Source of the DNA: an uncultured Thermoplasmatales archaeon
Lineage (GTDB): Archaea; Thermoplasmatota; Penumbrarchaeia; Penumbrarchaeales; Penumbrarchaeaceae
DNA: 64,000 bases
Direction of reading: 5' to 3'
Assembly (NCBI GenBank): GCA_964445525.1
Contig: CAYULA010000018.1
Coordinates: 36-64,035, forward strand
Shown here: positions 1 to 64,000 of the stretch, one piece after another
Layout of the letters: the number at the start of each line of letters is the position of its first letter
Numbering within the stretch: position 1 is the first letter of the stretch
The notes under the pieces: model-generated
What the model was told of the DNA's origin: nothing
The model's database searches: none
What the model saw: only the letters and a program-made list of their open reading frames with translations
Made by a program: the position numbers and the translations under genes

Positions 1-103
1 TTGTTTGTGCAACACCCTGTGGTTTATTACGACCGTACTGGTTGTCAATATCACAACAAAAGAGAACAGGATCCGGATGATAACCGATCATATGATCTTC
101 CAT
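1..103 (-). CDS. hypothetical protein, 5' end only (gene runs off the window start)
   Basis: ATG at 103-101 (minus strand) opens a frame (MEDHMIGYHPDPVLFCCDIDNQYGRNKPQG...) that stays open to position 1. It starts 4 nt after the stop of ORF 107..319. No family recognised. Confidence 0.25.
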   Translation of the reverse strand, partial: MEDHMIGYHPDPVLFCCDIDNQYGRNKPQGVAQT

Positions 104-106
104 TCA

Positions 107-319
107 TCAGCGATAACCTATATCATCTGGGAAAACCTGGATCTGTATTTGAGGAACCTCTTCCAGAAGCTTGTATTCCTCATCCTGTTCCTGATCACAT
201 TTTCGGTATTGAGGACCCTTGTAGAAAATGAGAGGAGATTTGTCCATAACCGCCACTAATAACTTTCGAACCGACCCAGGATCGAAAAGAGCCGTATTCC
301 ACCCATATCTATTTAGCAT
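107..319 (-). CDS. hypothetical protein (70 aa)
   Basis: ORF-track entry. Its composition looks coding and it is tightly followed by the partial ORF at 1..103. No motif recognised. Confidence 0.3.
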   Translation of the reverse strand: MLNRYGWNTALFDPGSVRKLLVAVMDKSPLIFYKGPQYRKCDQEQDEEYKLLEEVPQIQIQVFPDDIGYR

Positions 320-352
320 AGGGTCTTTTATGAGTTACCAGGAAGCCTCGCC

Positions 353-862
353 ATGGAACAAAACATTTTTTCTATATCCCTGCAAGAGTACAATGGATTC
401 AAAGTCTGGGAACTCGATGACATTCCAAAACCAAATGAGGTTCGTTCCGGTACTGCCAGGTATCATGGACAGAGGTACGTTGAACAGTTGATGAAAAGCG
501 TGAACAGGAAGGTTTTCATGAACAAGGAAGACCGGTTTTTAGCCCCTCTTTATTCTATTTTGGAGAACAGCCTGGAAAACGGAGTGGAGGACGAGGCATG
601 GATCAAATGGGATGACAGATCACATTATACCCGTATCAGCTGGACTGGTTACTTATGGAAGCTTCCTCCCGAGATCAAGAGAAGGTCTGTTCTGATAGAG
701 ATCCTGAAGATCGGGACGGAGATCCCTCCTGCTGAGTTGAAGGTCACCCTGAAAAAGATCGCTGATGATAAGGGAGATATCCTGATACCTCCAAAGGTGG
801 TCTCCAAGTTGAACCTGAAAAACGGCGATCCAGTGAATGTTAGGATGAGGATCTGCAAATAA
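353..862 (+). CDS. hypothetical protein with C-terminal AbrB/SpoVT-like swapped-hairpin domain
   Basis: The C-terminus ILIPPKVVSKLNLKNGDPVNVRM resembles the AbrB/MazE/SpoVT DNA-binding motif. The N-terminal 120 aa are unassigned. Confidence 0.55.
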   Translation: MEQNIFSISLQEYNGFKVWELDDIPKPNEVRSGTARYHGQRYVEQLMKSVNRKVFMNKEDRFLAPLYSILENSLENGVEDEAWIKWDDRSHYTRISWTGYLWKLPPEIKRRSVLIEILKIGTEIPPAELKVTLKKIADDKGDILIPPKVVSKLNLKNGDPVNVRMRICK

Positions 863-870
863 AAAAATTA

Positions 871-896
871 GGATCCCGGATAATGTTTCGGGATCC
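871..896. terminator. bidirectional hairpin between convergent genes
   Basis: Perfect 8-bp stem GGATCCCG (871-878) / CGGGATCC (889-896) with a 10-nt loop. An A-run lies upstream (861-868) and a T-rich tract downstream (897-912). Confidence 0.45.
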
Positions 897-959
897 TGTT
901 TCTTTTCTTCTAAATATGCCAGAATGTGGCAGTATCAATCGGAATATGTATGAGATTGA

Positions 960-1226
960 TTACCAGGAACGATTTCCTCTTTCTTCCCTGGGACGTGCGA
1001 CATTGACCTTCAATGTCCTTCCGTCCAGTTCCTTGCCGTTAAGTCCGGAAATGGCTTTTTCGCCTTCTTCATCATCGCTCATTTCCACAAAACCGAATCC
1101 CTTGGACCTGTTTGTATACCTGTCCATGATGATCTTCACATCATCAACCGATCCGAATTCTTCAAAAGCCTTTCTCAGTTCGCCTTCTCCCGTATCGAAG
1201 GAGAGATTTCCAACGTATATATTCAT
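960..1226 (-). CDS. RRM-type RNA-binding protein (88 aa)
   Basis: RNP-2 motif IYVGNL at the N-terminus and RNP-1 motif KGFGFVEM. The size and layout are those of a single-RRM protein. Confidence 0.85.
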   Translation of the reverse strand: MNIYVGNLSFDTGEGELRKAFEEFGSVDDVKIIMDRYTNRSKGFGFVEMSDDEEGEKAISGLNGKELDGRTLKVNVARPREERGNRSW

Positions 1227-1342
1227 TCAAATACCCCCTTTGCCTGATATCGGGGGCCTAAAGCACCAAATCTCAAGCCTAGAGCAGGTTAGCTAAACAT
1301 AGGTTATACTTATACTAGTCGGCCAAAAAACCGATTTTTGTC

Positions 1343-2338
1343 CTAATCGATATAAATCGTATCAGGTCCCCTCTCCCAGGGTTTCTCTCGTTTCCAATCC
1401 TCTATCCACTCTTCCGGGATTGCCAAAGATATTGCAGCAACATCTCCCAGATGCTTCCCCAATCCCGTAGATTCTATTCTTACCTCCTGTGAAAGCAAAG
1501 GAAACGATCTGTAGAAAACCTCTTTCACCATTGGCAGGAGCAGTTCCTCATTATTGAGAAAAACACTGCCTCCGATCGTGATCATGGAGGTATCCAGGAC
1601 AGCATTCAGGGAAGCTATGCCCTTTGCGAAATAGGTGGCAGTCCTCTTCACAACTTCAACTGCCTTGTCATCACCCTGATGATACCTATCGAAGACTTCG
1701 GCAGTGGTGACATCCTTTCCATACCGGTTTGCGATCGAGGTCCCCGAAGACCACGCCTCCAGATCACCCACATTGCCGCATCCGCAGGTGGGGCCCTCCA
1801 ATCCGAGGTATATGTGCCCTCCGTGAGGGGCGTTTCCGTTCTTTCCCTTGATCAATCTCCCATCCACATAAGCTCCTGTTCCAATTCCGGTGCTCCAGGT
1901 GACATACATCAGATCATCGATTCCTTCCCCCTTTCCGAATATCTTCTCCGCAACAACTCCTGAAACCGCGTCATTTTCGATCTGGAGAGCTTCATAATAT
2001 TCTCTTAGGACCTTCTCGAGGGGAACGGAGTTCCAATCATTGGGGAGAACTTCCCTTTCGGGAGCCATCCCTCCGCAGATGTTTGGTGATACCAGTTCTA
2101 TCATTCCCTCGGTCCTCCTGAAAGGACCCGCGGAACTCACACCCACTGAATCTGGCTCCTCCCTCCCGGATTCCTCCATGCACATGTCAATGAGGTCCTT
2201 GACCTGCAGCGGTATGGAATTCGGCTTTCCCTTCAAAACAACCGGCTGCTGGACTCTTACAATTATACCCTCCCTGTCGGAAATCGAGACGGCCACCTTT
2301 GTGGCACCGATGTCAACAGCGGCGATGATTTCAGCCAT
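1343..2338 (-). CDS. ROK-family sugar kinase (probable glucokinase)
   Basis: N-terminal ATP motif AVDIGATKVAVS and ROK zinc motif GHxxxxxxGPxCGCGNxGDLE. I prefer the ATG at 2338, which has GGAG 8 nt upstream. The track ORF extends to a TTG at 2395. Confidence 0.85.
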   Translation of the reverse strand: MAEIIAAVDIGATKVAVSISDREGIIVRVQQPVVLKGKPNSIPLQVKDLIDMCMEESGREEPDSVGVSSAGPFRRTEGMIELVSPNICGGMAPEREVLPNDWNSVPLEKVLREYYEALQIENDAVSGVVAEKIFGKGEGIDDLMYVTWSTGIGTGAYVDGRLIKGKNGNAPHGGHIYLGLEGPTCGCGNVGDLEAWSSGTSIANRYGKDVTTAEVFDRYHQGDDKAVEVVKRTATYFAKGIASLNAVLDTSMITIGGSVFLNNEELLLPMVKEVFYRSFPLLSQEVRIESTGLGKHLGDVAAISLAIPEEWIEDWKREKPWERGPDTIYID

Positions 2339-2391
2339 GGAAACTTCTCCTTTCTTTAAAAGGAAGTTTGCAGGGCTTAATAATTGATCGG

Positions 2392-3615
2392 TCAATTGCC
2401 ATTAAGGGATGAGAACAGGTCCAGATAGTCGGACATCAATCTGGTTATCAGGAAATTCTCCCTGACGTGCTCTCGCCCCTTTTTCCCCATCTCTTCTCGC
2501 AATCCATCATCTTCAAGCAAATCGACTATCCTCTCAACGAAACAGTCGTTATCTCTTGGATCACATAGGTATCCAGTCTCTCCGTCCATAATTTGAAGAG
2601 GTATTCCCCCGACCCTTGAGGTTACGACAGGAGTGCCTTTCCAGAGGGCCTCCGAAACCGTCAACCCGAATCCTTCACGAAGAGATTTCTGAATTACGAC
2701 ATGCGAGATCCTCTGAAGTGCATTCACGAACAGCTCCTCGGCGTTTACAACGAGAATAATATCTCCGGAATCGATCAGCTCTCTCGCCTTCTCCTCCACC
2801 CTCTTGAAGATCTCCCACCCCTCGGGATCGTCGGAGGCCATGCTTCCGCAGAGTATCAGTCTGCAGTCGAACCTCTCCTTCACTTTCTTGTATACTTCAA
2901 TTACTCCCTCGGGATCCTTCCATATGTCGAACCTGGATATCTGGGATATTATGGGTTTGTCCAGGGGTATCTCGTGATGGGCCATCTGCTCTCGGATCTT
3001 CTTTTGATCCAGATCCATGTTCTTCTCGGTGAGTGGATCGATAGCCGGATGGATGATCACATCATCCATATAAAGATCGTCCTTCCTGTAATCCTCATGG
3101 GAGATGATCATTTTATCGTATTTTTCGATGTATTTTTTCGCGAATTTCCACAGTTCTGGATTAGGGTCGGTGATATCGATATGGAGCCTCCAGATCCAGG
3201 GCTGTTTCTTCTCAACGAAAGATATCAAAGGCAGAGGCTGCGGATCGTGTATTACCACTACATCATAGTCAAAATCATTGTATGTGGTGAATTCCTCATT
3301 CGTTCCGAGATAGAGCTCCTTTACCCTTTCCGTTAAATCGATCTCACCGCCCTGAAGCGCGTTGTGGAAGCTCTTTGTAACCTCGAAGAATTCATGGAAA
3401 CCCCTGAGTATCTTCCATTCGATGTTGAGGCCCAAATGATTGAGCATGGGAACCATGGAGTTCAGCATCTCCGCCACACCCCCGCCGTCCGAGGTTGAGT
3501 TCACCATCAGGTATCTCTTGCCGTTTTGTGCGTTGGCCTTTTCAATCAATTCGTCCAACTTCTTATCACCGATAACTGGTCTGTACTGTTCGAGGTCGAT
3601 CATGGAGGATCCCAT
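2392..3615 (-). CDS. treT: GT4 glycosyltransferase, trehalose glycosyltransferring synthase (TreT)-like
   Basis: The N-terminus (LEQYRPVIG...VNSTSDGGGVAEMLNSMVPML...IEWKILRG) closely resembles Thermococcales TreT. It has a C-terminal GT-B E-x7-E region (REGFGLTVSEALWKG) and sits next to the OtsA-OtsB fusion. Confidence 0.75.
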   Translation of the reverse strand: MGSSMIDLEQYRPVIGDKKLDELIEKANAQNGKRYLMVNSTSDGGGVAEMLNSMVPMLNHLGLNIEWKILRGFHEFFEVTKSFHNALQGGEIDLTERVKELYLGTNEEFTTYNDFDYDVVVIHDPQPLPLISFVEKKQPWIWRLHIDITDPNPELWKFAKKYIEKYDKMIISHEDYRKDDLYMDDVIIHPAIDPLTEKNMDLDQKKIREQMAHHEIPLDKPIISQISRFDIWKDPEGVIEVYKKVKERFDCRLILCGSMASDDPEGWEIFKRVEEKARELIDSGDIILVVNAEELFVNALQRISHVVIQKSLREGFGLTVSEALWKGTPVVTSRVGGIPLQIMDGETGYLCDPRDNDCFVERIVDLLEDDGLREEMGKKGREHVRENFLITRLMSDYLDLFSSLNGN

Positions 3616-3683
3616 CCCTGTGTCAACACTAAAAGAGAAATCGATTAAAAAGTTTGCATATGATTTCCATTATTGAGAAAGAC

Positions 3684-5915
3684 TCAGAGGTCTGCCATCT
3701 TTTTTAGAAAGAACCTCACATCCTCAACGTTCTTCACGTTGAATCTGGCCTTCGAGGTTCTGTATCCCACTCTTATGGAATAACTTTTCTCCGGCATCTC
3801 CTCGAACATGTCCTCATCGGTCCAGTCGTCCCCGACAGCCATCAGAAAATCCCATTTACCCCTGTCCAGCCAGTTATTTATCGCCCTGCCCTTGTTAATC
3901 CCGATGTTTTTTATCTCGATAACCTTGTTGCCGTTCAGGATACCCACGTTCAGATTTGATATCATATTGTGGAGGGTCTCCTTCATCTCGCTTATCTGGG
4001 CATGGGCCTGATGTTGATCCGCTCTCCTGTAATGCCATGCGAGAGAGTAGCCTTTCTCTTCGATGAAAGCTCCTGGTGTCTTGATGACATATGATTCAAG
4101 GACCGGACGGATCTTCTCCTTCCAGGATTTCTCCAGATGTTCGATCATCCTCCAGTCCTCACCCCTTGGTCTGATCCAGACACCATGCTCGGCAACAATA
4201 TTCAGTTCCAGGTCCCCGAACCATTCGTTGAGGGTTTTTTTATCCCTTCCGCTGACGATAATTACTTCTGTATTTTTCTGGACTATCAGTTTCTTGAGGC
4301 ATGACAGGAGCTCCTCGTCCGGTACAGCTTCTCCGGGAAGCTTGCGAAAACCGGTCAAGGTTCCGTCATAATCAAGCATCAGTAGACGTTTTCCTGCCTT
4401 TTGGAAATCCTTTACCATTCTATCGATCGCGGGTCCGTCCATCTTCCTGAAACTCTTCTTAACCTGTATCTCCTTAACCTTCTCCAGTTCCGAGATGAAA
4501 TCCGAAGCCCATCTGTCCACATCGTACTTCCTTATCCTGTCCCTCATTATCCGATTGCTCTTGATCTGTTTTCTCCTGGGCATCTCCAGGGCCTCGTAAA
4601 TGGAATCTGCAACCTCTTCGATGTTCTTCGGATTGACATGAAGAGCCTCCCCGAGCTCCTTTGCCGCACCTGCCAGTTCTGAAAGTATCAGGACTCCCGT
4701 ATGTTCCGATCTGGATGCTATGTATTCCTTTGCTATCAGGTTCATACCATCCCGAAGCGGTGTTATCAATGCCACATCAGCAGTTGAATAGAGTGCTAGT
4801 AGCTGGTTCTGGGGAATGTTCTGGAATATGTACCAGATCGGGACCCATCCAAGTCGGGTGTATTTTCCGTTGACCTCCCCCACCAACTGTTCCACCTCCA
4901 CCCTGAGATCTTGATAGGTGTCCACTCCTATTCTGGAGGGACTGGCGACATTTATCAGTGTGACCTTCTCGTGATATTCGGGGTATTTTTCCAGAAATCT
5001 TCCGTAAGCTTTGATCCTCTGGGGAATGCCTTTTGTGTAATCCATCCTGTCGATGGACATTATGATCTTCCTGTTGTCCACCATCCTCAAGATATCCTTT
5101 TTCTCCTTCACCACATCCGGAGACTTTGGTGCGACCGAGAAATATTCGAAGTCTATACTGATGGGGAATGAGCTGACCTTCACGGTCCTGGAACCAATCT
5201 GAATGTAACCCAGGGAATTCTCGTATCCGAGGAGCCTCCTTACGCTGCTCAGAAAATGCAGCACGTAATCATATGTGTGAAAGCCAATCAGGTCCGCTCC
5301 CATCATTCCCCTTAGAATCTCGTTCCTCCAGGGGAGGGTCCTGAATACTTCGGAAGATGGGAAAGGGATGTGGAGAAAATACCCGATTGAAAGCTCCGGC
5401 ATCTTCTTCCTGAGCATTCTGGGAAGAAGGAACAGGTGATAATCATGTATCCAAACGGTGTCCCCTTTTTCGGCAACTTCCAGGATCTCCTCTGCGAATT
5501 CCTCGTTTACCCTCCTGTACGCTTCCCAATCCCCCGGATCCATCTTGGTATGGGTTATGAAATAATGAAACAGGGGCCAGATGGTTTTGTTGGAAAAACC
5601 TTCGTAATACATTTCCACGTCGCAGCCGGAAAGAAAGACACCCCTGCACCTTTTCTCCATGAGTCCCGATCTGATCTTTTCCTTATCCTCTTGTGATAGT
5701 TCCTCGGAATTCACTCCCGACCATCCCACCCATACCGAGTTGTAATCTCTGTAAAAGGATGAAAGGGCCGTTGCCAGTCCACCTATGCTCGGAGTGAATT
5801 CAAAATCATTGCCACCCCTGTCTATCTTGATCGGAAGTCTGTTCGACACCAGGATCATTTTTCCCATTTCAGGTCCCCGCAACTGAAATCCGGAACCCTG
5901 ATCCCTCTGCAGCAT
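3684..5915 (-). CDS. bifunctional trehalose-6-phosphate synthase/phosphatase (OtsA-OtsB fusion, TPSP)
   Basis: GT20 motifs are present (ILVSNRLP, VWIHDYHLFLLP, LREGMNL-like RDGMNLIAKEY). The C-terminal HAD domain begins LMLDYDGTL and has GDDWTDEDMF. The likely true start is ATG 5867 (MGKMILVSNRLP). Confidence 0.9.
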   Translation of the reverse strand: MLQRDQGSGFQLRGPEMGKMILVSNRLPIKIDRGGNDFEFTPSIGGLATALSSFYRDYNSVWVGWSGVNSEELSQEDKEKIRSGLMEKRCRGVFLSGCDVEMYYEGFSNKTIWPLFHYFITHTKMDPGDWEAYRRVNEEFAEEILEVAEKGDTVWIHDYHLFLLPRMLRKKMPELSIGYFLHIPFPSSEVFRTLPWRNEILRGMMGADLIGFHTYDYVLHFLSSVRRLLGYENSLGYIQIGSRTVKVSSFPISIDFEYFSVAPKSPDVVKEKKDILRMVDNRKIIMSIDRMDYTKGIPQRIKAYGRFLEKYPEYHEKVTLINVASPSRIGVDTYQDLRVEVEQLVGEVNGKYTRLGWVPIWYIFQNIPQNQLLALYSTADVALITPLRDGMNLIAKEYIASRSEHTGVLILSELAGAAKELGEALHVNPKNIEEVADSIYEALEMPRRKQIKSNRIMRDRIRKYDVDRWASDFISELEKVKEIQVKKSFRKMDGPAIDRMVKDFQKAGKRLLMLDYDGTLTGFRKLPGEAVPDEELLSCLKKLIVQKNTEVIIVSGRDKKTLNEWFGDLELNIVAEHGVWIRPRGEDWRMIEHLEKSWKEKIRPVLESYVIKTPGAFIEEKGYSLAWHYRRADQHQAHAQISEMKETLHNMISNLNVGILNGNKVIEIKNIGINKGRAINNWLDRGKWDFLMAVGDDWTDEDMFEEMPEKSYSIRVGYRTSKARFNVKNVEDVRFFLKKMADL

Positions 5916-6020
5916 ATATTATGATTTTAGCTGGTAAACGATATTTGAAACCATAATCTTATATACAAAAATTTTCAAATCAAGTGATATTTGTATTATA
6001 TATCCTGATGTTTTCCATAT

Positions 6021-6239
6021 ATGGTTGAAGGAGTCGAACTCGTTTTAACAATAATTCATCTCATTTTTTCCATATCTGCGGTGGCATGGGGGGTATACGG
6101 TATTGCCTATAGGATATTCATCTCGTCCAAAAACCATATCAGATTCCTGGAAGTTGAGACGCCGGGATGGTATAATGTGGCTTTCTGGATCATCATCATT
6201 CCGTTTTTGATCGTCGGTGCGGTTTTGATGTTAATGTGA
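6021..6239 (+). CDS. small 2-TM membrane protein, hypothetical
   Basis: Two hydrophobic segments. It follows an AT-rich divergent promoter region (5916-6020). Confidence 0.35.
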   Translation: MVEGVELVLTIIHLIFSISAVAWGVYGIAYRIFISSKNHIRFLEVETPGWYNVAFWIIIIPFLIVGAVLMLM

Positions 6240-7262
6240 TCATCGTCTTGGAGGTTTTTTCGGAACTCTACTCACCCTCCCGGGGGAGGTCCTTCCTCTC
6301 CTCTTTTCCGCGATCCTGTTCTTGTCCTTGTTTCCCTTGAGAACTAGCCAGATGACAAGGATCAGTACTCCTGCGAATCCAATTATCGGAACCAGGAAGA
6401 TCAGAAGGTAGAAACACATCATGGCCCCCATCAGACCAAGCAGCGCTTCCTCACCCAAAAATCCCTCCTCGAAATCTATATCGATTTTGTATTCTCCCTC
6501 GCCCCAGACGGAGAGATATACATTTTCTTCCTCATCACCGTAAGGGTACACATCCTCTTCCAGGGTCCTCCTCTCTCCTGGATGGGAGAGCTCCACCTCC
6601 TCGCTTACGCACTCCGAATAGATATCCATTCCCGCATATACGGAGCCATTTCCGGGATCGGTTTTTTCGATTCTCACTTTCACGGATCCTTCCCGGTCGC
6701 AGGGAATTCTATATCTGTCCATATCTTCATATTCGAGATAGCCGTATTCGAACTCGTATACTCGACCTTCCCTCTCGTCTCCGATCCCCAGTACGTCTGC
6801 TCTTTCATTGTATCCGGGAGCATCTTCGGGATCATTCATCTCCTCTATGAGGACCTCGACGGTGTAGTTGCCATTTCCGGAAACCGCTATGAAGAAATAA
6901 TCCTCTGCATCCCTGTTTAATAGCATTCCCCTCACCATTTCTCCGGCTATGGTCAATTCATCGATTGTTTCTTCTCCGGGTCCCTCTATGTTGATGCTTC
7001 TCCTGTAGGAATCGAAAACGTTCATTTCCAGTCCGTCCAGGCCAGTATCGGTTTTTTTAAGGGAGTAGAATATGACAGTATCTGCGGGAACATCGATCCT
7101 GTAAACATCCGGATCCCCGGTACCGTTAACCGATCCGTTAATATTGCCTTCCAGGAAGGATTGGGGCTCGTCCATTGAATCGTTTGGCTCCTCTTCCTCC
7201 ATGCCTAGTGCTGCACCTATCATTACCAGAAACATAATTGCGGCAGGTAATACCAGTTTCAT
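6240..7262 (-). CDS. secreted acidic protein with two PPC (pre-peptidase C-terminal)-like modules and a C-terminal TM anchor
   Basis: Signal peptide MKLVLPAAIMFLVMIGAALG. It has a repeated D-x-D-x-Y-R-I motif (GDPDVYRIDVPADT, YEDMDRYRIPCDREG), then a C-terminal hydrophobic helix and an Arg/Lys tail. Confidence 0.6.
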   Translation of the reverse strand: MKLVLPAAIMFLVMIGAALGMEEEEPNDSMDEPQSFLEGNINGSVNGTGDPDVYRIDVPADTVIFYSLKKTDTGLDGLEMNVFDSYRRSINIEGPGEETIDELTIAGEMVRGMLLNRDAEDYFFIAVSGNGNYTVEVLIEEMNDPEDAPGYNERADVLGIGDEREGRVYEFEYGYLEYEDMDRYRIPCDREGSVKVRIEKTDPGNGSVYAGMDIYSECVSEEVELSHPGERRTLEEDVYPYGDEEENVYLSVWGEGEYKIDIDFEEGFLGEEALLGLMGAMMCFYLLIFLVPIIGFAGVLILVIWLVLKGNKDKNRIAEKRRGRTSPGRVSRVPKKPPRR

Positions 7263-7266
7263 GTCA

Positions 7267-7560
7267 TCAATCCCCCACGAATCTCAAACTCCCCGTGTCA
7301 TCTCCGCTCACGAACTCCTTGTCGGGATCATTGACATATATCCTGGTCAATGTCCCGCAGTCCCTGCAGATGTCGCAGAAAAGGTAGGACCCGGCTGAGA
7401 AAATGCCGAAAGGACCCTTTGACCTCGGTCCGAGTGAACGGTTCTGGGTGGTCCTTATCTCCACCATCTTCTGAATGTTTGATCCACCACAGTGTAGGCA
7501 GAGATCCTTTCCCGTCATGTAATTCTCCTCCCATTCCCCGATGAGATAGGGACTCACCAC
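7267..7560 (-). CDS. zinc-ribbon protein, hypothetical
   Basis: Cys pairs CLHCGG ... CDICRDCG. Its stop lies 5 nt from the start of the downstream gene at 7262. Confidence 0.5.
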   Translation of the reverse strand: MVSPYLIGEWEENYMTGKDLCLHCGGSNIQKMVEIRTTQNRSLGPRSKGPFGIFSAGSYLFCDICRDCGTLTRIYVNDPDKEFVSGDDTGSLRFVGD

Positions 7561-7635
7561 TACTTCATTATTTCCTGAGTTTCACATGTATATCTGTACG
7601 AATAGCCTAAATATCCATAATCAGTTGGCCCGCCA

Positions 7636-7842
7636 ATGAACAGGAGGATCGTCACATGGGGGATCTCGCTTCTGATCTTGACCTTTCTTCTACCATTGGT
7701 CTTCTTTCTCCTTTCATTGACAGGATTTGAACTAATCGAAGGGCTTCTGCTGGGACTTGATTGGTTCTGCTGTATCGGCTGGTCCGTTCTCTTTATGTTG
7801 CTTGGACTGTTCCTTCTCATAATCGGTCTGAGAACAGAGTGA
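7636..7842 (+). CDS. small membrane protein, hypothetical
   Basis: Two clear TM helices. I prefer it over the low-complexity antisense ORF 7560..7820. Confidence 0.35.
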   Translation: MNRRIVTWGISLLILTFLLPLVFFLLSLTGFELIEGLLLGLDWFCCIGWSVLFMLLGLFLLIIGLRTE

Positions 7843-7844
7843 TC

Positions 7845-10229
7845 TCAGCTGGGGTTTCTTTTGGTAAGCCTCACAACTCCGAAGATCACAACAAGTCCCA
7901 CTATTATCACCATCGATATGATAAGCAAGGAATTCAGACCTATTCCTTCCCGATTCCCGCCTTCAATCTCATTTTCCGATGGGGCCTGGACAGTGAATGT
8001 TATGGAAGATGTTGAAGTCCTTCCCTCCGTATCCACGGCCAGTACCTCGATTTCATAGGTTCCCATCTCGAGGTCCTTCACGGGAGGAAGCTTACCCGTG
8101 TATTCATTGTCCTCTGCCTCGGGATCAGGTTGTTTTCCATCATCCTTCAGCTCCAGAAGCTGTTCCTCTCCCGTGGTGGAGATGTCGGCAAAAACCCTGT
8201 CTATGGGAGATTCCATCCTGACTATCCTGGCTGTAATGATCACATCGACATTTGATGTGCCTTCCCTTATCCTGTCCGGCTGAAGGGAGAGTCTTTCTAT
8301 GTAGGGTGAACTGCCGACCGGACCCTCGAACACTGTCAATCTCAATGTTTCCGAATCCTCGGCTCCGTAAGGATCCGTCACCCTGAGGTCAATGGTAACC
8401 GTTCCCGCTTGATCGGGGGCCTCAAAATCCACATCGCTTCCGGATCCTGTAATTGCCCCGGAGGAGGATTCCCAGAAATAATCGAGGGAATCTCCGTCGG
8501 GATCCTCTGCCGAGGCAATAATGGAGGCAGTCATTCCGACTTTTACCTCGGCTGGTATGGAGTACAACTCAATGATTCTGGGAGGCCTGTTGGGTTCTCC
8601 CTCCTCCACCTCCACCTCCGCTATCCTGGAAGCGCTTGCTCCGAAGGTGTCGGTGGCTGTGAATGATATAACATAGGTTCCTGGATCAGAGGGAGCTATG
8701 TACCTGTATTCGGGGTAATCGCCGGTTAGCGAACCTCCGTCAGCCGAGATCTCGTAGGTCAGCCGATCCTCGTCGGGGTCGTAGGCTTCAACGGTCACCC
8801 TGCATTCCGATCCGACGGTGGTTGTTCCGGGAACAATTTCAAGGGATCTTATGACCGGGGGGAAATTGGAATCCAAATATCTCTCGGCTTCTCTAACCGT
8901 TTCGTAAGAATCCAGTATGCCGTATCCGTAATGAACATTGTATTTTTCCGAAAGCGAGTCATCATATGGCTCTCCCCTTGCCTCTGCTGTCTTGTGGAGT
9001 ATTGTCCTGATCGGATTCTTCCCCGGCCTGGGTTTCAAATCCGGATTTGCCTGGAGCATCAATGCCACAGATCCCGATACATGAGGTGTCGCATATGAGG
9101 TCCCGGATGCCACTGACCAACCCATAATAGGACCAGGAGAGTTCTTATCACTCGCCTCGGCCACCATTATGTTTGATGCAGGTGCGGATATGTCCGGTTT
9201 GAGTTCATCATAGGGGTTGTCATCACCGTCATCGGACCTGGGACCCCATGTTGATTGGGGCCAGTACTCATCATCCGATCTGTCCACGGTATCCTTGTCT
9301 TCCGTCCCTCCAACAATAATTGAATCGTCGGACCAGTAATTGGGACCGTTCGGATCGGACTCGAACGGTTCCCCGCTGTTTGTTGCGGCAGATATCACCG
9401 GCATTCCGTTTTCGACACAAGCTTTGATCAAGGAATGAACCGGTCCGTCGGGATTCCCCAAACCAGCCGAGATCGAAATGACATCAACTCCCCTGAATCC
9501 GTTTCCCCAGTCCGTATCCTTGTTGTCCATACACCATTCAAGTGCTGCTGCGATCGGGTTTTCCATTGTGGGGCCCAATTTCCTGATCCTGAGGTCAATG
9601 AGTCCTGCTTCGGGAGCAATTCCCATATTGGTTATGGTGCCTGTAGAATCTCCTTTTCCAAGAGCTACCGATGCCACCCCGGTTCCGTGTCCGTCAAGGT
9701 CATCAGGGTCAACGGAACCGTCCCTTGGATTCAGGGGAGATTCCGGAGAAGAAAAATCCGCTCCGGCTACGAATGAGCCGATGAAAGTGGGATGATTCTC
9801 ATTATCCACTCCGGAATCTATGATGGCAATCGTCATGCCTTCTCCCCTGTAGCCGAGATCGTGAGCTGTGTCCGGAGAATAATTGCTCGAAGGAACCGCC
9901 TTGACACTTTTCGCTGAAACGTATATGGAGTTTTCCACGGAAGCCTCTTCAATAATTTTTTCAACTCCTTCGATTGACAGGATCTCTGATCGTGTCTCAT
10001 ACGAATCAATTGATATTTTCTGGTATGGGACATATCTCAGGGGTTCTCCCATTTCGAGATTCAGTTTTCCGAGTTCTTCTCTTATGCTTCCCATAACATC
10101 CAGATTCTCACCTACCACGAAGAGATCCTCTTTGAAACATTGATCTGATTGGTTTCCTGGCAAGAAGCTCATGATGGGTGCCGAAAGTAAAATAACAGCC
10201 ATCATCATTAATCGGATTTTGGGGAACAT
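7845..10229 (-). CDS. subtilisin-like serine protease (S8) with PKD-like repeats and C-terminal TM anchor
   Basis: The catalytic triad contexts are present: IAIIDSGVD (Asp), DGHGTGVAS (His) and SGTSYATPHVSGS (Ser). It has a signal peptide, two approximately 90-aa Ig/PKD-like repeats (DPDEDRLTYE, DPDGDSLDYFW) and a terminal hydrophobic helix. Confidence 0.9.
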   Translation of the reverse strand: MFPKIRLMMMAVILLSAPIMSFLPGNQSDQCFKEDLFVVGENLDVMGSIREELGKLNLEMGEPLRYVPYQKISIDSYETRSEILSIEGVEKIIEEASVENSIYVSAKSVKAVPSSNYSPDTAHDLGYRGEGMTIAIIDSGVDNENHPTFIGSFVAGADFSSPESPLNPRDGSVDPDDLDGHGTGVASVALGKGDSTGTITNMGIAPEAGLIDLRIRKLGPTMENPIAAALEWCMDNKDTDWGNGFRGVDVISISAGLGNPDGPVHSLIKACVENGMPVISAATNSGEPFESDPNGPNYWSDDSIIVGGTEDKDTVDRSDDEYWPQSTWGPRSDDGDDNPYDELKPDISAPASNIMVAEASDKNSPGPIMGWSVASGTSYATPHVSGSVALMLQANPDLKPRPGKNPIRTILHKTAEARGEPYDDSLSEKYNVHYGYGILDSYETVREAERYLDSNFPPVIRSLEIVPGTTTVGSECRVTVEAYDPDEDRLTYEISADGGSLTGDYPEYRYIAPSDPGTYVISFTATDTFGASASRIAEVEVEEGEPNRPPRIIELYSIPAEVKVGMTASIIASAEDPDGDSLDYFWESSSGAITGSGSDVDFEAPDQAGTVTIDLRVTDPYGAEDSETLRLTVFEGPVGSSPYIERLSLQPDRIREGTSNVDVIITARIVRMESPIDRVFADISTTGEEQLLELKDDGKQPDPEAEDNEYTGKLPPVKDLEMGTYEIEVLAVDTEGRTSTSSITFTVQAPSENEIEGGNREGIGLNSLLIISMVIIVGLVVIFGVVRLTKRNPS

Positions 10230-10305
10230 CCATACACCGCCTGGGAGTTCTCAACTATCGATAAATAGTCTTTGATATCCCGATGAAAAAAAGCACATAC
10301 CGATA

Positions 10306-12156
10306 ATGGAACGGAAACATATTAAAAACCCATCCCAGCTGAAATTTCAATATCCGGAGTTGTCAAAATTGAAGTATAAGCCAGGACCCGTTGAGGATCT
10401 TGATATGGAGGTCTTCAGGCAATTTGCTGAAAACTCGATCCAGGGTGTTGGCATAGCGCAATTCGATGGAAGGATCATCTTCATGAACTTCACTCTGATG
10501 GAGATGCTGGGGATATCATCGCTGGAGGATGCAGTTGGTATGAATCTGGAGGAAGTATATCCTCCAGGTGAATGGGATGATATCAAAAAGCAGATGTTTG
10601 ATTCTGTTGAGGCCGAGGGCAAGTGGAAGGCTCCGGTTCGCATGAAAAGATCCGACGGAGATACGATCCTTACGGAACAAAACGTTTTCAAAATCGGGAT
10701 CAAGGGTAGAAGATATCTGGGGAACCTGGTGAACGACATATCACACCTCAAAAAAATCGAGACCGATCTCAGAAACGAGAAGGAATTCTACAAGAGCTTC
10801 ACGGAATCTCTGGGTGACTGGGTATGGGAGATGGATCTGGAGGGAAACCACACATACTCCAACGGTGCTGTTAAGGACATACTTGGATATTCGGTGGAAG
10901 AAACTGTTGGAAGAAATACAATAGATTTCTGGCTGGATAGGACCCTCACGGAGAAACAGCTTGAAAGACATAAAAAATCACTCAGGAGCGGGGAGGGTTG
11001 GACGAATTTTCAGGCGGTTTTCCGCCATAAGACCGGTCGTCCTGTATACGTTCTTTCATCTGCTGTTCCGATTTTCGATGAGAGCGGATCTTTGAAAGGC
11101 TACAGAGGAATCGACAGGGATGTAACCCAGAGAGTGGAAGCAACCAATAAGCTGAATGAATCCAGGAACAAGCTGAATTCCATAATTGAGACTGCAAAGG
11201 AGATCATATTCACCTCGGACAGGGAAGGTATACTGGATTTCATCTCTCCCGCCCTGACCCCGACATTGGGTTACGAACCGGATGAACTTCTGGGCAATAC
11301 CATCTTTGAATATGTACATCCCGATGACAGAAAACTACTTCTGGAATCCGGAAGGGCATTGGTTGCAAGCGGCAGGGGTTTCGATCATGTTGATTACAGG
11401 TTGAGAAAAAAGGGAGGCGGATATCTCTGGCAGAGGATGACAATGTCACCTCAGCTAGATGCTAACGGCAATGTTGTAAAGATAGTCGGAGTCACCCAGG
11501 ATATTACGGATAGAAAGAACAATGAGACGAGAATACTTCAGTACAACGATTTGTTGAGGATAATCAACAGGATACTCCGTCACGATCTCACCAATAACCT
11601 CTTCATGATAAAGACCGCTTTGGACCACTACAGGATAGTGAAGGAAGACAAGTGGCTCGAGTCCGCCGAGGCAAAGGCGGACAGATCCTTCGAACTTATT
11701 GATCAGATGAGATCGCTGGAATCGATTGTAGCCTCCGGAGGATCCATGAGACCGGTGGACCTTAGGGAGGCAATGGAGAGGATAAGGACCGGGTTCGAGA
11801 TACCGATAGAGATTGACTGCGATGTCAAGGTAATGGCTGATGATGCCCTGTACTCGGTCATTGAGAACATTATCAGAAATGCCATAAAGCACGGTGGAAC
11901 TGACAGGATGGAGGTCGTCTGCTTTGACGAAGGCGACAACGATGTTCGACTCGATATGATCGATCATGGAAGCGGTATTCCGGATGAAATAATTGACAGG
12001 ATTTTCGACGAGACCTTCAAGTACGGAAATACTGCAGGAACCGGTATTGGACTCTACATTGCAAAAAGGACCGTGGAAAGATACGGTGGAAGAATAAAAG
12101 TGTCGAATACTCCCGGAGGAGGTGCCACCTTATCAATATGGCTGGCCAGGGTATGA
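10306..12156 (+). CDS. multi-PAS sensor histidine kinase
   Basis: It has three PAS-like modules (repeated DITxRK / DVTQR ends), the H-box region ILRHDLTNNL, and HATPase N/G boxes (NIIRNAIKHG, DHGSGIP, GTGIGL). Confidence 0.85.
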   Translation: MERKHIKNPSQLKFQYPELSKLKYKPGPVEDLDMEVFRQFAENSIQGVGIAQFDGRIIFMNFTLMEMLGISSLEDAVGMNLEEVYPPGEWDDIKKQMFDSVEAEGKWKAPVRMKRSDGDTILTEQNVFKIGIKGRRYLGNLVNDISHLKKIETDLRNEKEFYKSFTESLGDWVWEMDLEGNHTYSNGAVKDILGYSVEETVGRNTIDFWLDRTLTEKQLERHKKSLRSGEGWTNFQAVFRHKTGRPVYVLSSAVPIFDESGSLKGYRGIDRDVTQRVEATNKLNESRNKLNSIIETAKEIIFTSDREGILDFISPALTPTLGYEPDELLGNTIFEYVHPDDRKLLLESGRALVASGRGFDHVDYRLRKKGGGYLWQRMTMSPQLDANGNVVKIVGVTQDITDRKNNETRILQYNDLLRIINRILRHDLTNNLFMIKTALDHYRIVKEDKWLESAEAKADRSFELIDQMRSLESIVASGGSMRPVDLREAMERIRTGFEIPIEIDCDVKVMADDALYSVIENIIRNAIKHGGTDRMEVVCFDEGDNDVRLDMIDHGSGIPDEIIDRIFDETFKYGNTAGTGIGLYIAKRTVERYGGRIKVSNTPGGGATLSIWLARV

Positions 12157-12162
12157 TCATTG

Positions 12163-12489
12163 TTAATTTCCGGAGATTTCCAAAGATCTCCGGGACCATT
12201 CAAGTAATTCGTCGTCATCCTCCAGCACCTCCGGGGGAACCTCGAAATAGGGCATGGTCATCTTTCTGTTCGGATAAGGTATGAACCTTCCCATGCCCTT
12301 TTCAATGAAATCTCCCTCGATCGTGCTGTCGGTCTTCAGATAGAGATCGGATTCGTACACAATGCCGAATATTTTGTTATCCATGTAAAGACCAGCTCCT
12401 CCGAACATCTTTTTCACGTGGAATCCTTCCAGTTTTGACAGGATCCCGCTGATGTAATCCAGGAAGATCTCGTTTACGGTCATTTTCAT
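12163..12489 (-). CDS. TfoX N-terminal-domain protein
   Basis: KKMFGGAGLYMDNKIFGIV matches the TfoX_N core. I moved the start to ATG 12489 (MKMTVNE), which overlaps the TGA of the upstream YHS ORF in an ATGA arrangement. The 131-aa track ORF is an N-terminal over-extension. Confidence 0.7.
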   Translation of the reverse strand: MKMTVNEIFLDYISGILSKLEGFHVKKMFGGAGLYMDNKIFGIVYESDLYLKTDSTIEGDFIEKGMGRFIPYPNRKMTMPYFEVPPEVLEDDDELLEWSRRSLEISGN

Positions 12490-12656
12490 CCCATTTTTAC
12501 CTGTGCTTCCTTGCTTGCCAGGTATTTTTCGGGTTCCTTTTCGAATAGGTACCTGCATCCTGGTGCGCAGAAGTAGTATTTCCTGCCTTTGTAATCACTC
12601 GTCCATTTCGCATTTTTCGGATCGACCTTCATGTGGCATACCGGGTCCTTTTCCAT
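12486..12656 (-). CDS. YHS/TRASH-type metal-binding protein (56 aa), absent from the ORF track
   Basis: Hand translation gives MEKDPVCHMKVDPKNAKWTSDYKGRKYYFCAPGCRYLFEKEPEKYLASKEAQVKMG. The pattern DPVC-x-M-x-V ... YYFC-x2-GC-x3-F is the YHS signature. The start lies 2 nt after the copA stop. Confidence 0.75.
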   Translation of the reverse strand: MEKDPVCHMKVDPKNAKWTSDYKGRKYYFCAPGCRYLFEKEPEKYLASKEAQVKMG

Positions 12657-12657
12657 T

Positions 12658-15096
12658 TCATTTCCTCCTTTGGACTTTGAATCTTTTTAATGTCAATGAT
12701 AGCGTTACAACCGTTACCGAGCTTGCGGCCATGGCCAGACCGGCGAATTCGGGACGGAGGTCGATATTCCACGGGTGCAAGGCCCCGGCCGCAACCGGAA
12801 TGAGTATTGTATTGTAGGCAAATGCCCAGAAAATATTCTGTTTTATCCTCCTCATAACCTTCTTGGATAGTAGAAGTCCGTCCACGCCATCTTCCAGATC
12901 ATCCTTCACAAGGATGATCTCCCCGCTTTCCATTGCGATGTCGGTTCCGCCCCCCATTGCTATTCCAACATCGGCTTGAGCAAGTGCGGGTGCATCATTT
13001 ATTCCGTCACCAATGAAAGCCACTTTTCTTCCTTTCTCCTGGAGTTCTTTTACCTTTCTGGATTTATCATCCGGGAGGACCTCTGCAATCACATTCTCGA
13101 TTCCAACCTCCGAGGCCACCGCCTTCGCACCTACCTCGCTGTCTCCGGTGATCATGTAAATATCAATACCCAGCTGTTTCATTCTCTGAACGGCATTTTT
13201 CGAGGATTCCTTTACGCTGTCGGATATTGCAAGACCGCCGACAGCTTTTCCATCGATTGATACAAGGGAGACGGTCATGCCCTTACCCTGTTTTTCCTGC
13301 TTCCATCTTTCGATCTTACGGGGTATCCTGATTTTTTCCTGTTCCAGTAGCTCCTTTTTTCCGATCAAGACCTTTTTTCCGGATACTTTGCCGCCTATTC
13401 CGAAACCCTCCCTCGCCTCTGCCTCTGAAGCTTCCGGCAGTTTGATCCCTTTTGCAGCGTCCAGTATTGCAGCGGCGAGAGGGTGCTCCGAACCGGACTC
13501 AAGAGATGCGGATATCTTGAGGAGCTCCTTTTCTTCGATATCATGACTCAAAACCTCCCTCAAAACAGGTTTTCCCCTGGTTATGGTTCCGGTCTTGTCA
13601 AGGACCACAGTATCAATGGAACCGGACCTCTGGAGTGCTTCACCGTTCCTGATCAGGATTCCGAGCTCCGCTCCTCTTCCTGTTCCGACCGTCACAGCAG
13701 TGGGCGTTGCCAATCCCAGGGCACAGGGGCAGGCAATGACCAGTATGGAAACCAGCCTGGTGAATGCGAAGAGCAGTTCCTCCCCGAGTATCAAGTACCA
13801 CAGGATGAAGGTCACTATTGCGACTGTGAGCACGGCAGGAATGAAATAGGTGACCACCTTGTCTGCGATTCTCTGGATGTCAGGTTTTGTTGCCTGCGCT
13901 TCCTCAACGGACCTTATGATGTTTGCCAACAAAGTGTCAGCTCCAACGCCTGTGGCCTCCACCACCAGCGCTCCCTTCCCGTTTACGGTCCCGCCCACAA
14001 CCTTTTCATTCTCTCTCTTTTCCACGGGAATCGGTTCCCCTGTCACCATGGATTCATCCACAAATGACCTGCCCTTGCGAACAAGACCGTCAACCGGAAA
14101 CCTCTCTCCGGGTTTCACAAGTATGAGATCTTTCCTCTTTACAACCTCGATATCAACCTCGACATTACCATCCTCAGTAACCAGAGTCGCTTTGTTGGGT
14201 CTGAGGCCAATAAGTTTTTTTATCGCGGTATTGGTCCTGCCCTTTGCTCTGGACTCTAAGTATCTTCCTAGCGTAAGGAATCCCGCAAGCATCAGAACAG
14301 TGTCGTAGAACATGAACTCCTTGGAAAGTCCCAAACCGAAAGTTCCCAGAACCGATGCGAGGTATGCGGAACCCATTCCGAGGGAGTACATGACATCCAT
14401 ATTCAGGTTCCCGTGTCGGAGGTTCTTGAAAGCGGCGGAGAAGATGGGATGGGATATGAAAATGAAGATGGGAGAAGTAAAAATGAACAGGGCCAATCCC
14501 ATGTCGAAGGGAAACATGATCCCGGACCACATGAGTATCATAAGCGGTAATCCTATGCCCAATCCAATCATGGCACGTGCCAGTCTGACTCTCTGGCCCC
14601 TGTTGAATATCCTCTCCTCCTCATCCATGTCGATTTCCTCTTCCCTTCCAAGGAAGCTGTAACCCAGTTCTTCGATGGAATTCTTGATATCGCCAACCGA
14701 AACCAAAGATGAGTTGTATGATGTCTTCACACTGCCGGAAGAGAGATTGACCCTTGCCTCGGATATGCCTTCCATCTCCTCCAATCTTTTTTCAATTGCC
14801 GCGGAACATGCGGCACAGGTCATTCCGCCCACTTTCACCGTAATTGATTCGTGAGTTGTTCCGTAACCGATCTTTTTTATTGCATTTTCCATTTTCTCAA
14901 GATCTACGATCTCAGGATCGTAATCGACAATGGCCTTTCCGGTTCCGAGGTTAACCGAAGCCCCCCCTACTCCTTTTGTATCCTTCAGTACTGATGATAC
15001 TGCCTGTGAGCATACAGCACAGGTCATGCCGGTTACGTTGATCTCAACACGGTCCAATTGATTACCATAAATCCATAGTATGGATTCGTTAATCAA
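12658..15096 (-). CDS. copA: copper-translocating P1B-type ATPase
   Basis: It has two N-terminal HMA domains ([22 protein letters not shown]) and the membrane CPC motif ([11 protein letters not shown]). It also has DKTGTIT, the TGEP-like TGEPIPV, and GDGINDAP. Confidence 0.95.
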
Positions 15097-15112
15097 TTAG
15101 TCCCCTTAATAT

Positions 15113-15595
15113 TCAAGATCCTTTCATTTCCTTCAGAGTTTGCAGGACCTCTTCCGCATGCCCCTTAACCTTGACCTTCCTCCATTCTCTCTTGACATCG
15201 CCGTCCGGATCAATGAGGAAGGTTGACCTTTCAACCCCCATGTATTCCTTTCCGTACATCTTCTTTTTCTTCCATGCACCATATTCCTCAAGTGCCTTAT
15301 GGTCGGGGTCGGAGAGCAGGGTTAACTTCAGCTCATGCTTGCCTATGAATTTCAGGTGGCTCTGGATGGAATCCGGGCTTACTCCCACAATTTTGGCCCC
15401 TTCCTTGCTGAAATCTTCCACCATGCAGGTAAAATCAACCGCTTCTGTGGTACAGCCAGGGGTGTTGTCCTTGGGGTAGAAGTAGAGAACCTTCCAATCA
15501 CCCTTCATATCATCAAGGCACACTTCCTTCTCTTCCTGATCCTTCAAACAGAAGGATGGAGCTTTCTTTCCTGTCAAATCCATATCATCTGTCAT
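15113..15595 (-). CDS. bcp: thiol peroxidase / peroxiredoxin Bcp
   Basis: FYPKDNTPGCTTEA is the peroxidatic Cys motif. I chose the start at ATG 15595 (MTDDMDLTGKKAPSF). The track ORF adds 30 poorly coding residues. Confidence 0.9.
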   Translation of the reverse strand: MTDDMDLTGKKAPSFCLKDQEEKEVCLDDMKGDWKVLYFYPKDNTPGCTTEAVDFTCMVEDFSKEGAKIVGVSPDSIQSHLKFIGKHELKLTLLSDPDHKALEEYGAWKKKKMYGKEYMGVERSTFLIDPDGDVKREWRKVKVKGHAEEVLQTLKEMKGS

Positions 15596-15674
15596 ATTGA
15601 TTCCTCGATATGAAAACGTACAGGTAATATTCAGCTTTGCTCCCCTACATATTCGGTTTGTGATTCCAAGCTTT

Positions 15675-16247
15675 CTAGCCTTCATTGGGAGTAGAGGGCA
15701 TAGGAGGTATGAATTCCTTCAGCTTGTTCACATTGGGATTGACCTTACCCCACCTGATCATGGAAAATGCCACATCGATTATCTCCGGCCTGTCCTCGAG
15801 GTATCTGTCGTATTCGAGCCTGATGGAATCATAATATTTTCTGGCGGTCATCCAGTTTGGTGCGGCGAAAATAACCAAAAGATCGTACTTTCCGTTGAGA
15901 TAATATGTGTCCATAAGCCTGATGTTGAGTTCGCCAGGTGCGTTTGTGAGATGTCTCTTGATTAGAAGCTTTGCCTGATCGGCCGTAAGTGGTTTGAGCT
16001 TGATAAGCAATATGAATGATTTCCAATCGATCACATTCTCGTCCACAACGGCGGTGTAGCCCCAAATTGCTTCCATATCCTCCAACTTCCTCTTCTCTCT
16101 CCAGACCTTCTGCCTGTAGGATCCGCATGAACGAGCGATCTCCTCCAGAGATCTTGTTGGATCTCTCAGTAGTTCGTTGAGGATCTTGTGACCTTTGAAT
16201 TCTGTTGTCAGGGTGGGCTTCTCATCGAGGGACATAATATCGACCAA
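15675..16247 (-). CDS. Lrp/AsnC-like HTH transcriptional regulator (long form)
   Basis: N-terminal HTH ILNELLRDPTRSLEEIARSCGSYRQKVWREKRKLE, followed by an alpha/beta region with the same layout as an RAM domain. Confidence 0.55.
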   Translation of the reverse strand: MVDIMSLDEKPTLTTEFKGHKILNELLRDPTRSLEEIARSCGSYRQKVWREKRKLEDMEAIWGYTAVVDENVIDWKSFILLIKLKPLTADQAKLLIKRHLTNAPGELNIRLMDTYYLNGKYDLLVIFAAPNWMTARKYYDSIRLEYDRYLEDRPEIIDVAFSMIRWGKVNPNVNKLKEFIPPMPSTPNEG

Positions 16248-16290
16248 ATGGTCGAATGTAGTCTTACACTTAATCGTTTCGGTCCGAATT

Positions 16291-16306
16291 CGGACCTTTG
16301 TAACTG
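16291..16306. promoter_or_regulatory. 16-bp perfect palindrome GGTCCGAATTCGGACC, candidate operator
   Basis: It sits 44 nt upstream of the regulator start (16247) inside a 315-bp divergent intergenic region. Confidence 0.3.
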
Positions 16307-16563
16307 TTTTTTGAAAAATTTGTTACCCTTTCTTGGATAACAATAGGCAACAGCACCGTTGATAACAACATTTGCATCAATGTACGAAACAATCCGGATA
16401 TTTCTTCTTGGATATTGTATCTTTCGAGGGCTTCAAACCGAAACAATCCATGATATTCACATATCCCTCTGAAAAACATTTAAAGAATAGAAGACCACTA
16501 TCCGCAATAGGCTGCCCTTGATATGTGGGGAAAGACGGGACCCGAGAGCAAAGAGGGATATAG

Positions 16564-16914
16564 ATGCTCACAGAGATAACTCAACTGGAAGGTCTTGAGG
16601 TAATAACGGACAAGGGATTATCCCTTGGATACGTAGAAGATGTGATTGTGGACCTGGACAACGAGGAGATCTATGAACTGCTCGTTTCAGAGACCAATGA
16701 AGAGCTCGTGGAAGACGGAGCAAGCGTCGGGGTGCCCTACAGATGGATCCAGTCCATCTCCAGGGTTGTTTTGCTGAAACACTTCCCTGGGAAGATAAAA
16801 AGGAAGGAACAGTTCGAGATTCCTGCCATGGCCCAGGATGGAAGAAGGCGGAAGCTCCGGGTGGTCAAGAAGGACCACGGTGAAGGAGGAGTTGGCCGCC
16901 TGGGCTGGAGATAG
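16564..16914 (+). CDS. PRC-barrel domain protein
   Basis: LEGLEVITDKGLSLGYVEDVIVDLDNEEIYELLV is a typical PRC-barrel N-terminus. Confidence 0.7.
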   Translation: MLTEITQLEGLEVITDKGLSLGYVEDVIVDLDNEEIYELLVSETNEELVEDGASVGVPYRWIQSISRVVLLKHFPGKIKRKEQFEIPAMAQDGRRRKLRVVKKDHGEGGVGRLGWR

Positions 16915-16918
16915 ATGG

Positions 16919-17146
16919 GTGAGAATTTTGGCCTTCAAAGACCTGACACCTGCCGAAACTAGGGTCTATGAATACGTCAGGGACAATGATTTCGAGTCCA
17001 TGCCCTGGGTCACGGCATCCGCCGCCAGGGATCTTGGAATGACCGAGGAAGACGTTTACAAGGCACTCTCCGAATTGACAAAGAAGATAAGGGATAATAT
17101 CTGGATCCATTATGATTCGGGAGAACTCCATATCTCCGCGGATTAG
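16919..17146 (+). CDS. small winged-helix DNA-binding protein (75 aa)
   Basis: LTPAETRVYEYVRDN ... ASAARDLGMTEEDVYKALSELTKK has a MarR/TrmB-like wHTH pattern. I prefer the GTG start at 16919, which has GGAG 8 nt upstream and lies 5 nt after the upstream stop. The track ATG 16838 overlaps the PRC-barrel gene by 77 nt. Confidence 0.5.
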   Translation: MRILAFKDLTPAETRVYEYVRDNDFESMPWVTASAARDLGMTEEDVYKALSELTKKIRDNIWIHYDSGELHISAD

Positions 17147-18942
17147 ACCGCTTCGCTAAGGATTATATTTACTTCGGTTCCATGGTCGGCATTTTCCAGC
17201 CAGACCAATCCGTTGTAGCGGCTGATAATCTTCTTTACAAGATAGAGTCCAAGCATCTGTGAGCCCCACTCCGTTGATGTGGGCCTCTCCATTAGCGCAA
17301 TCTTCATCTCCTCGGGTATACCTCCTCCGTTATCCTTTATCGTGATCTTAACAGGTTCCGGTATGAGGTTCGATTTGGAGGGATCCCTTGCTATTTCGAT
17401 CTCCATTCTGAGGTCATTCTTCCTTGAATTCTGATATGAATTCTCGACTATTCGGATCAGGGCCTCTTCCAGAAGTTCGTCGCCCATTACATGGATATCC
17501 GTCCTTTCCCAATCGATGATCGGCAGCCCCTCCTCATCTTCATGGGATTCCCTCCACCTGGAGATCGCATTCTCGATGGTCCCGTCCAGGTCCACCGGCA
17601 TCTGCTCGATATCCGGTCTGCACTGTGACATAACCTTGACATCCCTGATAATTGTGGAACTCTTTTTCACCTCTGATATGGCCCGTCTGAGATAGTCGTC
17701 CTTCTTTTCCTTGGATATTCCCGCCATGGAGATGAGTTCAAGATAGCCCAGTATGCCGGCGTTTGCATTGTACATGTCGTGTATCATCAGATCGTTGTAA
17801 AGGGTCAGCTCCTCCATTGCATCTGCCAGTTTCTCGGATTGTTCTCTGAGGGTTTGTTCGAGCCTTTTGGTCTTTGTCACGTCCTGACCGACCATCAGCA
17901 CCATGGAGACGTTTCCTTCCTTGTCGAAGATAATTGTGTTTTCCAGAAGTATCGTGATGGTCTTTCCGGATGCAGCCCTGACCCTGCTTTCATACTGGGT
18001 CCTGAATCCTGTACCGATATTCCACTGAAAAACCTCCAGTTTCCCGCTCTCGGCGTCCTTGTCCACCAGGTAGTCGAACCATATGGTCCCTATTGCCTCC
18101 TGAGGATCGTAACCAAGGGTTCTCTTGGCCCCGCTATTGAACATCTTGATATTTCCTTCCATATCGATACCGATTACAATTGCGTTTGAATTCTCCAGCA
18201 ACTCGTCGCCGATCCCCCTTGGTATTCCATCGGTGGAAGGTTCTTCCAAAGCGGATGACTGATCCATCCAGATCTCCATGACCTGGTCAGGTTTGCTTCC
18301 TCTGAAGATAGGGGCCACGATCACATCGAACTCCCTTTCACCGTCCTTAAGTGGAACAGAGACCCCTATGGTTCCTCCAACACCTTCTGTAAGAGCCTGT
18401 ATCAGAAGACCTTTCAGGTCCTTCCTGGGATATTTGACAGGGTCCCTCCTCCTGGAAACGAGGCTAATCTGCTCGTCGGTGGCAGAATTCTGAAAGATGG
18501 GTTCGAGCCTTTTGTTTAGGATGGTTATGGGAAATGGAAGGTCCTCGAGGGTCCTTCTCGGTATATCTGCTGTCTTTGGCTCCCTGTCCATCTCGGTAAA
18601 GACACCGATAAGCTTTCTTTGGTCCCCTCTGCCCGACCAGGAGAAGGATCCCATCAAGGGTATCGGAGCACCTTTATCGGATGACCAGTTCATGGTGATC
18701 CTCTGTGCTTTTCTGGCTCTCTGTGCCTTCACGATCTTCAAGACTGCGGGTATGTCCGAGGCATCAACCAGATCGAAGATCAGTTTTCCCCTGATATCCT
18801 CTCTGTTGATGGAGAGCAGATCGCACATCGAATGGTTAACCTCTTCCACCTTTCCATCCTTGTCCAGCATCATGATTCCAGTTGGCAGGTCCTCGATCAG
18901 GTTCATATACTCGCTTTCGAGACCCGTGTCCTTTTTACTCAA
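17143..18942 (-). CDS. multi-PAS sensor histidine kinase
   Basis: It has PAS modules, the H-box region MIHDMYNANAGILGYLE, and HATPase boxes (ENSYQNS, DNGGGIP). The 3' end overlaps the convergent gene by 4 nt. Confidence 0.85.
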   Translation of the reverse strand: MSKKDTGLESEYMNLIEDLPTGIMMLDKDGKVEEVNHSMCDLLSINREDIRGKLIFDLVDASDIPAVLKIVKAQRARKAQRITMNWSSDKGAPIPLMGSFSWSGRGDQRKLIGVFTEMDREPKTADIPRRTLEDLPFPITILNKRLEPIFQNSATDEQISLVSRRRDPVKYPRKDLKGLLIQALTEGVGGTIGVSVPLKDGEREFDVIVAPIFRGSKPDQVMEIWMDQSSALEEPSTDGIPRGIGDELLENSNAIVIGIDMEGNIKMFNSGAKRTLGYDPQEAIGTIWFDYLVDKDAESGKLEVFQWNIGTGFRTQYESRVRAASGKTITILLENTIIFDKEGNVSMVLMVGQDVTKTKRLEQTLREQSEKLADAMEELTLYNDLMIHDMYNANAGILGYLELISMAGISKEKKDDYLRRAISEVKKSSTIIRDVKVMSQCRPDIEQMPVDLDGTIENAISRWRESHEDEEGLPIIDWERTDIHVMGDELLEEALIRIVENSYQNSRKNDLRMEIEIARDPSKSNLIPEPVKITIKDNGGGIPEEMKIALMERPTSTEWGSQMLGLYLVKKIISRYNGLVWLENADHGTEVNIILSEAV

Positions 18943-19084
18943 ACGTTGACCCCCGTATCCGTTCAGAATTGCACTTATCCTGGTTAACCAGGCGTAGATT
19001 ATTTAAATCTACTTCAAGTGTTATCTTTCATTTGCGGACCTCTCCCCGCAAACGGTTTAGTAAGACAGTATCCTTCAACCTTTC

Positions 19085-20605
19085 ATGGGCGAGGCCGATT
19101 CCGGAACCCTGAACCTGTATTGGACGGAAAAATACAGGCCCCGAAGGCTCGTTGATCTAACAGGACATATCAAAGTGATTGATCAGATGAAAGCCTGGGC
19201 CAGATCCTGGACGTTCGGTACTACCCCTAAAAAGAAAGGTCTTATTCTGGAGGGGGAAGCAGGGGTAGGCAAGACAACAGCAGCTTTGGCCCTTGCCTCT
19301 GAAATGGGATGGGAGGTCATTGAACTCAATGCATCGGACTCGAGGAATCAGGAGGCCATCAGGTTGATGGCCACAAGGGGTTCACTCTCCCATGATATAA
19401 CAGATTCCGAGGGTTTCGCCGGTAAAAGATCAAAAAGATTGAAGATGATACTTCTGGATGAGGCGGATAATCTCCATGAAAGAAGCGCCTCGGTCGGGGA
19501 AGGAACCGATGTTGGAGACAGAGGCGGAAAGAGGGCCATAGTAGAATTGATCAAGATGACCAAGCAACCCGTTGTTCTGATCGTCAATGATCTTTACGGA
19601 TTGACCTCTGGTTCGGGCCAGTCTCTCAATTTCACCTGTGAGAGGATAAAATTCAGGAGATTGTCTCCGATTTCCATATCCCGGAGACTCAGAGAGATCT
19701 GTGATCTCGAGGGGATAGGCTATGAAGACGAGGTGATAAAGGCCATTTCCGAACGCTCGGGCGGTGATATGAGATCTGCGGTCGGTGATCTCCAGATGAT
19801 CTCCTCGGGAAAGGATAGAATAACCCTGGATGATCTGGATGTACTTGGATTTCGGGATGTCAAGGAGAATATCTTCGGTGTCTTGAACAGACTCTTCTCG
19901 GCCTCTTCCATCAAGGAATCCAGGTCGGCGCTCATGGAGGTTGACGAGGATATAAACTCATTGAAGCTCTGGGTGGCCGAGAACTTGCATGTTGTAATGG
20001 TTCATCCAAAGGACCTGGACGCCGCTTACCGGCTTCTTTCCAAATCGGACATATATCTTGGAAGGGTCAGGAGGAAACAAAACTACAAGCTATGGTCATA
20101 TGCAAAGGATCTGCTTGCGGCCATTTCGAACACAAGGAAACACTCCAACAGACGGGCGGGCAGATATTCATTTCCATCATACCTGAAGGCGATGTCAAGA
20201 ACCAAGGATTCAAGGTCGAGGTTAAAGGAAACCGCTTCAGCCCTAGGTCGATTGACCCACACCTCAATCAGATATCAGAAAGAGGATGCTTTGAGAAGGA
20301 TCGGCCTTTTATGTCAGAGAGATCCCGAGTTCGCCTCCCACATCATGGCTGAAACCGATCTCGAAAAGGATCATCTGAAGCTTCTAACTGGTGAAAAATT
20401 GGACGACAAAGAACTCAGGGCAATCATGAAGCGGGCCGAGGCAATCAATAGAAACAACGCAGCTCCCAAGACCCTCGAAGGAGGATTGATGGATTTCATT
20501 GAGAAAGATGGAGATGAGACTTCCTCCCGGCAAGAACTTGTTGAAGAAGAAAAAAAGGAGGAGGAGAATACCGGCCCACATCAATCCAGTCTCTTCGAGT
20601 TCTAG
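19085..20605 (+). CDS. rfcL: replication factor C large subunit
   Basis: WTEKYRPRRLVDLTGH is the RFC box, GEAGVGKTT is Walker A and ILLDEADNL is Walker B. The C-terminal QSSLFEF is a PCNA-interacting PIP box. Confidence 0.9.
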   Translation: MGEADSGTLNLYWTEKYRPRRLVDLTGHIKVIDQMKAWARSWTFGTTPKKKGLILEGEAGVGKTTAALALASEMGWEVIELNASDSRNQEAIRLMATRGSLSHDITDSEGFAGKRSKRLKMILLDEADNLHERSASVGEGTDVGDRGGKRAIVELIKMTKQPVVLIVNDLYGLTSGSGQSLNFTCERIKFRRLSPISISRRLREICDLEGIGYEDEVIKAISERSGGDMRSAVGDLQMISSGKDRITLDDLDVLGFRDVKENIFGVLNRLFSASSIKESRSALMEVDEDINSLKLWVAENLHVVMVHPKDLDAAYRLLSKSDIYLGRVRRKQNYKLWSYAKDLLAAISNTRKHSNRRAGRYSFPSYLKAMSRTKDSRSRLKETASALGRLTHTSIRYQKEDALRRIGLLCQRDPEFASHIMAETDLEKDHLKLLTGEKLDDKELRAIMKRAEAINRNNAAPKTLEGGLMDFIEKDGDETSSRQELVEEEKKEEENTGPHQSSLFEF

Positions 20606-20609
20606 AAAC

Positions 20610-21911
20610 TCAGAGCTCCAGTTCTTCGACGTCCTTTTCAGGTATTTCAGGGGAACCCTTGTAAACTGATGTTTTGAAGAGGTTGAATTCCCTTTCCCTC
20701 ATCTCGTCTTCGTCGGGAACCTCATCCTCGTCCACTACCCTGTCGAGTCTGTTTTCCTTCAATCTTTTCTTCCTCTGTTTTGCAAGGTCCTTCCAGGCTC
20801 TCTTCTTATCCTTCCTGCTTTTCGTTTGAATGTCCGGAGGAAGTCTTCCGAACCTTCTTCTCCAGACCTTCTTCCTGGCTCTGAGGACCGTAAAAACAAT
20901 GATCAACACCAGTAACAAAATGACGATTAGAATGATATTGCCCGATATCAGATTCTGAATGTTTTCGAGTTCGAACCAACTCTGTCGTTTCTGTGTGATC
21001 TCCACCACCCTCTGCTGGGAGAGATTCTGATCCATGGTATAACCGATCGAGGCGAATACGGTATATTCACCAGAGCTGCTTTTTCTCTCCCAATGGATCT
21101 CCCTTGTGTAGTTCAGGCTGTTCATCATCGATGACATGTCCTGATTGGGTATCTTGACCCTGTCTATCTCAATAATAACATGCAGCTGGGTCCAGGGAAC
21201 CATGAAGGCATCCCTGTATTCCATTATGACTTCCTCTTTGGTCATGTAAACCGTATTGATCTCCAATGCATTGGAGGAGAAGGTGAACTTGGAATCGTAC
21301 TCCCTGGTTCCGAACCTCAATGCCGCACCGCCGCCGTTGGATTTCGCATATACCTTGAAGGAAAGTCTAACCCCGGCTTCCACGGTGGTGTCATTTCCCG
21401 GTGGAAAATTCCCGGTTCCCCCAACCGTGAGTTTTGTTTCCAGGGGAATGTTGTAGGTCTGTGTCGTGATCTCAAGCAAAACCTCGCTTTCCTTTCTGAT
21501 CTGGAACCTGAACTGGCAATTGGGAGTTACCTGGTCGGAGGCTTCCTTGTAGGCTAAGGCTTCCACCTTAACCGTGCCTCCCAGGTTGATCTCGTTCTTG
21601 AGGGGTTCGGTATACCAGGTTCCCACTTCGATCCATATGGTTGAACCCACGGGTATTATTCCGTACCCTCTGAACCCTGTCTGTCTGTAACCGTTGGGAA
21701 TGGCCACTGCTGAGAAGACATCGGTTTCGGGAGGGTCCAGAGGACTCAATGTCATTCCTTCGCTGAGGTGAAGTGTCATTTCATTGAGTTCCTTTCCTTG
21801 ATCCAGCTCCTGAGCCTCGACAGGAGAGATTAGCATGGTGAATGATCCCAATATCATAATCGCCGATATTTGAAGCAATAATAATTTCGGAACCATTCCA
21901 TTTTCATTCAT
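20610..21911 (-). CDS. membrane-anchored exoprotein, unknown family (paralogue A)
   Basis: Layout: signal peptide, approximately 300-aa ectodomain, one TM helix, then an approximately 95-aa Lys/Arg/Glu tail ending EELEL. It is roughly half identical by eye to 22011..23354. Confidence 0.7.
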   Translation of the reverse strand: MNENGMVPKLLLLQISAIMILGSFTMLISPVEAQELDQGKELNEMTLHLSEGMTLSPLDPPETDVFSAVAIPNGYRQTGFRGYGIIPVGSTIWIEVGTWYTEPLKNEINLGGTVKVEALAYKEASDQVTPNCQFRFQIRKESEVLLEITTQTYNIPLETKLTVGGTGNFPPGNDTTVEAGVRLSFKVYAKSNGGGAALRFGTREYDSKFTFSSNALEINTVYMTKEEVIMEYRDAFMVPWTQLHVIIEIDRVKIPNQDMSSMMNSLNYTREIHWERKSSSGEYTVFASIGYTMDQNLSQQRVVEITQKRQSWFELENIQNLISGNIILIVILLLVLIIVFTVLRARKKVWRRRFGRLPPDIQTKSRKDKKRAWKDLAKQRKKRLKENRLDRVVDEDEVPDEDEMREREFNLFKTSVYKGSPEIPEKDVEELEL

Positions 21912-22010
21912 TATAGGTCTCTCCTTTGATATTACCTGGATCCTTTTGTTAACTTCCGATATATCTTTTGTGGAATCGCCCTGTTAAGGTAAGTGGCCTT
22001 CAATATGTCA

Positions 22011-23354
22011 TCATAGTTCGATATCATCCATATCCTTATCCGATATGAGGTCATCCGGATCAATTTTCGGAGCGGTTCTCTTCTTTTTTCTTTTGAAGAT
22101 CCTGAACTCCCCGTCGTCTTCGATGATTTCCTCGTCCTTTTTTTCGATTACCCTTCTCTCCCTTTGCCTGGATATTCTTTCCTGTCTCCTTCTTTGAAGT
22201 TCTTTCCAGGCTTCCTTTCTTTCACCCTTTTCCTTCTTTTTAAGGGGCGGAGGTAGCTGTTGTAACCTCCGTTTCCACATTCTTCTTCTGTGTCTACCGT
22301 ACATTATCATTGCGGCAAGGAAGAGTATGATCAGAACTACGACTCCGAAATGATTGGTGACCATTTTTCCCACGTTTTCCAGTTCGTACCAGTCCTTCTT
22401 GACCTCATTGATCTCAAGGAATCTCTGCTGGGATATGTTCTGTTCGTGAAGATAGCCAATGGATACGAATACCTCGTAATCTCCTGGTTTGCTCTTCCTT
22501 TCCCAATGAAGTTCCCTTGTGGTGTTCTGGGCGTTCATCATGGATGTGACGTCTTCGTTGGGAATGAGTTCCTTGTTTATGTATAGCTGGGTATGCAGTT
22601 GGGTCCAGGGTACCATGAACGCATCCTTGTATTCCAGGACGAAATGGTTCTTGTTCATCAACATGTTCCTGATCTCCAAAGCATTGGAGCCGAATGTGAT
22701 GCCTGAGGGGTATGTCTTTGACCCGAACTTTATTACAGCCCCTCCGCCGTTGCATCTGGCGGTAACCCTTAAAGCAAGGGAGGTACCAGCCTCAACAGTG
22801 GTATCGTTACCGGGCGGGAAGGAAGCGGCCACCGTGACCTTTACATCCTGTCCTTCGGTGATCCTTATTCCCCCCTGGTAGAGGTCCAGCAGGACCTCGT
22901 TGCCCCTCATTATCTCGAATCTGAAATCGCAATTGGGCGAACCGTCTCCTGTCATCTCCTTGAAAGCGATGATATTGACCTCGGCTCTTCCTCCGAGATT
23001 TACCTTTTGTTTAAGGGGCTGAGTATACCAGGTTCCCACGGCCTTCCAGTAGGTGTGCCCAACGGGTAGTATGTTGAATCCTCTGAAACCGTCTCTAATG
23101 AAACCGTTTGGTATCGATACCGCTTGGTGCTCATCCGTGGCTTCCAGTGCTGCAGGATTCAGCTCCATTCCCTCGACCATGTACAGATTCATCATGTTCA
23201 GCTGCATGGGCTGGGTGGCCTGTCCATCTGCAATATTATCGGTGGGAATCAGAACTCCCAAAAGGAGTGCTGTTAGGATGGTGATGATGACCGTTGGAAT
23301 AAAGCCGGGTGCTCTCATTTCTTCAACTCCCAAATACGGACTCTTGTTCCGCAA
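22011..23354 (-). CDS. membrane-anchored exoprotein, unknown family (paralogue B)
   Basis: It has the same architecture as paralogue A. Shared blocks include IPNG(Y/F)..GFRG, VGTWYT(E/Q)PLK, FPPGNDTTVEAG, DAFMVPWTQLH and HWERKS. The tail ends DDIEL. Confidence 0.7.
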   Translation of the reverse strand: MRNKSPYLGVEEMRAPGFIPTVIITILTALLLGVLIPTDNIADGQATQPMQLNMMNLYMVEGMELNPAALEATDEHQAVSIPNGFIRDGFRGFNILPVGHTYWKAVGTWYTQPLKQKVNLGGRAEVNIIAFKEMTGDGSPNCDFRFEIMRGNEVLLDLYQGGIRITEGQDVKVTVAASFPPGNDTTVEAGTSLALRVTARCNGGGAVIKFGSKTYPSGITFGSNALEIRNMLMNKNHFVLEYKDAFMVPWTQLHTQLYINKELIPNEDVTSMMNAQNTTRELHWERKSKPGDYEVFVSIGYLHEQNISQQRFLEINEVKKDWYELENVGKMVTNHFGVVVLIILFLAAMIMYGRHRRRMWKRRLQQLPPPLKKKEKGERKEAWKELQRRRQERISRQRERRVIEKKDEEIIEDDGEFRIFKRKKKRTAPKIDPDDLISDKDMDDIEL

Positions 23355-23428
23355 ATGAATTCAGGTGTGGATGTCAATAAACTGGAGAGCCTTATAAGTT
23401 TTATCGCTTTATACTAGAACAATCCGCC

Positions 23429-23458
23429 ACCGATTAATCACCGAAACCGATTAATCAC
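23429..23458. promoter_or_regulatory. two copies of ACCGATTAATCAC (17-bp period), each containing the palindrome GATTAATC
   Basis: The copies are at 23429-23441 and 23446-23458, 20 nt upstream of the Pop5 ATG and downstream of a TATA-like TTTATACT at about 23408. Confidence 0.35.
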
Positions 23459-23477
23459 ATCATCACCTCGCTACTTC

Positions 23478-23834
23478 ATGGTCCGGCAGAACAGAAGGAG
23501 ATACGTGGTATTTCATGTCCTTCAGCCTGATGATGTGGGCAAGGGTCTGCTCATAAAACTGGTTAGGGATATGACCAGAAAACTTCCCCAGGAGGAGTTC
23601 GATCGGATAAAACCCTGGTTCGTTTACTATAAGAATAAATGGTGCATAGTAAGGACGGGACATACGGGAGTTGAACGGCTGATAAGAATGATCGAATCAC
23701 TCGATGGTTTGGAATTAAGAGAGGGAGTCCTGATGTTGAGGGTTACAGGTGTATCGGGAACCCTCAGAGGAGCTTTCCATAAGCATATTCCGGAAAAAGG
23801 GAGGCAGGGACTCCATTACAGAGTCGAGGATTAG
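23478..23834 (+). CDS. rnp2: RNase P protein component 2 (Pop5/Rpp14 family)
   Basis: RRYVVFHV near the N-terminus and VTGVSGTLRGA near the C-terminus match archaeal Pop5 (RYIAFEI ... VLGVSGTIKKA). It occupies the canonical position upstream of psmA. Confidence 0.7.
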   Translation: MVRQNRRRYVVFHVLQPDDVGKGLLIKLVRDMTRKLPQEEFDRIKPWFVYYKNKWCIVRTGHTGVERLIRMIESLDGLELREGVLMLRVTGVSGTLRGAFHKHIPEKGRQGLHYRVED

Positions 23835-23865
23835 GTGGTCGTCATCTTGTGCCTTCAAACCCAAT

Positions 23866-23877
23866 AAGTATATAATT
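23866..23877 (+). promoter_or_regulatory. TATA-like box AAGTATATAATT upstream of psmA
   Basis: An AT-rich box about 80 nt upstream of the ATG. A GGAGG Shine-Dalgarno sequence lies at 23943-23947. Confidence 0.4.
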
Positions 23878-23955
23878 CATTAAGAAACTCAGCGTAAGTC
23901 GATCCGAAGGTTCGACCCCAAATTACCCCACAGGGTCCACAAGGAGGAACACATC

Positions 23956-24675
23956 ATGCAGCCAGGAAACATGGCCTATGACAGAGCGATAACAGTATTC
24001 TCACCCGATGGAAGGCTCTTCCAGGTGGAATATGCCAGGGAAGCCGTCAAGAGGGGTACCACCACCGTGGGTCTCAAGTTCAAGGACGGCGCCATACTGA
24101 TCATTGACAAGAGGATAACCTCTCCCCTGATCGAACCCACATCCATCGAGAAGATATTCAAGATTGACGAGTTCATAGGATGTGCAACATCCGGGCTGGT
24201 TGCGGATGCCAGGGTTCTGGTGGACAGGGCAAGGATCGAGGCCCAGATAAACAAGATCACCTACAGCGAGAGGATCCCGGTGGATGTACTCGTCAAGAGA
24301 ATATGCGATTTCAAGCAGAACTACACCCAATACGGTGGTGTGAGACCTTTCGGAACGGCTCTTTTGATTGCCGGTGTTGACGATAAAGGAATCCACCTCT
24401 ACGAGACCGATCCTTCCGGTGCGATGATGTCCTACAAGGCAGGGTCCATCGGATCGGGGAGATCCGTTGTAATGGAGATCTTCGAGGATAAATACAAGGA
24501 GAACCTGACACAGGATCAGGCCATACAGCTTGGTCTTGAGGCGCTTCTCGGAGCCACAGAAGAAGGAAGCCTGAACACTCTCGCTGTGGAGATAGGTCTT
24601 GTAAATAAGAAGGATGTTTTCCAGAAAGTTGACACTAAAAAGGTGGCCAAATACGTCAATCAGGCCAAGAAGTGA
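23956..24675 (+). CDS. psmA: proteasome subunit alpha
   Basis: The YDRAITVFSPDGRLFQVEYAREAV signature is present at the N-terminus. Confidence 0.95.
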   Translation: MQPGNMAYDRAITVFSPDGRLFQVEYAREAVKRGTTTVGLKFKDGAILIIDKRITSPLIEPTSIEKIFKIDEFIGCATSGLVADARVLVDRARIEAQINKITYSERIPVDVLVKRICDFKQNYTQYGGVRPFGTALLIAGVDDKGIHLYETDPSGAMMSYKAGSIGSGRSVVMEIFEDKYKENLTQDQAIQLGLEALLGATEEGSLNTLAVEIGLVNKKDVFQKVDTKKVAKYVNQAKK

Positions 24676-24689
24676 GGTGAAATCGTAAC

Positions 24690-25391
24690 ATGGTATCCCT
24701 GGACGATGCAGTGATCGCAAGGCTCGACAGGGAAGGTGAGAGGTTCGAGATTTTGGTGGATCCCGACCTGGCCCATGCAGTCAGGGAGGGGGAGGAAAAA
24801 GAACCTGACCTTTCCGAGCTACTTGCCGCCGATGAGGTCTTTCTGGATGCTCACAAAGGAGACCGGGCCCCTTCAGACCTGCTCTCCAAGGTTTTCAAGA
24901 CCCAGGATATCAAGGAGATTGTCCATATTATCCTTTTTAAAGGGGAAATCCAGCTAACAACAGAACAGAGAAAGAGAATGCAGGAGGAAAAGAGAAAGAA
25001 GATTGTGGCTCTTCTTTCCCGTAACTGCATCAATCCCACAAACAAGGCCCCTCATCCTCCGGCAAGGATCGAACTTGCAATGGAGGAGGCCAAGATTAAC
25101 ATAGATCCCTTCAAGAGTCCCGAGGCCCAGATAAATGAAATCATCAAGGCACTTAGACCAATCCTGCCTATTCGAATGGAGATGGCCCAGATAGCCATCA
25201 AAGCTCAGGCCTCTGATTACGGAAAACTTGTGGGGGATGTAAGGTCCTTCGGAAAGGTCCTGAAGGAAGAATGGACTAAGGGCGGGGAATGGTTATGTCT
25301 TGTGGAGATTCCTGCAGGTCTTCAGTTGGAATTCTTCGATATGGTCAACGGAAAGACCCATGGTCAGGCGGATACCAAGCTTATTGATTGA
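24690..25391 (+). CDS. SBDS-family ribosome maturation protein (Sdo1)
   Basis: The N-terminal FYSH-domain pattern ([18 protein letters not shown]) is present. The length and position after psmA are typical. Confidence 0.85.
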
Positions 25392-25417
25392 TAACTGCAG
25401 TCATTGGTTTGCGGAAC

Positions 25418-25427
25418 TTATATATAA
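25418..25427 (+). promoter_or_regulatory. TATA box TTATATATAA upstream of the L37Ae-RpoP-Pcc1-PfdB block
   Basis: Located in the 95-bp intergenic region, 60 nt before ATG 25487. Confidence 0.4.
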
Positions 25428-25486
25428 GGTAATCTAATGTAGGCTCCTCCCCGGGAATTGTATTGCCCAGGTCAGGGGGCCCCAAG

Positions 25487-25747
25487 ATGAGCAGAAGAAC
25501 CAAGAAGGTCGGAAGTTCGGGCAAGTTCGGTCCCAGATACGGGATCAGCGTAAAGAAGTCCATTCGTTCCATTGATCAGAACAAGAAGAACCGCTACATC
25601 TGCCCGAGGTGCACAAAAAAGAACGTCAAAAGGGTGGCGGCCGGTATATGGGAGTGCAGGTCCTGTTCCCTGAAATTCTCGGGTGGCGCATATTCACCAA
25701 GGACCGGCAAATTCAAGACCCTTGAGAACCGCTTGTCGAGGTTATGA
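25487..25747 (+). CDS. rpl37ae: 50S ribosomal protein L37Ae
   Basis: MSRRTKKVGSSGKFGPRYG N-terminus and the C4 zinc ribbon CPRC...CRSC. The start is trimmed by 8 codons relative to the track. Confidence 0.9.
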   Translation: MSRRTKKVGSSGKFGPRYGISVKKSIRSIDQNKKNRYICPRCTKKNVKRVAAGIWECRSCSLKFSGGAYSPRTGKFKTLENRLSRL

Positions 25748-25748
25748 A

Positions 25749-25883
25749 ATGTACAGATGCGGTAGATGCGGAGAGAAACTGGTCACCGAGTTCAGCCCAA
25801 TAGGTATCCAGTGCTCAAAATGCGGTTACAAGATCTTCTACAAGGAAAGACCCAACAGGAAGAAGGTCCTCACCACAAAGTGA
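25749..25883 (+). CDS. rpoP: DNA-directed RNA polymerase subunit P (Rpo12)
   Basis: MYRCGRCGEKL...CSKCGYKIFYKERP is the Rpo12 zinc ribbon. The ATG lies 1 nt after the L37Ae stop. The N-terminal 22 aa in the track ORF are a spurious extension. Confidence 0.85.
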   Translation: MYRCGRCGEKLVTEFSPIGIQCSKCGYKIFYKERPNRKKVLTTK

Positions 25884-25895
25884 GGGTGGTCCCGC

Positions 25896-26138
25896 ATGGA
25901 AGCGGTGGTGGAGTTACGGATGGACCTTCCCGAAGGTGTTTTTGAAAGTATTTCCAGATCCATGAGGATAGAGTCCAAATCATCCCCGCCCGACGGGACT
26001 GTTGAGGTAGGAATTGGAGACCCGAATTCGAATCCTCTCCTAATCATGAGATCATCCGATCTTTCCACATCCCGGGCAATGCTGAATTCATATCTGGGTT
26101 TATTGTCCGTGGCCCTTGGAGCCGCCGGGGAAGGGTAA
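25896..26138 (+). CDS. pcc1: KEOPS complex subunit Pcc1
   Basis: SSDLSTSRAMLNSYLGLLSVA matches the Pcc1 C-terminal helix motif (D-x-SALR-x-x-VNSYLRW). The size and position are typical. Confidence 0.65.
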   Translation: MEAVVELRMDLPEGVFESISRSMRIESKSSPPDGTVEVGIGDPNSNPLLIMRSSDLSTSRAMLNSYLGLLSVALGAAGEG

Positions 26139-26186
26139 AAAGATATTTATCGATCGCGGTAATAGCACCCGAAAGGTGGTTACCAC

Positions 26187-26531
26187 ATGGCATACCAGTT
26201 CCCAAAGGAAATCCAGGAAAAACTTGCGAACTTCGAGCAGCTCAAATCCCAGCTTCAGGCTATCATGTCCCAGAAGGGGGAGATAGAAGTCAGGAAGAAG
26301 GAGTTAGATTCCTCCATAGATGCTTTGAAGAAGAGAGATGATGGCGATGTGTTCAGAAGGGTGGGGGATATCCTGATCAAGGTAAAGGACACGGAAACAC
26401 TGGTAAAGGAACTGGAAGAGGAATCAGAAACCCTTGGAGTCAGGATCCGTTCACTTTCCTCACAGGAAAAGAATGCAAAAGAGATGTATGAGAAACTTGC
26501 AAACGAGATAAACGAGTCCATCAAGGGATGA
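26187..26531 (+). CDS. pfdB: prefoldin subunit beta
   Basis: It has a coiled-coil / beta-hairpin / coiled-coil layout with VFRRVGDILIKV in the hairpin, in its canonical neighbourhood. Confidence 0.9.
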   Translation: MAYQFPKEIQEKLANFEQLKSQLQAIMSQKGEIEVRKKELDSSIDALKKRDDGDVFRRVGDILIKVKDTETLVKELEEESETLGVRIRSLSSQEKNAKEMYEKLANEINESIKG

Positions 26532-27628
26532 ACATGGTTCCCCCTTCAGGACGGCGCCCCGCTCTTTCCCAGGTGGGATGGACATTTGGAAGGGGTTATC
26601 TGCCCTTTCCCGCTGACAGGGAGCTCTTGTGGGAAATCATCTCGGAAATAATGGATCCGGGAGAAGGGGAGGTCCTCGTTCTTGCTCATCACAATGCCGA
26701 TCTCGATGCGGTTGCCACCGCCCTTGTAATCAAGTGGACATTTCCCTGGGTCAGGTTGGGAGCCTTCAAATCCGTCTCCCAGGCCGGGAAGAAGCTTCTG
26801 AATTTTTTCAACGAGGAAATGGAGATCAATCCTTCTGTAGATGGAATTTCCCTGATCATAATAGTGGATTCATCATCCCCACTGCAGGTCATGGAAGGAG
26901 AACCGGAGGATTGGCCCAATTTTCGAGTTATTGATCACCATCCAGATCACTCTCACTGGGAAGGCAATAATTACATAGATGACACCAAAGGGGCATGTGT
27001 GGAGATTGCCCTGCAGATGGCGATGCTGACAAACAGTCCCCTGACGAGGGAGATGGCTATGGCCGGGATAGCGGGTATAGTGGCGGATACGGGAAAATTC
27101 AGATTCGCCTCACCCGTGGACCTGGAGGTAACCTCCTTCCTCCTTGGATTATCGGACACCTCGATGGAAGATGTTCTTACCGTTATCGAGGGTGAGGATT
27201 ATTTTGACGTCTCCAAAAAAATTGCCCAGTTAAAGGCTTTGAAGAGGGTCCAGTACAGAAAGATCGGAGATCAGATTATTGCCGCATCCCGTGTAAACTC
27301 CTTCGAAGCTGCTGCGTGCAGAGCCCTCCTGGTTGCCGGTGCCGATGTTTCATTTGTTTCAGCAGAGAAGAAAAATGAGCTCAGGGTTTCAGCGAGGGCG
27401 AAGCCGCATATTCTAAAGATGGGAATCCATCTTGGACAGTTCATGGAGATGGTGGGTGAGAAAACCGGTAATCAGGGTGGAGGTCATGACGGAGCAGCGG
27501 GGTTGAACGGCAAGGGAAAGCCCTCCGAGGTCTTGAGGATCTGCATGAATGAGATGTGCTCCTTGCTGGAAGAAAAACTGAATATCGATGGGAAGAAAGG
27601 TAAATCCGGAAATGATCCGAAAAAGTGA
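26528..27628 (+). CDS. DHH/DHHA1 phosphoesterase (NrnA-like)
   Basis: Motifs HHNADLDAV, IIVDSS, IDHH and GGGHDGAAG are present. Confidence 0.85.
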   Translation: MNMVPPSGRRPALSQVGWTFGRGYLPFPADRELLWEIISEIMDPGEGEVLVLAHHNADLDAVATALVIKWTFPWVRLGAFKSVSQAGKKLLNFFNEEMEINPSVDGISLIIIVDSSSPLQVMEGEPEDWPNFRVIDHHPDHSHWEGNNYIDDTKGACVEIALQMAMLTNSPLTREMAMAGIAGIVADTGKFRFASPVDLEVTSFLLGLSDTSMEDVLTVIEGEDYFDVSKKIAQLKALKRVQYRKIGDQIIAASRVNSFEAAACRALLVAGADVSFVSAEKKNELRVSARAKPHILKMGIHLGQFMEMVGEKTGNQGGGHDGAAGLNGKGKPSEVLRICMNEMCSLLEEKLNIDGKKGKSGNDPKK

Positions 27629-27650
27629 TGATCCGTATAATGCAGGCCAA

Positions 27651-28319
27651 TTAACCTGTGCTTGCCGCAGGATATTTAACCGCAAGTTCAACCGTATCCC
27701 CGTCCTGAAGTGAAAGTTCCTCTCTCAGATTGGTGTCTGATATTATCTCCAATGTCCCGACATGGAGGGTCCTGTTCGGTACCATTACAACCGCTCCGGT
27801 ACCATTGACTTTGCAGGTATAGCAGAGACAGGAACCGAAGGTTCTCTCTCCCGAGCGAAAACCTTTGATTTCCATGCCCGGTCCCCTCCTCAACAGGTCC
27901 ACAAGCGGTGAGTCTTTTCTCGAGAGCCTGACATTCAGGGTTCCGGGAAAAGGATTCATGGAGAAAAGCTCTTTCAATTGATCTATGTAACCTTCCTGTG
28001 ATAGATAATAAGCTCCCTCGCCCAGACCTGTGTTGATCGTTCCCTGAACGATTATCTCCCTTTCCTCATCGAATAGGCCCCTGAACTCCTGATAAAGGCT
28101 TTTGAGCTTCTCTAATCCATCACTGGTTATCCTTATGCTGGAACCTGCTCTTTTTTGAGTCCTGTCAATTAATCCCCTCTCTTCCAGTCTTCTGAGATAA
28201 ATGGAAGCCGATTGCTGGCTTGAATCGATGAGCTCCCCGATCCTTTTGGTTGTTATGGTCACATACTTTTCCATGGCTCCGAGGCGCGCCAGCTTGAGAA
28301 GGAGTATGTCATCGTCCAT
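27651..28319 (-). CDS. ribK: HTH-fused CTP-dependent riboflavin kinase (archaeal RibK)
   Basis: An N-terminal wHTH (ITTKRIGELIDSSQQSASIYLRRLEERGLI) is joined to the RibK core GTINTGLGEGAYY...PFPGTLNVRL. Confidence 0.8.
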   Translation of the reverse strand: MDDDILLLKLARLGAMEKYVTITTKRIGELIDSSQQSASIYLRRLEERGLIDRTQKRAGSSIRITSDGLEKLKSLYQEFRGLFDEEREIIVQGTINTGLGEGAYYLSQEGYIDQLKELFSMNPFPGTLNVRLSRKDSPLVDLLRRGPGMEIKGFRSGERTFGSCLCYTCKVNGTGAVVMVPNRTLHVGTLEIISDTNLREELSLQDGDTVELAVKYPAASTG

Positions 28320-28899
28320 TTATTTCACCACGATTCTTGAATATTGCACCGGCTGCCAAATGGGAAATACGGATCGGTTCGGGAGTTCTTCCCCTTTTGG
28401 TTATTTTTCTCACCAACCATTCGGCTCTTTTTTTTGTTATTCCTTCGTATCTTATGTGGCAGATCCCATCATCCAATTCAATTCTCTCGGGGGTCCAATT
28501 TTTGATCAATTCCAATCTGTACTCCCAATCATCGAAATTGTGTTCGAGGGCCTTTTTCACGGAAGGAGTGTCCGGTTCTTCATCAGAACAGGTCAGGACC
28601 GGAACGCCGCATGCTGAATTCAGTTGTTTTAGGTCCAGTACATTGAATCCCGCCAGACAGGCTCCATCTGAAAGAATGGCCATGATCTGCGTCCCGAACC
28701 TGGAACTGTTCAGGGTATGTGAGATGATCTCCGATGAATCGCTTCCATCGGTTTCGATATATGCGGAAAGGAATCCCTCTATGTAGCCATCCAGTCTCAT
28801 AATGGTAATTACTATGGGGGTCTTCTCGGATTTCCTCATGTAAGGGCCATCGTCAATGCCCGCGACCCTGGCCTGACTTTTCATGGGCCATTTCGCCAT
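28309..28899 (-). CDS. DUF99 / UPF0215 (endonuclease V-like fold) protein
   Basis: VAGIDDGPY near the N-terminus and the overall approximately 190-aa layout are typical of the family. Confidence 0.7.
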   Translation of the reverse strand: MAKWPMKSQARVAGIDDGPYMRKSEKTPIVITIMRLDGYIEGFLSAYIETDGSDSSEIISHTLNSSRFGTQIMAILSDGACLAGFNVLDLKQLNSACGVPVLTCSDEEPDTPSVKKALEHNFDDWEYRLELIKNWTPERIELDDGICHIRYEGITKKRAEWLVRKITKRGRTPEPIRISHLAAGAIFKNRGEINGR

Positions 28900-28908
28900 A
28901 AATATCCC

Positions 28909-29280
28909 TCACAACAGTGGAAGCGAGCCCGTTACCTTGTCGATTTCCGGATTCGGTCCAGGTCCTATCCCCAGGCAGGTAACCGTACCAGGTTCCACTT
29001 CCGTCATGCCCGCATCCTGGATAAGAGAGGTTTCCAGGTTTAGTGTTTCTGCAATGGCCTTGAGTTCATGTAATTCGGAGAGGTTTTCGCACTTTACAAC
29101 CACTTTCTTCTGCCCCTCCCTGTACCAGGCTTTGAACCACCTGTCATTGTTCTTCTTGCTGGAAAGGGCGCAGTTGACAGCGGCATGTGCCACCTGGACT
29201 GCCAACTTTCCCGGTGTCATCTTAATATCCTTTCTTATTACAACCACCAGTTTATTGTTGAAAGTCTCCCTTGCCATCAT
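28909..29280 (-). CDS. pth2: peptidyl-tRNA hydrolase Pth2
   Basis: KLVVVIRKDIKMTPGKLAVQVAHAAV and LIQDAGMTEVEPGTVTCLGIGP are present. Confidence 0.9.
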   Translation of the reverse strand: MMARETFNNKLVVVIRKDIKMTPGKLAVQVAHAAVNCALSSKKNNDRWFKAWYREGQKKVVVKCENLSELHELKAIAETLNLETSLIQDAGMTEVEPGTVTCLGIGPGPNPEIDKVTGSLPLL

Positions 29281-29567
29281 GCCTCACTCCAAAGTGGATC
29301 CAGTTCCTTCTTCTTCCATCCCTCTCCTTTTTTTCTTGCCCTTTCCCAGTCAATCTTGGTGATGGCCCTCAGTATCCTTCCATCGAGTTTGAATGACTTG
29401 AGGGGGGCTTTGAAGAAATCGGGTCCGTCCTTGATGACGATTTGATCCCCTTCGACACCTATGGTCTCGCCTCTCCGCTTATCTTTTCTGTCTTTGACAA
29501 AAAGAGAAAGATATTCATCTTTGGGATCCTCGGTTACCATCTTGCGGCTCTTCTTTCCCCTGGCCAT
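29277..29567 (-). CDS. small basic protein, hypothetical
   Basis: A 96-aa Lys/Arg-rich ORF whose stop overlaps the pth2 start by 4 nt. No family recognised. Confidence 0.5.
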   Translation of the reverse strand: MARGKKSRKMVTEDPKDEYLSLFVKDRKDKRRGETIGVEGDQIVIKDGPDFFKAPLKSFKLDGRILRAITKIDWERARKKGEGWKKKELDPLWSEA

Positions 29568-29603
29568 GGAGGTGGAGGGAGGTATCCGATTAAAACCGTT
29601 TCC

Positions 29604-30104
29604 TCACTCTTTTTTCCTAATGTATACGGGGGAGGGAAGTTTCTGCGACGCCTTCTTCAATGCCATCTTGGCCTGAAGCTCCATCTGTTTGGGAATCTGT
29701 ATGGTCATGACCTCCTGTCCGGCCTTGACCCTGGCAGCCGTTCCCACGTTTTTTCCGAATGATTTCCTCATACCCTGGGATACCCTGTCAGCTCCAGCTC
29801 CGGTTGCCTGCTTGTTCTCCCTGAGAATGTGGTGAGGATACACCCTTACGATCAGCTTGTAGTTCTGCGCACCGGCTCGCTTGGAGATGTACTTGTTTGC
29901 CGCGATACGAGCCGCCTCCAGGGCAGTGTGTCTAATCTGGCACTGTTCCTTCACAACCAGATTGTAGGTGCTAGGGAAGTCAATTTGCCTGTTACCGCTC
30001 ACGAACTGCTGGATCCTGGGAACCGGAATTCCACCTGTATAATCCTTTCTGGTGAATGCCTGTCCCCTAATCTGGCGGTACATTCTGTTGGGCTTTCTTG
30101 CCAT
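29604..30104 (-). CDS. rpl10e: 50S ribosomal protein L10e (uL16)
   Basis: MARKPNRMYRQIRGQAFTRKDYTGGIPVPRI is the canonical N-terminus. Confidence 0.95.
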   Translation of the reverse strand: MARKPNRMYRQIRGQAFTRKDYTGGIPVPRIQQFVSGNRQIDFPSTYNLVVKEQCQIRHTALEAARIAANKYISKRAGAQNYKLIVRVYPHHILRENKQATGAGADRVSQGMRKSFGKNVGTAARVKAGQEVMTIQIPKQMELQAKMALKKASQKLPSPVYIRKKE

Positions 30105-30284
30105 TTATTTCACCTTCTGTCAGGTTGTGAGGGCCATGCCTCGGTGCCGCCCACTAAGAAAGAGGTCATATATAACTGTAATCATGGGATATGAAGAAAG
30201 ATTCCATGATGAACTTTGGAGCCGGCAATTATCACCCCATTGTGCATTGCGTTTAAATAATTAGGTGATATCTAATAGATCATT

Positions 30285-30851
30285 ATGGACAATATTGAAG
30301 CAATCAGGCCCAAGACATTATTCATGACCACGGGAATCGGACGCCACAGGGAGAAACTGGCGAGTTTCGAGCTTGCCTTGAGAAATGCCGGTATTGAGAA
30401 GTTCAACCTGGTCAATGTATCTTCTATATATCCTCCGGATGCGGCGATCATTGACCGTCAGGAGGGTTTGGAAGATCTTCAACCGGGACAGATAGTCTTC
30501 TGTGTGATGGCCAAAGCACAATCCAACGAGCCCGGGAGGAGATTGGCGGCATCCATCGGTGTGGCCATACCCCAGATTCCAAGCATGTACGGGTACCTTT
30601 CCGAGCATCATTCATACGGGCAGCAAGCCAAGGATGCGGGTGATTACGCAGAGGACCTCGCAGCTGAGATGCTGGCTTCTACCCTTGGAATACCATTTGA
30701 CATAGATTCCGATTATGATGAGAAGAGGGATATATTCAGGATGGATGGAAGGATAGTGAACACCAGGAATTTTACATCCTTCACGCAGGTGGATGACAAG
30801 GGACGATGGACAACCTGCGTGGCAGCAGCCGTCTTTGTACCCAAAAGGTGA
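30285..30851 (+). CDS. pdaD: pyruvoyl-dependent arginine decarboxylase
   Basis: ASFELALRNAGIEKFNLVNVSSIYPP contains the self-cleavage Ser-Ser site. Confidence 0.9.
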   Translation: MDNIEAIRPKTLFMTTGIGRHREKLASFELALRNAGIEKFNLVNVSSIYPPDAAIIDRQEGLEDLQPGQIVFCVMAKAQSNEPGRRLAASIGVAIPQIPSMYGYLSEHHSYGQQAKDAGDYAEDLAAEMLASTLGIPFDIDSDYDEKRDIFRMDGRIVNTRNFTSFTQVDDKGRWTTCVAAAVFVPKR

Positions 30852-30856
30852 TTGGA

Positions 30857-31921
30857 ATGGATAGGTCCAAATCCACGCGCGAGGAGCTGTTGAAGACACC
30901 GATAAGGATGCTCGACCTGTCAGAGAGCAGATCCCTTGGTGATCTGGTGGAACAGTTTTCGGGTACCTCCTTCCAGGCCAGGAGAATGTCCGAATGCGTG
31001 AGGATCTACAGAAATATGACAGATGTTGACCGGTCCCATACCATCTTCCTTGGTCTTGCAGGATCCATAATAGCGGCCGGATTGAGAAAGGTCGTGAGGG
31101 ATTTGATAGAGTTCCGTTTGGTAGATGTGATATGTACTACAGGCGCTGTAGTCTATCAGGACTATTATCAGTCCATGGGATACAAACATTACAAAGGGGT
31201 CGTCGAATCCGATGATGTGCTCTTACATGAATACATGATCGACAGGATCTACGATACCTACGTGGATGAGGAGAAGTTCAGGGAAACCGATGTCTCAATC
31301 GGGAAATTGCTTGAATCACTGGGCGGAGGAAGGTATTCCACCAGGGAATTCCTCTCAATACTGGGGGAACGCTGCAAGGATGACGAAGAATCCATACTGG
31401 GTGCGGCTTTCAGGCAAGGTGTACCTGTGTACTGTCCCGCCATTGCGGACTCTTCCATCGGCATAGGTCTTTCCACCTCCTATGAAAGACAGAGAAGATC
31501 AGGTATTGAGGAGAATGACATCTTCGTTCTGGATACCATTAGGGACAATTACGAGATGGCGCAGATCATGCATTCCTCCAAAGCTACAGGGGCGGTATAT
31601 CTTGGCGGGGGTGTCCCCAAGAACTACATCAACGACGCTGTGGTAATGTCGGACATGATCTTTGGTGATCAGAAGGGACACGAATATGCCATCCAGATGA
31701 CAATGGACAGACCGGATTGGGGCGGTCTTTCTGGATCCACCTTGGGAGAAGCCCAGTCATGGGGAAAGATAGATGCAGAGGCAACTCACCAGACAGTTCA
31801 CGTGGAACTTTCCGTATCACTGCCACTCATAGCTGGTGCGGTAATGGAAGCTAGGAATTGGTCGAAGAGGAGGGGTCCGAAATTTATCTGGAAGGGTGAT
31901 CTTCTCGAGGAGATCCAGTAA
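30857..31921 (+). CDS. dys: deoxyhypusine synthase
   Basis: The motif series FLGLAGSIIAAGLR, DVICTTGA, GGGVPKNY and WGKI is present. The start is ATG 30857 (GGTGA upstream), 5 nt after the pdaD stop. Confidence 0.9.
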   Translation: MDRSKSTREELLKTPIRMLDLSESRSLGDLVEQFSGTSFQARRMSECVRIYRNMTDVDRSHTIFLGLAGSIIAAGLRKVVRDLIEFRLVDVICTTGAVVYQDYYQSMGYKHYKGVVESDDVLLHEYMIDRIYDTYVDEEKFRETDVSIGKLLESLGGGRYSTREFLSILGERCKDDEESILGAAFRQGVPVYCPAIADSSIGIGLSTSYERQRRSGIEENDIFVLDTIRDNYEMAQIMHSSKATGAVYLGGGVPKNYINDAVVMSDMIFGDQKGHEYAIQMTMDRPDWGGLSGSTLGEAQSWGKIDAEATHQTVHVELSVSLPLIAGAVMEARNWSKRRGPKFIWKGDLLEEIQ

Positions 31922-32055
31922 TCCAGATATCGGATTTCGTGCATGATAATCATTATAAAGGAGTAGTAGTTTAACCTCCTCCCCTATGCTATCTATTTAA
32001 ATACAGGTAGTATATCCCGCCGTGGGAAACCCCTATCCGGCAGAGGTGGAAACCA

Positions 32056-32649
32056 ATGTACAAGATGATCAAGCGCGAGGATGTCATACGCATTCCCCCT
32101 CACTATCTGGGACAGGACCTGGATATAGTCTCTGACTACCTGACCAGGAGGAATTTCGAGGGAAGGATGGACAACCTCAACCGCCTTGTTATAGAGGCTA
32201 CTGACGTGGGAAGGATAGGTGAAGGAAGAATAGTCCACGGTGACGGAGCCATCTTTCAGAGGGTTTCATTCAAAGCCCTTGTATTTCAACCTCTTCTCCA
32301 TGAGGTCGTGGAGGGGAATATAGTTGAGATACTGAAGTTCGGTGCTTTCGTGAGATTCGGACCTCTTGACGGGCTTGTTCACATCTCACAGGTCATGGAC
32401 GACCACATTGATGTGGATCTTGGGAACATGAGACTTGTCGGTAAAGAGACCAAGAGAGATCTTAAGGTCGGAGACAGGGTCAGAGCGAGGATCGTCTCGA
32501 TGTCCATGAACGAGAGGTCCCCCAGGGAATCCAGAATAGGCCTGACCATGAGACAGGCGGGACTGGGAAAGACTGATTGGCTCGAGGAAGAGTATGCGGA
32601 GAGGCACCACGTGGAAGAGGAGCCCTCCAAAAAGAAGAAAAAGAAGTGA
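32056..32649 (+). CDS. rpoE: DNA-directed RNA polymerase subunit E' (Rpo7)
   Basis: An Rpo7 N-domain followed by an S1 domain (VEGNIVEILKFGAFVRFGPLDGLVHISQV), then a Lys-rich tail. Confidence 0.9.
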   Translation: MYKMIKREDVIRIPPHYLGQDLDIVSDYLTRRNFEGRMDNLNRLVIEATDVGRIGEGRIVHGDGAIFQRVSFKALVFQPLLHEVVEGNIVEILKFGAFVRFGPLDGLVHISQVMDDHIDVDLGNMRLVGKETKRDLKVGDRVRARIVSMSMNERSPRESRIGLTMRQAGLGKTDWLEEEYAERHHVEEEPSKKKKKK

Positions 32650-32654
32650 TCCCG

Positions 32655-32834
32655 ATGATGCTGGCTTGCAAGAAATGTATGTTCCTTACCGACCAGGAAA
32701 AATGCCCCCTCTGCGATGGAGAGCTCTCCAAGGAATGGCAGGGGATGATAGTCATCCTGGATTGGGAATCTTCCGAAGTGGCAGCACATATGGGAATAAG
32801 GGCAAATGGAAAATATGCCCTGAAGGTAAGGTGA
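32655..32834 (+). CDS. spt4: transcription elongation factor Spt4 (RpoE'')
   Basis: MMLACKKCMFLTDQEKCPLCDG is the zinc ribbon and the C-terminus is GKYALKV. The start is trimmed from the track ORF 32577. Confidence 0.85.
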   Translation: MMLACKKCMFLTDQEKCPLCDGELSKEWQGMIVILDWESSEVAAHMGIRANGKYALKVR

Positions 32835-32842
32835 AATCACAG

Positions 32843-33361
32843 ATGTTGTTCAGGCTAACGGACCACCTCAGAGTGGTTCTCAAGGACCCGCTTGGGGAAC
32901 TTGTCCCCAACGAGGAGAGGACCAGGTCCAATCTGGACGATCTGGTGTCATCCCCTCTGGTCCTTGTGGGCGATGTAACCGCATCCGTGATGACCAAGAT
33001 GGGATACGATGCGTCCCTCATTCTCGTTGATAACCATACAAAGAGGGGTAAGGAGATACCAACCCTCACTGTCAAACCCTCAAGGATAATGGAAGTCGAG
33101 AACCCGGCGGGTATGATAGGCGGAGAACTCTTCGAGACTCTCGAGGAAGCTGTCAGATCGATTGTGACCGAGGACCTGGAAGGTCCCATCATGATAGAGG
33201 TTGACGGGGAGGAGGACCTCTCCACACTTGTTGCGATCAAGCTAATGCCGAACGGATCCACTGTTGTTTACGGCCAGCCCGATGCAGGTTTGGTTGTGGT
33301 CAGAGTGGATGGTGAGATAAAGAAAAAGGTCGAGGATATGCTCCAAGAAATGGAGGTTTGA
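32843..33361 (+). CDS. DUF359 protein / GTP-dependent dephospho-CoA kinase
   Basis: LVGDVTASV and LILVDNHTKRG motifs are present. It has the conserved position after rpoE'-spt4. The start is ATG 32843, so the track ORF 32594 is an over-extension. Confidence 0.7.
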   Translation: MLFRLTDHLRVVLKDPLGELVPNEERTRSNLDDLVSSPLVLVGDVTASVMTKMGYDASLILVDNHTKRGKEIPTLTVKPSRIMEVENPAGMIGGELFETLEEAVRSIVTEDLEGPIMIEVDGEEDLSTLVAIKLMPNGSTVVYGQPDAGLVVVRVDGEIKKKVEDMLQEMEV

Positions 33362-33365
33362 TCCC

Positions 33366-33674
33366 ATGGAGATTGAAGTCACCGAGAAACACGATAACCT
33401 TCTTCTGGAAAGGACCGAAGTAAGGTTGGTTGCCAAACACCCGAAAGAAGCCACTCCCAAGAGGAAGGAACTCAAGGATGCGATCATGGAATCCCTGGAT
33501 GTCAAGAAAGGGGTCCTCGTGATCGATTCCATGAATTCAGAGTTCGGCAAGAACCAGACAGAGGTATTCCTCAAGGTCTATGCAAATGCCGACAAAGCAA
33601 GGGCCGTGGAGAACGAGCATATCCTGAAGAGGAATGGCCTGTATCAGGAAAAGAAGAAGGAAGAGGGATCCTGA
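33366..33674 (+). CDS. rps24e: 30S ribosomal protein S24e
   Basis: NLLLERTEVRLVAKHPKEATPKRKELKDAI is present. Confidence 0.9.
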   Translation: MEIEVTEKHDNLLLERTEVRLVAKHPKEATPKRKELKDAIMESLDVKKGVLVIDSMNSEFGKNQTEVFLKVYANADKARAVENEHILKRNGLYQEKKKEEGS

Positions 33675-33683
33675 GGTGATATC

Positions 33684-33836
33684 ATGAGAAACAACGAGCT
33701 ATACGAGATCAAGGGAGACAAGCTCGAAAGAAAGAGGAAGTTCTGTCCCAAGTGCGAGGGAGCTTTTCTTGCCCAGCACAAGGACAGGCTCCATTGCGGC
33801 AGATGCGGTTATACCGAGATGATCAAAAAGGAATGA
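33684..33836 (+). CDS. rps27ae: 30S ribosomal protein S27ae (50 aa), absent from the ORF track
   Basis: Hand translation gives [50 protein letters not shown]. It has the C4 zinc ribbon and the canonical position after S24e. Confidence 0.85.
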
Positions 33837-33840
33837 GCCT

Positions 33841-34134
33841 CTACTGGGATTCTATCCTTCCAGCCTCATTTGCGTCTTTCAATGTTTGAAGTAGTGTTTC
33901 ACCAAGTCTTTTTGCCGCAACATGGGATAGGTAGATCCGGGTTGTTTTTGCCATGGTCCCGTTTTCACTGGGTATGCCGGGTAACTGGAGGAAATCTACC
34001 TGAACATCCCGCTGATTTACCTGGATGTATGCTACATTCGAATAATGTACGTGGTCCACATCCAGCTGGATATTATCAGGGTCCACCTTGAAAAGTCTGC
34101 TTATGTCTATTGTAATTATTCCTTTTTCTTCCAT
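33841..34134 (-). CDS. DUF3467-family protein
   Basis: HYSNVAYIQVNQRDVQVDFLQ ... IYLSHVAAKRLGETLLQTL matches the DUF3467 pattern (YAN...v.DF ... sp..AK.L...L). Confidence 0.6.
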   Translation of the reverse strand: MEEKGIITIDISRLFKVDPDNIQLDVDHVHYSNVAYIQVNQRDVQVDFLQLPGIPSENGTMAKTTRIYLSHVAAKRLGETLLQTLKDANEAGRIESQ

Positions 34135-34761
34135 TCATGCACTCCCCTTCGAGATTGTAACCGGGAAACTTTCATCCTGGCCTTCTATTGTGATTTTATC
34201 CACCTTATCTGCCTTAATTGCTATCAGATTGACCCTGCCAATAATGTCCTGGTATTTCCTCGATAGATGCTCATTGTAGTAATTGATGATCGCACGATCC
34301 ATTGTATCGGTTCCGTCCCTGTCATCATTGATCGCATCCATCAGAAGGGACAAAGCGATGATTTTTTTGGATTCAAAATTGACCCTGTATCTTGGTCTGG
34401 CTTTGTCACTTTCATCCTTGATCAATAGTTGGGAATCGACCAAACCCGTAAAATGAGACCTGAGAGTGGGGTATGTTGTTTCAAGAAGGTCGGCCATTTC
34501 CTTTGGTCTGAATTTGTGATACGGATCCGAGACTATCTCTTCAACCAACCTGCTTCTCATCTTGCTGTTGAAAAGTCCATCAAATGGCTCATCGCATGGT
34601 AGTTCAACCCCATTAGGAAGTTCCATAATATCTTGGTCCAACGTTGCCACCATCCTCAAGTATTCCTTTCCTGCGTAATAAAGATTTGGTATTTTTTCAC
34701 TTACTAATAAAATTCTTTCACATGGGATGATGGTGTCTATGATGTGGAATGTCCACACCAT
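34135..34761 (-). CDS. winged-helix (ArsR/TrmB-like) protein, hypothetical
   Basis: FRPKEMADLLETTYPTLRSHFTGLVDSQLLIKDESDKARPRYRV is the wHTH region. The start is uncertain; ATG 34653 would avoid overlap with the upstream ORF. Confidence 0.55.
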   Translation of the reverse strand: MVWTFHIIDTIIPCERILLVSEKIPNLYYAGKEYLRMVATLDQDIMELPNGVELPCDEPFDGLFNSKMRSRLVEEIVSDPYHKFRPKEMADLLETTYPTLRSHFTGLVDSQLLIKDESDKARPRYRVNFESKKIIALSLLMDAINDDRDGTDTMDRAIINYYNEHLSRKYQDIIGRVNLIAIKADKVDKITIEGQDESFPVTISKGSA

Positions 34762-35053
34762 GGTATTCTGAGAGATCTTGTGACCATGTCTTGTCCTTCA
34801 GGAGTACAACCTTTTCTCCTCGGGACAGATAAACCTGAATGATATCCTTTCCAAGAGGTTTCAGGATGTCTTCATCAAGGTCAAGATTCAGTTGGTTGCA
34901 TTTCAATTTACATTTTGTAATATTTTGACAGTACCCTCTTTTCTTCAACCATGCAATGAAGCATGCCACTTCAAAACCGGGATTGGGGACAGGTTCCTTG
35001 GTGTTCCGATTTCGAATCCCTTTCAATCTTTGAATTACGGGATCATCATTCAT
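34718..35053 (-). CDS. hypothetical protein (111 aa)
   Basis: ORF in the operon array, 8 nt after the DUF45 gene. The C-terminus is His-rich. No family recognised. Confidence 0.4.
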   Translation of the reverse strand: MNDDPVIQRLKGIRNRNTKEPVPNPGFEVACFIAWLKKRGYCQNITKCKLKCNQLNLDLDEDILKPLGKDIIQVYLSRGEKVVLLKDKTWSQDLSEYHGVDIPHHRHHHPM

Positions 35054-35061
35054 TTCAATCC

Positions 35062-35766
35062 TCAGGCTATTTGATACAACTCGAGTTTTGTTTTATATTC
35101 CTTCCAACTGGGAAGAACCAGGTCCAGTAATCGATAATACTCTTTCTGATGGTTCGGAACCTTCAAATGAACCAATTCGTGGAAAATGACGTATTCAATG
35201 CAGTAGGAAGGTGTCCTTATCAACTCGAGGTTGAGGTGTATTCTATTCTTTCCATGAACACAGCTGCCCCATCTCTTTTTCATTCTCTTGATTTTCATCT
35301 CCGGTCGTTTTATTCCGTGTTTGGTTACAACCTTCATCGCTTCATCCAGTATCTCATTGAACTTTATCCGGGCGTGATGTCTGTACCAATCATATAGAAG
35401 AAGTTCTACCATCTCGGGAGATCTATTTCTGGTATGAACCTCGATGAATCTCCCCTTCATTTTGACATTGATTGTTTCTGATTCGATGACCTTCAACCTG
35501 TACTGTCTTCCGAGGTAGCGGTGTGTTTCTCCACTGACATATCTTTTATTCAGATCCTCCTTCGGATACTGTCTAAAGTGAAGTCTTTTCTTCACAACCC
35601 ACCTGCCCCTCTTGTTGACGATTTCCAGTACCTTCTTGATATCGAGGTCCTCAGGTGCCCTGACTTCCACCGATCCATCCGGTTTGACCCTCGTTTCAAG
35701 GGTTTTTCTATTTGATCTCACAAGCTTGAAGGGGATCCTCTGATTTCCGTATCTTATCTCGTTCAT
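35062..35766 (-). CDS. DUF45 / YgjP-like (M48-related) zinc metallopeptidase
   Basis: HExxH in FHELVHLKVPNH, preceded by RWGSC. Its start overlaps the hsdR stop in an ATGA arrangement. Confidence 0.8.
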   Translation of the reverse strand: MNEIRYGNQRIPFKLVRSNRKTLETRVKPDGSVEVRAPEDLDIKKVLEIVNKRGRWVVKKRLHFRQYPKEDLNKRYVSGETHRYLGRQYRLKVIESETINVKMKGRFIEVHTRNRSPEMVELLLYDWYRHHARIKFNEILDEAMKVVTKHGIKRPEMKIKRMKKRWGSCVHGKNRIHLNLELIRTPSYCIEYVIFHELVHLKVPNHQKEYYRLLDLVLPSWKEYKTKLELYQIA

Positions 35767-38700
35767 GAAGCGTACCTTCTCCTTGCAATGTCCATTACCC
35801 TTTCCAGGATCAGATCGATATCGTCGAATTCGAGATGGAGGTTTTCTTTGTCCATCAAAAAATCCGATATTTCCCTCATCATCTTCTTCTGAACATCATC
35901 CCTCTTCTGCCAATCAACGATCCTGTTATCCCTGATTATCTGATCAATGGCCATTGCCAGATTGGCGGAGAGCTCTTTTGCGGGTTGCATTGTATTGTCT
36001 TTGTTCTTTGGGTCGGAGAGAACGCTGAAAGTAACTCCATAGAATGCTTTAGCGATGTCATTTCCTTCCAGGATCTCCGGTTCGTCTTCGTCCTTTCTGT
36101 TGATCACATGATCCCTGATCCTCATGGCTCTTCTGAAGTATTCGTTTTCATCGATCCTCTGCTGGCGATAGCTGTCAATTGCTTCCTTAATCAGATCGGA
36201 GAATTTCTTGTAAAAGGCCGGATCCTCTTCCCATTTATCCTGAATGGATTTGAGTGTTCTATGGGCTATTGTGTCTGCCTGGGATGCTTTACCTCTTAAT
36301 TTTGCGATCTCCTTTTCGAATTTCTCCTTGTCGAAGATGTCCACTTCCTTGGTGATTATCTCCACCTTGTCAGAGGTCACGTAGGTGTCCAGAAGTTTCT
36401 TGATCTTCGGTTCGTACTCGCTGATATCAATAACTTCGGCATATCTCTTCTTGACTGAGGCTCTGAGTTTCTGGAAGAAATGAAGGTCATCCTTGTATCT
36501 TTGAATTGTTTCGGGTTTTTGGTCCTCGAAGAATTTGGGAGTGGATAGTGCAACGGAAAGCGTTCTGGAAAACAATGAGAGTCTTTCGTAGAATGCATCC
36601 CGTATCTCTTTGTCCCCGAGAAATACCTCGTACTCCTCCTCGTCTTTTTTATTTTTTATTTCCTTGAATATGTCCCACACATCCGAATGTCTCTGAGGGA
36701 GTTTCCTGATTTCTTCCAAAATATTTGTAAGAGTGCCTTCGAGGTCTTCCTGTTCGAATTCTTCCAGCGCAGAGTAGGTTGTAAGTGCCTTGTCAAGTTC
36801 TCCCAGAATACCTGAGTAATCGATTATGTAACCGTGGTCCTTTCCTTCCTTGATCCTGTTGACCCTTGCTATAGCCTGGAGTAGAGTGTGCTCCTTCATC
36901 TGCTTGGCCAGGTATAGGATTGTATTGTTGGGGGAATCAAAACCGGTTAGCAGTTTGTCAACCACGATCAGGATCTCCGGTTCCTCCCCGTACTTGAAAT
37001 CGTTGACTATCGTGTCGTTGTAATCATCCTCGTTTCTGAATCTCTCCATCATTTTGGACCAGAACCTCTGGACCCTGTCCTCCACTTCATCCAATGGGTC
37101 TTCATGACCTTCCCTGGTGTCCGGTGATGAGATCACAACCTCGGAGATCACATCCCCGAAATCATCCAGATATTCCTTGTATTTCAATGCGGCAAGCTTT
37201 GAAGGGGTTGCTACCTGAGCTTTGAATTGTGTTCCCTTCCAGTTCCTTCTGTAATGTTCGCTTATGTCGAACGCAATCATGTGTATCTTCTGATCGGAAG
37301 AGTTCAATTGGGATATTCTGGAATATTTCTTTTTGAGATCGGTTTTCTGTTCATCGGTGAGGCCTTTGGTAACTATATCGAACCAGCTGTCAAGGGAATC
37401 CATGTCAACCTTTTGGGGAACATGTCTTCCCTCGTAAAGTAATGGAACAACCGCTTTGTCCTTTACAGCCTGGTCAATGGTGTATTCGTCGATGAACCCG
37501 CCAAATCTCTGGGCTGTGGACTTTTCACTCTTCATCAATGGAGTTCCCGTGAATCCGATGTAGCAAGCATTGGGAAGGATCTGCCTCATCCTCGCATGGG
37601 ATTCGCCGTACTGGGATCTGTGACTCTCATCCACGAGAACGAAGATGTTGGGATCCTCGATGGGAGATTTTTGTGATTTCTTCAGTGCCGAGACGAATTT
37701 GTCGATGACGGATGTGATCACAGTGGTTTTATTCTGTTTTAACTGCCTGTAAAGATCTTCCCCGGTCCTTGCTTTGTGAGGTTCCATTCCGCAGTTCTTG
37801 AAGGTGCCTTTTATCTGCTTGTCGAGATTGATCCTGTCTGTAACGATCACGATCCTGGCATTGGGTATGTCCCTGTCCATGGCGAGGACCTTTGCAAGCC
37901 AGACCATGGTAAGTGATTTTCCGGATCCCTGCGTGTGCCAGATGACCCCTCCCTTTCTCTTCTTTGAATCCTCAAATGTCTTTAATCTCCTCATGGTTTT
38001 TTTCACTGCGAAATACTGCTGGTATCTGGCGATCTTCTTTATTCCTCCGTCGAATATGATGAACTTCCTTGTCAGTTCCAGCAATCGATCTTTTCTGAGT
38101 AGGGAATGGATGGTCCTGTCCTGTTCCGTTATCTTTCTCCCTTCCGTTTCAAAGCTGTCAAAATAATCCCAGACGTAGCGAAACCTGTCGCTGAAAAGTT
38201 TATTTTTTATTGCCTGTGACAGGGGGGTGTTAATCAGATGTTCTAGCTCTTCTTCGAAATCTTCCTTTTCCTTCCATACCGACCAGAACTTCGCGGGAGT
38301 GGTTGCTGTTGCATATTTTGCTTCATTTTTGGATATTCCCAACAATATCTGTGAGTAGATAAAGAGCCTCTGGATCTCGTTCTTTTTCTGATTTCTTATG
38401 TGCTGTGAGACCGCTTCATCGATGGAATCCTTTTCATCGGGCCTCTTGCATTCGATGACCACCAGAGGTATTCCGTTTACGAAGAGCACGATATCCGGCC
38501 TTCTGTGGCCCTTTCCGTCATCTTTTTCGACCTCGAATTCCTCGGTGACGTGGAAATAATTGTTTTCAATATTATCCCAGTCGATGTAGTTCATGGTGAA
38601 ACTTCGAATGTATCCCTTTATATTCTCCTCGAAGCTCTTTCCGAGACACATCAGATCGTAGAGGTCCTGATTGGTCCTCCCCACGTTATCTATCATCACA

Positions 38701-38945
38701 TCGTCCAGGGCCTTTACCGCGTTTGTGATATTCCTGTTGGAGAAGGCATATTCGTCTTCAAGATATTCGAATCTGTTCTCCCTGAGCTTTTTTTCGAGTA
38801 TTGACGTGAGAACGACCTTCCCTTTCTTGTTTTCGCGAAGGTCAAGGGCCTCCTCCGGTGTGAGATATTCATACCCCATTTTGATGAGTAATTGTAATGC
38901 AGGTATCTGCGAGATATGATCCTCGATAAATGATGGGATGTCCAT
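35763..38945 (-). CDS. hsdR: Type I restriction enzyme, R subunit
   Basis: N-terminal PD-(D/E)xK (RPDIVLFVNGIPLVVIECK) and helicase motif I (HTQGSGKSLTM). Motif II (VLVDESHRSQ) and later SF2 motifs follow. The start is ATG 38945, with GAGGAGG 7 nt upstream; the track start 38981 overlaps the upstream gene. Confidence 0.95.
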   Translation of the reverse strand: MDIPSFIEDHISQIPALQLLIKMGYEYLTPEEALDLRENKKGKVVLTSILEKKLRENRFEYLEDEYAFSNRNITNAVKALDDVMIDNVGRTNQDLYDLMCLGKSFEENIKGYIRSFTMNYIDWDNIENNYFHVTEEFEVEKDDGKGHRRPDIVLFVNGIPLVVIECKRPDEKDSIDEAVSQHIRNQKKNEIQRLFIYSQILLGISKNEAKYATATTPAKFWSVWKEKEDFEEELEHLINTPLSQAIKNKLFSDRFRYVWDYFDSFETEGRKITEQDRTIHSLLRKDRLLELTRKFIIFDGGIKKIARYQQYFAVKKTMRRLKTFEDSKKRKGGVIWHTQGSGKSLTMVWLAKVLAMDRDIPNARIVIVTDRINLDKQIKGTFKNCGMEPHKARTGEDLYRQLKQNKTTVITSVIDKFVSALKKSQKSPIEDPNIFVLVDESHRSQYGESHARMRQILPNACYIGFTGTPLMKSEKSTAQRFGGFIDEYTIDQAVKDKAVVPLLYEGRHVPQKVDMDSLDSWFDIVTKGLTDEQKTDLKKKYSRISQLNSSDQKIHMIAFDISEHYRRNWKGTQFKAQVATPSKLAALKYKEYLDDFGDVISEVVISSPDTREGHEDPLDEVEDRVQRFWSKMMERFRNEDDYNDTIVNDFKYGEEPEILIVVDKLLTGFDSPNNTILYLAKQMKEHTLLQAIARVNRIKEGKDHGYIIDYSGILGELDKALTTYSALEEFEQEDLEGTLTNILEEIRKLPQRHSDVWDIFKEIKNKKDEEEYEVFLGDKEIRDAFYERLSLFSRTLSVALSTPKFFEDQKPETIQRYKDDLHFFQKLRASVKKRYAEVIDISEYEPKIKKLLDTYVTSDKVEIITKEVDIFDKEKFEKEIAKLRGKASQADTIAHRTLKSIQDKWEEDPAFYKKFSDLIKEAIDSYRQQRIDENEYFRRAMRIRDHVINRKDEDEPEILEGNDIAKAFYGVTFSVLSDPKNKDNTMQPAKELSANLAMAIDQIIRDNRIVDWQKRDDVQKKMMREISDFLMDKENLHLEFDDIDLILERVMDIARRRYAS

Positions 38946-38947
38946 TT

Positions 38948-39793
38948 TCAATCCTCCTCTTCTTCTTTGATTATTTTCCAATGACCTCCTCTTGGAGGGC
39001 CTATACGTTTTATGAATCCTTTTTGTTTAAGTTCAGAAATAACTTTTTGTGTGTTTCTGTGATTTATTCCGATTTTCTTGGACATCTTCCTTGTTGTAAT
39101 TTTATTGTTTTTCTCAACCAGTTCCAAGATTTTTAGTTGTGTCGAATTAAGGACCATTACGTTCTGATCTACGTCCTTTTCTATGTCCCAATTAATGGAA
39201 TTGTCCATCAGTTTATTTATCTGAACAGGATTCAATTGCCAGTATCCGCTTCTATCGGAACCAACTCGCAGAAGGCATTTATTTTTTTTCAGAAATGAAA
39301 GATATTTCTGGATATTTCGTTGATTAATTCCAATTATTTTTGATAATTCCCTTGAAGTGATCTCGCGGTTTCCACCGATCAATTCCAGGATGGAAATATG
39401 AGTATTATTCAATTTCTTTACGTCTTTTTCTATGTCCTGATCTACGTCTTTTTCTACTACCTTTTCATGTTCACCCATGGGACGTAGAAAAGTGGTGTAG
39501 AACGCCCTCCCGATCTCTTTGAATTCTGAATCAGGTTCAAGTTTCAATATTTTCATTATTCCTCTTCCCCAGTTCTCCACGAAATGAATATCCTTGAACT
39601 TCTGTGCAAGGAGAGGATTCCTTCTGTCCGATACGTTTCCTTTTCTTATCTCCTCTACAGTCATTCTATCCTTCGACAGAATGGGATCAGACGTGATTGG
39701 GTCTATCACATATCTCATTTGGGAAGTTGAACGCTTTAACTCCGTTGTTTCCGTTTCCGTTACGTAGAATCCATTGATCATTTCAATTTTCAT
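38948..39793 (-). CDS. AlbA_2-family C-terminal fragment-like protein with two tandem wHTH modules
   Basis: RRNPLLAQKF...ENWGRGIMKIL resembles the HATPase_c_4 tail of AlbA_2/RecG-like regulators. It is followed by an internally duplicated approximately 65-aa wHTH (LN(N/S)T.(I/L).ILEL...ITxRxxSKxIGIN.RN.QK). The N-terminal AlbA_2 domain is missing. Confidence 0.65.
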   Translation of the reverse strand: MKIEMINGFYVTETETTELKRSTSQMRYVIDPITSDPILSKDRMTVEEIRKGNVSDRRNPLLAQKFKDIHFVENWGRGIMKILKLEPDSEFKEIGRAFYTTFLRPMGEHEKVVEKDVDQDIEKDVKKLNNTHISILELIGGNREITSRELSKIIGINQRNIQKYLSFLKKNKCLLRVGSDRSGYWQLNPVQINKLMDNSINWDIEKDVDQNVMVLNSTQLKILELVEKNNKITTRKMSKKIGINHRNTQKVISELKQKGFIKRIGPPRGGHWKIIKEEEED

Positions 39794-39802
39794 CTCCTCA
39801 TT

Positions 39803-41131
39803 TCATGTATCATCAACCTTAACCCTCGTCTTCCCCGTCAGAAGTTGTTGCATAAGTCCTTTCTTTATTTCCGATAGGACCTTCTTTCTTTCATACAAAT
39901 TTTCGATCACACCATCAAGATCGAACAATGTTTTTGCAATCATTTTTTGTTCATTAATTTCAGGCATTGGTACCTGTATTCTCTTTAAACCACTTGGGTA
40001 AATATGAACTACAGAATGTCCTTGCCCCTTCTTTCGACTTTGTGAATAGAATATTTGGCTATTTAGAAGAAATGAGAGGAATTGAGAATCAGATTCCTTG
40101 TTTCTTAAAATAACGATATCTCCACCCGCAAAGGCATCTTCATTTCCTAGGTAGGCTATGGATTTGCCTATTTCATCAAGTGTTTCACCTGAACCTGCAA
40201 ATAAGACATCACCTGTTTTAATAGGTTCAGATTCATAAGTTGATTGTTCACTGATGTATGTTTTAAAACTATGAGTATAGAACCGATCAGTTGTATATAT
40301 TTGGCCATACGTGATACATGGAAAGCCTTCTGACCTCAGTTCACTCTTTGAAACTCCTTTTCCCCTATAGAATTGACCAAGTTCATCAAGAGTCACCACA
40401 TCCCAATCCAGAGGGACCTCTCCGATCTTTGTATCCTTGAATCCCTCTTTCTCGATGAATTCCTTGAACCGGACCTTCCCCGTGAGAAGCTGCTGCATCA
40501 ATCCTTTCTTGAGGTTCTCCTTCTCCTTGATAAGGGCCTCCGTCTTTTCAATAGCAAGGTCCCACGTTGAGAGGACCTCTGCGATCTTTTTTTGTTCAGG
40601 GAGTGGTGGAATAGGTATTAATAATGACTGGATTCTTGATAAGGCCAACTTTGGTTGGGCATTATTAGTTCCTGATTTTTTGATTAAGTATTGAATAGAA
40701 TTTGACATCATAATATATTTCAAAAAAACTTTATTAATTATGATATTTGTTAATTTATTTGCGTTTTCCGTTAGATTGGCACCATCTAGGTCAAGGGGAA
40801 TTTCTCCAACAATTCCTAATGTTCCAGCAACTGAAATAAACAAATCATCTTTTGATATTGTGTATCTTCGTATTGATGGAAAAACCTCCTCTGGGACATA
40901 ATGAATATCATCTGTTTTTACTCCTCCCATGTGCATGTCAACAACTCTGATATATGGATGTGAAGTCTTAATATCTGTAACAAATGTCCCTTTTGGTAAT
41001 CGTTTTCCACCTTTTACTTGGCAGATATCTTCAATTCTTTTTACATCCCAAGCCTTAGGAATCATACCAATTTTTGTCTCTTTATAATCATTACTTTCTA
41101 TCGACTTCATAATTCGCTTCACCTTCTTCAA
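39803..41131 (-). CDS. hsdS: Type I R-M specificity subunit (two target-recognition domains)
   Basis: Two variable TRDs are separated by conserved helices LPEQKKIAEVLS...LKKGLMQQLLTGKVRF and EQKMIAKTL...IKKGLMQQLLTGKTRV. Confidence 0.9.
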   Translation of the reverse strand: MKKVKRIMKSIESNDYKETKIGMIPKAWDVKRIEDICQVKGGKRLPKGTFVTDIKTSHPYIRVVDMHMGGVKTDDIHYVPEEVFPSIRRYTISKDDLFISVAGTLGIVGEIPLDLDGANLTENANKLTNIIINKVFLKYIMMSNSIQYLIKKSGTNNAQPKLALSRIQSLLIPIPPLPEQKKIAEVLSTWDLAIEKTEALIKEKENLKKGLMQQLLTGKVRFKEFIEKEGFKDTKIGEVPLDWDVVTLDELGQFYRGKGVSKSELRSEGFPCITYGQIYTTDRFYTHSFKTYISEQSTYESEPIKTGDVLFAGSGETLDEIGKSIAYLGNEDAFAGGDIVILRNKESDSQFLSFLLNSQIFYSQSRKKGQGHSVVHIYPSGLKRIQVPMPEINEQKMIAKTLFDLDGVIENLYERKKVLSEIKKGLMQQLLTGKTRVKVDDT

Positions 41132-41603
41132 TTCCTCTTCTAGCGATTATAAACGCCCATTTAGGAGGTTGGGGGCTTTTCTTGTTCAGTTCATCTCGTT
41201 TGTTATTAAGGTCCATAAGTTGTTGATATGGCTCATTTTTTGGTTTTTTCCGATCAATTCCAATCTCACGGAATATTCTAGCTCTATTTCTTAGTGAGTT
41301 GTATTTATTACCAGCTTCCAGATGAGAGCTAGCTCTTCCATTTGGATTAAGGAAAGTAGCGACGGCTGTTAGAGCTGTTACAATAATTGCTAGTATTCCT
41401 GCAATCAAAGTATGATTTGAAAAATCGGAAAGAGCCGATGCACCAGAAATAGCTGCTAAGATGGCTGTTGGAACTCCGATCCAAATGTGAAATCTTCTCC
41501 AAAAGGAAGCTGTGACAAAATGGCCTTTTGCAGAATAGAGGCTATCTTCCTCAATTCTCTTCGCTTCCTTCTGAATTCTATTCTTATCCATATTATCAGA
41601 CAT
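41091..41603 (-). CDS. SLATT-domain 2-TM protein (predicted membrane effector)
   Basis: The N-terminal helix with YSAKGHF is followed by two TM helices (HIWIGVPTAILAAISGASAL, LIAGILAIIVTALTAVATFL). A helical tail (AGNKYNSLRNRARIF) follows. It starts 3 nt after the SMODS stop. Confidence 0.7.
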   Translation of the reverse strand: MSDNMDKNRIQKEAKRIEEDSLYSAKGHFVTASFWRRFHIWIGVPTAILAAISGASALSDFSNHTLIAGILAIIVTALTAVATFLNPNGRASSHLEAGNKYNSLRNRARIFREIGIDRKKPKNEPYQQLMDLNNKRDELNKKSPQPPKWAFIIARRGIEEGEANYEVDRK

Positions 41604-41606
41604 CCG

Positions 41607-42476
41607 TTAATAAGCTGGGAATTTTTCAGCAAAGACCATATTCCACCAATAAAATGCATCTTGGATTTTACCTGCCTGCTCAGCATTTCTTGCCTTATCG
41701 GCTCGGATTAAAGCAGTTTCGATTTTAGATAGAGCATCTTCTCTTTTCGCCTCAGTGTTGCATGGATGAATATATCCAGAGATCCCGACTGGATCATGTA
41801 ATGATGCAAGACCACAATCTCGAAGAATCTTCAATATCTTCCTCACATCATATGAATATTGTATTCGGTCTTCTCCATAGGCATACTTTGCAATCTTCAT
41901 CTCAAGATATATTGATGATATGGGAACATTTCGTAGAAATTTCCAAGCCTTCGCGAAACGGATCAATGGTTTTACCTTTTTACTCAGTGCTTTATTTACT
42001 TCTGTAACATATGCATTCTGAGCATCTGGGGAGGTTCTCATCCATCCGTCAAAACTATTAGGAATTTCATAGATCTTGTATCCCCCAATTGTTTTATTTA
42101 TGTCATCAGCAGGTACGACCTCAGTGCTTTCACAACCATTTGTGCCGAAAGGAACAAGTACCGCAGGTTTTCGAACTGTCACCCCAGTATAAGGAAATCT
42201 TACATCTAGTGTATTTCGGATTTTCCTCAAAGTTGATGCAGAGTTTTGATTGAGGTTCTCAGTTGGGATCACAGCAAAATAATCTACATCGCTGTATCCG
42301 TGTATACTTGTACCATTCCCAAATGAACCGGTTTTAAAGAAACGAGTCATTCCATAGTTATTCATCAAACATTGTTTAATGGTCAATCGATGCCTCTCTG
42401 CTGCCTCGGATTCTCCACATGTGGGTATTAATCTTTGATGAAAGATTCGAAAACCTTCTTCAACGGTCTTAGCCAT
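41607..42476 (-). CDS. SMODS-type (pol-beta fold) nucleotidyltransferase
   Basis: FKTGSFGNGTSIHGYSDVDYFAVIP provides the GS-x9-13-DxD catalytic motif. A third acidic strand STEVVPADD follows. The N-terminal helix pattern F..F...L.PT..E is typical of SMODS. Confidence 0.7.
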   Translation of the reverse strand: MAKTVEEGFRIFHQRLIPTCGESEAAERHRLTIKQCLMNNYGMTRFFKTGSFGNGTSIHGYSDVDYFAVIPTENLNQNSASTLRKIRNTLDVRFPYTGVTVRKPAVLVPFGTNGCESTEVVPADDINKTIGGYKIYEIPNSFDGWMRTSPDAQNAYVTEVNKALSKKVKPLIRFAKAWKFLRNVPISSIYLEMKIAKYAYGEDRIQYSYDVRKILKILRDCGLASLHDPVGISGYIHPCNTEAKREDALSKIETALIRADKARNAEQAGKIQDAFYWWNMVFAEKFPAY

Positions 42477-42876
42477 ATAATTTCACCCCTCTTCCAATTA
42501 TTTCATTTTGAATGTAATAATAAGATTGAGGTACAACAAATCCCTTCGATTGATCGATCAGTCCATCATCTATTGAACACCGATCGAGATCAGTAACCTG
42601 AATAGCATAACCAGAGTTGGAATTTCGGAAATATTCTTTGAACTCTCTTTCTGATACACCTGAACCTTCTTTAAAGCGATCCCATAAGTCATCAGGAGGA
42701 CCTTCAACGATTTCACCAGGTTTGAATGATGCAACGATCCTCTTCACCGGCGATGTTGAATAAATAAAGACTCGGTCAACATCCTTCTTCCAGATCCTTT
42801 TCCGGAACTCATATTTCTTCTCTCCGGAGAGGACCTTCTCAACATATTTTGGTTTCATGGAAAGGAGGACATTCAT
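42469..42876 (-). CDS. ASCH (PUA-like) domain protein
   Basis: MNVLLSMKPKYVEKVLSGEKKYEFRKR is the characteristic ASCH N-terminus. Its stop overlaps the SMODS start by 8 nt. Confidence 0.8.
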   Translation of the reverse strand: MNVLLSMKPKYVEKVLSGEKKYEFRKRIWKKDVDRVFIYSTSPVKRIVASFKPGEIVEGPPDDLWDRFKEGSGVSEREFKEYFRNSNSGYAIQVTDLDRCSIDDGLIDQSKGFVVPQSYYYIQNEIIGRGVKLYG

Positions 42877-44024
42877 TGGAGGGCCTCCTCTTCATTTATT
42901 CCACTTTCATGATTCTCCTTCTTCTCAGTCTGCTTTCTCATCTCTCTCTTAAGCTCCCCCACCGTTGGTAAATATCCCTTCAATTCTTTGGGCATCTCAG
43001 CTGTCAAATTATATTCCGATACTCCAATGGGAGTAGAGTTGTTCCTGAGTGCATATTCGGCTATCAATTCCTTCTTTGTTTTGCAGAGGATCAATCCGAT
43101 ACTTGGGTTGTCGGTAGGGTGCGTTAGCAGATCATCCACGGCTGAAAGATAGAAGTTCATCTTACCGGCAAACTCGGTCTTGAACGTACCGGTCTTTAGA
43201 TCTATTACAATGAAGCATCTGAGTTTCAGGTGATAGAACAGCAGGTCTATGTAGAAGTCGTCACCTTCGAGTTCGAAATGATATTGGTTTCCGACGAAGG
43301 AGAAGCCTACTCCAAGTTCCAATAGAAACTTTCGAATGTGATCTACCAGAGCGTTCTCAAGTTCCCGCTCGGATGCATCAGTGGAAATGGTTAGGAAATC
43401 AAAGACGTACGGGTCCTTGATCGTCTGTTTTGCAAGGTCTGATTGTAATGGAGGTAGGCTTGCATCGAAGTTCGTCACTGCTTTGTCCTGGCGGTGGTAG
43501 AGACCGGTCTCTATCTGGTGAACAAGGACTGCACGGGACCAGCCGTATTCAATGGTCTTCTGCGCATACCAGAGACGTTCGATAGGCTCTTTTACCTTTT
43601 GTACCAGAACAATATTATGACCCCATGGTATTTCTGTCACAAGTTGTGACAGTTTTAATGTGGATGGGTCTGTCACAGCCCGTGACAGTTCTTCAATATC
43701 TTCTGTCCAGGCAAGGAAAAAAGCCCTCATACGCCATATATTCAGGGAAGAAAATCCCCTGATACCTGGGAACTCTGATTGAATATCCTTTGATAATCGC
43801 TCAACCACAAACTTGCCCCAACCCTGTTTCTTTTGCTGTGCAACGATAGATCTTCCGATCTCCCAGTATAGCTGGATCAATTCGCGGTTGACAGTGATTG
43901 CTGCTTTCACCTGTGCCGTTCTGATCCTGTTTTTCAGATCCAACAGCAATTCATAATAGCCCTCTGGTAGGCCTTGAACGTGTTCTCCCTCTGGGAAAGA
44001 TAACTCTGGTTCTTTATCTTGCAA
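42873..44024 (-). CDS. DUF1016 / YhcG-family PD-(D/E)xK nuclease
   Basis: The N-terminal NRELIQLYWEIGRSI...GWGKFVVERLSKDIQSEFPGIRGFS is present. The C-terminal nuclease core is YIDLLFYHLKLRCFIVIDLKTG. The start codon is apparently TTG at 44024. Confidence 0.85.
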   Translation of the reverse strand: MQDKEPELSFPEGEHVQGLPEGYYELLLDLKNRIRTAQVKAAITVNRELIQLYWEIGRSIVAQQKKQGWGKFVVERLSKDIQSEFPGIRGFSSLNIWRMRAFFLAWTEDIEELSRAVTDPSTLKLSQLVTEIPWGHNIVLVQKVKEPIERLWYAQKTIEYGWSRAVLVHQIETGLYHRQDKAVTNFDASLPPLQSDLAKQTIKDPYVFDFLTISTDASERELENALVDHIRKFLLELGVGFSFVGNQYHFELEGDDFYIDLLFYHLKLRCFIVIDLKTGTFKTEFAGKMNFYLSAVDDLLTHPTDNPSIGLILCKTKKELIAEYALRNNSTPIGVSEYNLTAEMPKELKGYLPTVGELKREMRKQTEKKENHESGINEEEALQ

Positions 44025-44141
44025 TCATTTCTCCTCCCAGATAATATTTTGACTTGGTCCCCGTTTCCGGAACTCGTATCGTTTATCTCCGGAGAGGACC
44101 TTTTCAACGTATTTTGGTTTCATGGAGAGGAGGACGTTCAT
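44025..44141 (-). pseudogene. ASCH gene 5' fragment (38 codons), duplicate of 42763-42876
   Basis: It translates to MNVLLSMKPKYVEKVLSGDKRYEFRKRGPSQNIIWEEK. About 80 nt align with the intact ASCH 5' end with about 10 mismatches. Confidence 0.6.
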
Positions 44142-44347
44142 GTGAGTACCTCCTTCAAACTATGTGTGGCAATTTCTGAAAGATTCTTGAAAGGGATAAT
44201 CGCCAAGTAATCACCAACTAATCGCCAACAGGACCTAATCTGCCATTTATTCAGCCCAAGATCGAATAGGAGAACGTTCATTGGAGGTCCTTCATTTCCC
44301 TTATGGTTTTGATCCGGTTTTCCGTTCACTTTTTCTCCTCCTTTCAC
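44138..44347 (-). pseudogene. doubtful ORF containing a third, shorter copy of the ASCH start junction
   Basis: An internal GPPMNVLL is encoded at 44266-44300, a region that resembles the RBS + ATG junction of the ASCH gene. The rest has no recognisable family. Confidence 0.3.
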
Positions 44348-44359
44348 AAGATAATTCGA

Positions 44360-44797
44360 TCATTCCGATCCGCATAATATGCAGAAATATGTCCCTTTAA
44401 AAACAGAATATGGGTCCCTCGCTCTATCAATCACTCTTCCACAAACCGAGCACTTCTCCAATTCGAATTTCGGTGGGTCCTTCAGCTTTGTATGATTGTA
44501 TTCATTGGTTCCAAGATATGCATACATCTCGGCGTCCAGTTCCTCCCTGCATTTCTTGCATGTTTCCCATTCTCCCTCATGCTTGTGTATATAATGGTAT
44601 GAACATAATGTGTAGTGATCATGGTTCCGATAGCATGAATTACGGGCATATGAAAACATAACATATTCATCCTCATCATCGCAGATAGGCATATCACAGC
44701 ATGGGGTTCGGGTCAGGTTCTTTGTTTTCCCACAGATGAAACAGCGTTCTTTTTCCGGTTCTTTCTTTTGGTCCTTCATCTTTCTTCTGTGTGACAT
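44360..44797 (-). CDS. Cys/His-rich putative zinc-binding protein, unknown family
   Basis: CFICGK...PCCDMPIC...CYRNHDHYTLCSYHYIHKH...CKKCREE...CSVCGR...CILCG. The start is ATG 44797, 4 nt after the upstream stop; the track start 44893 overlaps by 92 nt. Confidence 0.55.
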   Translation of the reverse strand: MSHRRKMKDQKKEPEKERCFICGKTKNLTRTPCCDMPICDDEDEYVMFSYARNSCYRNHDHYTLCSYHYIHKHEGEWETCKKCREELDAEMYAYLGTNEYNHTKLKDPPKFELEKCSVCGRVIDRARDPYSVFKGTYFCILCGSE

Positions 44798-44801
44798 TTT
44801 C

Positions 44802-45191
44802 TCACTCCGTATCATCAAATGAGATGAAGTCGACAGGTTCATCGAAGGTCTTCTCTGTTGCTTCTTTGATCTTACTTCGGGTCCTTCTGTCAAAGCTCAA
44901 AATCCTCTTTTTCAACTCATCAGCAAGTCTGTTAACCTCATCGTCATCCTCCAGATCCATCTCAACATCATCCTCGGAATAGACTGTAATCATGTTGTAA
45001 TACGGATCACTGTATATCGTGATGTTACCAAGCGGGAAGGTAATCGCCTTGATGTAATCATCACCGACTTCCCCTCGACCTGTCAATATCATGCTTATTT
45101 CAAGAAATCCATGAACCCTGGAAGACGGCAATCCGTGTGATTCATCCTCGACTTTCCGTATCATGCTTTTCAATCCTTTCATGATAATCAC
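44802..45191 (-). CDS. hypothetical acidic protein (129 aa)
   Basis: ORF in the coupled array. No family recognised. Confidence 0.5.
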   Translation of the reverse strand: MIIMKGLKSMIRKVEDESHGLPSSRVHGFLEISMILTGRGEVGDDYIKAITFPLGNITIYSDPYYNMITVYSEDDVEMDLEDDDEVNRLADELKKRILSFDRRTRSKIKEATEKTFDEPVDFISFDDTE

Positions 45192-45200
45192 CCCGTTTCA

Positions 45201-46100
45201 TCATCTCTTCAACTGGAACATGAAAACATGTTCACTTCTTTTCTCCGGTACTATGCCATTTAAATTATCGGTCAATTCCTTCTTTGTCTTTCCGCATCCG
45301 ACAATGATGCCATCAAGTACTCCGAACCAGCCATTTTCAATACCAGCTTCCTTCAGTATCTTCTTGAGGTCCCTGGAATGGACCTTCCCCATCTTCTGAT
45401 GATAGTAGACCTTCAACCGTTCATCCTTGTTTTTCAGTTCCTCTATCTCCTCCCAGTACACATCACGATTGTACTGGCTCTTCAGATATACCTTCAACAA
45501 CTCCAGATCATCCGTTTTCCCTTCTCTTCCATCGTAGGGCAACGAGGTGACAATTCCATGCCTGGCTTCTGCTTTCTGAAATGAAGCGTTGAAACTTTTC
45601 TTGATCCCCGCCCCGAACCTGATGTTGTAAGGATTGATCACTCCATCATAGACGATCTTTCCCTTGAACGGAAGCAAGGTTGTTTCCATTGGCACAGGAA
45701 GATAAGGACCGAGCATATCCTCGAATGTGTTGTTCAATGTGAGTACTCCGTATGGTATCCCATCATCCTCATTCTGAGACAGAACAACAGCATATTTTTT
45801 CAGATATTTTACAATGAGAAACCTTCCTCTGATGTAATGCTTGAAGTTGCTCACGATCTCCAGTTCCTCATCATTAAATCCAATTGGATTATCTGCTACA
45901 TATTGATCGATGATGTCTGGGTCATCATAAATTGCCATTCTCATATCAAGAAGATACTCCACGGGGAAATGGAATATGTCATCCGGTTCGAGTTCTTTTT
46001 TCAAGTTTCCTTTTTTCAGATTTGCATATATCAGAAGAGAGTGAAACAACCTTAAGAATTGATCCTTGTCCTTTTTTGATAATTTCATTTTTTCAACCAT
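45201..46100 (-). CDS. hypothetical protein (299 aa)
   Basis: A long ORF in an AT-rich context, overlapping its upstream neighbour by 16 nt. No family recognised. Confidence 0.6.
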   Translation of the reverse strand: MVEKMKLSKKDKDQFLRLFHSLLIYANLKKGNLKKELEPDDIFHFPVEYLLDMRMAIYDDPDIIDQYVADNPIGFNDEELEIVSNFKHYIRGRFLIVKYLKKYAVVLSQNEDDGIPYGVLTLNNTFEDMLGPYLPVPMETTLLPFKGKIVYDGVINPYNIRFGAGIKKSFNASFQKAEARHGIVTSLPYDGREGKTDDLELLKVYLKSQYNRDVYWEEIEELKNKDERLKVYYHQKMGKVHSRDLKKILKEAGIENGWFGVLDGIIVGCGKTKKELTDNLNGIVPEKRSEHVFMFQLKR

Positions 46101-46621
46101 CCTTCAAAATTAGCATCAACATATTCATCGACCATTTCAGGGTCCTCGCTCAATTCCTTCCATTCATCAACCACAGTTTCGAAGGTTTCCTTCGGAGCAT
46201 CCGGGACATAATCTTTGTAGCTTGATGTTGATTCGTTCTCAAATTTATTAAGACCTTTCAGGATTCCCATAAAATATCTGTCTCTTTCACGGGGAAGCTT
46301 CAACTTATTGAGTTTTCTTGCTTCCTTCAAGAAGGGTTCCACCTCTTCTTCGAACAATTCCCAGGCAAGATCGTTTGGATCGACGTAACCGTTTCTCGTT
46401 CCTCCGGAATGGTCCCAGATGTACTCGACCTTGATCATATCCAGCACGCAGAACAAATTGTCACCAATGTCATCCTCATGTATATCTGTAATGAATTCTA
46501 GGGCAATCTCTTCGACCTGTTCCACCAATTCATTATTCCTTTCCATCAATGTCATCAAAATTCCGATTGAATGTCTGTTGATCAGGTCACCGAGGATTTC
46601 GGGAGGCATTCCATTTTTCAT
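46085..46621 (-). CDS. hypothetical acidic protein (178 aa)
   Basis: ORF in the coupled array with a 4-nt overlap at its start. No family recognised. Confidence 0.55.
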   Translation of the reverse strand: MKNGMPPEILGDLINRHSIGILMTLMERNNELVEQVEEIALEFITDIHEDDIGDNLFCVLDMIKVEYIWDHSGGTRNGYVDPNDLAWELFEEEVEPFLKEARKLNKLKLPRERDRYFMGILKGLNKFENESTSSYKDYVPDAPKETFETVVDEWKELSEDPEMVDEYVDANFEGWLKK

Positions 46622-46899
46622 GCTGACGCAGCTCCTTCTAATTTGAAGTGATCACATAAGATGACCATATTGCGGAGATTCGCAATATGGTTGTACTGAA
46701 TCTGGACCATTTTGTCCGATTGGACAATATTGTGTGAAGGGGTTAGAACCATTTCGTTGATGTCAACAAAATGGTTTTGAGGTGGATTGTTGACCAATTC
46801 GTGTGGATACACGATATGGTTCTGGTGTTTGTGTGTAATCATATATCGGAAATGCTCGCAATGGTCTGAAATTGAACGAGTAAAGTCAATATCACTCAT
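46618..46899 (-). CDS. hypothetical 93-aa protein with 14-15-aa internal repeats (NH(I/F)V...(M/L)V), coincident with DNA palindromes
   Basis: The frame is open across an AT-rich region and overlaps both neighbours (8 nt and 4 nt). Its coding status is uncertain because the repeats are dyad-symmetric at the DNA level. Confidence 0.4.
   Translation of the reverse strand: MSDIDFTRSISDHCEHFRYMITHKHQNHIVYPHELVNNPPQNHFVDINEMVLTPSHNIVQSDKMVQIQYNHIANLRNMVILCDHFKLEGAASA
46664..46820. repeat. four phased imperfect palindromes with conserved ACCA(T/A)(A/T)T ... A(T/A)(A/T)TGGT ends
   Basis: H1 46664-46691: ACCATATTGCG-gagatt-CGCAATATGGT, 11/11 pairs. H2 46706-46733: 10/12 pairs. H3 46747-46776: AACCATTTCGTTGA-tg-TCAACAAAATGGTT, 13/14 pairs. 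H4 46793-46820: ACCAATTCGTGT-ggat-ACACGATATGGT, 10/12 pairs. The centres are 42, 42 and 45 bp apart. Confidence 0.75.
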
Positions 46900-48259
46900 C
46901 CTCTATCACCTCCCAATTTCCTTTCTTTGTTGAACCCGACCTTCTAATTTTACCCCTTCTTTTTAAATTTCTGATATGGTAATACACACCATAATAGGAA
47001 AGGTCAAGCACCTTTGATATCTCATTGATAGAGATGTCTGGATTATTTATCATCAAAGCCATAATTTTCTCAGGAATATCTCTTGTAGTTTCTTTTGTAG
47101 TTTCTTTTGTAGTTTCTTTTGTAGTAGCCTCAATTTCTGTTATCTTTCTGAAAACCACATCAAAATTATTTCCATTCTCGAAAAGGTCCAATTCAATCTC
47201 CGGATAATCTATCAATTCCCTTCGGATACGGACCATGCCACTTCCGTATTTCTCGATCTCTTTTACCAAATAAAAGCATTCTGCGATGAGAACATTTCTC
47301 AATGAAGATGAATAATTATCTCTTTTCAGATCATCAAGTGTGATGTCACCATACAATTTTCCAGGGCTGGATATCAGGATGTGATCATCGAATACCTTGA
47401 TGATGATATCGGAAGGATTCCGATAATCTCTATGAACTATTGCATTGATGACAGCTTCCCTTAAAGCTTCCAGGGGATACTCCCAGATCTCTTTCCTCTC
47501 CGGTTCTCCTGTAAATTCAAACCGTATACTGATCTGCTTTTTGATGGCCCACATCACCTCATCGACCGCTTCAAGAAGAGGCAGATGGATCATGATGTCA
47601 TCAATTATGACCGTCGGGGTTTTAAATCTTCCAATATGTATTCCATGAACTGGCCTGCTCTTTGAAAAAAGAAGCTCAGCTGCCACTGTGGGCCTATCAT
47701 CTTTTACCAGTTCGATCTTTTCAAGGGATCCAATTGGAGTCCCATCAAAATGGAACCTGCCGACCTTATTTACTTTATCAATGAACTTCTCTATTTTGTC
47801 AAGATCAAGTTGTTCAAATGTACGACAATAGTGAGATGGAGAGGAATCCCAGGAGTATTGGATTGCCATCATGTAAAGTTCTGTTACCTCATCTATCTCC
47901 TTCTGATGGTCGCTGTTATGCTTTCTAGTATAGTATCTACCTTTGAAAGAAATCGGCTTGAAGGAAGATTCCTTCACATCTATTATTACTACACGTTTTC
48001 CGTTTGCTTCAGAGATTGCCATGTCTGGAATTATTGAAGGATTTGTTTTCGTCTTGATCTCATTGGTCCAACTCTGCAATGATTCTGGACCAACATCAAT
48101 ACCCAATATTCTACCTTTGTTATTCACCCCCAAAATCACTTTCCCACCCTTTGAATTGGAAAAAGCGGAAAGAGTCCTGATAGTTTCAGCTCCGAATGAG
48201 GATTTGAATTCGACCTCCCCGTTTTCAAGGTTTTCTAGCAACTTATCCAGTTCATTCAT
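46892..48259 (-). CDS. AlbA_2 (Schlafen-like) + HATPase_c_4 + C-terminal wHTH protein (RecG-like putative regulator)
   Basis: The N-terminal ENGEVEFKSSF...LSAFSNSKGGKVILGVNNKGRILGI is an AlbA_2 motif. The central region has REAVINAIVHRDY and EKYGSGMVRI, followed by a C-terminal wHTH. Confidence 0.8.
   Translation of the reverse strand: MNELDKLLENLENGEVEFKSSFGAETIRTLSAFSNSKGGKVILGVNNKGRILGIDVGPESLQSWTNEIKTKTNPSIIPDMAISEANGKRVVIIDVKESSFKPISFKGRYYTRKHNSDHQKEIDEVTELYMMAIQYSWDSSPSHYCRTFEQLDLDKIEKFIDKVNKVGRFHFDGTPIGSLEKIELVKDDRPTVAAELLFSKSRPVHGIHIGRFKTPTVIIDDIMIHLPLLEAVDEVMWAIKKQISIRFEFTGEPERKEIWEYPLEALREAVINAIVHRDYRNPSDIIIKVFDDHILISSPGKLYGDITLDDLKRDNYSSSLRNVLIAECFYLVKEIEKYGSGMVRIRRELIDYPEIELDLFENGNNFDVVFRKITEIEATTKETTKETTKETTRDIPEKIMALMINNPDISINEISKVLDLSYYGVYYHIRNLKRRGKIRRSGSTKKGNWEVIEDE
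47085..47125. repeat. 12-bp tandem repeat GTAGTTTCTTTT x3.4 inside the AlbA_2 gene (encodes (TKET)n linker)
   Basis: Read directly at 47085-47125. The repeat is in frame and lies between the HATPase_c_4 region and the wHTH. Confidence 0.85.
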
Positions 48260-48274
48260 TTACTCAAATCCCAC

Positions 48275-49783
48275 CTATTCATACAATCCCAGCTCCTTCA
48301 GGTATCCTACCATCTTCTCCCGGACCTCTGCAAGCTCTCCCTCGAGTTCCTCTATCCTTCTCTGGGTCGCAGGGATGTCGATCTCTTCCTCTTCCTCGAA
48401 AGTATCCACGTATCTTGGTATATTGAGATTGAAGTCATTCTCCCTGATCTCATCGAAGGTTGCCCTGTAGGAGTATTTGTCAATGGTCTTGTAATCCTTG
48501 TAGGTGTTGTGTATCTTATCGATATCCTCGTCTCTCAGCTTGTTCTGCTTTTTCCCCTTCTGGAATTCCCTGGAAGCATCTATGAAAAGGACATCGGTTG
48601 TATCCCTTCCCTTTTTATAAACCAGGATCGCAGCAGGGATTCCCGTTCCAAAGAACAACTGTGATGGAAGCCCTATCACAGCATCGAGGAGGTTCTCCTC
48701 GATAAGTTTCTTCCTGATTTTCCCCTCGCTGGATCCTCTGAAGAGGACCCCATGAGGAACGACAACCCCCACTCTTCCATCATTTTCATTCATTGTCTCG
48801 ATCATATGAGTTATGAATGCATAGTCTCCCTTGCTTTTTGGAGGAACTCCCCTGTGGAACCTCCTGAACCGGTCGTCTTTTGCATCTTCGGCGCCCCATT
48901 TATCCAACGAAAAAGGAGGATTGGCAACCACAATGTTGAATTTCATCAGTGTGTCGCCCTCGAGCAATTTGGGGTTGTTGATGGTATCTCCCCATTCGAT
49001 CTGGGCATTGTTGACACCATGCAGGAACATATTCATCTTGCAAAGTGCCCATGTTGAACCATTGAGTTCCTGACCGTAAAGGGCAAAATCCTCCGAACCC
49101 ACCTCCCTTGCCACCTTGATCAACAGAGAACCGGATCCGACGGTGGGATCACAGATCCTGTCACCTTCTTCCGGGTCCACAAGTTTCGATATTAATATGG
49201 ACACTTCAGCCGGAGTGTAGAATTCTCCTCCCTTTTTTCCAGCGTCACTTGCGAAGTGGGAGATAAGATATTCATAGGTATTTCCGATTACATCGATGTT
49301 TCCGATACGTGACGGCCGCAGATCCAGCTTGGGATTTGAGAAATCTTCGATGAGATTCTTCAAGCGCCTGTTTCTATCCTTTGTCTGCCCGAGGGCGGTC
49401 TCCGAATTGAAGTCGATATTCCTGAAAACACCCTCCAATTTCGCTTTATTTGCCTCTTCTATCCTTGCCAGGGCTATGTTTATTTTCTCTCCTATATCAT
49501 TGTCATTTCTGTGTTTGTAAATGTAATCATAGGAACAATCTTCAGGCAGGATGAAGTTCTCGAACCTCATCATGTATCTGATCCTTTTCTCATCCCTTCC
49601 GTATTTTTCCTCATATTCTGCCACTCTGTCCTTCCACAGATCGCTGATATATTTGAGGAAAAGAAAGACCAGTATGTAATTCTTGTATTCAGAAGGATCA
49701 ATGACACCTCTGAAGGTATCACAGGCTCTCCATGCGACATTGTTTATCTCGGTTTGATCAATATTATCCCCCACTCTAATCAC
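48275..49783 (-). CDS. hsdM: Type I R-M DNA methyltransferase subunit
   Basis: It has an HsdM N-domain, the SAM motif DPTVGSGSLL and the catalytic motif VVANPPFS. Confidence 0.95.
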   Translation of the reverse strand: MIRVGDNIDQTEINNVAWRACDTFRGVIDPSEYKNYILVFLFLKYISDLWKDRVAEYEEKYGRDEKRIRYMMRFENFILPEDCSYDYIYKHRNDNDIGEKINIALARIEEANKAKLEGVFRNIDFNSETALGQTKDRNRRLKNLIEDFSNPKLDLRPSRIGNIDVIGNTYEYLISHFASDAGKKGGEFYTPAEVSILISKLVDPEEGDRICDPTVGSGSLLIKVAREVGSEDFALYGQELNGSTWALCKMNMFLHGVNNAQIEWGDTINNPKLLEGDTLMKFNIVVANPPFSLDKWGAEDAKDDRFRRFHRGVPPKSKGDYAFITHMIETMNENDGRVGVVVPHGVLFRGSSEGKIRKKLIEENLLDAVIGLPSQLFFGTGIPAAILVYKKGRDTTDVLFIDASREFQKGKKQNKLRDEDIDKIHNTYKDYKTIDKYSYRATFDEIRENDFNLNIPRYVDTFEEEEEIDIPATQRRIEELEGELAEVREKMVGYLKELGLYE

Positions 49784-50372
49784 TCCCCTGAATGATATTC
49801 AATGATACCTTTTCAATGATTTTTTTCTTATGGTCGATTATATCTTCTGACAGCCTCTGTTCTTCTTTTATTAGCTTGTCCAGCATAATTATCCTCTCCT
49901 GGTTTTTCAATGATGGGACGGGGATCTCCATATTTTCAATTGTTGTTTTTTTCAAGAAAGGAACACTTGTTCCTCCCATTCTATTTTTCAGGTATCTCTG
50001 TATCTTCCTGGTTTTGAAGTACCAAAGAAGATAGTCAGGATCAATGATATTCTTATCAATGTTAATTATGAGAAATTGATCCGTTACGGCATATGATCCT
50101 TTTGGAAAATTCACTTTAAAAAATATGGGTCTTGATGATTTGGATTTTACGATGACGTCATCCGGCCCGATTATTGCAGATGTTTTGATGTCTGAAAACC
50201 TCACCCTGTGCAGTTTATGAAATTCAATATCCGAGGCCTGATCAACATCAGATGGTTGAATCAGGTTGACCTCTCCTCTCGGGAGATTCCTGATGCCATT
50301 CCTGAAAAGATGGCCCTGCCTTATGGTTGCAATATCAGCCATCTTTTTGTTGGAAGTAAATGAATACTTCAT
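49776..50372 (-). CDS. half-size Type I specificity subunit (single TRD)
   Basis: One variable domain followed by the conserved helix PSLKNQERIIMLDKLIKEEQRLSEDIIDHKKKIIE. Its stop overlaps the hsdM start by 8 nt. Confidence 0.7.
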   Translation of the reverse strand: MKYSFTSNKKMADIATIRQGHLFRNGIRNLPRGEVNLIQPSDVDQASDIEFHKLHRVRFSDIKTSAIIGPDDVIVKSKSSRPIFFKVNFPKGSYAVTDQFLIINIDKNIIDPDYLLWYFKTRKIQRYLKNRMGGTSVPFLKKTTIENMEIPVPSLKNQERIIMLDKLIKEEQRLSEDIIDHKKKIIEKVSLNIIQGSD

Positions 50373-50391
50373 GGATTGGATATGGAAAAGC

Positions 50392-50401
50392 TATTATTTA
50401 A
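50392..50401 (-). promoter_or_regulatory. TATA-like box (minus strand TTAAATAATA) for the island operon
   Basis: The proximal edge is 20 nt upstream of ATG 50372, which suggests a leaderless or very short-leader transcript. Confidence 0.35.
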
Positions 50402-50438
50402 ACTCGCCCTATAAAAAACGAAGTAAAACCATACTTCT

Positions 50439-51755
50439 TCATTTCTTTTTGGGGATGATGTATCCCGGTCTCTCCTTTCGGACCACGTCAGGAACCTCTT
50501 TGATGATCGCATCCCTCTTGATGTTGAACTTCTCCGACCTCTTACCGGAGATGGTCTCTATGAATTTCAATACAAGCCATTCGATGGATCCTTTGTAACC
50601 GACCTTATCCCAGAGATGCACTATCAGGGTCCATATCAAGAGATGGAACAGACCCGCAAGTAAAACTATACCCATGCTATTTTTCCAACCCCCCATCCCG
50701 GGGATCTGATCCAGGAATACTATAAAAATCGCCCATACGAATCCCTCAATCAGATATATCGTCAATGACACCAGAGAGAACTTCCTGAGTATCTCGAATC
50801 TCTTCTGCCTCTTCTTTCTTCTTTCCACCGGCAGCATATCGAAAATTACCAATCCGATAAGGACAAATATCATGAACAGTCCCAGCTGGGATACCTGCAG
50901 GAATGTCTTGTTGAATATTGCCTGGTGTGTTACGTCTCTATACAAAGTCGGATCCGGCCCTCCGTAATAGATATTGCCGACCCAGCCGACCGCCATCCAG
51001 AATATACCAAGAACAAGCAGGAATCTCATAAGTCTGGAATGATTTTTTTCCTTCGTTAGAGCCAGACCGATAATCGCCCCGTACAGTCCGTAACCCAGGT
51101 AGGGGAATATGGGAAAGAGGTCGTAAACAAAAGCTCCGAGGGCAATTGCAGGCAGGTAATTTCCGTTTGCTATCCAATCCACGACATATCCAACCAGACT
51201 GTCCCTGATAACCGGAGTGGCCAGGATCAGGACAGTCGCTGATATTCCCAGTATCCAGTAGTTCCTTCTCATCTTGTTGATGCCGTTCCCATGAAATAGA
51301 CCGGCAAGTATCAATGGAACAAGGATCGATATCCATCCCAGCATGGCCAGTGTCGAGGTTCCAATGATCCATTTGGCTGCAGGTTCTATGAATTCCCCTT
51401 CCCTGACGTAAAAGTACAGGATGCCTGAATCCGCACTGAAGAGGGCCCTGAAAATGTAATGGGATCCGATTAGGAAGACACCCATCACGACACTTGAAAG
51501 AAGCATCTGCCTTTTTGTGTTTCTCCCGGATTCGAGACGATGATACATCATGTAAGCGTTGACAGCACCCATCACCACATAGAATAATCCCGCCATGGTA
51601 AGGAGATAGAACATGAAAAGAACCAGGAAACCCGGCTCCTCCGTACCGCCTTCCACGGCAGATGTGCTTGTCCATGTATGCATCAGGGTGTGGACGTAGA
51701 CCACACCGATTATGGCAACGGCTCTTATAATATCGAAAGTGAAGATCCTTTTCAT
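50439..51755 (-). CDS. polytopic membrane protein, acyltransferase-3 / DUF1624-like (tentative)
   Basis: The N-terminal FDIIRAVAIIGVVYVH resembles the acyltransferase_3 opening motif, and there are about 10 TM helices. The antisense/alternative-frame ORF 50938..51807 is rejected. Confidence 0.55.
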   Translation of the reverse strand: MKRIFTFDIIRAVAIIGVVYVHTLMHTWTSTSAVEGGTEEPGFLVLFMFYLLTMAGLFYVVMGAVNAYMMYHRLESGRNTKRQMLLSSVVMGVFLIGSHYIFRALFSADSGILYFYVREGEFIEPAAKWIIGTSTLAMLGWISILVPLILAGLFHGNGINKMRRNYWILGISATVLILATPVIRDSLVGYVVDWIANGNYLPAIALGAFVYDLFPIFPYLGYGLYGAIIGLALTKEKNHSRLMRFLLVLGIFWMAVGWVGNIYYGGPDPTLYRDVTHQAIFNKTFLQVSQLGLFMIFVLIGLVIFDMLPVERRKKRQKRFEILRKFSLVSLTIYLIEGFVWAIFIVFLDQIPGMGGWKNSMGIVLLAGLFHLLIWTLIVHLWDKVGYKGSIEWLVLKFIETISGKRSEKFNIKRDAIIKEVPDVVRKERPGYIIPKKK

Positions 51756-51882
51756 TTGAAAACCCTGATTTTATTAACATATTCGAGATAAGCTTCTCTG
51801 TAACCAAAATACGGAAATTAAACCCCCAAAGGATGATTTGGGAAGGCTGAACTATCTTAAAAATACTTCGGGGCCAGAATCT

Positions 51883-52905
51883 TTATCCTATCAATGGATG
51901 AATGATTGTCCTTACAAGGCAATAGATACCAAATATCACACCAAAAAAGAATGAGAGCAGAATGAATACGATTCCGGCTCCCGTCAAACCCATAATCAGT
52001 GAAATGAGGGTATACATTATGAAGAGAACCAAGGGAAGCCGGTAGCCGATCCTCCATCGGGTTTCGGTTCTATCGCCTATCCATTCTCTCCGTGATGTCC
52101 TGATGTTCAGATGCAGGAGGATCAAGAATAATGCATAGAGGGCCAGTATTATCAGATGTCCCACGGCCCCCGGCATCCTTCCGGGATTCCAGATTATTCC
52201 GAATAGCATGTACATTGCAAAAATAACGGAAAAGAGGATCCAGAACTCCTTTCCCTCGGGGAGGAGCTCATTCAAAGAATATTTCGTTCCCACAAATTTC
52301 CGGTACAGGATAACTGCCATTGAGAGCACCGTCAAATTGATTCCAAGTGCAACCGGAGCAACCCAGAATCCCGGCATGTTCGACCCCATGAACAGCGCTG
52401 CCCAGATAACGAATACTGAAAGAAGGATTGAGAAACCCCTTCTGCTTGAGAGGAGCTCTCTTAATCTTTTTGGCATTGCCGATTGAATATCATCCGAATT
52501 TGTAAGGAGGACCTCTCCTGCAAGAAGAGGGATCATGAAAGCGAAGAATACATGCCACCATAGTACCAGTATGAGGATCCAGAGAAAATCCACTCCCAGA
52601 TATTGGAAAGGAGAAGCTCCCCAGTGAGGATCGAAGAGGACCTTTGTGATGTAAGCTTCGTACAATCCGAATATGCATCCGGCTGCAAAAAGGGAGGTGA
52701 AAGTCGGCTTCCCCCTGAATACAAGTCTTGCAAGCAGAAGGGTATGGATTCCATATAAGGGCATGAGGACCAATGGGTTCCAGGGTATGACAAGAGCGAA
52801 AGGTTCCGACCCGGAGAGGACCTCTGCAAAAAATACTGATAGAAGTGAAATAACCGCCCAGAAGAAGAGCTTCTCTTTGGTTGTGGGTCCTTTTCCTTTT
52901 CTCAT
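51883..52905 (-). CDS. polytopic membrane protein, hypothetical
   Basis: About 9 hydrophobic helices. No family recognised. Confidence 0.55.
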   Translation of the reverse strand: MRKGKGPTTKEKLFFWAVISLLSVFFAEVLSGSEPFALVIPWNPLVLMPLYGIHTLLLARLVFRGKPTFTSLFAAGCIFGLYEAYITKVLFDPHWGASPFQYLGVDFLWILILVLWWHVFFAFMIPLLAGEVLLTNSDDIQSAMPKRLRELLSSRRGFSILLSVFVIWAALFMGSNMPGFWVAPVALGINLTVLSMAVILYRKFVGTKYSLNELLPEGKEFWILFSVIFAMYMLFGIIWNPGRMPGAVGHLIILALYALFLILLHLNIRTSRREWIGDRTETRWRIGYRLPLVLFIMYTLISLIMGLTGAGIVFILLSFFFGVIFGIYCLVRTIIHPLIG

Positions 52906-52976
52906 CGTTCGAAAAAAGCCCCATTTTCATTATTTAAATGGATATGAAACAAAGTTACTGAATTTTGTTTCCACTT

Positions 52977-53567
52977 TCATTCAAATATATGATGATCAAG
53001 CTTGAAATTCAGCAATGTGACCATACGAGCAAGCCTTCTTTTTCTGAATCTCCAGTCTGGCATCATCCGATCGAGACAACCATAGAACATATCACCGTGG
53101 TCAGGATGCACGAGGTGGCAAAGTTCATGATAGACAACATATTCTATGCATCTTTTTGAAAGTTTTATCAGGTCCAGATTCAAATATATTCGATTCACAT
53201 CGGAAAGAGATCCCCCAACCCTGAGTTTCATCGGTTTTATGAGCATCTCGGGCATCTCTATGCCCATTCTTTTGAATCTTGGAACTGCCTTTTTGAGGAT
53301 CTCATTAAACTCTTCCTTTGCATTCATGGCAAGGAGATGATTGAATATCCATCTATTGTGCGATGGGTCCTCCGGAAATCTCGATCTTAGAAAGATCTTT
53401 TCCTTTTCCACTTCAGCCTCGTCACGATCGGATTCCATGATCCTCAACCTGCGGGGTTTTCCCATGAAATACTGAATATCACCCTCTATGAATTTCCCCG
53501 GTTTCACCCAGGGGATCACCGGCATTGGGGGCGGAGGCGGTATGGTAAATGAGGACCCGTTTATCAT
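52977..53567 (-). CDS. DUF45 / YgjP-like zinc metallopeptidase (second copy)
   Basis: HExxH in YHELCHLVHPDH, with the same family layout as 35062..35766. Confidence 0.75.
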   Translation of the reverse strand: MINGSSFTIPPPPPMPVIPWVKPGKFIEGDIQYFMGKPRRLRIMESDRDEAEVEKEKIFLRSRFPEDPSHNRWIFNHLLAMNAKEEFNEILKKAVPRFKRMGIEMPEMLIKPMKLRVGGSLSDVNRIYLNLDLIKLSKRCIEYVVYHELCHLVHPDHGDMFYGCLDRMMPDWRFRKRRLARMVTLLNFKLDHHIFE

Positions 53568-53645
53568 TGCAGTACGAACTTATCATTCCTGTGTATTTTT
53601 AATGAATCCCGGAAAATGGAGGGGAATGAAGGAATGAAATTGAAG

Positions 53646-53719
53646 CGGACCCACGGGGATTCGAACCCCGGTACAAAGCTCCGGAGGCTTCGATGATATC
53701 CAGGCTACATCATGGGTCC
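53646..53719 (-). tRNA. tRNA-Arg (anticodon CCG)
   Basis: Hand-folded 74-nt cloverleaf. The acceptor stem is GGACCCA/TGGGTCC (7 perfect bp) and the D-loop is AGCCTGGATA. The anticodon stem is GAAGC/GCTTT with loop CTCCGGA. The T-arm is CGGGG-TTCGAAT-CCCCG and the discriminator is G. No CCA is encoded and there is no intron. Confidence 0.85.
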
Positions 53720-53742
53720 TATCTTCCGGGAGAAAGATGTCA

Positions 53743-53752
53743 TTTAGATAAA
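53743..53752 (-). promoter_or_regulatory. TATA-like box (minus strand TTTATCTAAA) for the tRNA-Arg gene
   Basis: The proximal edge is 24 nt upstream of the tRNA 5' end. Confidence 0.4.
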
Positions 53753-53841
53753 TCCTTCCTCGGAATGGTCCGGTTCACCCATTGGAAATCTTTAATATTT
53801 GAAAACTCATGTAAAAATTGCTACAAAAGGATGGGAGTACT

Positions 53842-56800
53842 ATGTATTCGACCAAGTTAGCCGCTTATGCAATTATGATATTTTTGCTTGCATCTTCCTT
53901 CCCTTTCCTCCAGGATTCTTCCATTGATGGAGATGGAATCCCGGTCAGGAATGGAGAGGACCTCTTGACCGAAAGGAGTGATTCCGATTTCTTCCCCGGG
54001 GAAATGAGAAATGAGTATTTCCAAGATGTCACGGGAGACGGTATTAAGGATGCAATAATCAGATCAAGGACCTATCCTCCGAGCAGATATCATCTTACGG
54101 TTCTGGACCTGACCACAGGAGAGGTTGTTTACAATTACACATCGACATACGAAAATCTCAATCTCAAGCTGTTCAATGTCGATGATGATCCGGAAATGGA
54201 AATGGTCGTTGATGATTACGACTGGTATATAACCCATACAAAATATTTCATCTACGATTTTGGAACCTCTTCGACAGTTTTCGAGCCCCCTGTCATAGAT
54301 GGAAGATATTATTGCGAGATCATCGAAGGCGAATTCGTTATGAAGGTTACTTTGCAGCCCGCATCTTATGTGTCAGAGAGGACAGAATGGTGGGAGACCT
54401 ACGATATGTCAACGTGGACAAAAACCTGGGAAACTCCGAGATTTGCCAGGGGTTCCGGTATATACGAGGATATCGACGATGACGGAATAAATGAATACAT
54501 CTACTGGTCCAACTGGATCGACCACACTCCCAATCGGGGAAATGTATACCTCATCGATCTTGCGGATCATCAGATCAAATTGAATACCACGGATGTTGGA
54601 GAAATAGGCTATGGCGGATCGGGCCTCACCCGGGTGGATAGTCTCGATCTCGAAAACGATGGATATTCCGAGGTCCTGATCCATGCTTTCTGGGATCATA
54701 ATTCCACATCAAGAACATATCTCTACTCGGCCAAAACCAACGCGAGAGTATGGTCAACCATAAATCTCAGCGGGTACAGAATGAGGGAGGACCCGATACT
54801 TGAGGATATGAATGATGACGGGATACCCGAGATAATTCTTATCCTTTCAGCTCCCGGAACCGAATATGATTCGAAACTGGTCGTTCTTGACCCTGAAACC
54901 GGAGAGGTACTCCTTGAAGATGAGATAGATAATAGATTGTATCAGAGCCAGATCTATGCTCTGGATCTTAACGGAGACGGAAACAAGGACCTGTTCGTAT
55001 TCAATGCAACCGATTACAGAAACGGAATCATGACCATAAGGGCATACGATCCTGCAGATTCCTGGAATTATTTGTACAATATCAGCAAACCGGATATGCT
55101 TTCCTACAACATCCACGATTACAATGGCCAAGGGGAGCTTGTATTGCTGATCGTTGAAATAGGTGGTAATAGTGATCAGATAGTTTTGAACTATTATGAT
55201 CCCTCCGATATGGGGATAAAGTTCGGATTCGGTGATTTTGCAGTGGGGGATTCCGGCACCCATCAAATCAGTCATCATCACTACCACGGAGCTGATGATA
55301 TCGTTTCCGTTCAAACCGATTTCAGGGACTCTTCAGGAGGTAATCACTCAAGGGTCCATCTCTGCAACCTCGGTAATGGCCAGGTGGAGTACTCATCCCC
55401 AATGTTCAGTTCGGAGATCACATCCAGCGTACAGGTTTCCACCGCTAATCTTAATAATGACACCGTCCCGGATTTTTTCATCAGAGGTTACTGGGAGGAT
55501 CCAATCAATCCGGTCAGGAGCGGAAGAATGATCATGTTGAACGGAGCGAATTTTTCCGTATGGTGGGATTCGGGTGAGTTGGTCGGTCTGATCTCTCCTC
55601 AAATGGATAGCTATTCCGTTGAAAATCTGGGAGGATTCCAACGTCTTTCCTTCGATTATCTTGATGGAACGGAATCGGTCTACAACAGCTCTCTTATCAA
55701 CACTTCCGGAGATCGACCGGTACTGACGTTCTCTTTCGAATCAAATTCCTACAACTCCATCAAGGATATGGACCTCCAGATGGATGGGGAATATGAACTG
55801 GAGGTTAGATGGTCGGAAAGCGGCACCGTCTATTTCGAATATTTCGACCTCTCCACGGGAGTTCCTGTTCTGGAGGATTCAAATGAGATCCCTGGAAGCT
55901 ACGGTTATACCGGCGATGTCCACGCCAGGTCCGGTGGAGGAACGCTTTTCGAAGTCTGGACCTCCGATACATACAGGATCTTCCGGTATCCCGAAATGAA
56001 TGAGATCCACTTCCACAACTGGACCGATTACCCCACAAGGAACAAGGTTGACATGAACCAGGACGACTCCGAGGAATATTTCTGGTCCCTATCAGAGGAC
56101 CTCGGCTCCACGGGAATATCGGATCTTATCATTCTGGATATGTCAACGGGAGAAAAGGCCTGGGAGCTCCCCGGTGTGAATTACAGCGCAGAGATTTTCA
56201 TCGATGATATCGACTACGACGGATACTTTGAACTTATCATGTACAAGCAGCTTGACTGGGACGATCCCGAGATGTGGGGGATCACGGTTTACAACATCAC
56301 AACCGACCTGAAGCCCGAGCTAATTGCTCCTTTGGAAACAATGGAACTGATCGAGGACGGTGATCCCGGAACGCTTGCTCTGGAACCTCTATTTGAAAAT
56401 GACGGACCGATGGAATTCGCAGCGGAGGACCTCTCGGGGGACCTTGATGTTTCCGTTGATGAAGGCACAAATATTCTCACGGTCGCTCCCCTGCCCGATG
56501 CCTTCGGAATGAAGGAGGTTGACATCATAGTGTCTGATGAAAAATGGGACCTCCACTTCATTCTGGAGGTAAATATCTCTCCCGTGGAGGATGCTCCTTT
56601 CATTGTGAATATCTCGGGAGTCCCGCCAATAAACAATACCATTGAATTATATGCCGAACAGGAAGTGGAAAACACCTATCAGATCCATGCGGAGGACCCT
56701 GATTTGGAAGAGATACCATTCTTCCATTCAGATCGTGATAGGTTCAACATATCAGAGGAAGGTCTGGTCAGATTCCTTCCACTTCCGGAAGACGGCCCGA

Positions 56801-57819
56801 TTGTGGAATTGAATTTGACAGTCGGACCGCTTTCCGGCCTGAATACGTTTTATTCCATGATATTTGAAATCGAGAGGAAGCCGCATCCTCCGATGGATGT
56901 AAACATCACAGACCCCTTCAATGGAAGCGTCTCCTTTGGGACCTGGACATTCAACGCATCCGCCTTAAACATAGATGAACCATGGGGCGATATCCTTTCT
57001 TTTGATTGGAGCTCGGACATAGACGGATATCTCGGAAACGGATCCGAATTCGCATACACCGGATTGACACCGGGCGATCATACCATAACCCTGAATGTCT
57101 CCGATACAGACGGATTATGGGTGACGGAATCGATCATGATCGAGGTCCTCTCATCCGTTGTATTCGAGGACCCCTGGGAAGAGGAAGCCACAGCCGAATC
57201 ATCGGTTGAGATAGACTATATTCAACTGGATGCATCGGTTCTTGTCAACGGAACCGAGATCATGGTCAGGGAGACATATTCACTTGAAGGAACCTACGAT
57301 CAAAGGATTGAAGATCTGGATATCTATCTAAAAACAATTCACAGTGGGAATACGGTCCTCCATGGACTTCTGACAAACGAGGAAGGTATCACTTATGATC
57401 TGTCCATGGAAGAAGGATCCTGGACAATGATATACGAAATTGAATATGATCCGGATGAACCGTTGGATTCCATGATCTTTTCTTTGGAAAATACCACCTA
57501 TTATTTCATTGTCGCAGCCTGGACAGACACAGGGCTATTCGATCTGGCAGAGGCATCTTCGGAGCTGAACATCTCAGTAACGGATATCACGGATGGCCCT
57601 CCAGATGACGATGACGACCCGGATGACGACGACACCGATGACGATACGGATGACGACGATGATGATGACGGAGAGGATGATGATGAAAGAGGACTCGGGG
57701 CCCTTTTGGCGGTCTGTGCGATCCTTCTGATCCTTGTTACACTGGTGATTGTCATAGTATTTGCAATAATCGTCAAGAAGGCATCGGGAAAGAAAGAGGA
57801 AATGGACTGGGAAGAATAA
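53842..57819 (+). CDS. giant FG-GAP/VCBS-repeat surface protein with poly-Asp tract and C-terminal TM anchor
   Basis: It has a signal peptide from ATG 53842 (MYSTKLAAYAIMIFLLASS). Calcium-loop motifs D-x-(D/N)-x-DG recur (DVTGDGIKDAII, DIDDDGINEYIY, DLENDGYSEVLI, DMNDDGIPEIIL, DLNGDGNKDLFV). Residues encoded near 57600-57690 are almost pure Asp, and a terminal TM helix follows. Confidence 0.8.
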   Translation: MYSTKLAAYAIMIFLLASSFPFLQDSSIDGDGIPVRNGEDLLTERSDSDFFPGEMRNEYFQDVTGDGIKDAIIRSRTYPPSRYHLTVLDLTTGEVVYNYTSTYENLNLKLFNVDDDPEMEMVVDDYDWYITHTKYFIYDFGTSSTVFEPPVIDGRYYCEIIEGEFVMKVTLQPASYVSERTEWWETYDMSTWTKTWETPRFARGSGIYEDIDDDGINEYIYWSNWIDHTPNRGNVYLIDLADHQIKLNTTDVGEIGYGGSGLTRVDSLDLENDGYSEVLIHAFWDHNSTSRTYLYSAKTNARVWSTINLSGYRMREDPILEDMNDDGIPEIILILSAPGTEYDSKLVVLDPETGEVLLEDEIDNRLYQSQIYALDLNGDGNKDLFVFNATDYRNGIMTIRAYDPADSWNYLYNISKPDMLSYNIHDYNGQGELVLLIVEIGGNSDQIVLNYYDPSDMGIKFGFGDFAVGDSGTHQISHHHYHGADDIVSVQTDFRDSSGGNHSRVHLCNLGNGQVEYSSPMFSSEITSSVQVSTANLNNDTVPDFFIRGYWEDPINPVRSGRMIMLNGANFSVWWDSGELVGLISPQMDSYSVENLGGFQRLSFDYLDGTESVYNSSLINTSGDRPVLTFSFESNSYNSIKDMDLQMDGEYELEVRWSESGTVYFEYFDLSTGVPVLEDSNEIPGSYGYTGDVHARSGGGTLFEVWTSDTYRIFRYPEMNEIHFHNWTDYPTRNKVDMNQDDSEEYFWSLSEDLGSTGISDLIILDMSTGEKAWELPGVNYSAEIFIDDIDYDGYFELIMYKQLDWDDPEMWGITVYNITTDLKPELIAPLETMELIEDGDPGTLALEPLFENDGPMEFAAEDLSGDLDVSVDEGTNILTVAPLPDAFGMKEVDIIVSDEKWDLHFILEVNISPVEDAPFIVNISGVPPINNTIELYAEQEVENTYQIHAEDPDLEEIPFFHSDRDRFNISEEGLVRFLPLPEDGPIVELNLTVGPLSGLNTFYSMIFEIERKPHPPMDVNITDPFNGSVSFGTWTFNASALNIDEPWGDILSFDWSSDIDGYLGNGSEFAYTGLTPGDHTITLNVSDTDGLWVTESIMIEVLSSVVFEDPWEEEATAESSVEIDYIQLDASVLVNGTEIMVRETYSLEGTYDQRIEDLDIYLKTIHSGNTVLHGLLTNEEGITYDLSMEEGSWTMIYEIEYDPDEPLDSMIFSLENTTYYFIVAAWTDTGLFDLAEASSELNISVTDITDGPPDDDDDPDDDDTDDDTDDDDDDDGEDDDERGLGALLAVCAILLILVTLVIVIVFAIIVKKASGKKEEMDWEE

Positions 57820-57823
57820 TCAA

Positions 57824-58123
57824 TCACTCGGCCAGTGTGAAAAGCTGATCGTCCTCGTCAACATCGAAGAGACCCATCCGGGCACCGGCATCAAGCCAGC
57901 CGTGTGCATAGTTCACCGCACCATAGGCAAGGACATAATTTCCGTCATTTGCGAAGGCCTTGGCATCCATGAAATACGACATGGCCATTGCCAGAAAATC
58001 CTCACCCAGCTTCTTCAGGTGACTCCGGGGAGGAGGGGCGATGCTCACCTTCTCGATAGCCTTCTGCGTCGTGTTTAGGTACTTCTGCATCCGTTCCTCT
58101 GTAATCACGGTGGTCTTTTCCAT
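57824..58123 (-). CDS. DUF357-family protein
   Basis: AMSYFMDAKAFANDGNYVLAYGAVNYAHGWLDAGARMGL fits the DUF357 pattern. Confidence 0.6.
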   Translation of the reverse strand: MEKTTVITEERMQKYLNTTQKAIEKVSIAPPPRSHLKKLGEDFLAMAMSYFMDAKAFANDGNYVLAYGAVNYAHGWLDAGARMGLFDVDEDDQLFTLAE

Positions 58124-58185
58124 GACCTTGCCCCGACTTTGAATCGCCGGGGTTCTACATAATCTTTGTCAAGCAAATCTCAACT

Positions 58186-59730
58186 CTATCCATTATGGAG
58201 CTCCCTGAGATCGCCCAAAATATCCACCGATTCCCCTCCGTGTCGCGTCATCCTGGTCCTGACCTCGACCAATATCGGCTCTGATAGACTTCCACCGACA
58301 ACAATGGCAACCGCAACCGGAAGTCTCTGCACCTCCTCCGACATCCTTGTGGTGAGGCCCTCGACAGACGCTATTACAGCCTTGTGATCATTGGGATTGG
58401 TTACCTTAAGTATCATCTGAGTTCCGCATTGGGAAAGAACATTCTTGTCAACCTTTGCGGGCCTCTGGGAGACAATTGTCAACCCCATCCCGAACTTCCT
58501 GCCTTCGGAAGCCACGGTCTTGAGTATCTTCGATGTTATCGCGGGACCTGATTGCGGACAGAAATTATGCGCCTCCTCGACAACAAGCATGAACGGAGGT
58601 ATCACGCCCTCCTTTCTAGCTTTGAAAAGCTGAATCAACAGGGATGCGGCACCCACCTGCTGCATGTCCAGGGAAGCATTCCTCAAACCTATAACGGAGA
58701 TCTTACCCTTGGAGACTATCTCCTGAAGCGGTGTAGGCGGATTCGAGAAAAACGGCATTCTGTAGAGATGCTCCAGCCCGTTGAGTATATTCCATTTTGC
58801 GGGATTTGGATCGGTCTGGACTGCCGCTATGATATCTGACAGTTCCAGATCGTCTCCGAGGATCTCTTTTGCCTTCTGGTAGCAATTATACAGTATGGAA
58901 GAACCCGCTCCCAGGTTCTTTACTCCCATGAGGTCCATCAGGTCCTCGGGCGACAGCGATCTTATATCAACTCCAAGCGGAGTCCCCTCAATTTCAGGGG
59001 ACTGGTTACCTCCGATATGGAATTCCCTCAGGGAATCACCCAATCCCTTTGGAGATATCCCGAACCTGTTCATCCTATCATAATCATCCCTGTCAAGGTT
59101 GGGGGATATCATTGACCTGTATTCTCCGTGGAGGTCCAGGATGATGACCGGTATTCCATGCCTGTTAAGTTCCTCCGACAGGACACCGCAGGCATATGAT
59201 TTCCCTGATCCGCTCTTGGCAATGATGGATACATGATTCTGCACAAGTTTCGAAGGATCCAGAACAACATCAACATCCGTATGCAGGAGCTTTCCCACAT
59301 AGGCTCCCTGATCCCGGTCAAGTCCCAGGCCAAGGACCGATCCGATGCTCTCTTTTTTAGGTGTGTATATGTTCGAGGAAGGAAGCACAGGTGTCAACGG
59401 CCGTCTCAACCTGCCGTCGCTGTCCCTCCTTCCGATAACCTTGACGGATGCTATCCTCCTGTATGTTATCTCTCCCATCTTTCCTGCAAGCTTCAGGACC
59501 GCTTCCTCCTGTCCCACATCGGACCGGAGCTCTATGTCATCCACCAGGCCCAGGACCCACCCTTCTGCCGGGTGATGGAATTCCACGTAATCCATCTCCC
59601 TTAGATCAGGATCGGTGACCATGCACTTGAAGGATCCCGAAGAAACGTTACCATAAACCGCCCCTATGGGGCCTCCCGGATGGCCTGGATCGGTTGGACC
59701 ATCCACCGTTTCCCTCCCTCTCTTGGACAA
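58186..59730 (-). CDS. HerA-like (DUF87/FtsK-HerA superfamily) ATPase
   Basis: It has an N-terminal HAS-barrel-like region, Walker A (IAKSGSGKSYACG) and Walker B (MLVVEEAHNF). No NurA partner is adjacent. Confidence 0.8.
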   Translation of the reverse strand: MSKRGRETVDGPTDPGHPGGPIGAVYGNVSSGSFKCMVTDPDLREMDYVEFHHPAEGWVLGLVDDIELRSDVGQEEAVLKLAGKMGEITYRRIASVKVIGRRDSDGRLRRPLTPVLPSSNIYTPKKESIGSVLGLGLDRDQGAYVGKLLHTDVDVVLDPSKLVQNHVSIIAKSGSGKSYACGVLSEELNRHGIPVIILDLHGEYRSMISPNLDRDDYDRMNRFGISPKGLGDSLREFHIGGNQSPEIEGTPLGVDIRSLSPEDLMDLMGVKNLGAGSSILYNCYQKAKEILGDDLELSDIIAAVQTDPNPAKWNILNGLEHLYRMPFFSNPPTPLQEIVSKGKISVIGLRNASLDMQQVGAASLLIQLFKARKEGVIPPFMLVVEEAHNFCPQSGPAITSKILKTVASEGRKFGMGLTIVSQRPAKVDKNVLSQCGTQMILKVTNPNDHKAVIASVEGLTTRMSEEVQRLPVAVAIVVGGSLSEPILVEVRTRMTRHGGESVDILGDLRELHNG

Positions 59731-59837
59731 TTGATTGACCTCCCGGTCACTTTATCGGGGATATAGATAAAGGTTGTCGGGGGGGTGCGAGAAAGTGCAA
59801 CAACAATTGGAAATAGTCTCCGACCAATCCGATAAAT

Positions 59838-60482
59838 ATGGGAGCTCCAAGACGAATTAACCTTGAAGGCAAGATTTTCACACTTGACAGAGAGGGGGGA
59901 AGATCTGTTTACGGGGAGTCATTGATCCAGTTCGACGATAATCATTACAGGGAGTGGATTCCCTGGAGATCGAAGCTCGGGGCCCTGATGAACAAGAAGG
60001 AAGTCACACTGCCTGAAGGAGATGTTCTCTATCTGGGGGCGGCCCAGGGTACGACAGTATCTCATATGTCCGATATTCTTGAAGAAGGGACAGTATATGC
60101 CGTGGAATTCTCCAAAACCGCATTCAGGAAACTCTCGGATCTTTCCAGAAGAAGGGATAATATCGTGCCAATATTGGCAGATGCTTTTCATCCCGAACAA
60201 TATCAAGTCATTGTTCCTCGAGTTTCAATGGTCTATCAGGATGTGTCCCAGAAGGATCAGCTGGGTTTGCTGTTAATTAATGCTGAGAAATTCCTGAAAA
60301 AAGGAGGGATAGTATACCTTATGCTGAAAGCCAGGTCCGTGGACGTTACGGCGAGACCTCTGGATATCTACCAGAAAGCAGCTTCCCTTTTGAAGGATAA
60401 TGGCTTTGTTGTCGAATACATAGAGGACCTTTCCCCTTTCCAGAAGGATCATGCCGCAATCAAGGTAAAATCTATCACCTGA
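59838..60482 (+). CDS. flpA: fibrillarin-like rRNA/tRNA 2'-O-methyltransferase
   Basis: REWIPWRSKLGA, VLYLGAAQGTTVSHMSDI, VYAVEFS and DVSQKDQ motifs are present. Confidence 0.9.
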   Translation: MGAPRRINLEGKIFTLDREGGRSVYGESLIQFDDNHYREWIPWRSKLGALMNKKEVTLPEGDVLYLGAAQGTTVSHMSDILEEGTVYAVEFSKTAFRKLSDLSRRRDNIVPILADAFHPEQYQVIVPRVSMVYQDVSQKDQLGLLLINAEKFLKKGGIVYLMLKARSVDVTARPLDIYQKAASLLKDNGFVVEYIEDLSPFQKDHAAIKVKSIT

Positions 60483-60531
60483 ATTGCAGTTTTTAGAAAG
60501 ATTTAAGGAACCCTCCAACATACCGCCCACC

Positions 60532-61860
60532 ATGGTCAGAGTCATCCCTTTCAAGGCATACAGATACAACAAGGAAAAGGTCGAGGACCTCTCCAAGGTC
60601 GTCGCCCCTCCGTATGATGTGATTAAGGGAAAGAAACTGGACATGGTCCAGTCCCTCTCCCCTCACAACATAGCATGGATAACGAAAAACAAACCCCGGG
60701 ATTCCGATACCGAGGAAAGCAATCAGTATACGAGGGCCAGGGACCTCCTCAACGAATGGATGGAGAAGGGCATACTCAAACAGGATAATGCTGAGTCCTT
60801 CTACGTCTACTCCCAGGATTTCGAGGTGATGGGAAAGGTCCTGACAAGGTTCGGTTTCATCGGACTTCTCGAACTTGAGGAGTTCGCCAAATCGGCTCCC
60901 GAGGAAGGCCCTTTCACAGGTATCCTTCAGCATGAGGAAACCCTTCCCAAGGATATCGAGGACAGGCTGAATCTCTCCAGGAACACCCTGGCGCAGTTTG
61001 GCCAGATCTTCGTGATCTACCCCGATCACCAGGGAAAGGTGGATTCCATACTCAACAAGAACATGGAAAAGGATCCCGTGATCGATGTAACCGATAACGA
61101 GAGCATCCGCCATCGCCTGTGGAAGGTCGATTCAAAGGAGGATACCGATTCCATCACCGAGGCCATGTCCGATAAGTTCGCAATAATAGCCGACGGACAT
61201 CACAGATACAAGACCGCACTTGCCCTTAATAGGGAAAGGCCGGACCTGCCCTCGACGAACTACAGGATGCTCACATTCGTGAACATGTCCAACCCGGGAC
61301 TTGTCATACTTCCGACCCATAGACTGGTCCAGAATTTGGAAAACTTCGATCTGGAAAAATTGCTTGATGGTCTGAAGGAAAATTTCGAAGTAAAATCATT
61401 CCAGGAGAAAGAGGGGATGTTTTTAGAGATGGACAGACTCTTCCGGGAAGGAAAGCACGCCTTCGGCCTTTATGCCAACGATGGCAAATTCCATTCCATG
61501 GAACTGAAGGATCCAACTCCGATGGAGGACCTCAGACCCGATGCCTCTCCGGAACTGAGAAAACTGGATGTGGCCATCCTTCACTCAATGGTCCTTGACA
61601 AGGTACTGGGAATCGACAAGGAGAAGCTTCTCCACGGGACCATGACAGGGGGCGGCTATGTTGTCTATATCAAGGGCATTGGAGATGCGGTTGACGAATC
61701 GATACAGGCTGTCGATGAGGATGCCCAGTGCGTCTTCTTCATGAATCCCACCAGGATAGAGGAGGTAGAGGCGGTATCAAAGAACTTCGAATGCATGCCT
61801 CAGAAATCAACCTTCTTCCATCCCAAGGTATGGACCGGTTTCACGATAAACAAACTCTGA
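60532..61860 (+). CDS. DUF1015-family protein
   Basis: VIPFKAYRYN...VVAPPYDVI N-terminus and IADGHHRY motif. I prefer ATG 60532 over the track's TTG 60484. Confidence 0.8.
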   Translation: MVRVIPFKAYRYNKEKVEDLSKVVAPPYDVIKGKKLDMVQSLSPHNIAWITKNKPRDSDTEESNQYTRARDLLNEWMEKGILKQDNAESFYVYSQDFEVMGKVLTRFGFIGLLELEEFAKSAPEEGPFTGILQHEETLPKDIEDRLNLSRNTLAQFGQIFVIYPDHQGKVDSILNKNMEKDPVIDVTDNESIRHRLWKVDSKEDTDSITEAMSDKFAIIADGHHRYKTALALNRERPDLPSTNYRMLTFVNMSNPGLVILPTHRLVQNLENFDLEKLLDGLKENFEVKSFQEKEGMFLEMDRLFREGKHAFGLYANDGKFHSMELKDPTPMEDLRPDASPELRKLDVAILHSMVLDKVLGIDKEKLLHGTMTGGGYVVYIKGIGDAVDESIQAVDEDAQCVFFMNPTRIEEVEAVSKNFECMPQKSTFFHPKVWTGFTINKL

Positions 61861-61876
61861 GGTTAGGTGATCTGTC

Positions 61877-62965
61877 ATGACAAAAAGGGTATACAATTTC
61901 TATGCGGGGCCTGCCACCCTCCCCCTCCCCGTTCTGGAGAGGGCAAGGGAAGAATTCCTGGATTTTGCCGGAACCGGGATGTCGGTGATGGAGATCTCAC
62001 ACCGATCCAAGGAGTACGACAAGGTCCACCACGAGGCAATGGACCTCGTCAAAGAGCTGATGGATCTCAAGGACGACAGGAAGGTTATGTGGCTTCAGGG
62101 AGGTGCTTCCTCCCAGTTCTACATGGTTCCCCTGAACCTTCAGATTCCCGGTAAGAGGATGCAGTATGTAAATACCGGAGCCTGGTCCAAGAAAGCCATC
62201 AAGGAGGCTGGTTTTTACGGGGATGTCGATGTGGTAGCATCCTCCGAGGACACAAACTTCTCGTACATCCCCAAGGATGTTGAGTTCAGTGAGGGATCGG
62301 CTTACGCGCACATTACTTCCAACAACACAATATTCGGAACCGAGTGGCATAACATGCCAAAGGTTCCCTCCGACGTGCCGCTTGTAAGCGATATGTCATC
62401 TCATCTGATGGACAGGGTCCTTGATTTCAATGCCTTTGATGTTATCTATGCCGGAGCCCAGAAGAATCTTGGACCCGCAGGGGTTACATTGGTTATTGTA
62501 AGGGAGGACCTCCTTGACAGGGTTCCGGAGAACACTCCAACCATGCAGAAATGGATGACTCATGTGAAGAAGGATTCTCTCTTCAACACCGGACCCGTTT
62601 TCCCCATATACATGTGCAAGCTTTCTCTTGATTATCTGAAGGAGATGGGAGGGATAGGTGCCATGGAGAAGTTAAACAGGGAGAAGGCCAGGCTTCTCTA
62701 TGATCTCATTGATGATTCTGGAGGCTTCTACAAGGGACACGTCACCGACAAGGATTCGAGGTCCCTCATGAACGTGACTTTCAACCTCCCGACACCCGAG
62801 CTGGAAGCAAAGTGCGTGGAGGAAGGCAAACAGAGGAACCTCGTGGGTCTGAAGGGCCACAGGTCCGTGGGTGGAATGAGAGCCTCCATCTACAACGCAA
62901 TGACACTCGAAGGCGTCAAGGCCCTCGTGGAGTTCTTAAAGGAATTCCAGGAAAACAATCAGTAA
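61877..62965 (+). CDS. serC: phosphoserine aminotransferase
   Basis: YNFYAGPATLP N-terminus, and GAQKNLGPAGVTLVIVR containing the PLP lysine. Confidence 0.92.
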   Translation: MTKRVYNFYAGPATLPLPVLERAREEFLDFAGTGMSVMEISHRSKEYDKVHHEAMDLVKELMDLKDDRKVMWLQGGASSQFYMVPLNLQIPGKRMQYVNTGAWSKKAIKEAGFYGDVDVVASSEDTNFSYIPKDVEFSEGSAYAHITSNNTIFGTEWHNMPKVPSDVPLVSDMSSHLMDRVLDFNAFDVIYAGAQKNLGPAGVTLVIVREDLLDRVPENTPTMQKWMTHVKKDSLFNTGPVFPIYMCKLSLDYLKEMGGIGAMEKLNREKARLLYDLIDDSGGFYKGHVTDKDSRSLMNVTFNLPTPELEAKCVEEGKQRNLVGLKGHRSVGGMRASIYNAMTLEGVKALVEFLKEFQENNQ

Positions 62966-62980
62966 TCGGAAATTGAAAAA

Positions 62981-63000
62981 CCCCGCCGATATCGGCGGGG
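62981..63000. terminator. perfect 20-bp palindrome CCCCGCCGAT/ATCGGCGGGG between convergent genes
   Basis: It is flanked by an A-run (62976-62980), which is a T-run on the minus strand. On the plus strand it is followed by aattcatcccattttt. It could terminate both serC and the PKD-protein gene. Confidence 0.5.
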
Positions 63001-63049
63001 AATTCATCCCATTTTTCACAGGGATCTCTCCGCAGAATTAAATCTCCTA

Positions 63050-64000
63050 TCATGATCGAATCAGGGTATTTTCCTGTTCAGCAATGGCATCGGTTGAATC
63101 AGGTTTTTCAACATCAACGATCTCAGTTTTCTTGTTTTTCATGATAAAGAAGATCGCCAACCCGATTCCGACAAGAAGCAAGATTACCACAATAACTATG
63201 ATCAATACGATCGGAGATCCTCCATCACCTTCGGATTTCTTCATCATCGTATCGGAGGTTGATAGGTCGGTATTTTCCATTATTTCTATATTTGAGGTCC
63301 CTTCCAATTTACCGTAACCGCTCTTCTCTATCGTCCAGGTTACCTGACCGTTCGGAATCGAGAGAGAGAAGGATCCATCGGTCTCGGTGGTTGCAGTGTG
63401 TTCCTTTCCAGAGCTATCGATGACGGTAACCTTGGCTCCCTGGATCGGGTTACCATTTCCATCCAGAATAGTTCCGCTCAATGTACCATTGTCAAGGACC
63501 TTGATAGTCAGCTTGTCTGTTCCTCTGTTCAGGAACTGATCGGTCACTGTCAATTCTATCTCGTATTCTCCAGCACTATCAAAGGTGAAGGTAACAATTT
63601 CCCCATCCAATACCTGGTCCTCTCCATTGTAATTGAATTTCCATTTCCAGGTGGATATCTTTCCGTTGTCAGTTGAAGAGGACCCGTCCAGTGTGACGGT
63701 GGTTCCTTTCTTCACTGTCAGATCGTCTCCTGCTACCACCTTCGGCTTCTCATTGTCAGGGACCTCGACTGTAACAGTCTTGGAAGCAGAATTGTTCCAC
63801 TGGTCGAATACAGTCAATGTTACATCGATGTAACCCTGCCTCTCGAAAGTGTGGTTCAGGTAAGGACCTTCGACCATCACATCCTCTCCGTCCGTGAAAT
63901 TCCAGACATACTTCACTATCCGTCCGTTGTCTGTGGAAGATTTTCCGCTCAGTTCCAGAGGATCGCCTTCGATCAATTTTGTACTACCAGTAATCACGGC
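63050..64000 (-). CDS. PKD-repeat / CarboxypepD_reg-like surface protein with TM anchor (N-terminus outside the window)
   Basis: Three PKD-like repeats (SSTDNG(K/R)I..(W/Y).W.F) are followed by the GTLSGTILDGNGNPIQGAKVTVID module. A TM helix and cytoplasmic tail follow. The frame is open to the window end. Confidence 0.75.
   Translation of the reverse strand, partial: AVITGSTKLIEGDPLELSGKSSTDNGRIVKYVWNFTDGEDVMVEGPYLNHTFERQGYIDVTLTVFDQWNNSASKTVTVEVPDNEKPKVVAGDDLTVKKGTTVTLDGSSSTDNGKISTWKWKFNYNGEDQVLDGEIVTFTFDSAGEYEIELTVTDQFLNRGTDKLTIKVLDNGTLSGTILDGNGNPIQGAKVTVIDSSGKEHTATTETDGSFSLSIPNGQVTWTIEKSGYGKLEGTSNIEIMENTDLSTSDTMMKKSEGDGGSPIVLIIVIVVILLLVGIGLAIFFIMKNKKTEIVDVEKPDSTDAIAEQENTLIRS

Follow-up and report, generated by a model that had tools for sequence, protein, structure and literature searches.

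The window, a 64,000-nt stretch of DNA, carries a Type I restriction–modification (R-M) operon with embedded defense cargo, in an uncultured Thermoplasmata archaeon. Our preferred reading, to which we assign a probability of about 80%, is that a bacterial-type R-M operon was acquired horizontally between rps27ae and tRNA-Arg(CCG), and that slots within it then gained and lost defense genes. Lateral acquisition had been proposed in a first-pass annotation of the sequence, and it is supported by a deviating composition, a site that is empty in other genera, the rarity of close HsdM relatives, and an HsdM clade that nests among bacteria.

Every credible gene from 50372 down to 33841 lies on the minus strand, as do all features located below unless stated otherwise. 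The tight coupling read from the ORF list was confirmed, including the six junctions singled out there (49783/49776, 46899/46892, 46621/46618, 42876/42873, 42476/42469, and 35766/35763). Genes overlap or are separated by at most 15 nt, with the sole exception of 113 nt at 44025–44137, which are occupied by a remnant ORF of an ASCH 5′ end. The proposed abutment on S27ae was also found, with convergent stops 4 nt apart (S27ae ending at 33836, the first island ORF at 33841).

The domain assignments of the first-pass annotation were all upheld by Pfam and PADLOC-DB, and the R-M frame runs in the order half-hsdS, hsdM, hsdS, hsdR, DUF45. The operon opens with a half-size hsdS encoding one target-recognition domain (49776–50372; Methylase_S, 1.5e-9; PADLOC Specificity_I, 7e-20). 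Because 45/80 orthologous loci have a half-size S homolog immediately upstream of hsdM, this gene is a family trait, and its interpretation as debris was discarded. The hsdM gene (48275–49783) matches N6_Mtase (PF02384, 2e-108), HsdM_N (PF12161, 2e-30), and PADLOC MTase_I (2e-143). The full-length HsdS (39803–41131, 442 aa) has two target-recognition domains, with Methylase_S matching in two stretches (6.4e-34) and PADLOC Specificity_I spanning residues 9–440 (4e-79). HsdR (35763–38981, 1072 aa) contains HSDR_N, SWI2_SNF2/ResIII, T1R_D3, and T1RH-like_C, matches PADLOC REase_I across residues 15–1070 (2e-226), and is apparently intact. With the HsdM domains, a two-domain HsdS, and the nuclease, SF2 motor, and C-terminal domains of HsdR in place, the locus is a Type I R-M system of complete gene content, predicted to methylate and restrict DNA. 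The frame closes with a DUF45/YgjP-like (M48-type) metallopeptidase (35062–35766; PF01863, 4.5e-55). The recurrent linkage of such peptidases to Type I R-M, cited in the first-pass annotation, also holds in the orthologous family, in which a DUF45 homolog is the usual terminal gene and follows hsdR in 48 of 61 loci.

Within this frame the window holds 9.3 kb of cargo: an AlbA_2/Schlafen gene, four uncharacterized genes, DUF1016 (PDC-S02), ASCH (PDC-M11B), a two-gene CBASS, and a tandem-wHTH gene. The CBASS oligonucleotide cyclase, a SMODS nucleotidyltransferase (41607–42476), matches PADLOC Cyclase PDLC00776 over its full length (1.6e-112) and has its catalytic GS...DVD motif at residues 50–66 (GSFGNGTSIHGYSDVD at residues 50–65). 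Separated from it by 3 nt is the downstream SLATT effector (41091–41603; PADLOC Effector 2TM PDLC00712, 1.7e-65; SLATT_4), with two transmembrane helices (hydrophobic residues 40–58 and 64–86). We assign the pair to two-gene CBASS type I, with cyclic-nucleotide signaling as its predicted activity; no further CBASS models (Cap2/Cap3, HORMA/TRIP13) appeared among the matches listed for the 20 island proteins. The cyclase has more than 1,100 homologs; the top one from any other genome shares 67% identity with it, and those that carry a name are bacterial. It was not found in the assemblies of four congeners (G001–G004). The hsdM-hsdS slot also holds the 455-aa AlbA_2/Schlafen protein with HATPase_c_4 and wHTH domains (46892–48259; Pfam). 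The hsdS-hsdR slot holds the 281-aa tandem-wHTH protein (38948–39793; Pfam), a HATPase_c_4 fragment with two winged helices, which is 24–31% identical to the AlbA_2 protein over the latter's C-terminal third.

Four further cargo ORFs encode proteins that match no Pfam, PADLOC, or NCBIfam family: a Cys/His-rich protein with an uncertain start (44360–44893) and proteins of 129 aa (44802–45191), 299 aa (45201–46100), and 178 aa (46085–46621). The predicted fold of the 299-aa protein (pLDDT 91) has a central OB-like barrel with only weak PDB matches, and its distant homologs (42–45% identical) are solitary, in non-defense contexts. Five such genes had originally been counted; four stand, but the fifth, a 93-codon ORF at 46618–46899, is probably a hairpin array rather than a gene. 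Four 28-nt hairpins (ACCATWT-N5-loop-N5-AWATGGT) are spaced 42–45 nt apart at 46664–46820 and are likely the relic of a DinD-like Bro-N gene. The element is unique within this genome, its core shows compensatory changes in L105, a metagenome contig of the same genus, and the same 28-mer occurs after hsdM or within Bro-N genes in 12 bacterial and archaeal loci of the R-M family. The 28-nt hairpin is common to bacteria and phages too. An integron-type cassette array was considered and rejected, as the hairpins cluster at one spot rather than one per gene and the contig carries no tyrosine integrase.

The suggestion that the hsdM-hsdS and hsdS-hsdR intervals act as cargo slots is supported by the orthologous family. 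All three of hsdM, hsdS, and hsdR could be placed in 57 orthologous loci. In 51 of these, at least one of the two intervals has a gap exceeding 400 bp, and such gaps contain defense-type genes on the operon strand. From the end of hsdM to the start of hsdR, the family ranges from 1,185 to 8,616 bp (median 3,649), and the window measures 9,294 bp. Cargo ORFs of the orthologous loci lie on the operon strand in 151 of 158 cases. The cargo census comprises RhuM (17), SMODS (10), DUF3800 (7), Fic (5), AlbA_2 (5, from five loci), DUF1016 (3), and Piwi (3), and further includes SAVED, patatin, and Abi.

Cargo also differs within the genus. The locus is complete in this genome (G000). Congener G001 shares the R-M system (HsdM 86% and HsdR 80% identical) and carries other cargo, including DarT and Macro; its assembled hsdM-to-ASCH stretch lacks the four uncharacterized genes and DUF1016, and its hsdS abuts hsdR with no tandem-wHTH gene. 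G004 retains only a 119-aa C-terminal hsdR remnant, and no R-M locus was found in G002 or G003. Three independent metagenome contigs of the genus (L105–107) represent an intermediate cargo state: they keep the 178-, 299-, and 129-aa genes in the same order (78% nucleotide identity) and lack the Cys-rich gene. The same array is therefore not conserved in all relatives, in keeping with the island interpretation: congeners have different cargo, a remnant, or nothing. Since L105 groups with G001 on the HsdM tree, the absence of the uncharacterized genes from G001 may reflect loss, and the direction of each cargo insertion or deletion is uncertain.

These comparisons bear on whether the embedded genes might be co-adapted accessory or guardian subunits of the R-M enzyme rather than exchangeable cargo. 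There is precedent in PrrC, which is embedded in EcoprrI and guards the R-M enzyme (PMC12707154), and in TgvAB, which is embedded in an hsd operon on Vibrio cholerae VPI-2 and gave stronger protection as part of the complete R-M cluster than by itself (PMC11411939). The window's cargo likewise shares the operon strand, start and stop codons overlap, and the positions of AlbA_2 and ASCH are unchanged across the three versions of the locus within the genus, the AlbA_2 gene in both G001 and L105. However, cargo varies among orthologous R-M loci even inside the genus, the same cyclase and SLATT_4 pair occurs elsewhere without Type I R-M, beside unrelated systems, and DUF1016 belongs to a stand-alone candidate family (PDC-S02). 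We regard guardian subunits as an unlikely account of the cargo; the idea may hold for AlbA_2 and ASCH alone.

Composition separates the frame from much of what it encloses. By GC and tetranucleotide comparison, the island deviates from its flanks and genome beyond chance, and the hand-counted G+C values from which low GC was first suspected (9, 24, 27, and 35 of 60) proved exact on recount. Island GC is 41.65%, against 47.6% for the genome; among 609 segments of 16.5 kb genome-wide (mean 47.9%, sd 2.3%), 1.8% are as low, and the tetranucleotide distance to the genome falls in the top 2.1%. The deviation is thus real, but it is mosaic rather than uniform. GC3 is 0.55–0.57 in hsdM (0.551) and hsdR (0.568), near the genome median of 0.577, and 0.28–0.40 in hsdS (0.323), CBASS, ASCH, the tandem-wHTH gene (0.39), and AlbA_2; the C-terminus of HsdS is merely 47% identical to that of G001. 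In composition, hsdM, hsdR, and DUF45 look host-like, and hsdS and most of the cargo look foreign. Because G001 has the frame (80–86% amino acid identity) without the cargo, and a deletion remnant persists in G004, the frame predates the species split. The R-M frame, with its host-like GC3, is older, hsdS and most of the cargo are younger, and the locus is not one single acquisition.

Of 37 class genomes, just 2 encode a close HsdM (E <= 1e-150), and the nearest relatives outside the genus are bacterial (57–74% identical). On the HsdM tree, the genus forms a clade (support 100/100) whose sister is a pair from Omnitrophota and Spirochaetia (95/96); the tree is unrooted, so the case for a bacterial origin comes from distribution and not from a rooted test of donors. 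The insertion site is defined by relatives in three other genera of the same family (G006, G007, G008, G012, and G017), where tRNA-Arg(CCG) sits 170–280 bp past S27ae; in G007, an FG-GAP gene follows the tRNA, as in the window. The true variable interval is therefore 33837–53644. Of the island limits first drawn, the S27ae side holds, but the far edge is the tRNA (53645–53719; ARAGORN) and not position 50372.

The interval adjoins the 3′ end of a tRNA gene, a site classically used for integration. With its low GC and a syntenic site that is empty in other genera, it could be taken for a mobile element (an integrative island or the remnant of a provirus) that arrived in a recent single insertion at tRNA-Arg. 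Yet the contig has no tyrosine integrase (PF00589), and repeats of the tRNA in the window are no longer than chance, with none above 16 nt; on these grounds a tRNA-integrated island was rejected. The mosaic composition, with host-like hsdM, hsdR, and DUF45, and a frame older than the species split also speak against it, and we give this account little credence. No recombinase, integrase, or att repeat was found to account for the original insertion.

A junction scar is preserved within the cargo. The DUF1016/YhcG PD-(D/E)xK nuclease gene (42873–44024; YhcG_C, 7e-66; DUF1016_N; PADLOC PDC-S02, 5e-149) interrupts an ASCH gene at its 5′ end; G001 and L105–107 have no DUF1016 between the array of uncharacterized genes and ASCH. 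The intact ASCH (PUA-like) gene (42469–42876; PADLOC PDC-M11B, 9e-44; Pfam ASCH weak) has homologs in the corresponding position of G001 (69% amino acid identity) and L105. The two-gene PDC-M11 candidate appears incomplete, with PDC-M11B only and no PDC-M11A among the matches listed for the 20 island proteins, which for five of them are the best 25 families. Repeats of the ASCH 5′ end bracket DUF1016: in a second copy at 44061–44154, 85% of 94 nt are identical to 42796–42889, and a repeat search placed a third, short copy at 44268–44304. The segment 44061–44256 is 88% identical to the start region of the L105 ASCH gene, compared with just 79% for the intact ASCH. The stretch 38948–44300 (tandem-wHTH protein, hsdS, CBASS, ASCH, and DUF1016) is known from one assembly only.

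An assembly or binning chimera, in which a foreign low-GC R-M block was joined to the archaeon's locus, might be suspected from the origin of the genome as an 89-contig metagenome bin, from the 37.9% GC of 38948–42876, and from the ends of L105–107, which all break off at the repeated segment, barely within ASCH, but it is highly improbable: the S27ae/DUF3467...DUF45 junction recurs in G004 and DUF45-hsdR-hsdS in G001, the run from hsdM to the 129-aa gene recurs in L105–107 with ASCH following in G001 and L105, reading frames overlap cleanly at all junctions, and hsdS genes are normally AT-rich and fast-swapping.

Relatives also differ at the ends of the operon. The array's last gene encodes a 97-aa DUF3467 protein (33841–34134; PF11950, 3.4e-9) and adjoins S27ae in G004 too (76% amino acid identity). 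Two small ORFs precede it (208 aa, 34135–34761; 111 aa, 34718–35053), with no Pfam or NCBIfam family and just a weak wHTH-like SoFic match; G004 keeps them at 53–63% amino acid identity, and G001 has an opposite-strand Macro and DarT pair in their place. Between the operon and the tRNA lie an acyltransferase-3-like membrane protein (50439–51755; Pfam), an uncharacterized 340-aa protein (51883–52905) that adjoins the tRNA in G004 and L105 as well, and a second, shorter DUF45 (52977–53567; Pfam); the acyltransferase and second DUF45 are missing from the corresponding L105 interval. The TATA-like box placed at 50392–50401 was found (TTTAAATA), 30 nt upstream of the ATG of half-hsdS. No Shine-Dalgarno motif precedes half-hsdS, and most internal genes have GGAGG-type motifs. 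The box is a candidate promoter, from which this first gene would be leaderless, and we infer that it drives the whole array as a single transcript; a second TATA-like motif lies 22 nt upstream of hsdS and may act as an internal promoter.

Under horizontal acquisition with later cargo turnover, an ancestor of this Thermoplasmata genus would have gained an operon of a widespread, mostly bacterial R-M family in the short spacer between rps27ae and tRNA-Arg(CCG). Defense genes would then have been gained and lost repeatedly in both intervals, with the operon ends varying too. Turnover may proceed by recombination, with conserved hsdM, ASCH, and hsdR as homology anchors, and occasional illegitimate joints, one of which would explain the truncated ASCH start that precedes DUF1016. 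The R-M system would provide first-line cleavage of unmethylated DNA and CBASS a suicide back-up in which a nucleotide signal opens a membrane pore, while the nuclease, ASCH, and Schlafen-like proteins may add further layers.

Defense genes embedded in Type I R-M systems have already been published and were described in bacteria. Payne, Hughes, Fineran, and Jackson (2024; bioRxiv 10.1101/2024.01.29.577857) surveyed such genes in Type I R-M, BREX, DISARM, and Hma under the phrase "guilt by embedding". In the terms of that preprint, the window's cargo is embedded, lying between genes of one system, on the same strand, with the system otherwise intact. The survey reports 96.7% same-strand nesting (151/158 ORFs here) and many nested genes that are known or candidate defenses, and PDC-S02 and PDC-M11B are phage-defense-candidate models of the survey's kind. 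For Hma, the survey accepted no more than three embedded genes between the genes of a system; the hsdM-hsdS interval of the window contains about nine units. The archaeal host, the within-genus series of states, and the junction scar are further differences from what it describes.

In the RRDM island of enteropathogenic E. coli, DarTG lies between hsdS and hsdR with an associated M48 peptidase (PMC12255303). The window shares the Type I R-M system with embedded genes and an M48 (DUF45-like) peptidase, and G001 has DarT and Macro beside the same kind of operon; RRDM, however, starts with the RptR repressor and TAGCTA sites, and the window with a half-size hsdS and no RptR. Like the leuX region of E. 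coli (hotspot 37; PMC12707154), the interval is a tRNA-anchored, variable defense region whose content is replaced between relatives, but leuX keeps an integrase and the window has neither integrase nor att repeat. The cyclase and effector resemble CBASS type I with a 2TM/SLATT effector in their full-length PADLOC matches, GS...DxD motif, and two helices, and differ in lying inside an archaeal R-M operon. PrrC, TgvAB, and Campylobacter jejuni rlo are likewise embedded in hsd operons, where they serve as a second line of defense or a complementary one. They comprise one or two genes, whereas the window, which has no PrrC or GmrSD homolog, includes a complete CBASS and stands as an unusually heavily loaded archaeal example, with about a dozen extra defense genes.

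The first-pass annotation had described an unbroken minus-strand series of tightly packed genes from 50372 down to 33841, and the ORF list agrees: adjacent ORFs overlap or lie at most 15 nt apart, the sole larger gap being 113 nt (44025-44137), which is occupied by a truncated ASCH reading frame. Its 4 nt between the end of the S27ae gene (33684-33836) and the last island stop is correct, its four hand-counted GC values proved exact on recount, and Pfam and PADLOC-DB returned every domain that it had called. The minus-strand array opens with a half-size hsdS (49776-50372), hsdM (48275-49783), and a gene for an AlbA_2/Schlafen, HATPase_c_4, and wHTH protein (46892-48259). Downstream of a hairpin array and four genes at 44360-46621 lie a DUF1016/YhcG nuclease gene (42873-44024; PDC-S02), an ASCH gene (42469-42876; PDC-M11B), and, from PADLOC-DB, a CBASS cyclase (41607-42476; PDLC00776, 1.6e-112) and a 2TM SLATT effector (41091-41603; PDLC00712, 1.7e-65). 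A full hsdS (39803-41131), a gene encoding a HATPase_c_4 fragment and two wHTH domains in one protein (38948-39793), hsdR (35763-38981), a DUF45/YgjP peptidase gene (35062-35766), and three small minus-strand ORFs complete the array. The four proteins encoded at 44360-46621 have no family in Pfam, NCBIfam, or PADLOC, and their position makes these genes defense candidates. One of them, of 299 aa (45201-46100), is predicted with confidence (pLDDT 91) to form helical domains around an OB-like barrel, with only weak OB-fold matches to the model. Part of this protein is common to DUF6398 (PF19935) proteins. Its more distant homologues, at 42-45% identity, occur singly in metabolic, non-defense neighborhoods, so it is called a defense gene by position only.

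Expression signals were read from the sequence. A candidate element, TTTAAATA, lies 30 nt ahead of the half-hsdS ATG, which lacks a Shine-Dalgarno motif, and GGAGG-type motifs precede most internal genes. A leaderless first gene followed by Shine-Dalgarno-led internal genes is the usual archaeal pattern, and the array fits it. A possible internal promoter is a TATA-like motif located 22 nt ahead of the full hsdS start.

On the evidence of PsmA, the genome falls among uncultured Thermoplasmatota/Thermoplasmata; no McrA was found, and a methanogen or ANME identity was rejected on that basis. The left flank of the locus is conserved across the family. In five genomes from three other genera (G006, G007, G008, G012, and G017), tRNA-Arg(CCG) lies 170-280 bp past S27ae, and in G007 the next gene is the FG-GAP gene that also lies past the tRNA in the window. 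As the window carries this tRNA at 53645-53719, its variable interval extends over 19.8 kb, from 33837 to 53644. Thus, the proposed island boundary holds at its 33841 end and fails at the other, where the variable interval runs on to the tRNA and also contains genes for an acyltransferase-like membrane protein and an unknown 340-aa protein, together with a second DUF45/YgjP gene (52977-53567). The latter, shorter at its N-terminus, adjoins the tRNA-Arg; as DUF45 is usually the last gene of these operons, it may be a relic of an earlier R-M system at the same hotspot. No integrase was found on the contig, nor was any tRNA-derived (att) repeat. In L105, a metagenome contig of the genus, two 29-nt palindromes (ACCATTCCG...CGCAATGGT; 2565-2593 and 2722-2750, 157 nt apart) lie just upstream of tRNA-Arg; the two cores differ compensatorily, and the ends are similar to the ends of the R-M hairpin described below.

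Sliding-window analysis upheld the proposal that the island differs in composition from the rest of the genome. Its GC content is 41.65% versus 47.6%, a value matched or undercut in only 1.8% of the 609 genome windows of equal length, and its tetranucleotide distance to the genome falls in the top 2.1%. The difference is not uniform by GC3. The values for hsdR (0.57), hsdM (0.55), and DUF45 (0.52) stand beside a genome median of 0.577 for long ORFs; the unknown genes and DUF1016 lie at 0.45-0.50, and hsdS, SLATT, the cyclase, ASCH, the wHTH protein, and AlbA_2 at 0.28-0.40. A host-like frame thus encloses specificity and cargo genes that look younger.

Close HsdM homologues (E <= 1e-150) occur in 2 of 37 genomes of the class. 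A collection of 185,579 species genomes yielded 80 best HsdM loci, at 57-74% identity; all come from bacteria of many phyla except one, from Methanolobus. In the HsdM tree, the genus forms a clade (support 100/100) whose sister is an Omnitrophota and Spirochaetia pair (95/96) within a mixed-phyla radiation; because the tree is unrooted, a bacterial donor rests on distribution. Methanolobus holds a second archaeal copy of the family (L064:11566-14149), which falls away from the genus clade and, according to the tree, would have been acquired separately. There, hsdM is followed by two hairpins, an AlbA_2 gene, a Bro-N gene carrying an internal deletion, and hsdS.

Within the genus, the locus exists in several states. 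Neither hsdM nor hsdR was found in G002 (97% complete) or G003. G004 retains a deletion remnant: past S27ae come the three small ORFs and DUF45, then an hsdR of which only the final 119 codons survive, adjoining the 340-aa gene, with the tRNA beyond it. G001 encodes HsdM and HsdR that are 86% and 80% identical to those of the window, but in a different layout: one contig carries half-hsdS, hsdM, AlbA_2, a shorter hairpin array, and then ASCH directly, and another has hsdS directly against hsdR without the wHTH gene. A Macro and DarT pair takes the place of the three small ORFs. This DarTG-like pair (L012:735-2603, in the G001 locus) lies on the opposite strand to the R-M operon, with rps27ae on one side and the operon's DUF45 end on the other. 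None of the four congeners (G001-G004) yielded a CBASS cyclase. A third state is seen in L105-107, three metagenome contigs from the genus; the order there is tRNA, PMT_2, 340-aa gene, half-hsdS, hsdM, AlbA_2, hairpin array, 178-, 299-, and 129-aa genes, and ASCH, without the Cys-rich gene or DUF1016. Together these form a rare within-genus series of empty site, frame with one cargo, frame with another, and deletion remnant.

A scar at the joint between ASCH and DUF1016 illustrates the refilling of a slot. The 5'-most 94 nt of ASCH, ribosome-binding site included, are repeated upstream of DUF1016 at 85% identity, and a third short copy lies further upstream. Compared with L105, the ASCH remnant (44061-44256) shows 88% identity and the intact ASCH only 79%; on the simplest reading, the remnant would be the start of the resident gene. 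DUF1016 would then have come from a more distant donor, through one illegitimate joint within ASCH and one crossover further downstream, and the stretch of low-GC3 genes that begins with ASCH and ends with the wHTH gene may derive from the same donor. L105, L106, and L107 are independent, and each ends no more than a few hundred bases into ASCH (about L105:12099), in the segment that is repeated in the window. The coincidence of these ends points to variation among strains or to repeat collapse at the ASCH joint.

Across the 80 loci, a half-size, single-domain hsdS lies directly upstream of hsdM in 45, hsdR lies downstream in 61, and DUF45 follows hsdR in 48 of these 61. A half-size hsdS in front and DUF45 behind are thus family traits in a census of 61 orthologous loci; the half-size gene (49776-50372 in the window; loci L025-L104) stands alongside a full hsdS downstream. 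The distance separating the hsdM end from the hsdR start varies among family loci between 1,185 bp, where hsdS stands alone, and 8,616 bp (median, 3,649 bp); at 9,294 bp the window exceeds them all, although flanks were limited to 10 kb in this comparison. The suggestion that the hsdM-hsdS and hsdS-hsdR intervals act as cargo slots is borne out by 51 of the 57 loci with hsdS also located, in which one or both intervals hold a gap of more than 400 bp. Cargo ORFs lie on the operon strand in 151 of 158 cases. Among 131 cargo ORFs scanned, the families were RhuM (17), SMODS cyclases (10), DUF3800 (7), AGS_C and Bro-N (6 each), DUF4917, Fic, and AlbA_2 (5 each), DUF1016 and Piwi (3 each), and SLATT_6, SAVED, patatin, Abi_2, AAA_21, AAA_15, Abi_C, and KilA-N (2 each). 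The cyclase and SLATT_4 pair is also found elsewhere without Type I R-M.

The hairpin array consists of four palindromic 28-nt units (46664-46820, minus strand) of the form ACCATWT-N5-loop-N5-AWATGGT, kept in L105 with a compensatory core change from GTTGAC/ATCAAC to CCCCAGG/TTGGGG. The motif, differing at 2 of 28 positions, is present in 12 of the 80 R-M loci, where it is confined to the span from hsdM to hsdR. It lies directly 3' of the hsdM stop in L060 (two copies; 4658-4721), L072 (instances in this locus at 11556-11583 and 11799-11826), and L100 (11557-11584); two copies lie about 270 nt past the stop in Methanolobus (L064:11839-11919), and L094 carries it at 11798-11825. Other copies are embedded in DinD-like Bro-N genes at codon ~64, coding there for (N/D)HFxDVxKMV, and 3 of 8 matches in plasmid records fall within annotated dinD genes. 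Viral contigs gave at least 112 pattern matches; 55 of the 80 examined have a complementary core (~5% expected by chance), and these 55 loci have unrelated neighborhoods in which no shared neighbor gene was found. Most of the phage-record matches listed lack annotation; of two annotated viral examples, one precedes a small-terminase gene and the other a small gene and a recombinase. Rfam gave no family at gathering scores across 33000-54500, with only noise at the array, and a literature search on the motif found nothing relevant.

In 24 instances, 91% of stem positions are paired and double-sided changes number 44 versus 14 +/- 3.7 in shuffles, a test biased by the partial selection of these instances for palindromy. 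A cleaner test, a synonymous-codon shuffle of eight Bro-N genes, gave 90 observed pairs versus 63.5 +/- 3.2 (0 of 2000 shuffles); the hairpin is preserved by codon choice within this coding sequence, with covarying residues. G·U pairs point weakly to the sense strand (10 to 3). The archaeal array remains similar to the Bro-N segment 3' of the motif, so it looks like a relic in which the hairpin was kept and amplified. We put at roughly one in five the chance that, in this R-M family, the hairpin marks the cargo slot at its head and is an undescribed, widely traveled nucleic-acid element acting in cis. At the RNA level, it could serve for processing or attenuation and so uncouple hsdM from the potentially toxic genes downstream; alternatively, it could form a single-strand DNA hairpin where cassettes are exchanged. 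A REP-like dispersed repeat is ruled out, since the element occurs at this locus only in the genome. The RptR operator (TAGCTA) is unrelated. The hairpin could merit follow-up on its own.

Payne et al. 2024 (10.1101/2024.01.29.577857) describe embedded genes as frequent in Type I R-M, BREX, DISARM, and Hma, with 96.7% co-oriented, and draw phage-defense candidates (PDCs) from embedding. Other published cases are PrrC (PMC12707154), TgvAB (PMC11411939), and the RRDM island (PMC12255303), which places DarTG between hsdS and hsdR and has an M48 peptidase among its R-M-associated genes. Given these precedents, the window is a heavily loaded archaeal example of an arrangement already known. With 9.3 kb between hsdM and hsdR, its load is extreme, and annotation rules that allow few intervening genes could miss it. 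The embedding of defense genes in R-M operons now extends to an uncultured Thermoplasmata archaeon.

What the first reader, a model, noticed from the sequence alone, without database searches (positions are those of the whole stretch)
41091..42876. ASCH - SMODS nucleotidyltransferase - SLATT 2-TM module (minimal CBASS-like signalling system) embedded in an archaeal R-M operon
Seen in sequence:
- ORF 41607..42476 carries the pol-beta NTase catalytic signature (GSFGNGTSIHGYSDVDYF plus a downstream acidic strand). Its N-terminal helix pattern is that of SMODS enzymes.
- ORF 41091..41603 has the SLATT layout: YSAKGHF, two TM helices, then a helical tail.
- The genes are coupled. The ASCH stop overlaps the SMODS start by 8 nt, the SLATT start lies 3 nt after the SMODS stop, and the SLATT 3' end overlaps hsdS by 41 nt.

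Established knowledge: SMODS+SLATT pairs were predicted by comparative genomics (Burroughs, Aravind and colleagues) as nucleotide-second-messenger conflict systems. They are analogous to CBASS with 2-TM effectors. PUA-like domains such as ASCH and EVE are recurrent sensors of nucleic acid or modified bases in defence contexts.

Inference: this could be a three-gene sensor-synthase-pore unit. An ASCH partner, an archaeal host and nesting inside a Type I R-M operon are not the textbook configuration. To my knowledge the combination is not experimentally characterised.
Basis: partly seen in the sequence, partly recalled or inferred. Interest (0 to 1): 0.75.

Follow-up and report, generated by a model that had tools for sequence, protein, structure and literature searches.

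The report
Two-gene CBASS inside archaeal restriction operon
This is an ordinary two-gene antiviral alarm system (a signal-making enzyme plus a membrane-pore protein) sitting as a swappable cassette inside an archaeal restriction-modification operon, and the neighbouring ASCH gene belongs to the operon rather than to the alarm system.

Summary
All three ORFs exist at the stated coordinates, with the stated motifs and overlaps.

**Cyclase and effector.** The 289-aa protein is a full-length CD-NTase: Pfam SMODS above threshold, PADLOC CBASS cyclase E=1.6e-112, fold TM 0.80 to P. aeruginosa CdnD. The 170-aa protein is a SLATT_4 2-TM effector: NCBIfam 139 bits against a cut-off of 55, PADLOC CBASS 2TM E=1.7e-65. 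Together they form a standard Type I CBASS. Cyclase-SLATT and CdnD-4TM operons have already been shown to block phage.

**ASCH.** The 135-aa protein is a genuine ASCH protein, ZmASCH-like. The sensor-synthase-pore triplet is not supported:
- None of 80 genomes carrying this cyclase has an adjacent ASCH gene.
- None of 80 metagenome loci carrying this ASCH family has a cyclase or SLATT gene. 55 of them pair it with PDC-M11A, often between hsdM and hsdS.
- A syntenic relative (L087) has DUF1016-ASCH-wHTH-HsdR with no CBASS.
- ASCH followed by the cyclase recurs only in two fragmentary contigs of the same operon lineage.

**Embedding.** Embedding in Type I R-M recurs for this cyclase family (16/80 loci). 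It is a published theme.

**Verdict.** New member of a known kind; low interest.

The parts
41607..42476 (-). CD-NTase (SMODS-type CBASS oligonucleotide cyclase), 289 aa. Predicted catalytic residues: G50-S51, D63, D65, E119.
   Evidence: Pfam SMODS 35.7 bits, above the gathering score of 26.5. PADLOC Cyclase PDLC00776 E=1.6e-112, covering 1-289 of the protein and 1-286/287 of the profile. More than 1100 homologues. G50, S51, D63 and D65 are invariant and E119 is at least 90% conserved in 29 homologues. The family profile hits PaCdnD 6p82 at E=1.3e-27. The AF2 model has TM 0.80 to PaCdnD, and all 50 listed fold matches are CD-NTases.
41091..41603 (-). SLATT_4 two-TM CBASS effector, 170 aa. TM segments at about 38-59 and 65-86, with a cytosolic helical tail.
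   Evidence: NCBIfam SLATT_4 139.2 bits against a cut-off of 55. PADLOC CBASS Effector 2TM PDLC00712 E=1.7e-65. Pfam SLATT_4 23.3 bits, below the gathering score of 27. Hydropathy profile. Orthologous 2TM genes lie downstream of cyclase homologues in L001, L003, L011 and L023.
42469..42876 (-). ASCH protein (GKER-type, ZmASCH-like; PADLOC PDC-M11B family), 135 aa. A resident accessory gene of the R-M operon, not a CBASS component.
   Evidence: PADLOC PDC-M11B E=9.3e-44. AF2 model pLDDT 84, TM 0.81 to ZmASCH 5y6b/5gus. Family profile against ZmASCH E=1.1e-24; Y39 and S118 align with ZmASCH Y47 and S128. Neighbourhood surveys.
39529..42710 (-). Variable segment that L087 lacks: the ASCH 3' half, the cyclase, SLATT, full-length hsdS and the 5' part of the wHTH gene. 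Lowest G+C in the operon.
   Evidence: blastn synteny between the window and L087 breaks at window 42710 and resumes at 39528. G+C is 0.380, against about 0.45 for hsdM/hsdR and 0.48 for the flanks.
39803..41131 (-). Type I R-M specificity subunit HsdS (442 aa, two target-recognition domains).
   Evidence: Pfam Methylase_S E=6.4e-34, two stretches. PADLOC Specificity_I E=4.3e-79.
38948..39793 (-). Protein with a HATPase_c_4 fragment and two winged-helix domains (281 aa).
   Evidence: Pfam HTH_24 E=3.7e-14 and HATPase_c_4 E=1.1e-08. A 179-aa orthologue occupies the same place in L087.
35763..38981 (-). Type I R-M restriction subunit HsdR (1072 aa).
   Evidence: 76% identical to the L087 protein, which carries Pfam HSDR_N, ResIII and T1RH-like_C.
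35062..35766 (-). YgjP-like metallopeptidase, the usual last gene of this operon family.
   Evidence: Pfam YgjP-like E=4.5e-55. Same position in L087 and L176.
42873..44024 (-). DUF1016/YhcG PD-(D/E)xK nuclease (PADLOC PDC-S02), inserted upstream of ASCH.
   Evidence: Pfam YhcG_C E=7.2e-66 and DUF1016_N E=2.6e-42. PDC-S02 E=4.8e-149. Bracketed by 94-nt direct repeats.
44061..44154 (-). Remnant copy of the ASCH 5' end, 85% identical to 42796-42889. A direct repeat flanking the DUF1016 insertion.
   Evidence: the repeat finder family D1. The same duplication is present in L087 and absent from the relatives without DUF1016.
46892..48259 (-). SLFN/AlbA_2 - HATPase_c_4 - wHTH protein embedded after hsdM.
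   Evidence: Pfam SLFN_AlbA_2 E=5.3e-20 and HATPase_c_4 E=6.8e-18.
48275..49783 (-). Type I R-M methyltransferase HsdM (502 aa).
   Evidence: 84-87% identical to the HsdM proteins of L087, L093 and L094, which carry Pfam HsdM_N and N6_Mtase.
49776..50372 (-). Half-size HsdS (198 aa, one target-recognition domain) at the head of the operon.
   Evidence: PADLOC Specificity_I E=7.4e-20. Equivalent 191-201-aa genes lie upstream of hsdM in L093 and L176.

Best explanation
The cyclase (41607-42476) and the SLATT protein (41091-41603) form a self-sufficient two-gene Type I CBASS. It sits as an exchangeable cassette inside a large archaeal Type I restriction-modification operon. The operon reads: half-hsdS, hsdM, AlbA_2, five small unknown genes, DUF1016, ASCH, [cyclase, SLATT, hsdS], wHTH, hsdR, YgjP-like.

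**Shown**
- Family membership of both CBASS proteins.
- Intact catalytic motif in the cyclase.
- 2-TM topology of the effector.
- Absence of Cap2/Cap3/HORMA/TRIP13-type ancillary genes.
- Presence/absence polymorphism of the cassette between related operons.

**Inferred from characterised CBASS systems**
- A viral cue activates the CD-NTase during infection.
- The enzyme uses D63/D65/E119 and Mg2+ to make a cyclic di- or tri-nucleotide.
- The nucleotide is bound by the cytosolic helical parts of the SLATT protein.
- SLATT then oligomerises and permeabilises the membrane, killing or arresting the cell before the virus matures (abortive infection).
- Co-transcription with the hsd genes gives layered defence: restriction first, suicide if restriction fails.

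**ASCH.** The ASCH gene is a resident accessory gene of this R-M operon family. It is ZmASCH-like and of the GKER type, so it probably binds nucleic acid or modified bases. It is the same family as PADLOC PDC-M11B. It works, if at all, with the R-M or DUF1016 context and not with CBASS.
For: **Cyclase.** Pfam SMODS above its gathering score. PADLOC cyclase E=1.6e-112, full length. Conserved G-S...D-x-D...E motif. PaCdnD is the closest solved structure by sequence (E=1.3e-27) and by fold (TM 0.80).

**Effector.** NCBIfam SLATT_4 139 bits against 55. PADLOC 2TM effector E=1.7e-65. Two TM segments.

**Pairing is conserved.** Of 64 downstream neighbours of cyclase homologues in the 80 genome loci, 56 are PADLOC 4TM CBASS effectors and 4 are 2TM SLATT effectors.

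**No ancillary CBASS genes** among the operon proteins scanned.

**ASCH is independent of CBASS.**
- 0/80 cyclase loci have an adjacent ASCH gene.
- 0/80 ASCH loci have a cyclase or SLATT gene.
- 55/80 ASCH loci have PDC-M11A directly upstream. Several read hsdM-M11A-ASCH-hsdS-hsdR, and one reads hsdM-DUF1016-ASCH-hsdS.
- L087 is syntenic from hsdM to DUF3467 but lacks the cyclase, SLATT and hsdS.
- L176 has a different insert in the same slot.

**The cassette has the lowest G+C in the operon**.

**Literature.**
- Type I CBASS is two genes, mostly clade D/E/F cyclases with 2- or 4-TM effectors. EcCdnD12-4TM and EcCdnF04-SLATT6 give at least 10,000-fold protection.
- A lactococcal SLATT_4 Type I CBASS is listed among identified plasmid antiphage systems.
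- ASCH proteins associate with archaeal Type I R-M systems.
- The PDC families were defined by being embedded in R-M/BREX/DISARM systems.
Against: - The ASCH stop overlaps the cyclase start by 8 nt. The same junction is kept in two related contigs, L092 and L094.
- The ASCH C-terminal third is more similar among the three CBASS-linked copies (20-32/45 identical) than to the CBASS-less copies (12/42). The ASCH 3' half and CBASS therefore seem to have been inherited or exchanged as one block in this lineage.
[quoted passage not shown] This hints that ASCH can serve adjacent modules.
- No nucleotide product, trigger or pore activity is known for this exact cyclase-SLATT_4 clade.
- The cyclase model is only moderately confident (pLDDT 69).
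- How a SLATT protein reads a nucleotide is not established.
Confidence: 0.78

Rival explanations
1. Three-gene unit. ASCH senses viral or modified nucleic acid and switches on the cyclase, and SLATT executes.
For: - 8-nt ASCH/cyclase overlap, conserved in L092 and L094.
- The ASCH C-terminal part co-varies with the presence of CBASS.
- ASCH is a nucleic-acid-binding fold. ZmASCH is an ssRNA nuclease.
- ASCH is fused to another unknown domain in L176.
Against: - 0/80 cyclase loci have an adjacent ASCH gene, and 0/80 ASCH loci have a cyclase.
- L087 keeps ASCH without CBASS.
- The three ASCH-cyclase instances belong to one operon lineage (HsdM 86-87% identical).
- Every gene junction in this operon is tight, including DUF1016/ASCH with a 4-nt overlap.
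- Type I CBASS cyclases work without partner sensors.
Confidence: 0.1
2. Guard model, PrrC-like. The embedded CBASS is held silent by the Type I R-M complex and fires when a virus inactivates restriction.
For: - Recurrent embedding of this cyclase family in Type I R-M. 16/80 loci have hsd genes within 8 kb, 12 on the same strand.
- Four loci (L007, L020, L035, L078) are flanked on both sides on one strand. In L020 and L078 the cassette sits tightly between hsdS and hsdR.
- 8 of 47 genes immediately upstream of the cyclase are Methylase_S.
- Precedent: PrrC inside EcoprrI.
Against: - 64/80 loci have no detectable hsd gene nearby, so the cyclase does not need R-M.
- Characterised Type I CBASS respond to virion proteins such as the prohead protease.
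- The embedded TgvAB system acts independently of HsdR.
- Some embedded loci look like one composite operon spread by transfer: L020 and L078 have the same layout.
Confidence: 0.08
3. Inhibitory signalling, Panoptes-like. The cyclase makes nucleotide constitutively to keep SLATT closed, and viral sponges or nucleases that deplete the signal open the pore.
For: Precedent for a minimal cyclase plus 2-TM effector working this way (PMC12657230). The cyclase has no recognisable sensor domain.
Against: - That precedent uses an mCpol (Cas10-palm) enzyme and a Cap15-like beta-barrel effector, which are neither CD-NTase nor SLATT.
- The tested CD-NTase-TM Type I systems behave as activators. Expression of the phage prohead protease scaffold domain induces toxicity only with an active cyclase.
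Confidence: 0.04
4. Non-signalling nucleotidyltransferase (MNT/KNT-type antitoxin or modifying enzyme) next to an unrelated membrane protein.
For: A weak Pfam hit to the MTPAP-like palm domain (17.7 bits, below the gathering score) shows only the generic Pol-beta fold.
Against: - Full-length hits to CBASS cyclase models.
- All top sequence and fold matches are CD-NTases.
- The downstream partner is a CBASS TM effector in 60/64 homologous loci.
Confidence: 0.01

Closest known systems
Type I CBASS with transmembrane effectors (e.g. EcCdnD12-4TM, EcCdnF04-SLATT6; lactococcal CD-NTase + SLATT_4)
   Same: Two genes, with the CD-NTase directly followed by a small 2-TM SLATT effector. No Cap2/3 or HORMA/TRIP13 genes. 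The cyclase is closest to CdnD-type enzymes, and most homologues pair with 4TM effectors.
   Different: - Archaeal host.
- This exact cyclase clade with SLATT_4 is untested, and its product and trigger are unknown.
- The cyclase has no AGS-C domain.
- It is embedded in a Type I R-M operon rather than standing alone.
P. aeruginosa CdnD (Type III CBASS cAAA synthase; PDB 6p82/6p8j/6p8u)
   Same: Closest solved structure by profile (E=1.3e-27, aligned end to end) and by fold (TM 0.80). The DxD catalytic pair aligns (D62/D64 against D63/D65).
   Different: Only about 22% identity. PaCdnD is regulated by HORMA and TRIP13 partners, which are absent here. Its effector is the nuclease NucC, not a membrane protein.
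PADLOC PDC-M11 (A: ~500-aa protein, probably PIN-GNAT-EVE; B: ASCH) and the ASCH proteins of archaeal Type I R-M systems (PMC7641849)
   Same: The window ASCH matches PDC-M11B at E=9.3e-44. It lies inside a Type I R-M operon, as many family members do.
   Different: PDC-M11A is absent from the window. ASCH follows a DUF1016 nuclease instead, as in L087 and L130. The function of the family is untested.
ZmASCH (Zymomonas mobilis ASCH, metal-dependent ssRNA ribonuclease; PDB 5gus/5guq/5y6b)
   Same: 27-28% identity, TM 0.81, profile E=1.1e-24. It has the GxKxxExR motif, and residues equivalent to Y47 and S128 are invariant in the family.
   Different: No activity data exist for the window protein. 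Its context is defence and R-M.
Defence genes embedded in Type I R-M operons (PrrC in EcoprrI; TgvAB in V. cholerae VPI-2; 'guilt-by-embedding' candidates)
   Same: A foreign defence cassette lies between hsd genes, on the same strand and tightly packed.
   Different: The embedded system here is a CBASS. No functional coupling to the R-M enzyme is shown.

Membership tests
CD-NTase / SMODS | Significant match to the family profile over the whole domain | tested here: met
   Pfam SMODS 35.7 bits against a gathering score of 26.5, residues 5-161. PADLOC cyclase PDLC00776 E=1.6e-112, 1-289. NCBIfam CBASS_cyclase_b 111 bits, which is below its equivalog cut-off of 200.
CD-NTase / SMODS | Pol-beta catalytic signature G[S/G]...[D/E]x[D/E]... 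plus a third acidic residue | tested here: met
   G50, S51, D63 and D65 are invariant and E119 (TEVVPA strand) is at least 90% conserved in 29 homologues. D63/D65 align with PaCdnD D62/D64.
CD-NTase / SMODS | cGAS/DncV-like two-lobed fold | tested here: met
   AF2 model (pLDDT 69, pTM 0.61) has TM 0.80 to PaCdnD. All 50 listed matches are CD-NTases.
CD-NTase / SMODS | Synthesis of a cyclic oligonucleotide | not testable with these tools
   Needs enzyme assays and LC-MS.
SLATT (SLATT_4) effector | Match to the family profile above its curated cut-off | tested here: met
   NCBIfam SLATT_4 139.2 bits against 55. PADLOC 2TM effector E=1.7e-65. The Pfam SLATT_4 model gives only 23.3 bits against 27.
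SLATT (SLATT_4) effector | Two adjacent TM helices with N- and C-terminal cytosolic helical regions | tested here: met
   Hydrophobic segments at 38-59 and 65-86, a loop of 5-6 residues, and net positive flanks.
Type I CBASS | Cyclase plus one effector, no ancillary Cap2/Cap3, HORMA/TRIP13 or QueC/OGG genes | tested here: met
   PADLOC scans of 17 of the 18 operon proteins found only the cyclase and the 2TM effector as CBASS parts. HsdM and HsdR were identified by homology instead.
Type I CBASS | Cyclase-effector adjacency conserved in homologues | tested here: met
   60 of 64 downstream neighbours are PADLOC CBASS TM effectors: 56 4TM and 4 2TM.
Type I CBASS | Protection against viruses by abortive infection | not testable with these tools
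   Shown only for other Type I CBASS operons.
Three-gene ASCH-SMODS-SLATT system (proposed) | Co-occurrence of the three genes across unrelated genomes | tested here: not met
   0/80 cyclase loci and 0/80 ASCH loci. Adjacency is seen only in L092 and L094, which belong to the same operon lineage. L087 has ASCH without CBASS.
ASCH domain | PUA-like beta-barrel fold, GxKxxExR motif and profile match | tested here: met
   Pfam ASCH is below its gathering score (18.6 against 21.2). The family profile matches ZmASCH at E=1.1e-24. Fold TM is 0.81 with pLDDT 84. G18, K20, E23 and R25 are invariant.
PADLOC PDC-M11 | Both components A and B present and adjacent | tested here: not met
   B matches at E=9.3e-44. 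No window protein matches PDC-M11A. The gene upstream is DUF1016 (PDC-S02).
Type I restriction-modification system | hsdM, hsdS and hsdR in one locus | tested here: met
   HsdS by Pfam and PADLOC. HsdM and HsdR by 76-87% identity to Pfam-annotated proteins of L087 and L093.
PrrC-type guard of Type I R-M | Effector held inactive by the R-M complex and released by anti-restriction factors | not testable with these tools
   Only the embedding is shown. There is no homology to PrrC.

The most novel reading that the evidence does not exclude
In this archaeal Type I R-M operon lineage, the conserved ASCH N-terminal domain and its 5' DNA segment may act as a docking point for exchangeable output modules. 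Three states of the slot are seen: CBASS here and in L092/L094, a fused 290-aa unknown domain in L176, and nothing in L087. Under this reading the ASCH protein, which is ZmASCH-like and binds RNA or modified bases, would feed an infection signal into whichever module follows. That would make this a CBASS with a dedicated nucleic-acid sensor. Alternatively, the embedded CBASS could guard the R-M enzyme in the manner of PrrC.
Probability: 0.1. Interest if true: 0.65.

Novelty: new member of a known kind. Interest (0 to 1): 0.25.

Why it matters
As it stands, this is one more Type I CBASS, and standard defence-annotation tools would call it automatically. Its modest value lies in three points:
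- It documents this CdnD-like cyclase family with TM effectors in several archaeal lineages.
- It shows that the family is repeatedly embedded in Type I R-M operons.
- It gives a clear natural presence/absence comparison of the cassette within one archaeal operon family. That comparison could be used to test whether embedded CBASS systems are functionally coupled to restriction.

If ASCH did turn out to gate the cyclase, it would be a rare case of a known input sensor for a minimal CBASS.

Tried and rejected
- **Rfam scan of the window:** no RNA family. Only one tRNA-Arg was found, at 53645-53719.
- **Literature search for 'PDC-M11':** nothing describing it. Its make-up had to be deduced from PADLOC hits. 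Pfam gave only sub-threshold PIN and GNAT signals.
- **Papers not held:** Burroughs et al. 2015 (NAR) and the published Cell Host Microbe Type I CBASS screen were not available. The preprint of the screen and later Aravind and Koonin papers were used instead.
- **Possible ASCH-cyclase fusion:** P0241 (420 aa) was checked as a possible Rosetta-stone fusion. Its C-terminal 290 aa are unrelated to the cyclase.
- **MNT/KNT antitoxin reading:** rejected.
- **tblastn with the window SLATT:** found only 5 of 80 downstream genes, because most are 4TM effectors of a different family. PADLOC profiles resolved this.
- **Not done:**
  - The host was not identified below 'archaeon'.
  - The sigma-70 promoter scan was not run because the host is archaeal.
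  - The third large protein search, the representative-library search and the viral collections were left unused because the answer did not depend on them.

Full report
**1. Observation**

One search confirms three minus-strand ORFs at the reported coordinates: 42469..42876 (135 aa), 41607..42476 (289 aa) and 41091..41603 (170 aa). Both quoted motifs, GSFGNGTSIHGYSDVDYF and YSAKGHF, are present.

- ASCH and the cyclase overlap by 8 nt.
- A 3-nt gap separates the cyclase stop from the SLATT start.
- SLATT overlaps hsdS (39803..41131) by 41 nt if hsdS starts at its first possible codon, a TTG. Later in-frame ATGs would shorten or remove that overlap.

The DUF1016 gene (42873..44024) also overlaps the ASCH start by 4 nt. 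Tight packing is therefore a property of the whole operon and does not single out three genes.

The region lies in a low-G+C island at about 34-51 kb. The window is archaeal. It has a replication factor C large subunit above the NCBIfam cut-off. It is also syntenic with L087, which runs into ribosomal S27a/S24e genes.

**2. What the proteins are**

*Cyclase (289 aa).*
- It passes Pfam SMODS: 35.7 bits against a gathering score of 26.5.
- It matches a PADLOC CBASS cyclase model end to end at E=1.6e-112.
- It has more than 1100 homologues.
- G50, S51, D63 and D65 are invariant in 29 of those homologues, and E119 is nearly so.
- A family profile finds P. aeruginosa CdnD as the best solved relative, at E=1.3e-27 and full length.
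- The AlphaFold model has moderate confidence (pLDDT 69). It superposes on CdnD at TM 0.80, and every one of the 50 listed matches is a CD-NTase.

*SLATT (170 aa).*
- It passes NCBIfam SLATT_4: 139 bits against a cut-off of 55.
- It matches a PADLOC CBASS 2TM effector model at E=1.7e-65.
- The Pfam SLATT_4 model falls just short: 23.3 bits against 27.
- Two hydrophobic helices (38-59, 65-86) with positively charged flanks fit the SLATT layout.

*ASCH (135 aa).*
- It misses the Pfam ASCH gathering score: 18.6 bits against 21.2.
- It is nonetheless a real ASCH protein. Its model (pLDDT 84) matches ZmASCH at TM 0.81.
- Its family profile matches ZmASCH at E=1.1e-24.
- The GxKxxExR motif and the counterparts of ZmASCH Y47 and S128 are invariant in the family.
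- In PADLOC it is PDC-M11B, at E=9.3e-44.

**3. Does the cyclase family travel with ASCH?**

A scan of one genome per species returned 80 loci with cyclase homologues at 48-65% identity. They come from many bacterial phyla and from Bathyarchaeia, Methanoregula and Halobacteria.

- No locus has an ASCH gene next to the cyclase. One has an ASCH gene 3 kb away on the opposite strand.
- The downstream gene is conserved. Of 64 callable neighbours, 56 are PADLOC 4TM CBASS effectors and 4 are 2TM SLATT effectors like the window's.
- The upstream gene is variable. Of 47 scanned, 8 are Methylase_S and 7 are a second SMODS cyclase. The rest are scattered, and none is ASCH.

**4. Does the ASCH family travel with CBASS?**

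Homologues of the ASCH protein are often named 'type I restriction enzyme S subunit' by one source. In 80 metagenome loci with ASCH homologues at 40-54% identity:
- none has a cyclase or SLATT gene;
- 55 have, directly upstream and overlapping, a ~500-aa protein that is PADLOC PDC-M11A;
- several read hsdM-M11A-ASCH-hsdS-hsdR (L128, L154, L172);
- one reads hsdM-DUF1016-ASCH-hsdS (L130).

Other copies precede Type III mod/res genes.

PDC-M11A gives sub-threshold PIN and GNAT hits. That fits the PIN-GNAT-EVE proteins of PMC7641849. That paper reports that such operons nearly always encode an ASCH protein. It also reports that ASCH proteins accompany Type I R-M systems, mostly in archaea. The PDC families themselves were defined because they are embedded in R-M/BREX/DISARM systems.

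**5. The operon family**

L087 is syntenic with the window from hsdM to DUF3467. Its HsdR is 76% and its HsdM 84% identical at the protein level. It reads DUF1016-ASCH-wHTH-hsdR. The window has an extra 3.2 kb (42710 to 39528) carrying the ASCH 3' half, the cyclase, SLATT, a full hsdS and the 5' part of the wHTH gene. That segment has the lowest G+C in the operon, 0.38.

| Locus | State of the slot after ASCH |
|---|---|
| Window | cyclase, SLATT, hsdS |
| L092 | cyclase follows ASCH with the same 8-nt overlap; ASCH 83%, cyclase 93% identical; contig then ends |
| L094 | cyclase follows ASCH with the same 8-nt overlap; ASCH 66%, cyclase 86.5% identical; contig then ends |
| L087 | no insert |
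| L176 | ASCH domain fused to an unrelated 290-aa domain, then hsdS and hsdR |

The ASCH N-terminal 45 residues are nearly identical in all copies. The C-terminal third diverges, and it is most alike among the three CBASS-linked copies.

So the ASCH-cyclase adjacency is real. It is confined to one operon lineage in which the slot after ASCH is hypervariable. ASCH is the constant part and CBASS is one of the variable inserts.

**6. Embedding in Type I R-M**

- 16 of the 80 cyclase loci have hsd genes within 8 kb.
- 12 of those have them on the same strand.
- Four (L007, L020, L035, L078) have hsd genes on both sides on one strand. In L020 and L078 the CBASS pair sits tightly between hsdS and hsdR.

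Some of these share a layout and may be one composite operon spread by transfer, so the number of independent events is unknown. Embedded defence genes in Type I R-M are well documented: PrrC, TgvAB and the guilt-by-embedding survey.

**7. Mechanism**

By analogy with characterised systems, a viral cue activates the cyclase. The cyclase makes a cyclic oligonucleotide. The SLATT protein responds by permeabilising the membrane, which aborts the infection.

Type I CBASS operons are described as two genes, mostly clade D/E/F cyclases with 2- or 4-TM effectors. EcCdnD12-4TM and EcCdnF04-SLATT6 restrict phages at least 10,000-fold, and a phage prohead protease domain is an identified trigger. A lactococcal CD-NTase plus SLATT_4 system is listed among identified plasmid antiphage systems.

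The product, the trigger and the way SLATT reads the signal are inferred here, not shown. Three alternatives cannot be excluded by sequence but have little support:
- ASCH as the input sensor.
- A PrrC-like guard of the R-M enzyme.
- Panoptes-like inhibitory signalling.

**8. Verdict**

The ASCH 'sensor' reading is not supported. The archaeal and R-M setting is a known pattern. This is a new member of a known kind and of low interest. A small residual chance remains that the ASCH-linked cassette slot, or the R-M embedding, has functional meaning.

Noticed in passing
window 42796-42889 and 44061-44154 (partial third copy 44268-44304); L087 4671-4817 and 5998-6164: The DUF1016/YhcG nuclease gene is bracketed by direct repeats of the ASCH 5' end: 94 nt at 85% identity in the window, and about 148 nt in L087. 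Relatives without DUF1016 (L092, L093, L094, L176) have a single copy. This looks like an insertion of DUF1016 that duplicated its target, the ASCH start.
   Followed up: partly
L176 9001-10263 (P0241); window 39529-42710: The position just after the ASCH N-terminal domain is hypervariable in this operon family. It holds no insert in L087, cyclase+SLATT in the window and at least the cyclase in L092 and L094 (both contigs end inside it), and an ASCH fusion to an unknown ~290-aa domain with no Pfam match in L176.
   Followed up: partly
window 44360-46899 (-): Five small genes (93, 178, 299, 129 and 177 aa; the last is Cys-rich, and its L087/L092 counterpart carries SEC-C) lie between the AlbA_2 gene and DUF1016. 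They are largely conserved in L087, L093 and L176. None has a significant Pfam or PADLOC match.
   Followed up: partly
L008, L014, L015, L030, L032, L034, L036, L037, L046, L047, L073: Eleven of the 80 cyclase loci carry a second CD-NTase-like gene next to the first, at 21-54% identity to the window cyclase. These are tandem or double CBASS arrangements.
   Followed up: no
L081 4521-6023 and 55 of loci L095-L174: PADLOC PDC-M11A, the usual upstream partner of this ASCH family, is a ~500-aa protein with only sub-threshold PIN_3 (2-116) and GNAT (163-267) Pfam signals. It is probably the PIN-GNAT-EVE protein described in PMC7641849. A GNAT paired with an ASCH (some ASCH proteins are ac4C deacetylases) would suggest a writer/eraser toxin-antitoxin logic.
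   Followed up: partly
window 49776-50372 and 39803-41131: The operon has two specificity genes: a half-size hsdS (198 aa) ahead of hsdM and a full-size hsdS (442 aa) inside the variable segment. L087 shows no full-size copy between ASCH and hsdR. The recognition specificity therefore probably differs between relatives.
   Followed up: no
window 38948-39793 and 46892-48259: The 281-aa wHTH protein starts with a HATPase_c_4 fragment. It looks like a truncated paralogue of the C-terminal part of the AlbA_2-HATPase_c_4-wHTH protein encoded earlier in the same operon.
   Followed up: no
window 34000-51000; tRNA-Arg 53645-53719: The whole R-M/defence operon forms a low-G+C island (0.36-0.46 against about 0.48 in the flanks). 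The only tRNA gene in the window lies about 2.6 kb beyond its right edge. No integrase or attachment repeat was looked for.
   Followed up: no

Follow-up and report, generated by a model that had tools for sequence, protein, structure and literature searches.

The presence of additional genes within type I restriction–modification (R-M) operons is a described phenomenon, known as "guilt by embedding" (Payne et al. 2024, bioRxiv 10.1101/2024.01.29.577857), and TgvAB of Vibrio cholerae VPI-2 is encoded by such embedded genes (PMC11411939). A related kind of neighbourhood, in which COG2865 or PIN-(GNAT)-EVE and ASCH genes occur together with type I R-M genes, has also been reported (Bell et al. 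2020, PMC7641849). Type I R-M operons now serve as bait for new immune genes, and the locus studied here shows both the yield and the limits of guilt by embedding.

The window, a stretch of 64,000 nucleotides from an uncultured relative of methanogens among the archaea, carries on its minus strand a single-orientation type I R-M super-operon of ~15 kb with the gene order half-hsdS, hsdM, AlbA_2/HATPase_c_4/wHTH, A to E, DUF1016, ASCH-like gene, CBASS cyclase, 2TM effector, hsdS, HTH, hsdR and YgjP (Table 1). An initial annotation had singled out ORFs A to E as a possible undescribed defence cassette, and the ORF list agrees with its coordinates for all five and with its four junctions. The defence-island setting is likewise borne out, as the neighbours are R-M, CBASS, PDC-S02 and PDC-M11B genes. 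Like other genes found through guilt by embedding, A to E lie between hsd genes (hsdM and hsdS of one R-M system) in the same orientation, and the genes embedded beside them are either established or candidate defence genes: the DUF1016 gene corresponds to PDC-S02, the ASCH-like gene to PDC-M11B, and the CBASS cyclase and its adjoining 2TM effector are matched at E-values of 1.6e-112 and 1.7e-65. However, TgvAB and the embedded candidates that have been tested possess recognizable nuclease, NTPase or RNase domains, whereas A to E, known here from sequence, have none and correspond to no PADLOC model. The operon is also of the same kind as the neighbourhoods of Bell et al., in that it contains an ASCH-like gene and one of the COG2865 type, and a related locus, L087, has PIN-EVE and ASCH where the window has DUF1016 and ASCH. 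In contrast to those neighbourhoods, A to E are extra, are absent from PMC7641849, and contain no PUA, EVE, ASCH, PIN or GNAT domain. The five genes had been placed in the lowest-GC part of the island, which is not the case: GC is 0.40–0.43 over A to E and 0.36–0.38 at 39–42 kb.

Table 1. Features of the super-operon, in positions of the window
Feature	Position	Strand	Description
hsdM	48275-49783	minus	
AlbA_2 gene	46892..48259	minus	COG2865 type; AlbA_2 (Schlafen-like), HATPase_c_4 and wHTH (Pfam 5.3e-20, 6.8e-18, 7.4e-07)
ORF A, 93 aa	46618-46899	minus	start overlaps AlbA stop; stop overlaps B start (ATGA)
Five ~31-nt hairpin units (array 46662..46866)	46836-46866, 46791-46821, 46746-46776, 46704-46734, 46662-46692	minus	period 42-45 nt
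Gene B, 178 aa	46085-46621	minus	acidic, pI 4.39; small family
Gene C, 299 aa	45201-46100	minus	helical N-terminal domain, OB-like beta-barrel, C-terminal alpha/beta domain
Gene D, 129 aa	44802-45191	minus	GTG start; acidic, pI 4.56; rare family
Gene E, 145 aa from ATG 44797	44360-44797	minus	basic N-terminal tail, Cys/His-rich multi-zinc-finger-like body
Recombination scars, E–DUF1016 gap	44062..44291	minus	5-codon and 27-codon copies of the ASCH-like gene 5' end, its upstream region, 11-nt tandem repeats
hsdS	39803-41131	minus	
hsdR	35763-38981	minus	

The five ORFs are genuine co-oriented genes. They are more than chance ORFs, since homologues exist for B, C, D and E, dN/dS is 0.11–0.47 across B, C and D (purifying selection; 0.17 for C), and the frame of A is kept in four diverged loci. 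The five are probably co-transcribed with one another; a sigma-70 promoter scan, a model that does not apply to archaea, gave results at chance level. Homologue alignments place the likely true start of C at Met5 (46088), giving an ATGA overlap with the stop of B, and that of D at Met4 (45182), giving 126 aa. The frame of E runs to 177 aa from an upstream TTG, and the ATG start is supported. That none of the five proteins belongs to a recognizable family holds up against Pfam, NCBIfam, PADLOC and PHROGs, which give no significant match for any of them. Sequence and profile searches of the PDB with B, C and E returned nothing at E < 0.05, and Rfam has no match over 42–50.5 kb. The locus holds four protein families without annotation, those of B, C, D and E.

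Do A to E form one functional module, as had been proposed? All five occur together in only one other locus, the ~90%-identical sister L087, where A to E are ~88–93% identical (A 71–81%) and the downstream cargo is wholly different (PIN-EVE, ASCH and TIR). The order A-B-C-D, a part of the proposal that stands, is kept in L001 to L003, and in L001 to L004 an unrelated 52-aa ORF takes the place of E. We considered that this ORF in L001 might be a remnant of E and rejected the idea, as it is an unrelated wHTH fragment. Subsets appear in a few further relatives, with the arrangements AlbA-A-B-C, AlbA-B-C, AlbA-x-B-D and B-B'-C-SEC-C-D. As to recurrence of the embedded cassette, A to E are present in L087 only, A to D in L001 to L003, and D alone beside hsdR in L180, the other contigs being too short to show hsd genes. 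Across diverse genomes, co-occurrence and conserved order of the five, a check that the initial annotation had named, were not found: B is present in 2 of 80 loci of C relatives and A, D and E in none, and none of 80 loci of E relatives has any of A to D.

A single undescribed antiviral system of five jointly acting proteins would account for the short overlaps and gaps, the single orientation, the position between hsdM and hsdS amid CBASS, DUF1016 and ASCH genes, and the intact A to E of L087 with its different cargo. Against it, the sole other five-gene case is a near-identical locus, L001 to L004 have no E, L175 no A and L176 no C, members of the C and E families in the great majority stand alone and outside defence contexts, and an effector or enzymatic domain was found neither in the family libraries for A to E nor in the folds of C and E. 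We therefore regard such a system as very unlikely. The reading that we prefer, and to which we give an even chance, is that A to E are embedded accessory genes that together form a mosaic, the core of which has a link with the AlbA_2 regulator. Tight coupling and the ~90% conservation of A to E in L087 despite different cargo would also fit a real A–E unit in this lineage, and the unmatched folds could conceal a new enzyme. It is only the embedding that suggests involvement of A to E in defence, and adjacency alone overstates the case, since the cassette splits into independently moving pieces, two of which are mostly found outside defence contexts.

The initial annotation had treated the AlbA_2 gene and the DUF1016 nuclease gene as flanks of the cassette. 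A homologue of the AlbA_2 gene lies directly 5' of the A/B genes in L001 to L003, L087 (truncated), L089, L175 and L176, and this upstream gene is the steadiest partner of B, with that order in six lineages. It is thus probably a member of the unit, more than a flank. The DUF1016 gene, on the other side, is not tightly coupled to E, because 335 nt with recombination scars separate the two.

Gene B has only five homologue clusters, and its relatives adjoin AlbA-like genes, C or D, or several of these, in L087, L001 to L004, L089, L174, L175 and L176; it is duplicated 5' of C in L174 and stands before D, without C, in L176. The D family is similarly rare, with 25 representative clusters among 1.84 billion proteins. 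PRiA4_ORF3 proteins come after D elsewhere (twice in L090/91), D is followed by a 337-aa protein beside hsdR in L180, and SEC-C proteins precede D in L174 and L180. A literature search on PRiA4_ORF3 in defence gave nothing useful. The contigs with B and D relatives are mostly short, so the wider linkage of these two genes may be under-sampled.

Gene C presents a different picture. Its exact protein sequence is not in the records searched. Its AlphaFold model (pLDDT 90.3) has as best PDB fold matches OB folds at Foldseek E-values of 0.04–0.5, with a barrel at about residues 90–151, and no match to PDB or BFVD at E ≤ 0.001. The closest structures to the central barrel are SSB/Rim1, anticodon-binding domains of aminoacyl-tRNA synthetases and the eIF5A C-domain; these matches lie at E ≥ 0.04 with a query-normalised TM-score ≤ 0.2 and no sequence similarity, and the flanking helical and C-terminal domains of C are unmatched. 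Relatives of C number 551 in GTDB species genomes, nearly all of them solitary among housekeeping genes, for instance between FBPase and ferredoxin/AFOR genes or beside HAD hydrolases and aminotransferases. No conserved neighbour was found for them, the commonest Pfam families in their flanks reaching 10/119. In other proteins, residues 1–188 of C occur joined to DUF6398. The Rosetta-stone idea that B, D or E might be this DUF6398 domain was dismissed (hhalign probabilities ≤ 1.1%), and a literature search gave no paper mentioning DUF6398. Among 2.9 M viral contigs there is one distant C relative; plasmids contain a few C and E matches, annotated as hypothetical, and on haloarchaeal megaplasmids C lies beside UPF0175-PIN pairs.

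Gene E is also widespread, with matches to >451 proteins at 50–64% identity across phyla. Of 537 metagenome relatives, 80 loci were kept, and these show no conserved neighbour: the flanks are heterogeneous, with 124 Pfam families in 132 ORFs and the commonest families in 4 of the 132. E has 13 Cys and 7 His; at least five CxxC-type pairs had been reported, and we count four CxxC pairs, one CxxH and one CC. The model of E (pLDDT 72.7) matches only zinc-finger folds of a generic kind, at E ≥ 1, and nothing in the PDB at E ≤ 0.001, so that profile searches and structure prediction with Foldseek, as the initial annotation had suggested, give no family for either C or E. Relatives of E are not found in the 2.9 M viral contigs. 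Judging from its sequence relatives, E is an independently acquired single gene of a widespread zinc-finger-like family. As the C and E families are large and widespread, naming and characterizing them would annotate hundreds of genomes.

The enrichment near defence genes that had been put forward as a check is not seen for C and E, whose flanks are metabolic or heterogeneous. These flanks, together with the repeated recombination scars in the slot, would suit small regulatory or nucleic-acid-binding proteins that are mere passengers, unrelated to immunity, in a recombination-prone R-M slot. However, COG2865, hsdR, DUF1016, RadC and SEC-C genes, which are typical of variable or defence islands, recur beside the B and D families and beside a C sub-clade (≥ 52% identity), and within the operon the A–E genes show purifying selection, as measured for B to D. 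On balance, we consider a passenger role for the whole set decidedly unlikely.

The acidic nature of B and D, which our calculation confirms, has been central to two further readings. The first sees two or more toxin–antitoxin-like or adaptor–effector pairs, in which the acidic proteins neutralize or partner the downstream C and E or other cargo. The order of the genes is suggestive, as B precedes C and D precedes E with a start/stop overlap or a 4-nt gap; the doubling of B 5' of C and the changing downstream partner of D also speak for it. On the other hand, B directly precedes D in L176, and no toxin–antitoxin (TA) family is matched in Pfam or PADLOC. Moreover, C and E as toxins with a cognate neutralizer are hard to reconcile with the occurrence of C without B in 78 of 80 loci and of E without D in 80 of 80. 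A type II TA identity was rejected on the same observations, and the paired reading as a whole appears unlikely. The second reading, already raised by the initial annotation, is that of anti-restriction or restriction-alleviation cargo, with B and D as DNA mimics modulating the type I enzyme. Two strongly acidic proteins inside a type I R-M operon would be in line with this, but they have no similarity to ArdA/Ocr-type or other families (including those of Pfam and PHROGs), and there is no rationale for a resident operon that codes for its own inhibitor. Anti-restriction genes usually reside in viruses and plasmids, and relatives of B are absent from the 2.9 M viral contigs of IMG/VR, as are those of B and D from the 72,556 plasmids of PLSDB. 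We judge this to be extremely improbable.

ORF A had been described as a repeat protein. The repeats are indeed present; they are DNA palindromes, and A is a fast-evolving small ORF composed of five hairpin units. Its frame is open in the four diverged loci, where indels are whole units and in frame, with a dN/dS of 0.38–0.49 and an RNA fold z-score of -5.6. Conservation is seen at the unit ends (ACCAT...ATGGT), covariation in the inner stems. In the 13-bp helix of the units, 79.8% of cells are paired compared with 70.0% in shuffles, a value that none of 500 shuffles reaches, and 31 cells are changed on both sides where 18 are expected. Inner stems pair with their own arm at 4.6 of 5 positions and with the arms of other units at 2.1 of 5. 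Counts of G-U and A-C (8 vs 14) were uninformative as a strand test, and the last unit scores as terminator-like, this being a consensus match only. A covariance model of the unit found no further copy within the window and a single extra copy, in L178, in 1 Mb of related loci.

Type III TA loci of the ToxIN kind have an RNA repeat array 5' of an endoribonuclease gene. ORF A resembles these in being, in a defence context, a foldable array of short units with a protein gene immediately 3' of it. It differs in that its units vary in sequence, are simple hairpins and lie inside a conserved ORF, and in that the gene downstream, B, encodes an acidic protein without a ToxN/AbiQ-like match. We rejected a type III TA identity for A and B, given that the units share only their outer stems, that the array lies in a conserved ORF (dN/dS ~0.4), that Rfam has no match and that B has none in PADLOC. 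A further thought is that the AlbA_2/COG2865 gene, A, B, C and D make up a module for sensing or regulation that is embedded in the R-M operon and has not been described before. In it, a translated array of 4–6 covarying hairpins of ~30 nt, in the form of RNA or single-stranded DNA, would be read by the Schlafen-like/wHTH protein or the OB-like C as a decoy, sensor or attenuator; we view this as a long shot, and quite unlikely in this full form.

Returning to the mosaic, its conserved core consists of the COG2865-type AlbA_2/HATPase_c_4/wHTH gene with B next in line; C and D are usually present as well, and in some lineages the hairpin-built ORF A stands between AlbA and B. E was inserted separately, as a single gene. 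For A to E we infer the following mechanism. As the family searches with A to E and the fold searches with C and E gave no enzymatic or membrane effector fold, the five proteins probably serve in binding, as adaptors or in regulation, and do not kill. In C, the OB-like barrel, an assignment taken from Foldseek matches at E ≥ 0.04, would bind nucleic acid. The acidic B and D, translationally coupled to the genes downstream, would be partner or inhibitor subunits, with the unit as a whole under the control of the wHTH protein. The role of the hairpins in ORF A would be coupling or attenuation of both translation and transcription into B to E. In immunity, any part played by these factors would be an accessory one, sensing for or modulating the R-M, CBASS and nuclease genes around them.

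Recombination exchanges the cassettes in this slot, and one place where it does so is the conserved 5' end of the ASCH-like gene. Together with the hairpin-built ORF, such an exchange offers a concrete and testable feature of how islands are regulated and reshuffled. Between E and the DUF1016 gene, the stretch 44156–44062 repeats 42889–42800, so that direct repeats lie on both sides of the DUF1016 gene.

We show that A to E, the five consecutive genes under study, are real genes lying in a type I restriction-modification (R-M) super-operon, among defence genes. Between 50372 and 35062, every gene is on the minus strand and is separated from the next by a short gap or an overlap. The ORF list reproduces exactly the five ORFs of the initial annotation, which had also placed them in the lowest-GC part of the island; the GC minimum is instead found at 39-42 kb. 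PADLOC assigns the cyclase (1.6e-112) and the 2TM protein (1.7e-65) as CBASS components, the DUF1016 protein as PDC-S02, and the ASCH-like protein as PDC-M11B. The operon carries two specificity genes, the full-size one 7 kb downstream of the half-size one, which could provide alternative target specificities. Extra genes embedded in type I R-M operons have already been described (bioRxiv 10.1101/2024.01.29.577857; PMC11411939), as have the type I R-M neighbours COG2865, ASCH, and PIN-(GNAT)-EVE (PMC7641849), and the window likewise has a COG2865-type gene and an ASCH-like gene. What is new here are the A-E gene families and the odd ORF A; their link to defence is one of position only. Nearby deoxyhypusine synthase and DUF359 genes mark the host as archaeal, and the closest relatives are from Methanosarcinales/Methanocellales-type MAGs. 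Beyond the island lie a truncated peptidase gene and an ATPase gene that may be remnants of another system; the latter is syntenic in the related loci L001 and L002, whereas L087 has in common with the window the genes for a large FG-GAP protein, AF_0692, and an acyltransferase.

Features of the window in operon order, from the ORF list, domain matches, and DNA comparison
Feature	Position	Strand	Remarks
HerA/DUF87 ATPase gene	58186-59730		beyond island
Second YgjP-like peptidase gene	52977-53567		truncated; beyond island
hsdS, half-size	49776-50372	minus	overlaps hsdM start
hsdM		minus	
AlbA_2/HATPase_c_4/wHTH gene (AlbA)	46892-48259	minus	COG2865 type
12-nt tandem repeat (x3.9)	47079-47125		inside AlbA; TTKE repeats, linker before wHTH domain
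A	46618-46899	minus	93 aa
Hairpin array in A	46662-46866	minus	five units
B	46085-46621	minus	178 aa
C	45201-46100	minus	299 aa
D	44802-45191	minus	129 aa, GTG start
E	44360-44797	minus	145 aa from ATG
ASCH-gene 5-codon fragment	44268-44291		
11-nt tandem repeat	44197-44229	plus	TAATCGCCAAC x3
Direct repeat, ASCH-gene 5' end	44156-44062		
DUF1016/YhcG nuclease gene		minus	
Direct repeat, ASCH-gene 5' end	42889-42800		
ASCH-like gene		minus	135 aa
SMODS cyclase, SLATT 2TM effector	41091-42476	minus	minimal CBASS-like pair
hsdS, full-size	39803-41131	minus	
HTH protein, hsdR, YgjP-like peptidase		minus	

A to E had been proposed to form one undescribed five-gene defence module. Comparison with related loci from other genomes does not bear this out, as the five genes occur together in close relatives only and are not a conserved system. 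In L087 (hsdM 98% identical), a truncated AlbA is followed by A-B-C-D-E at 71-93% identity. In L001-L004 (hsdM 86% identical), the order is AlbA-A-B-C-D, and the place of E is taken by an unrelated ORF of 52 aa, a wHTH fragment, directly followed by the ASCH-like gene without DUF1016. Short and more distant contigs hold further subsets: AlbA-A-(ASCH fragment)-B-C in L089, AlbA-B-C without A in L175, B-B'-C-SEC-C-D in L174, and a HATPase_c_4/wHTH gene, a 93-aa ORF, and then B-D, without C, in L176. Judging from these subsets, the most constant association is therefore that of the AlbA-like gene with B, usually accompanied by C and/or D. The ancestry of A-E is mosaic, with a core tied to the AlbA_2/wHTH gene and an independent E; a single five-gene system, the arrangement seen in the window and L087, carries lower weight. 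The dS of C (0.32-0.35) is similar among three loci, whereas for hsdM the window and L087 are much closer to each other, which also fits a mosaic history.

Direct repeats of the ASCH-like gene's 5' end flank the DUF1016 gene of the window on both sides; this 5' end is duplicated upstream of DUF1016 as repeats of ~95 nt plus a 5-codon fragment. The 335-nt gap 3' of E also holds the upstream region found before the intact ASCH-like gene in L001, and L087 (12325-12400) and L089 (1118-1282) have similar ASCH-gene fragments where cassettes join. From these comparisons, the start of the ASCH-like gene appears to be a hotspot at which cassettes are exchanged by recombination, and such swapping at this conserved start explains the different cargo of sister loci. 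Downstream of its E, L087 carries PIN-EVE, ASCH, TIR, and hsdS genes in place of DUF1016/ASCH/CBASS, so the same R-M slot holds alternative defence cargo. At this position (12424-15166), the L087 genes code for an EVE-domain protein of 503 aa whose PIN match falls below the threshold, an ASCH protein, and a protein with a TIR domain. The 11-nt tandem repeat upstream of the ASCH-gene fragment is also kept before the intact L001 gene, and might serve as a promoter or operator.

As had been claimed, none of the five belongs to a recognisable family: searches of Pfam, PADLOC, NCBIfam, and PHROGs, and sequence or profile searches of PDB chains, gave no significant match, and A-E show no sign of a catalytic or membrane effector. 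By inference, A-E probably act without enzymatic activity, as binding, adaptor, or regulatory accessories of the island; C would bind nucleic acid, and B and D would be acidic partners. B and D are indeed acidic (pI 4.39 and 4.56); we give lower weight to A-E being anti-restriction mimics. Both families are rare, with five clusters of homologues for B and 25 representative clusters in 1.84 billion proteins for D. Neither has relatives in 72,556 plasmids, nor B in 2.9 million viral contigs. Its alignment suggests that B is mostly helical, and homologue alignments suggest that D starts at Met4 (45182). Elsewhere, D is found in variable islands with changing partners, as in L180 (SEC-C/DUF1186 protein, D, 337-aa protein, hsdR, YgjP). 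The order DUF1016-RadC-D-PRiA4_ORF3-D'-PRiA4_ORF3 in L090 and L091, with two tandem D-family genes each followed by a PRiA4_ORF3 protein gene (3745-6353 and 3448-6056, respectively), suggests that D pairs with variable partners in two-gene units; a reading of A-E as TA-like pairs is nevertheless less favoured. The dN/dS values of B (0.27-0.47), C (0.17), and D (0.11-0.20) are low, and these genes are therefore under purifying selection.

Relatives of C number 551 in a set of 185,579 species genomes and are spread over many phyla of archaea and bacteria. In the best 80 C loci of these, tblastn and profile HMMs found B in two only (L072 and L043) and none of A, D, or E. There is no conserved neighbour family, the top cluster occurring in 13 of 79 loci. 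Flanking genes elsewhere encode HAD hydrolases, aminotransferases, ferredoxins, and FBPase, and A-E being non-immune passengers is a further alternative of lower weight. A few relatives on haloarchaeal megaplasmids adjoin UPF0175-PIN pairs, and one distant relative was found in the 2.9 million viral contigs. In many proteins, residues 1-188 of C are part of a fusion with DUF6398, which was considered as a counterpart of B, D, or E and is unrelated to all three. Alignment with homologues points to Met5 (46088) as the likely start of C, its start codon overlapping the stop codon of B (ATGA). In the predicted structure, which is confident (pLDDT 90.3), the N-terminal domain is helical and a beta-barrel occupies residues ~90-151; a long helix follows, and the C-terminal domain is helical plus alpha/beta. 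Its best PDB/BFVD matches are OB folds (Rim1 SSB, Lys/Asp-tRNA synthetase anticodon domains, and eIF5A), and since all have E>=0.04, the barrel is only tentatively an OB fold.

E belongs to a strongly conserved family of >451 proteins, whose members share 50-64% identity across Acidobacteriota, Planctomycetota, Thermoplasmatota, and others. In 80 metagenome loci, its flanks spread over 124 Pfam families, with no conserved neighbour and none of A-D, and the 2.9 million viral contigs hold no relatives. With 13 Cys and 7 His, E is Cys/His-rich as claimed (12 Cys and 3 His invariant in the family alignment), though instead of at least five CxxC pairs the alignment gives four CxxC, one CxxH, and one CC. 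Its model is mediocre (pLDDT 72.7), matching generic zinc fingers only (E>=1).

A had been called a repeat protein; repeats are present, but they are DNA palindromes. Its five ~31-nt units, with a period of 42-45 nt, share the ends ACCAT...ATGGT, while the inner stems covary, differing in sequence yet each self-complementary. For 19 units from four loci, the 13-bp helix is 79.8% paired, a level that 0 of 500 shuffles reach (70.0% when shuffled, 33-47% for slid controls); six pairs are changed on both sides (31 such cells versus 18 +/- 3 expected). The inner 5 bp pair at 4.6/5 within a unit versus 2.1/5 between units of different type, and ORF A folds well below shuffles in both sense (z -5.6) and antisense (z -4.2). 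G-U versus A-C counts show no strand preference, and the unit has no match in Rfam. That A is translated is argued for by a frame open in all four loci, indels of whole units that stay in frame (six units in L087, five in L003, four in L089), a Shine-Dalgarno-like sequence at its start, a stop that overlaps the B start, and a dN/dS of ~0.4 in distant comparisons; its absence from L175 indicates that it is dispensable. We interpret A as a small ORF that evolves fast and whose nucleic acid forms hairpins kept up in their own right, either by selection or through palindrome-correcting mutation. In a simple scan, the last unit scores as terminator-like. Covariance-model matches are confined to ORF A of the window, L087, L001/L003, and L089, plus one copy in L178 (1256-1286), a lone unit in the same frame (NH...MV) within an unrelated ORF of 207 aa that lies 3' of a D homologue.
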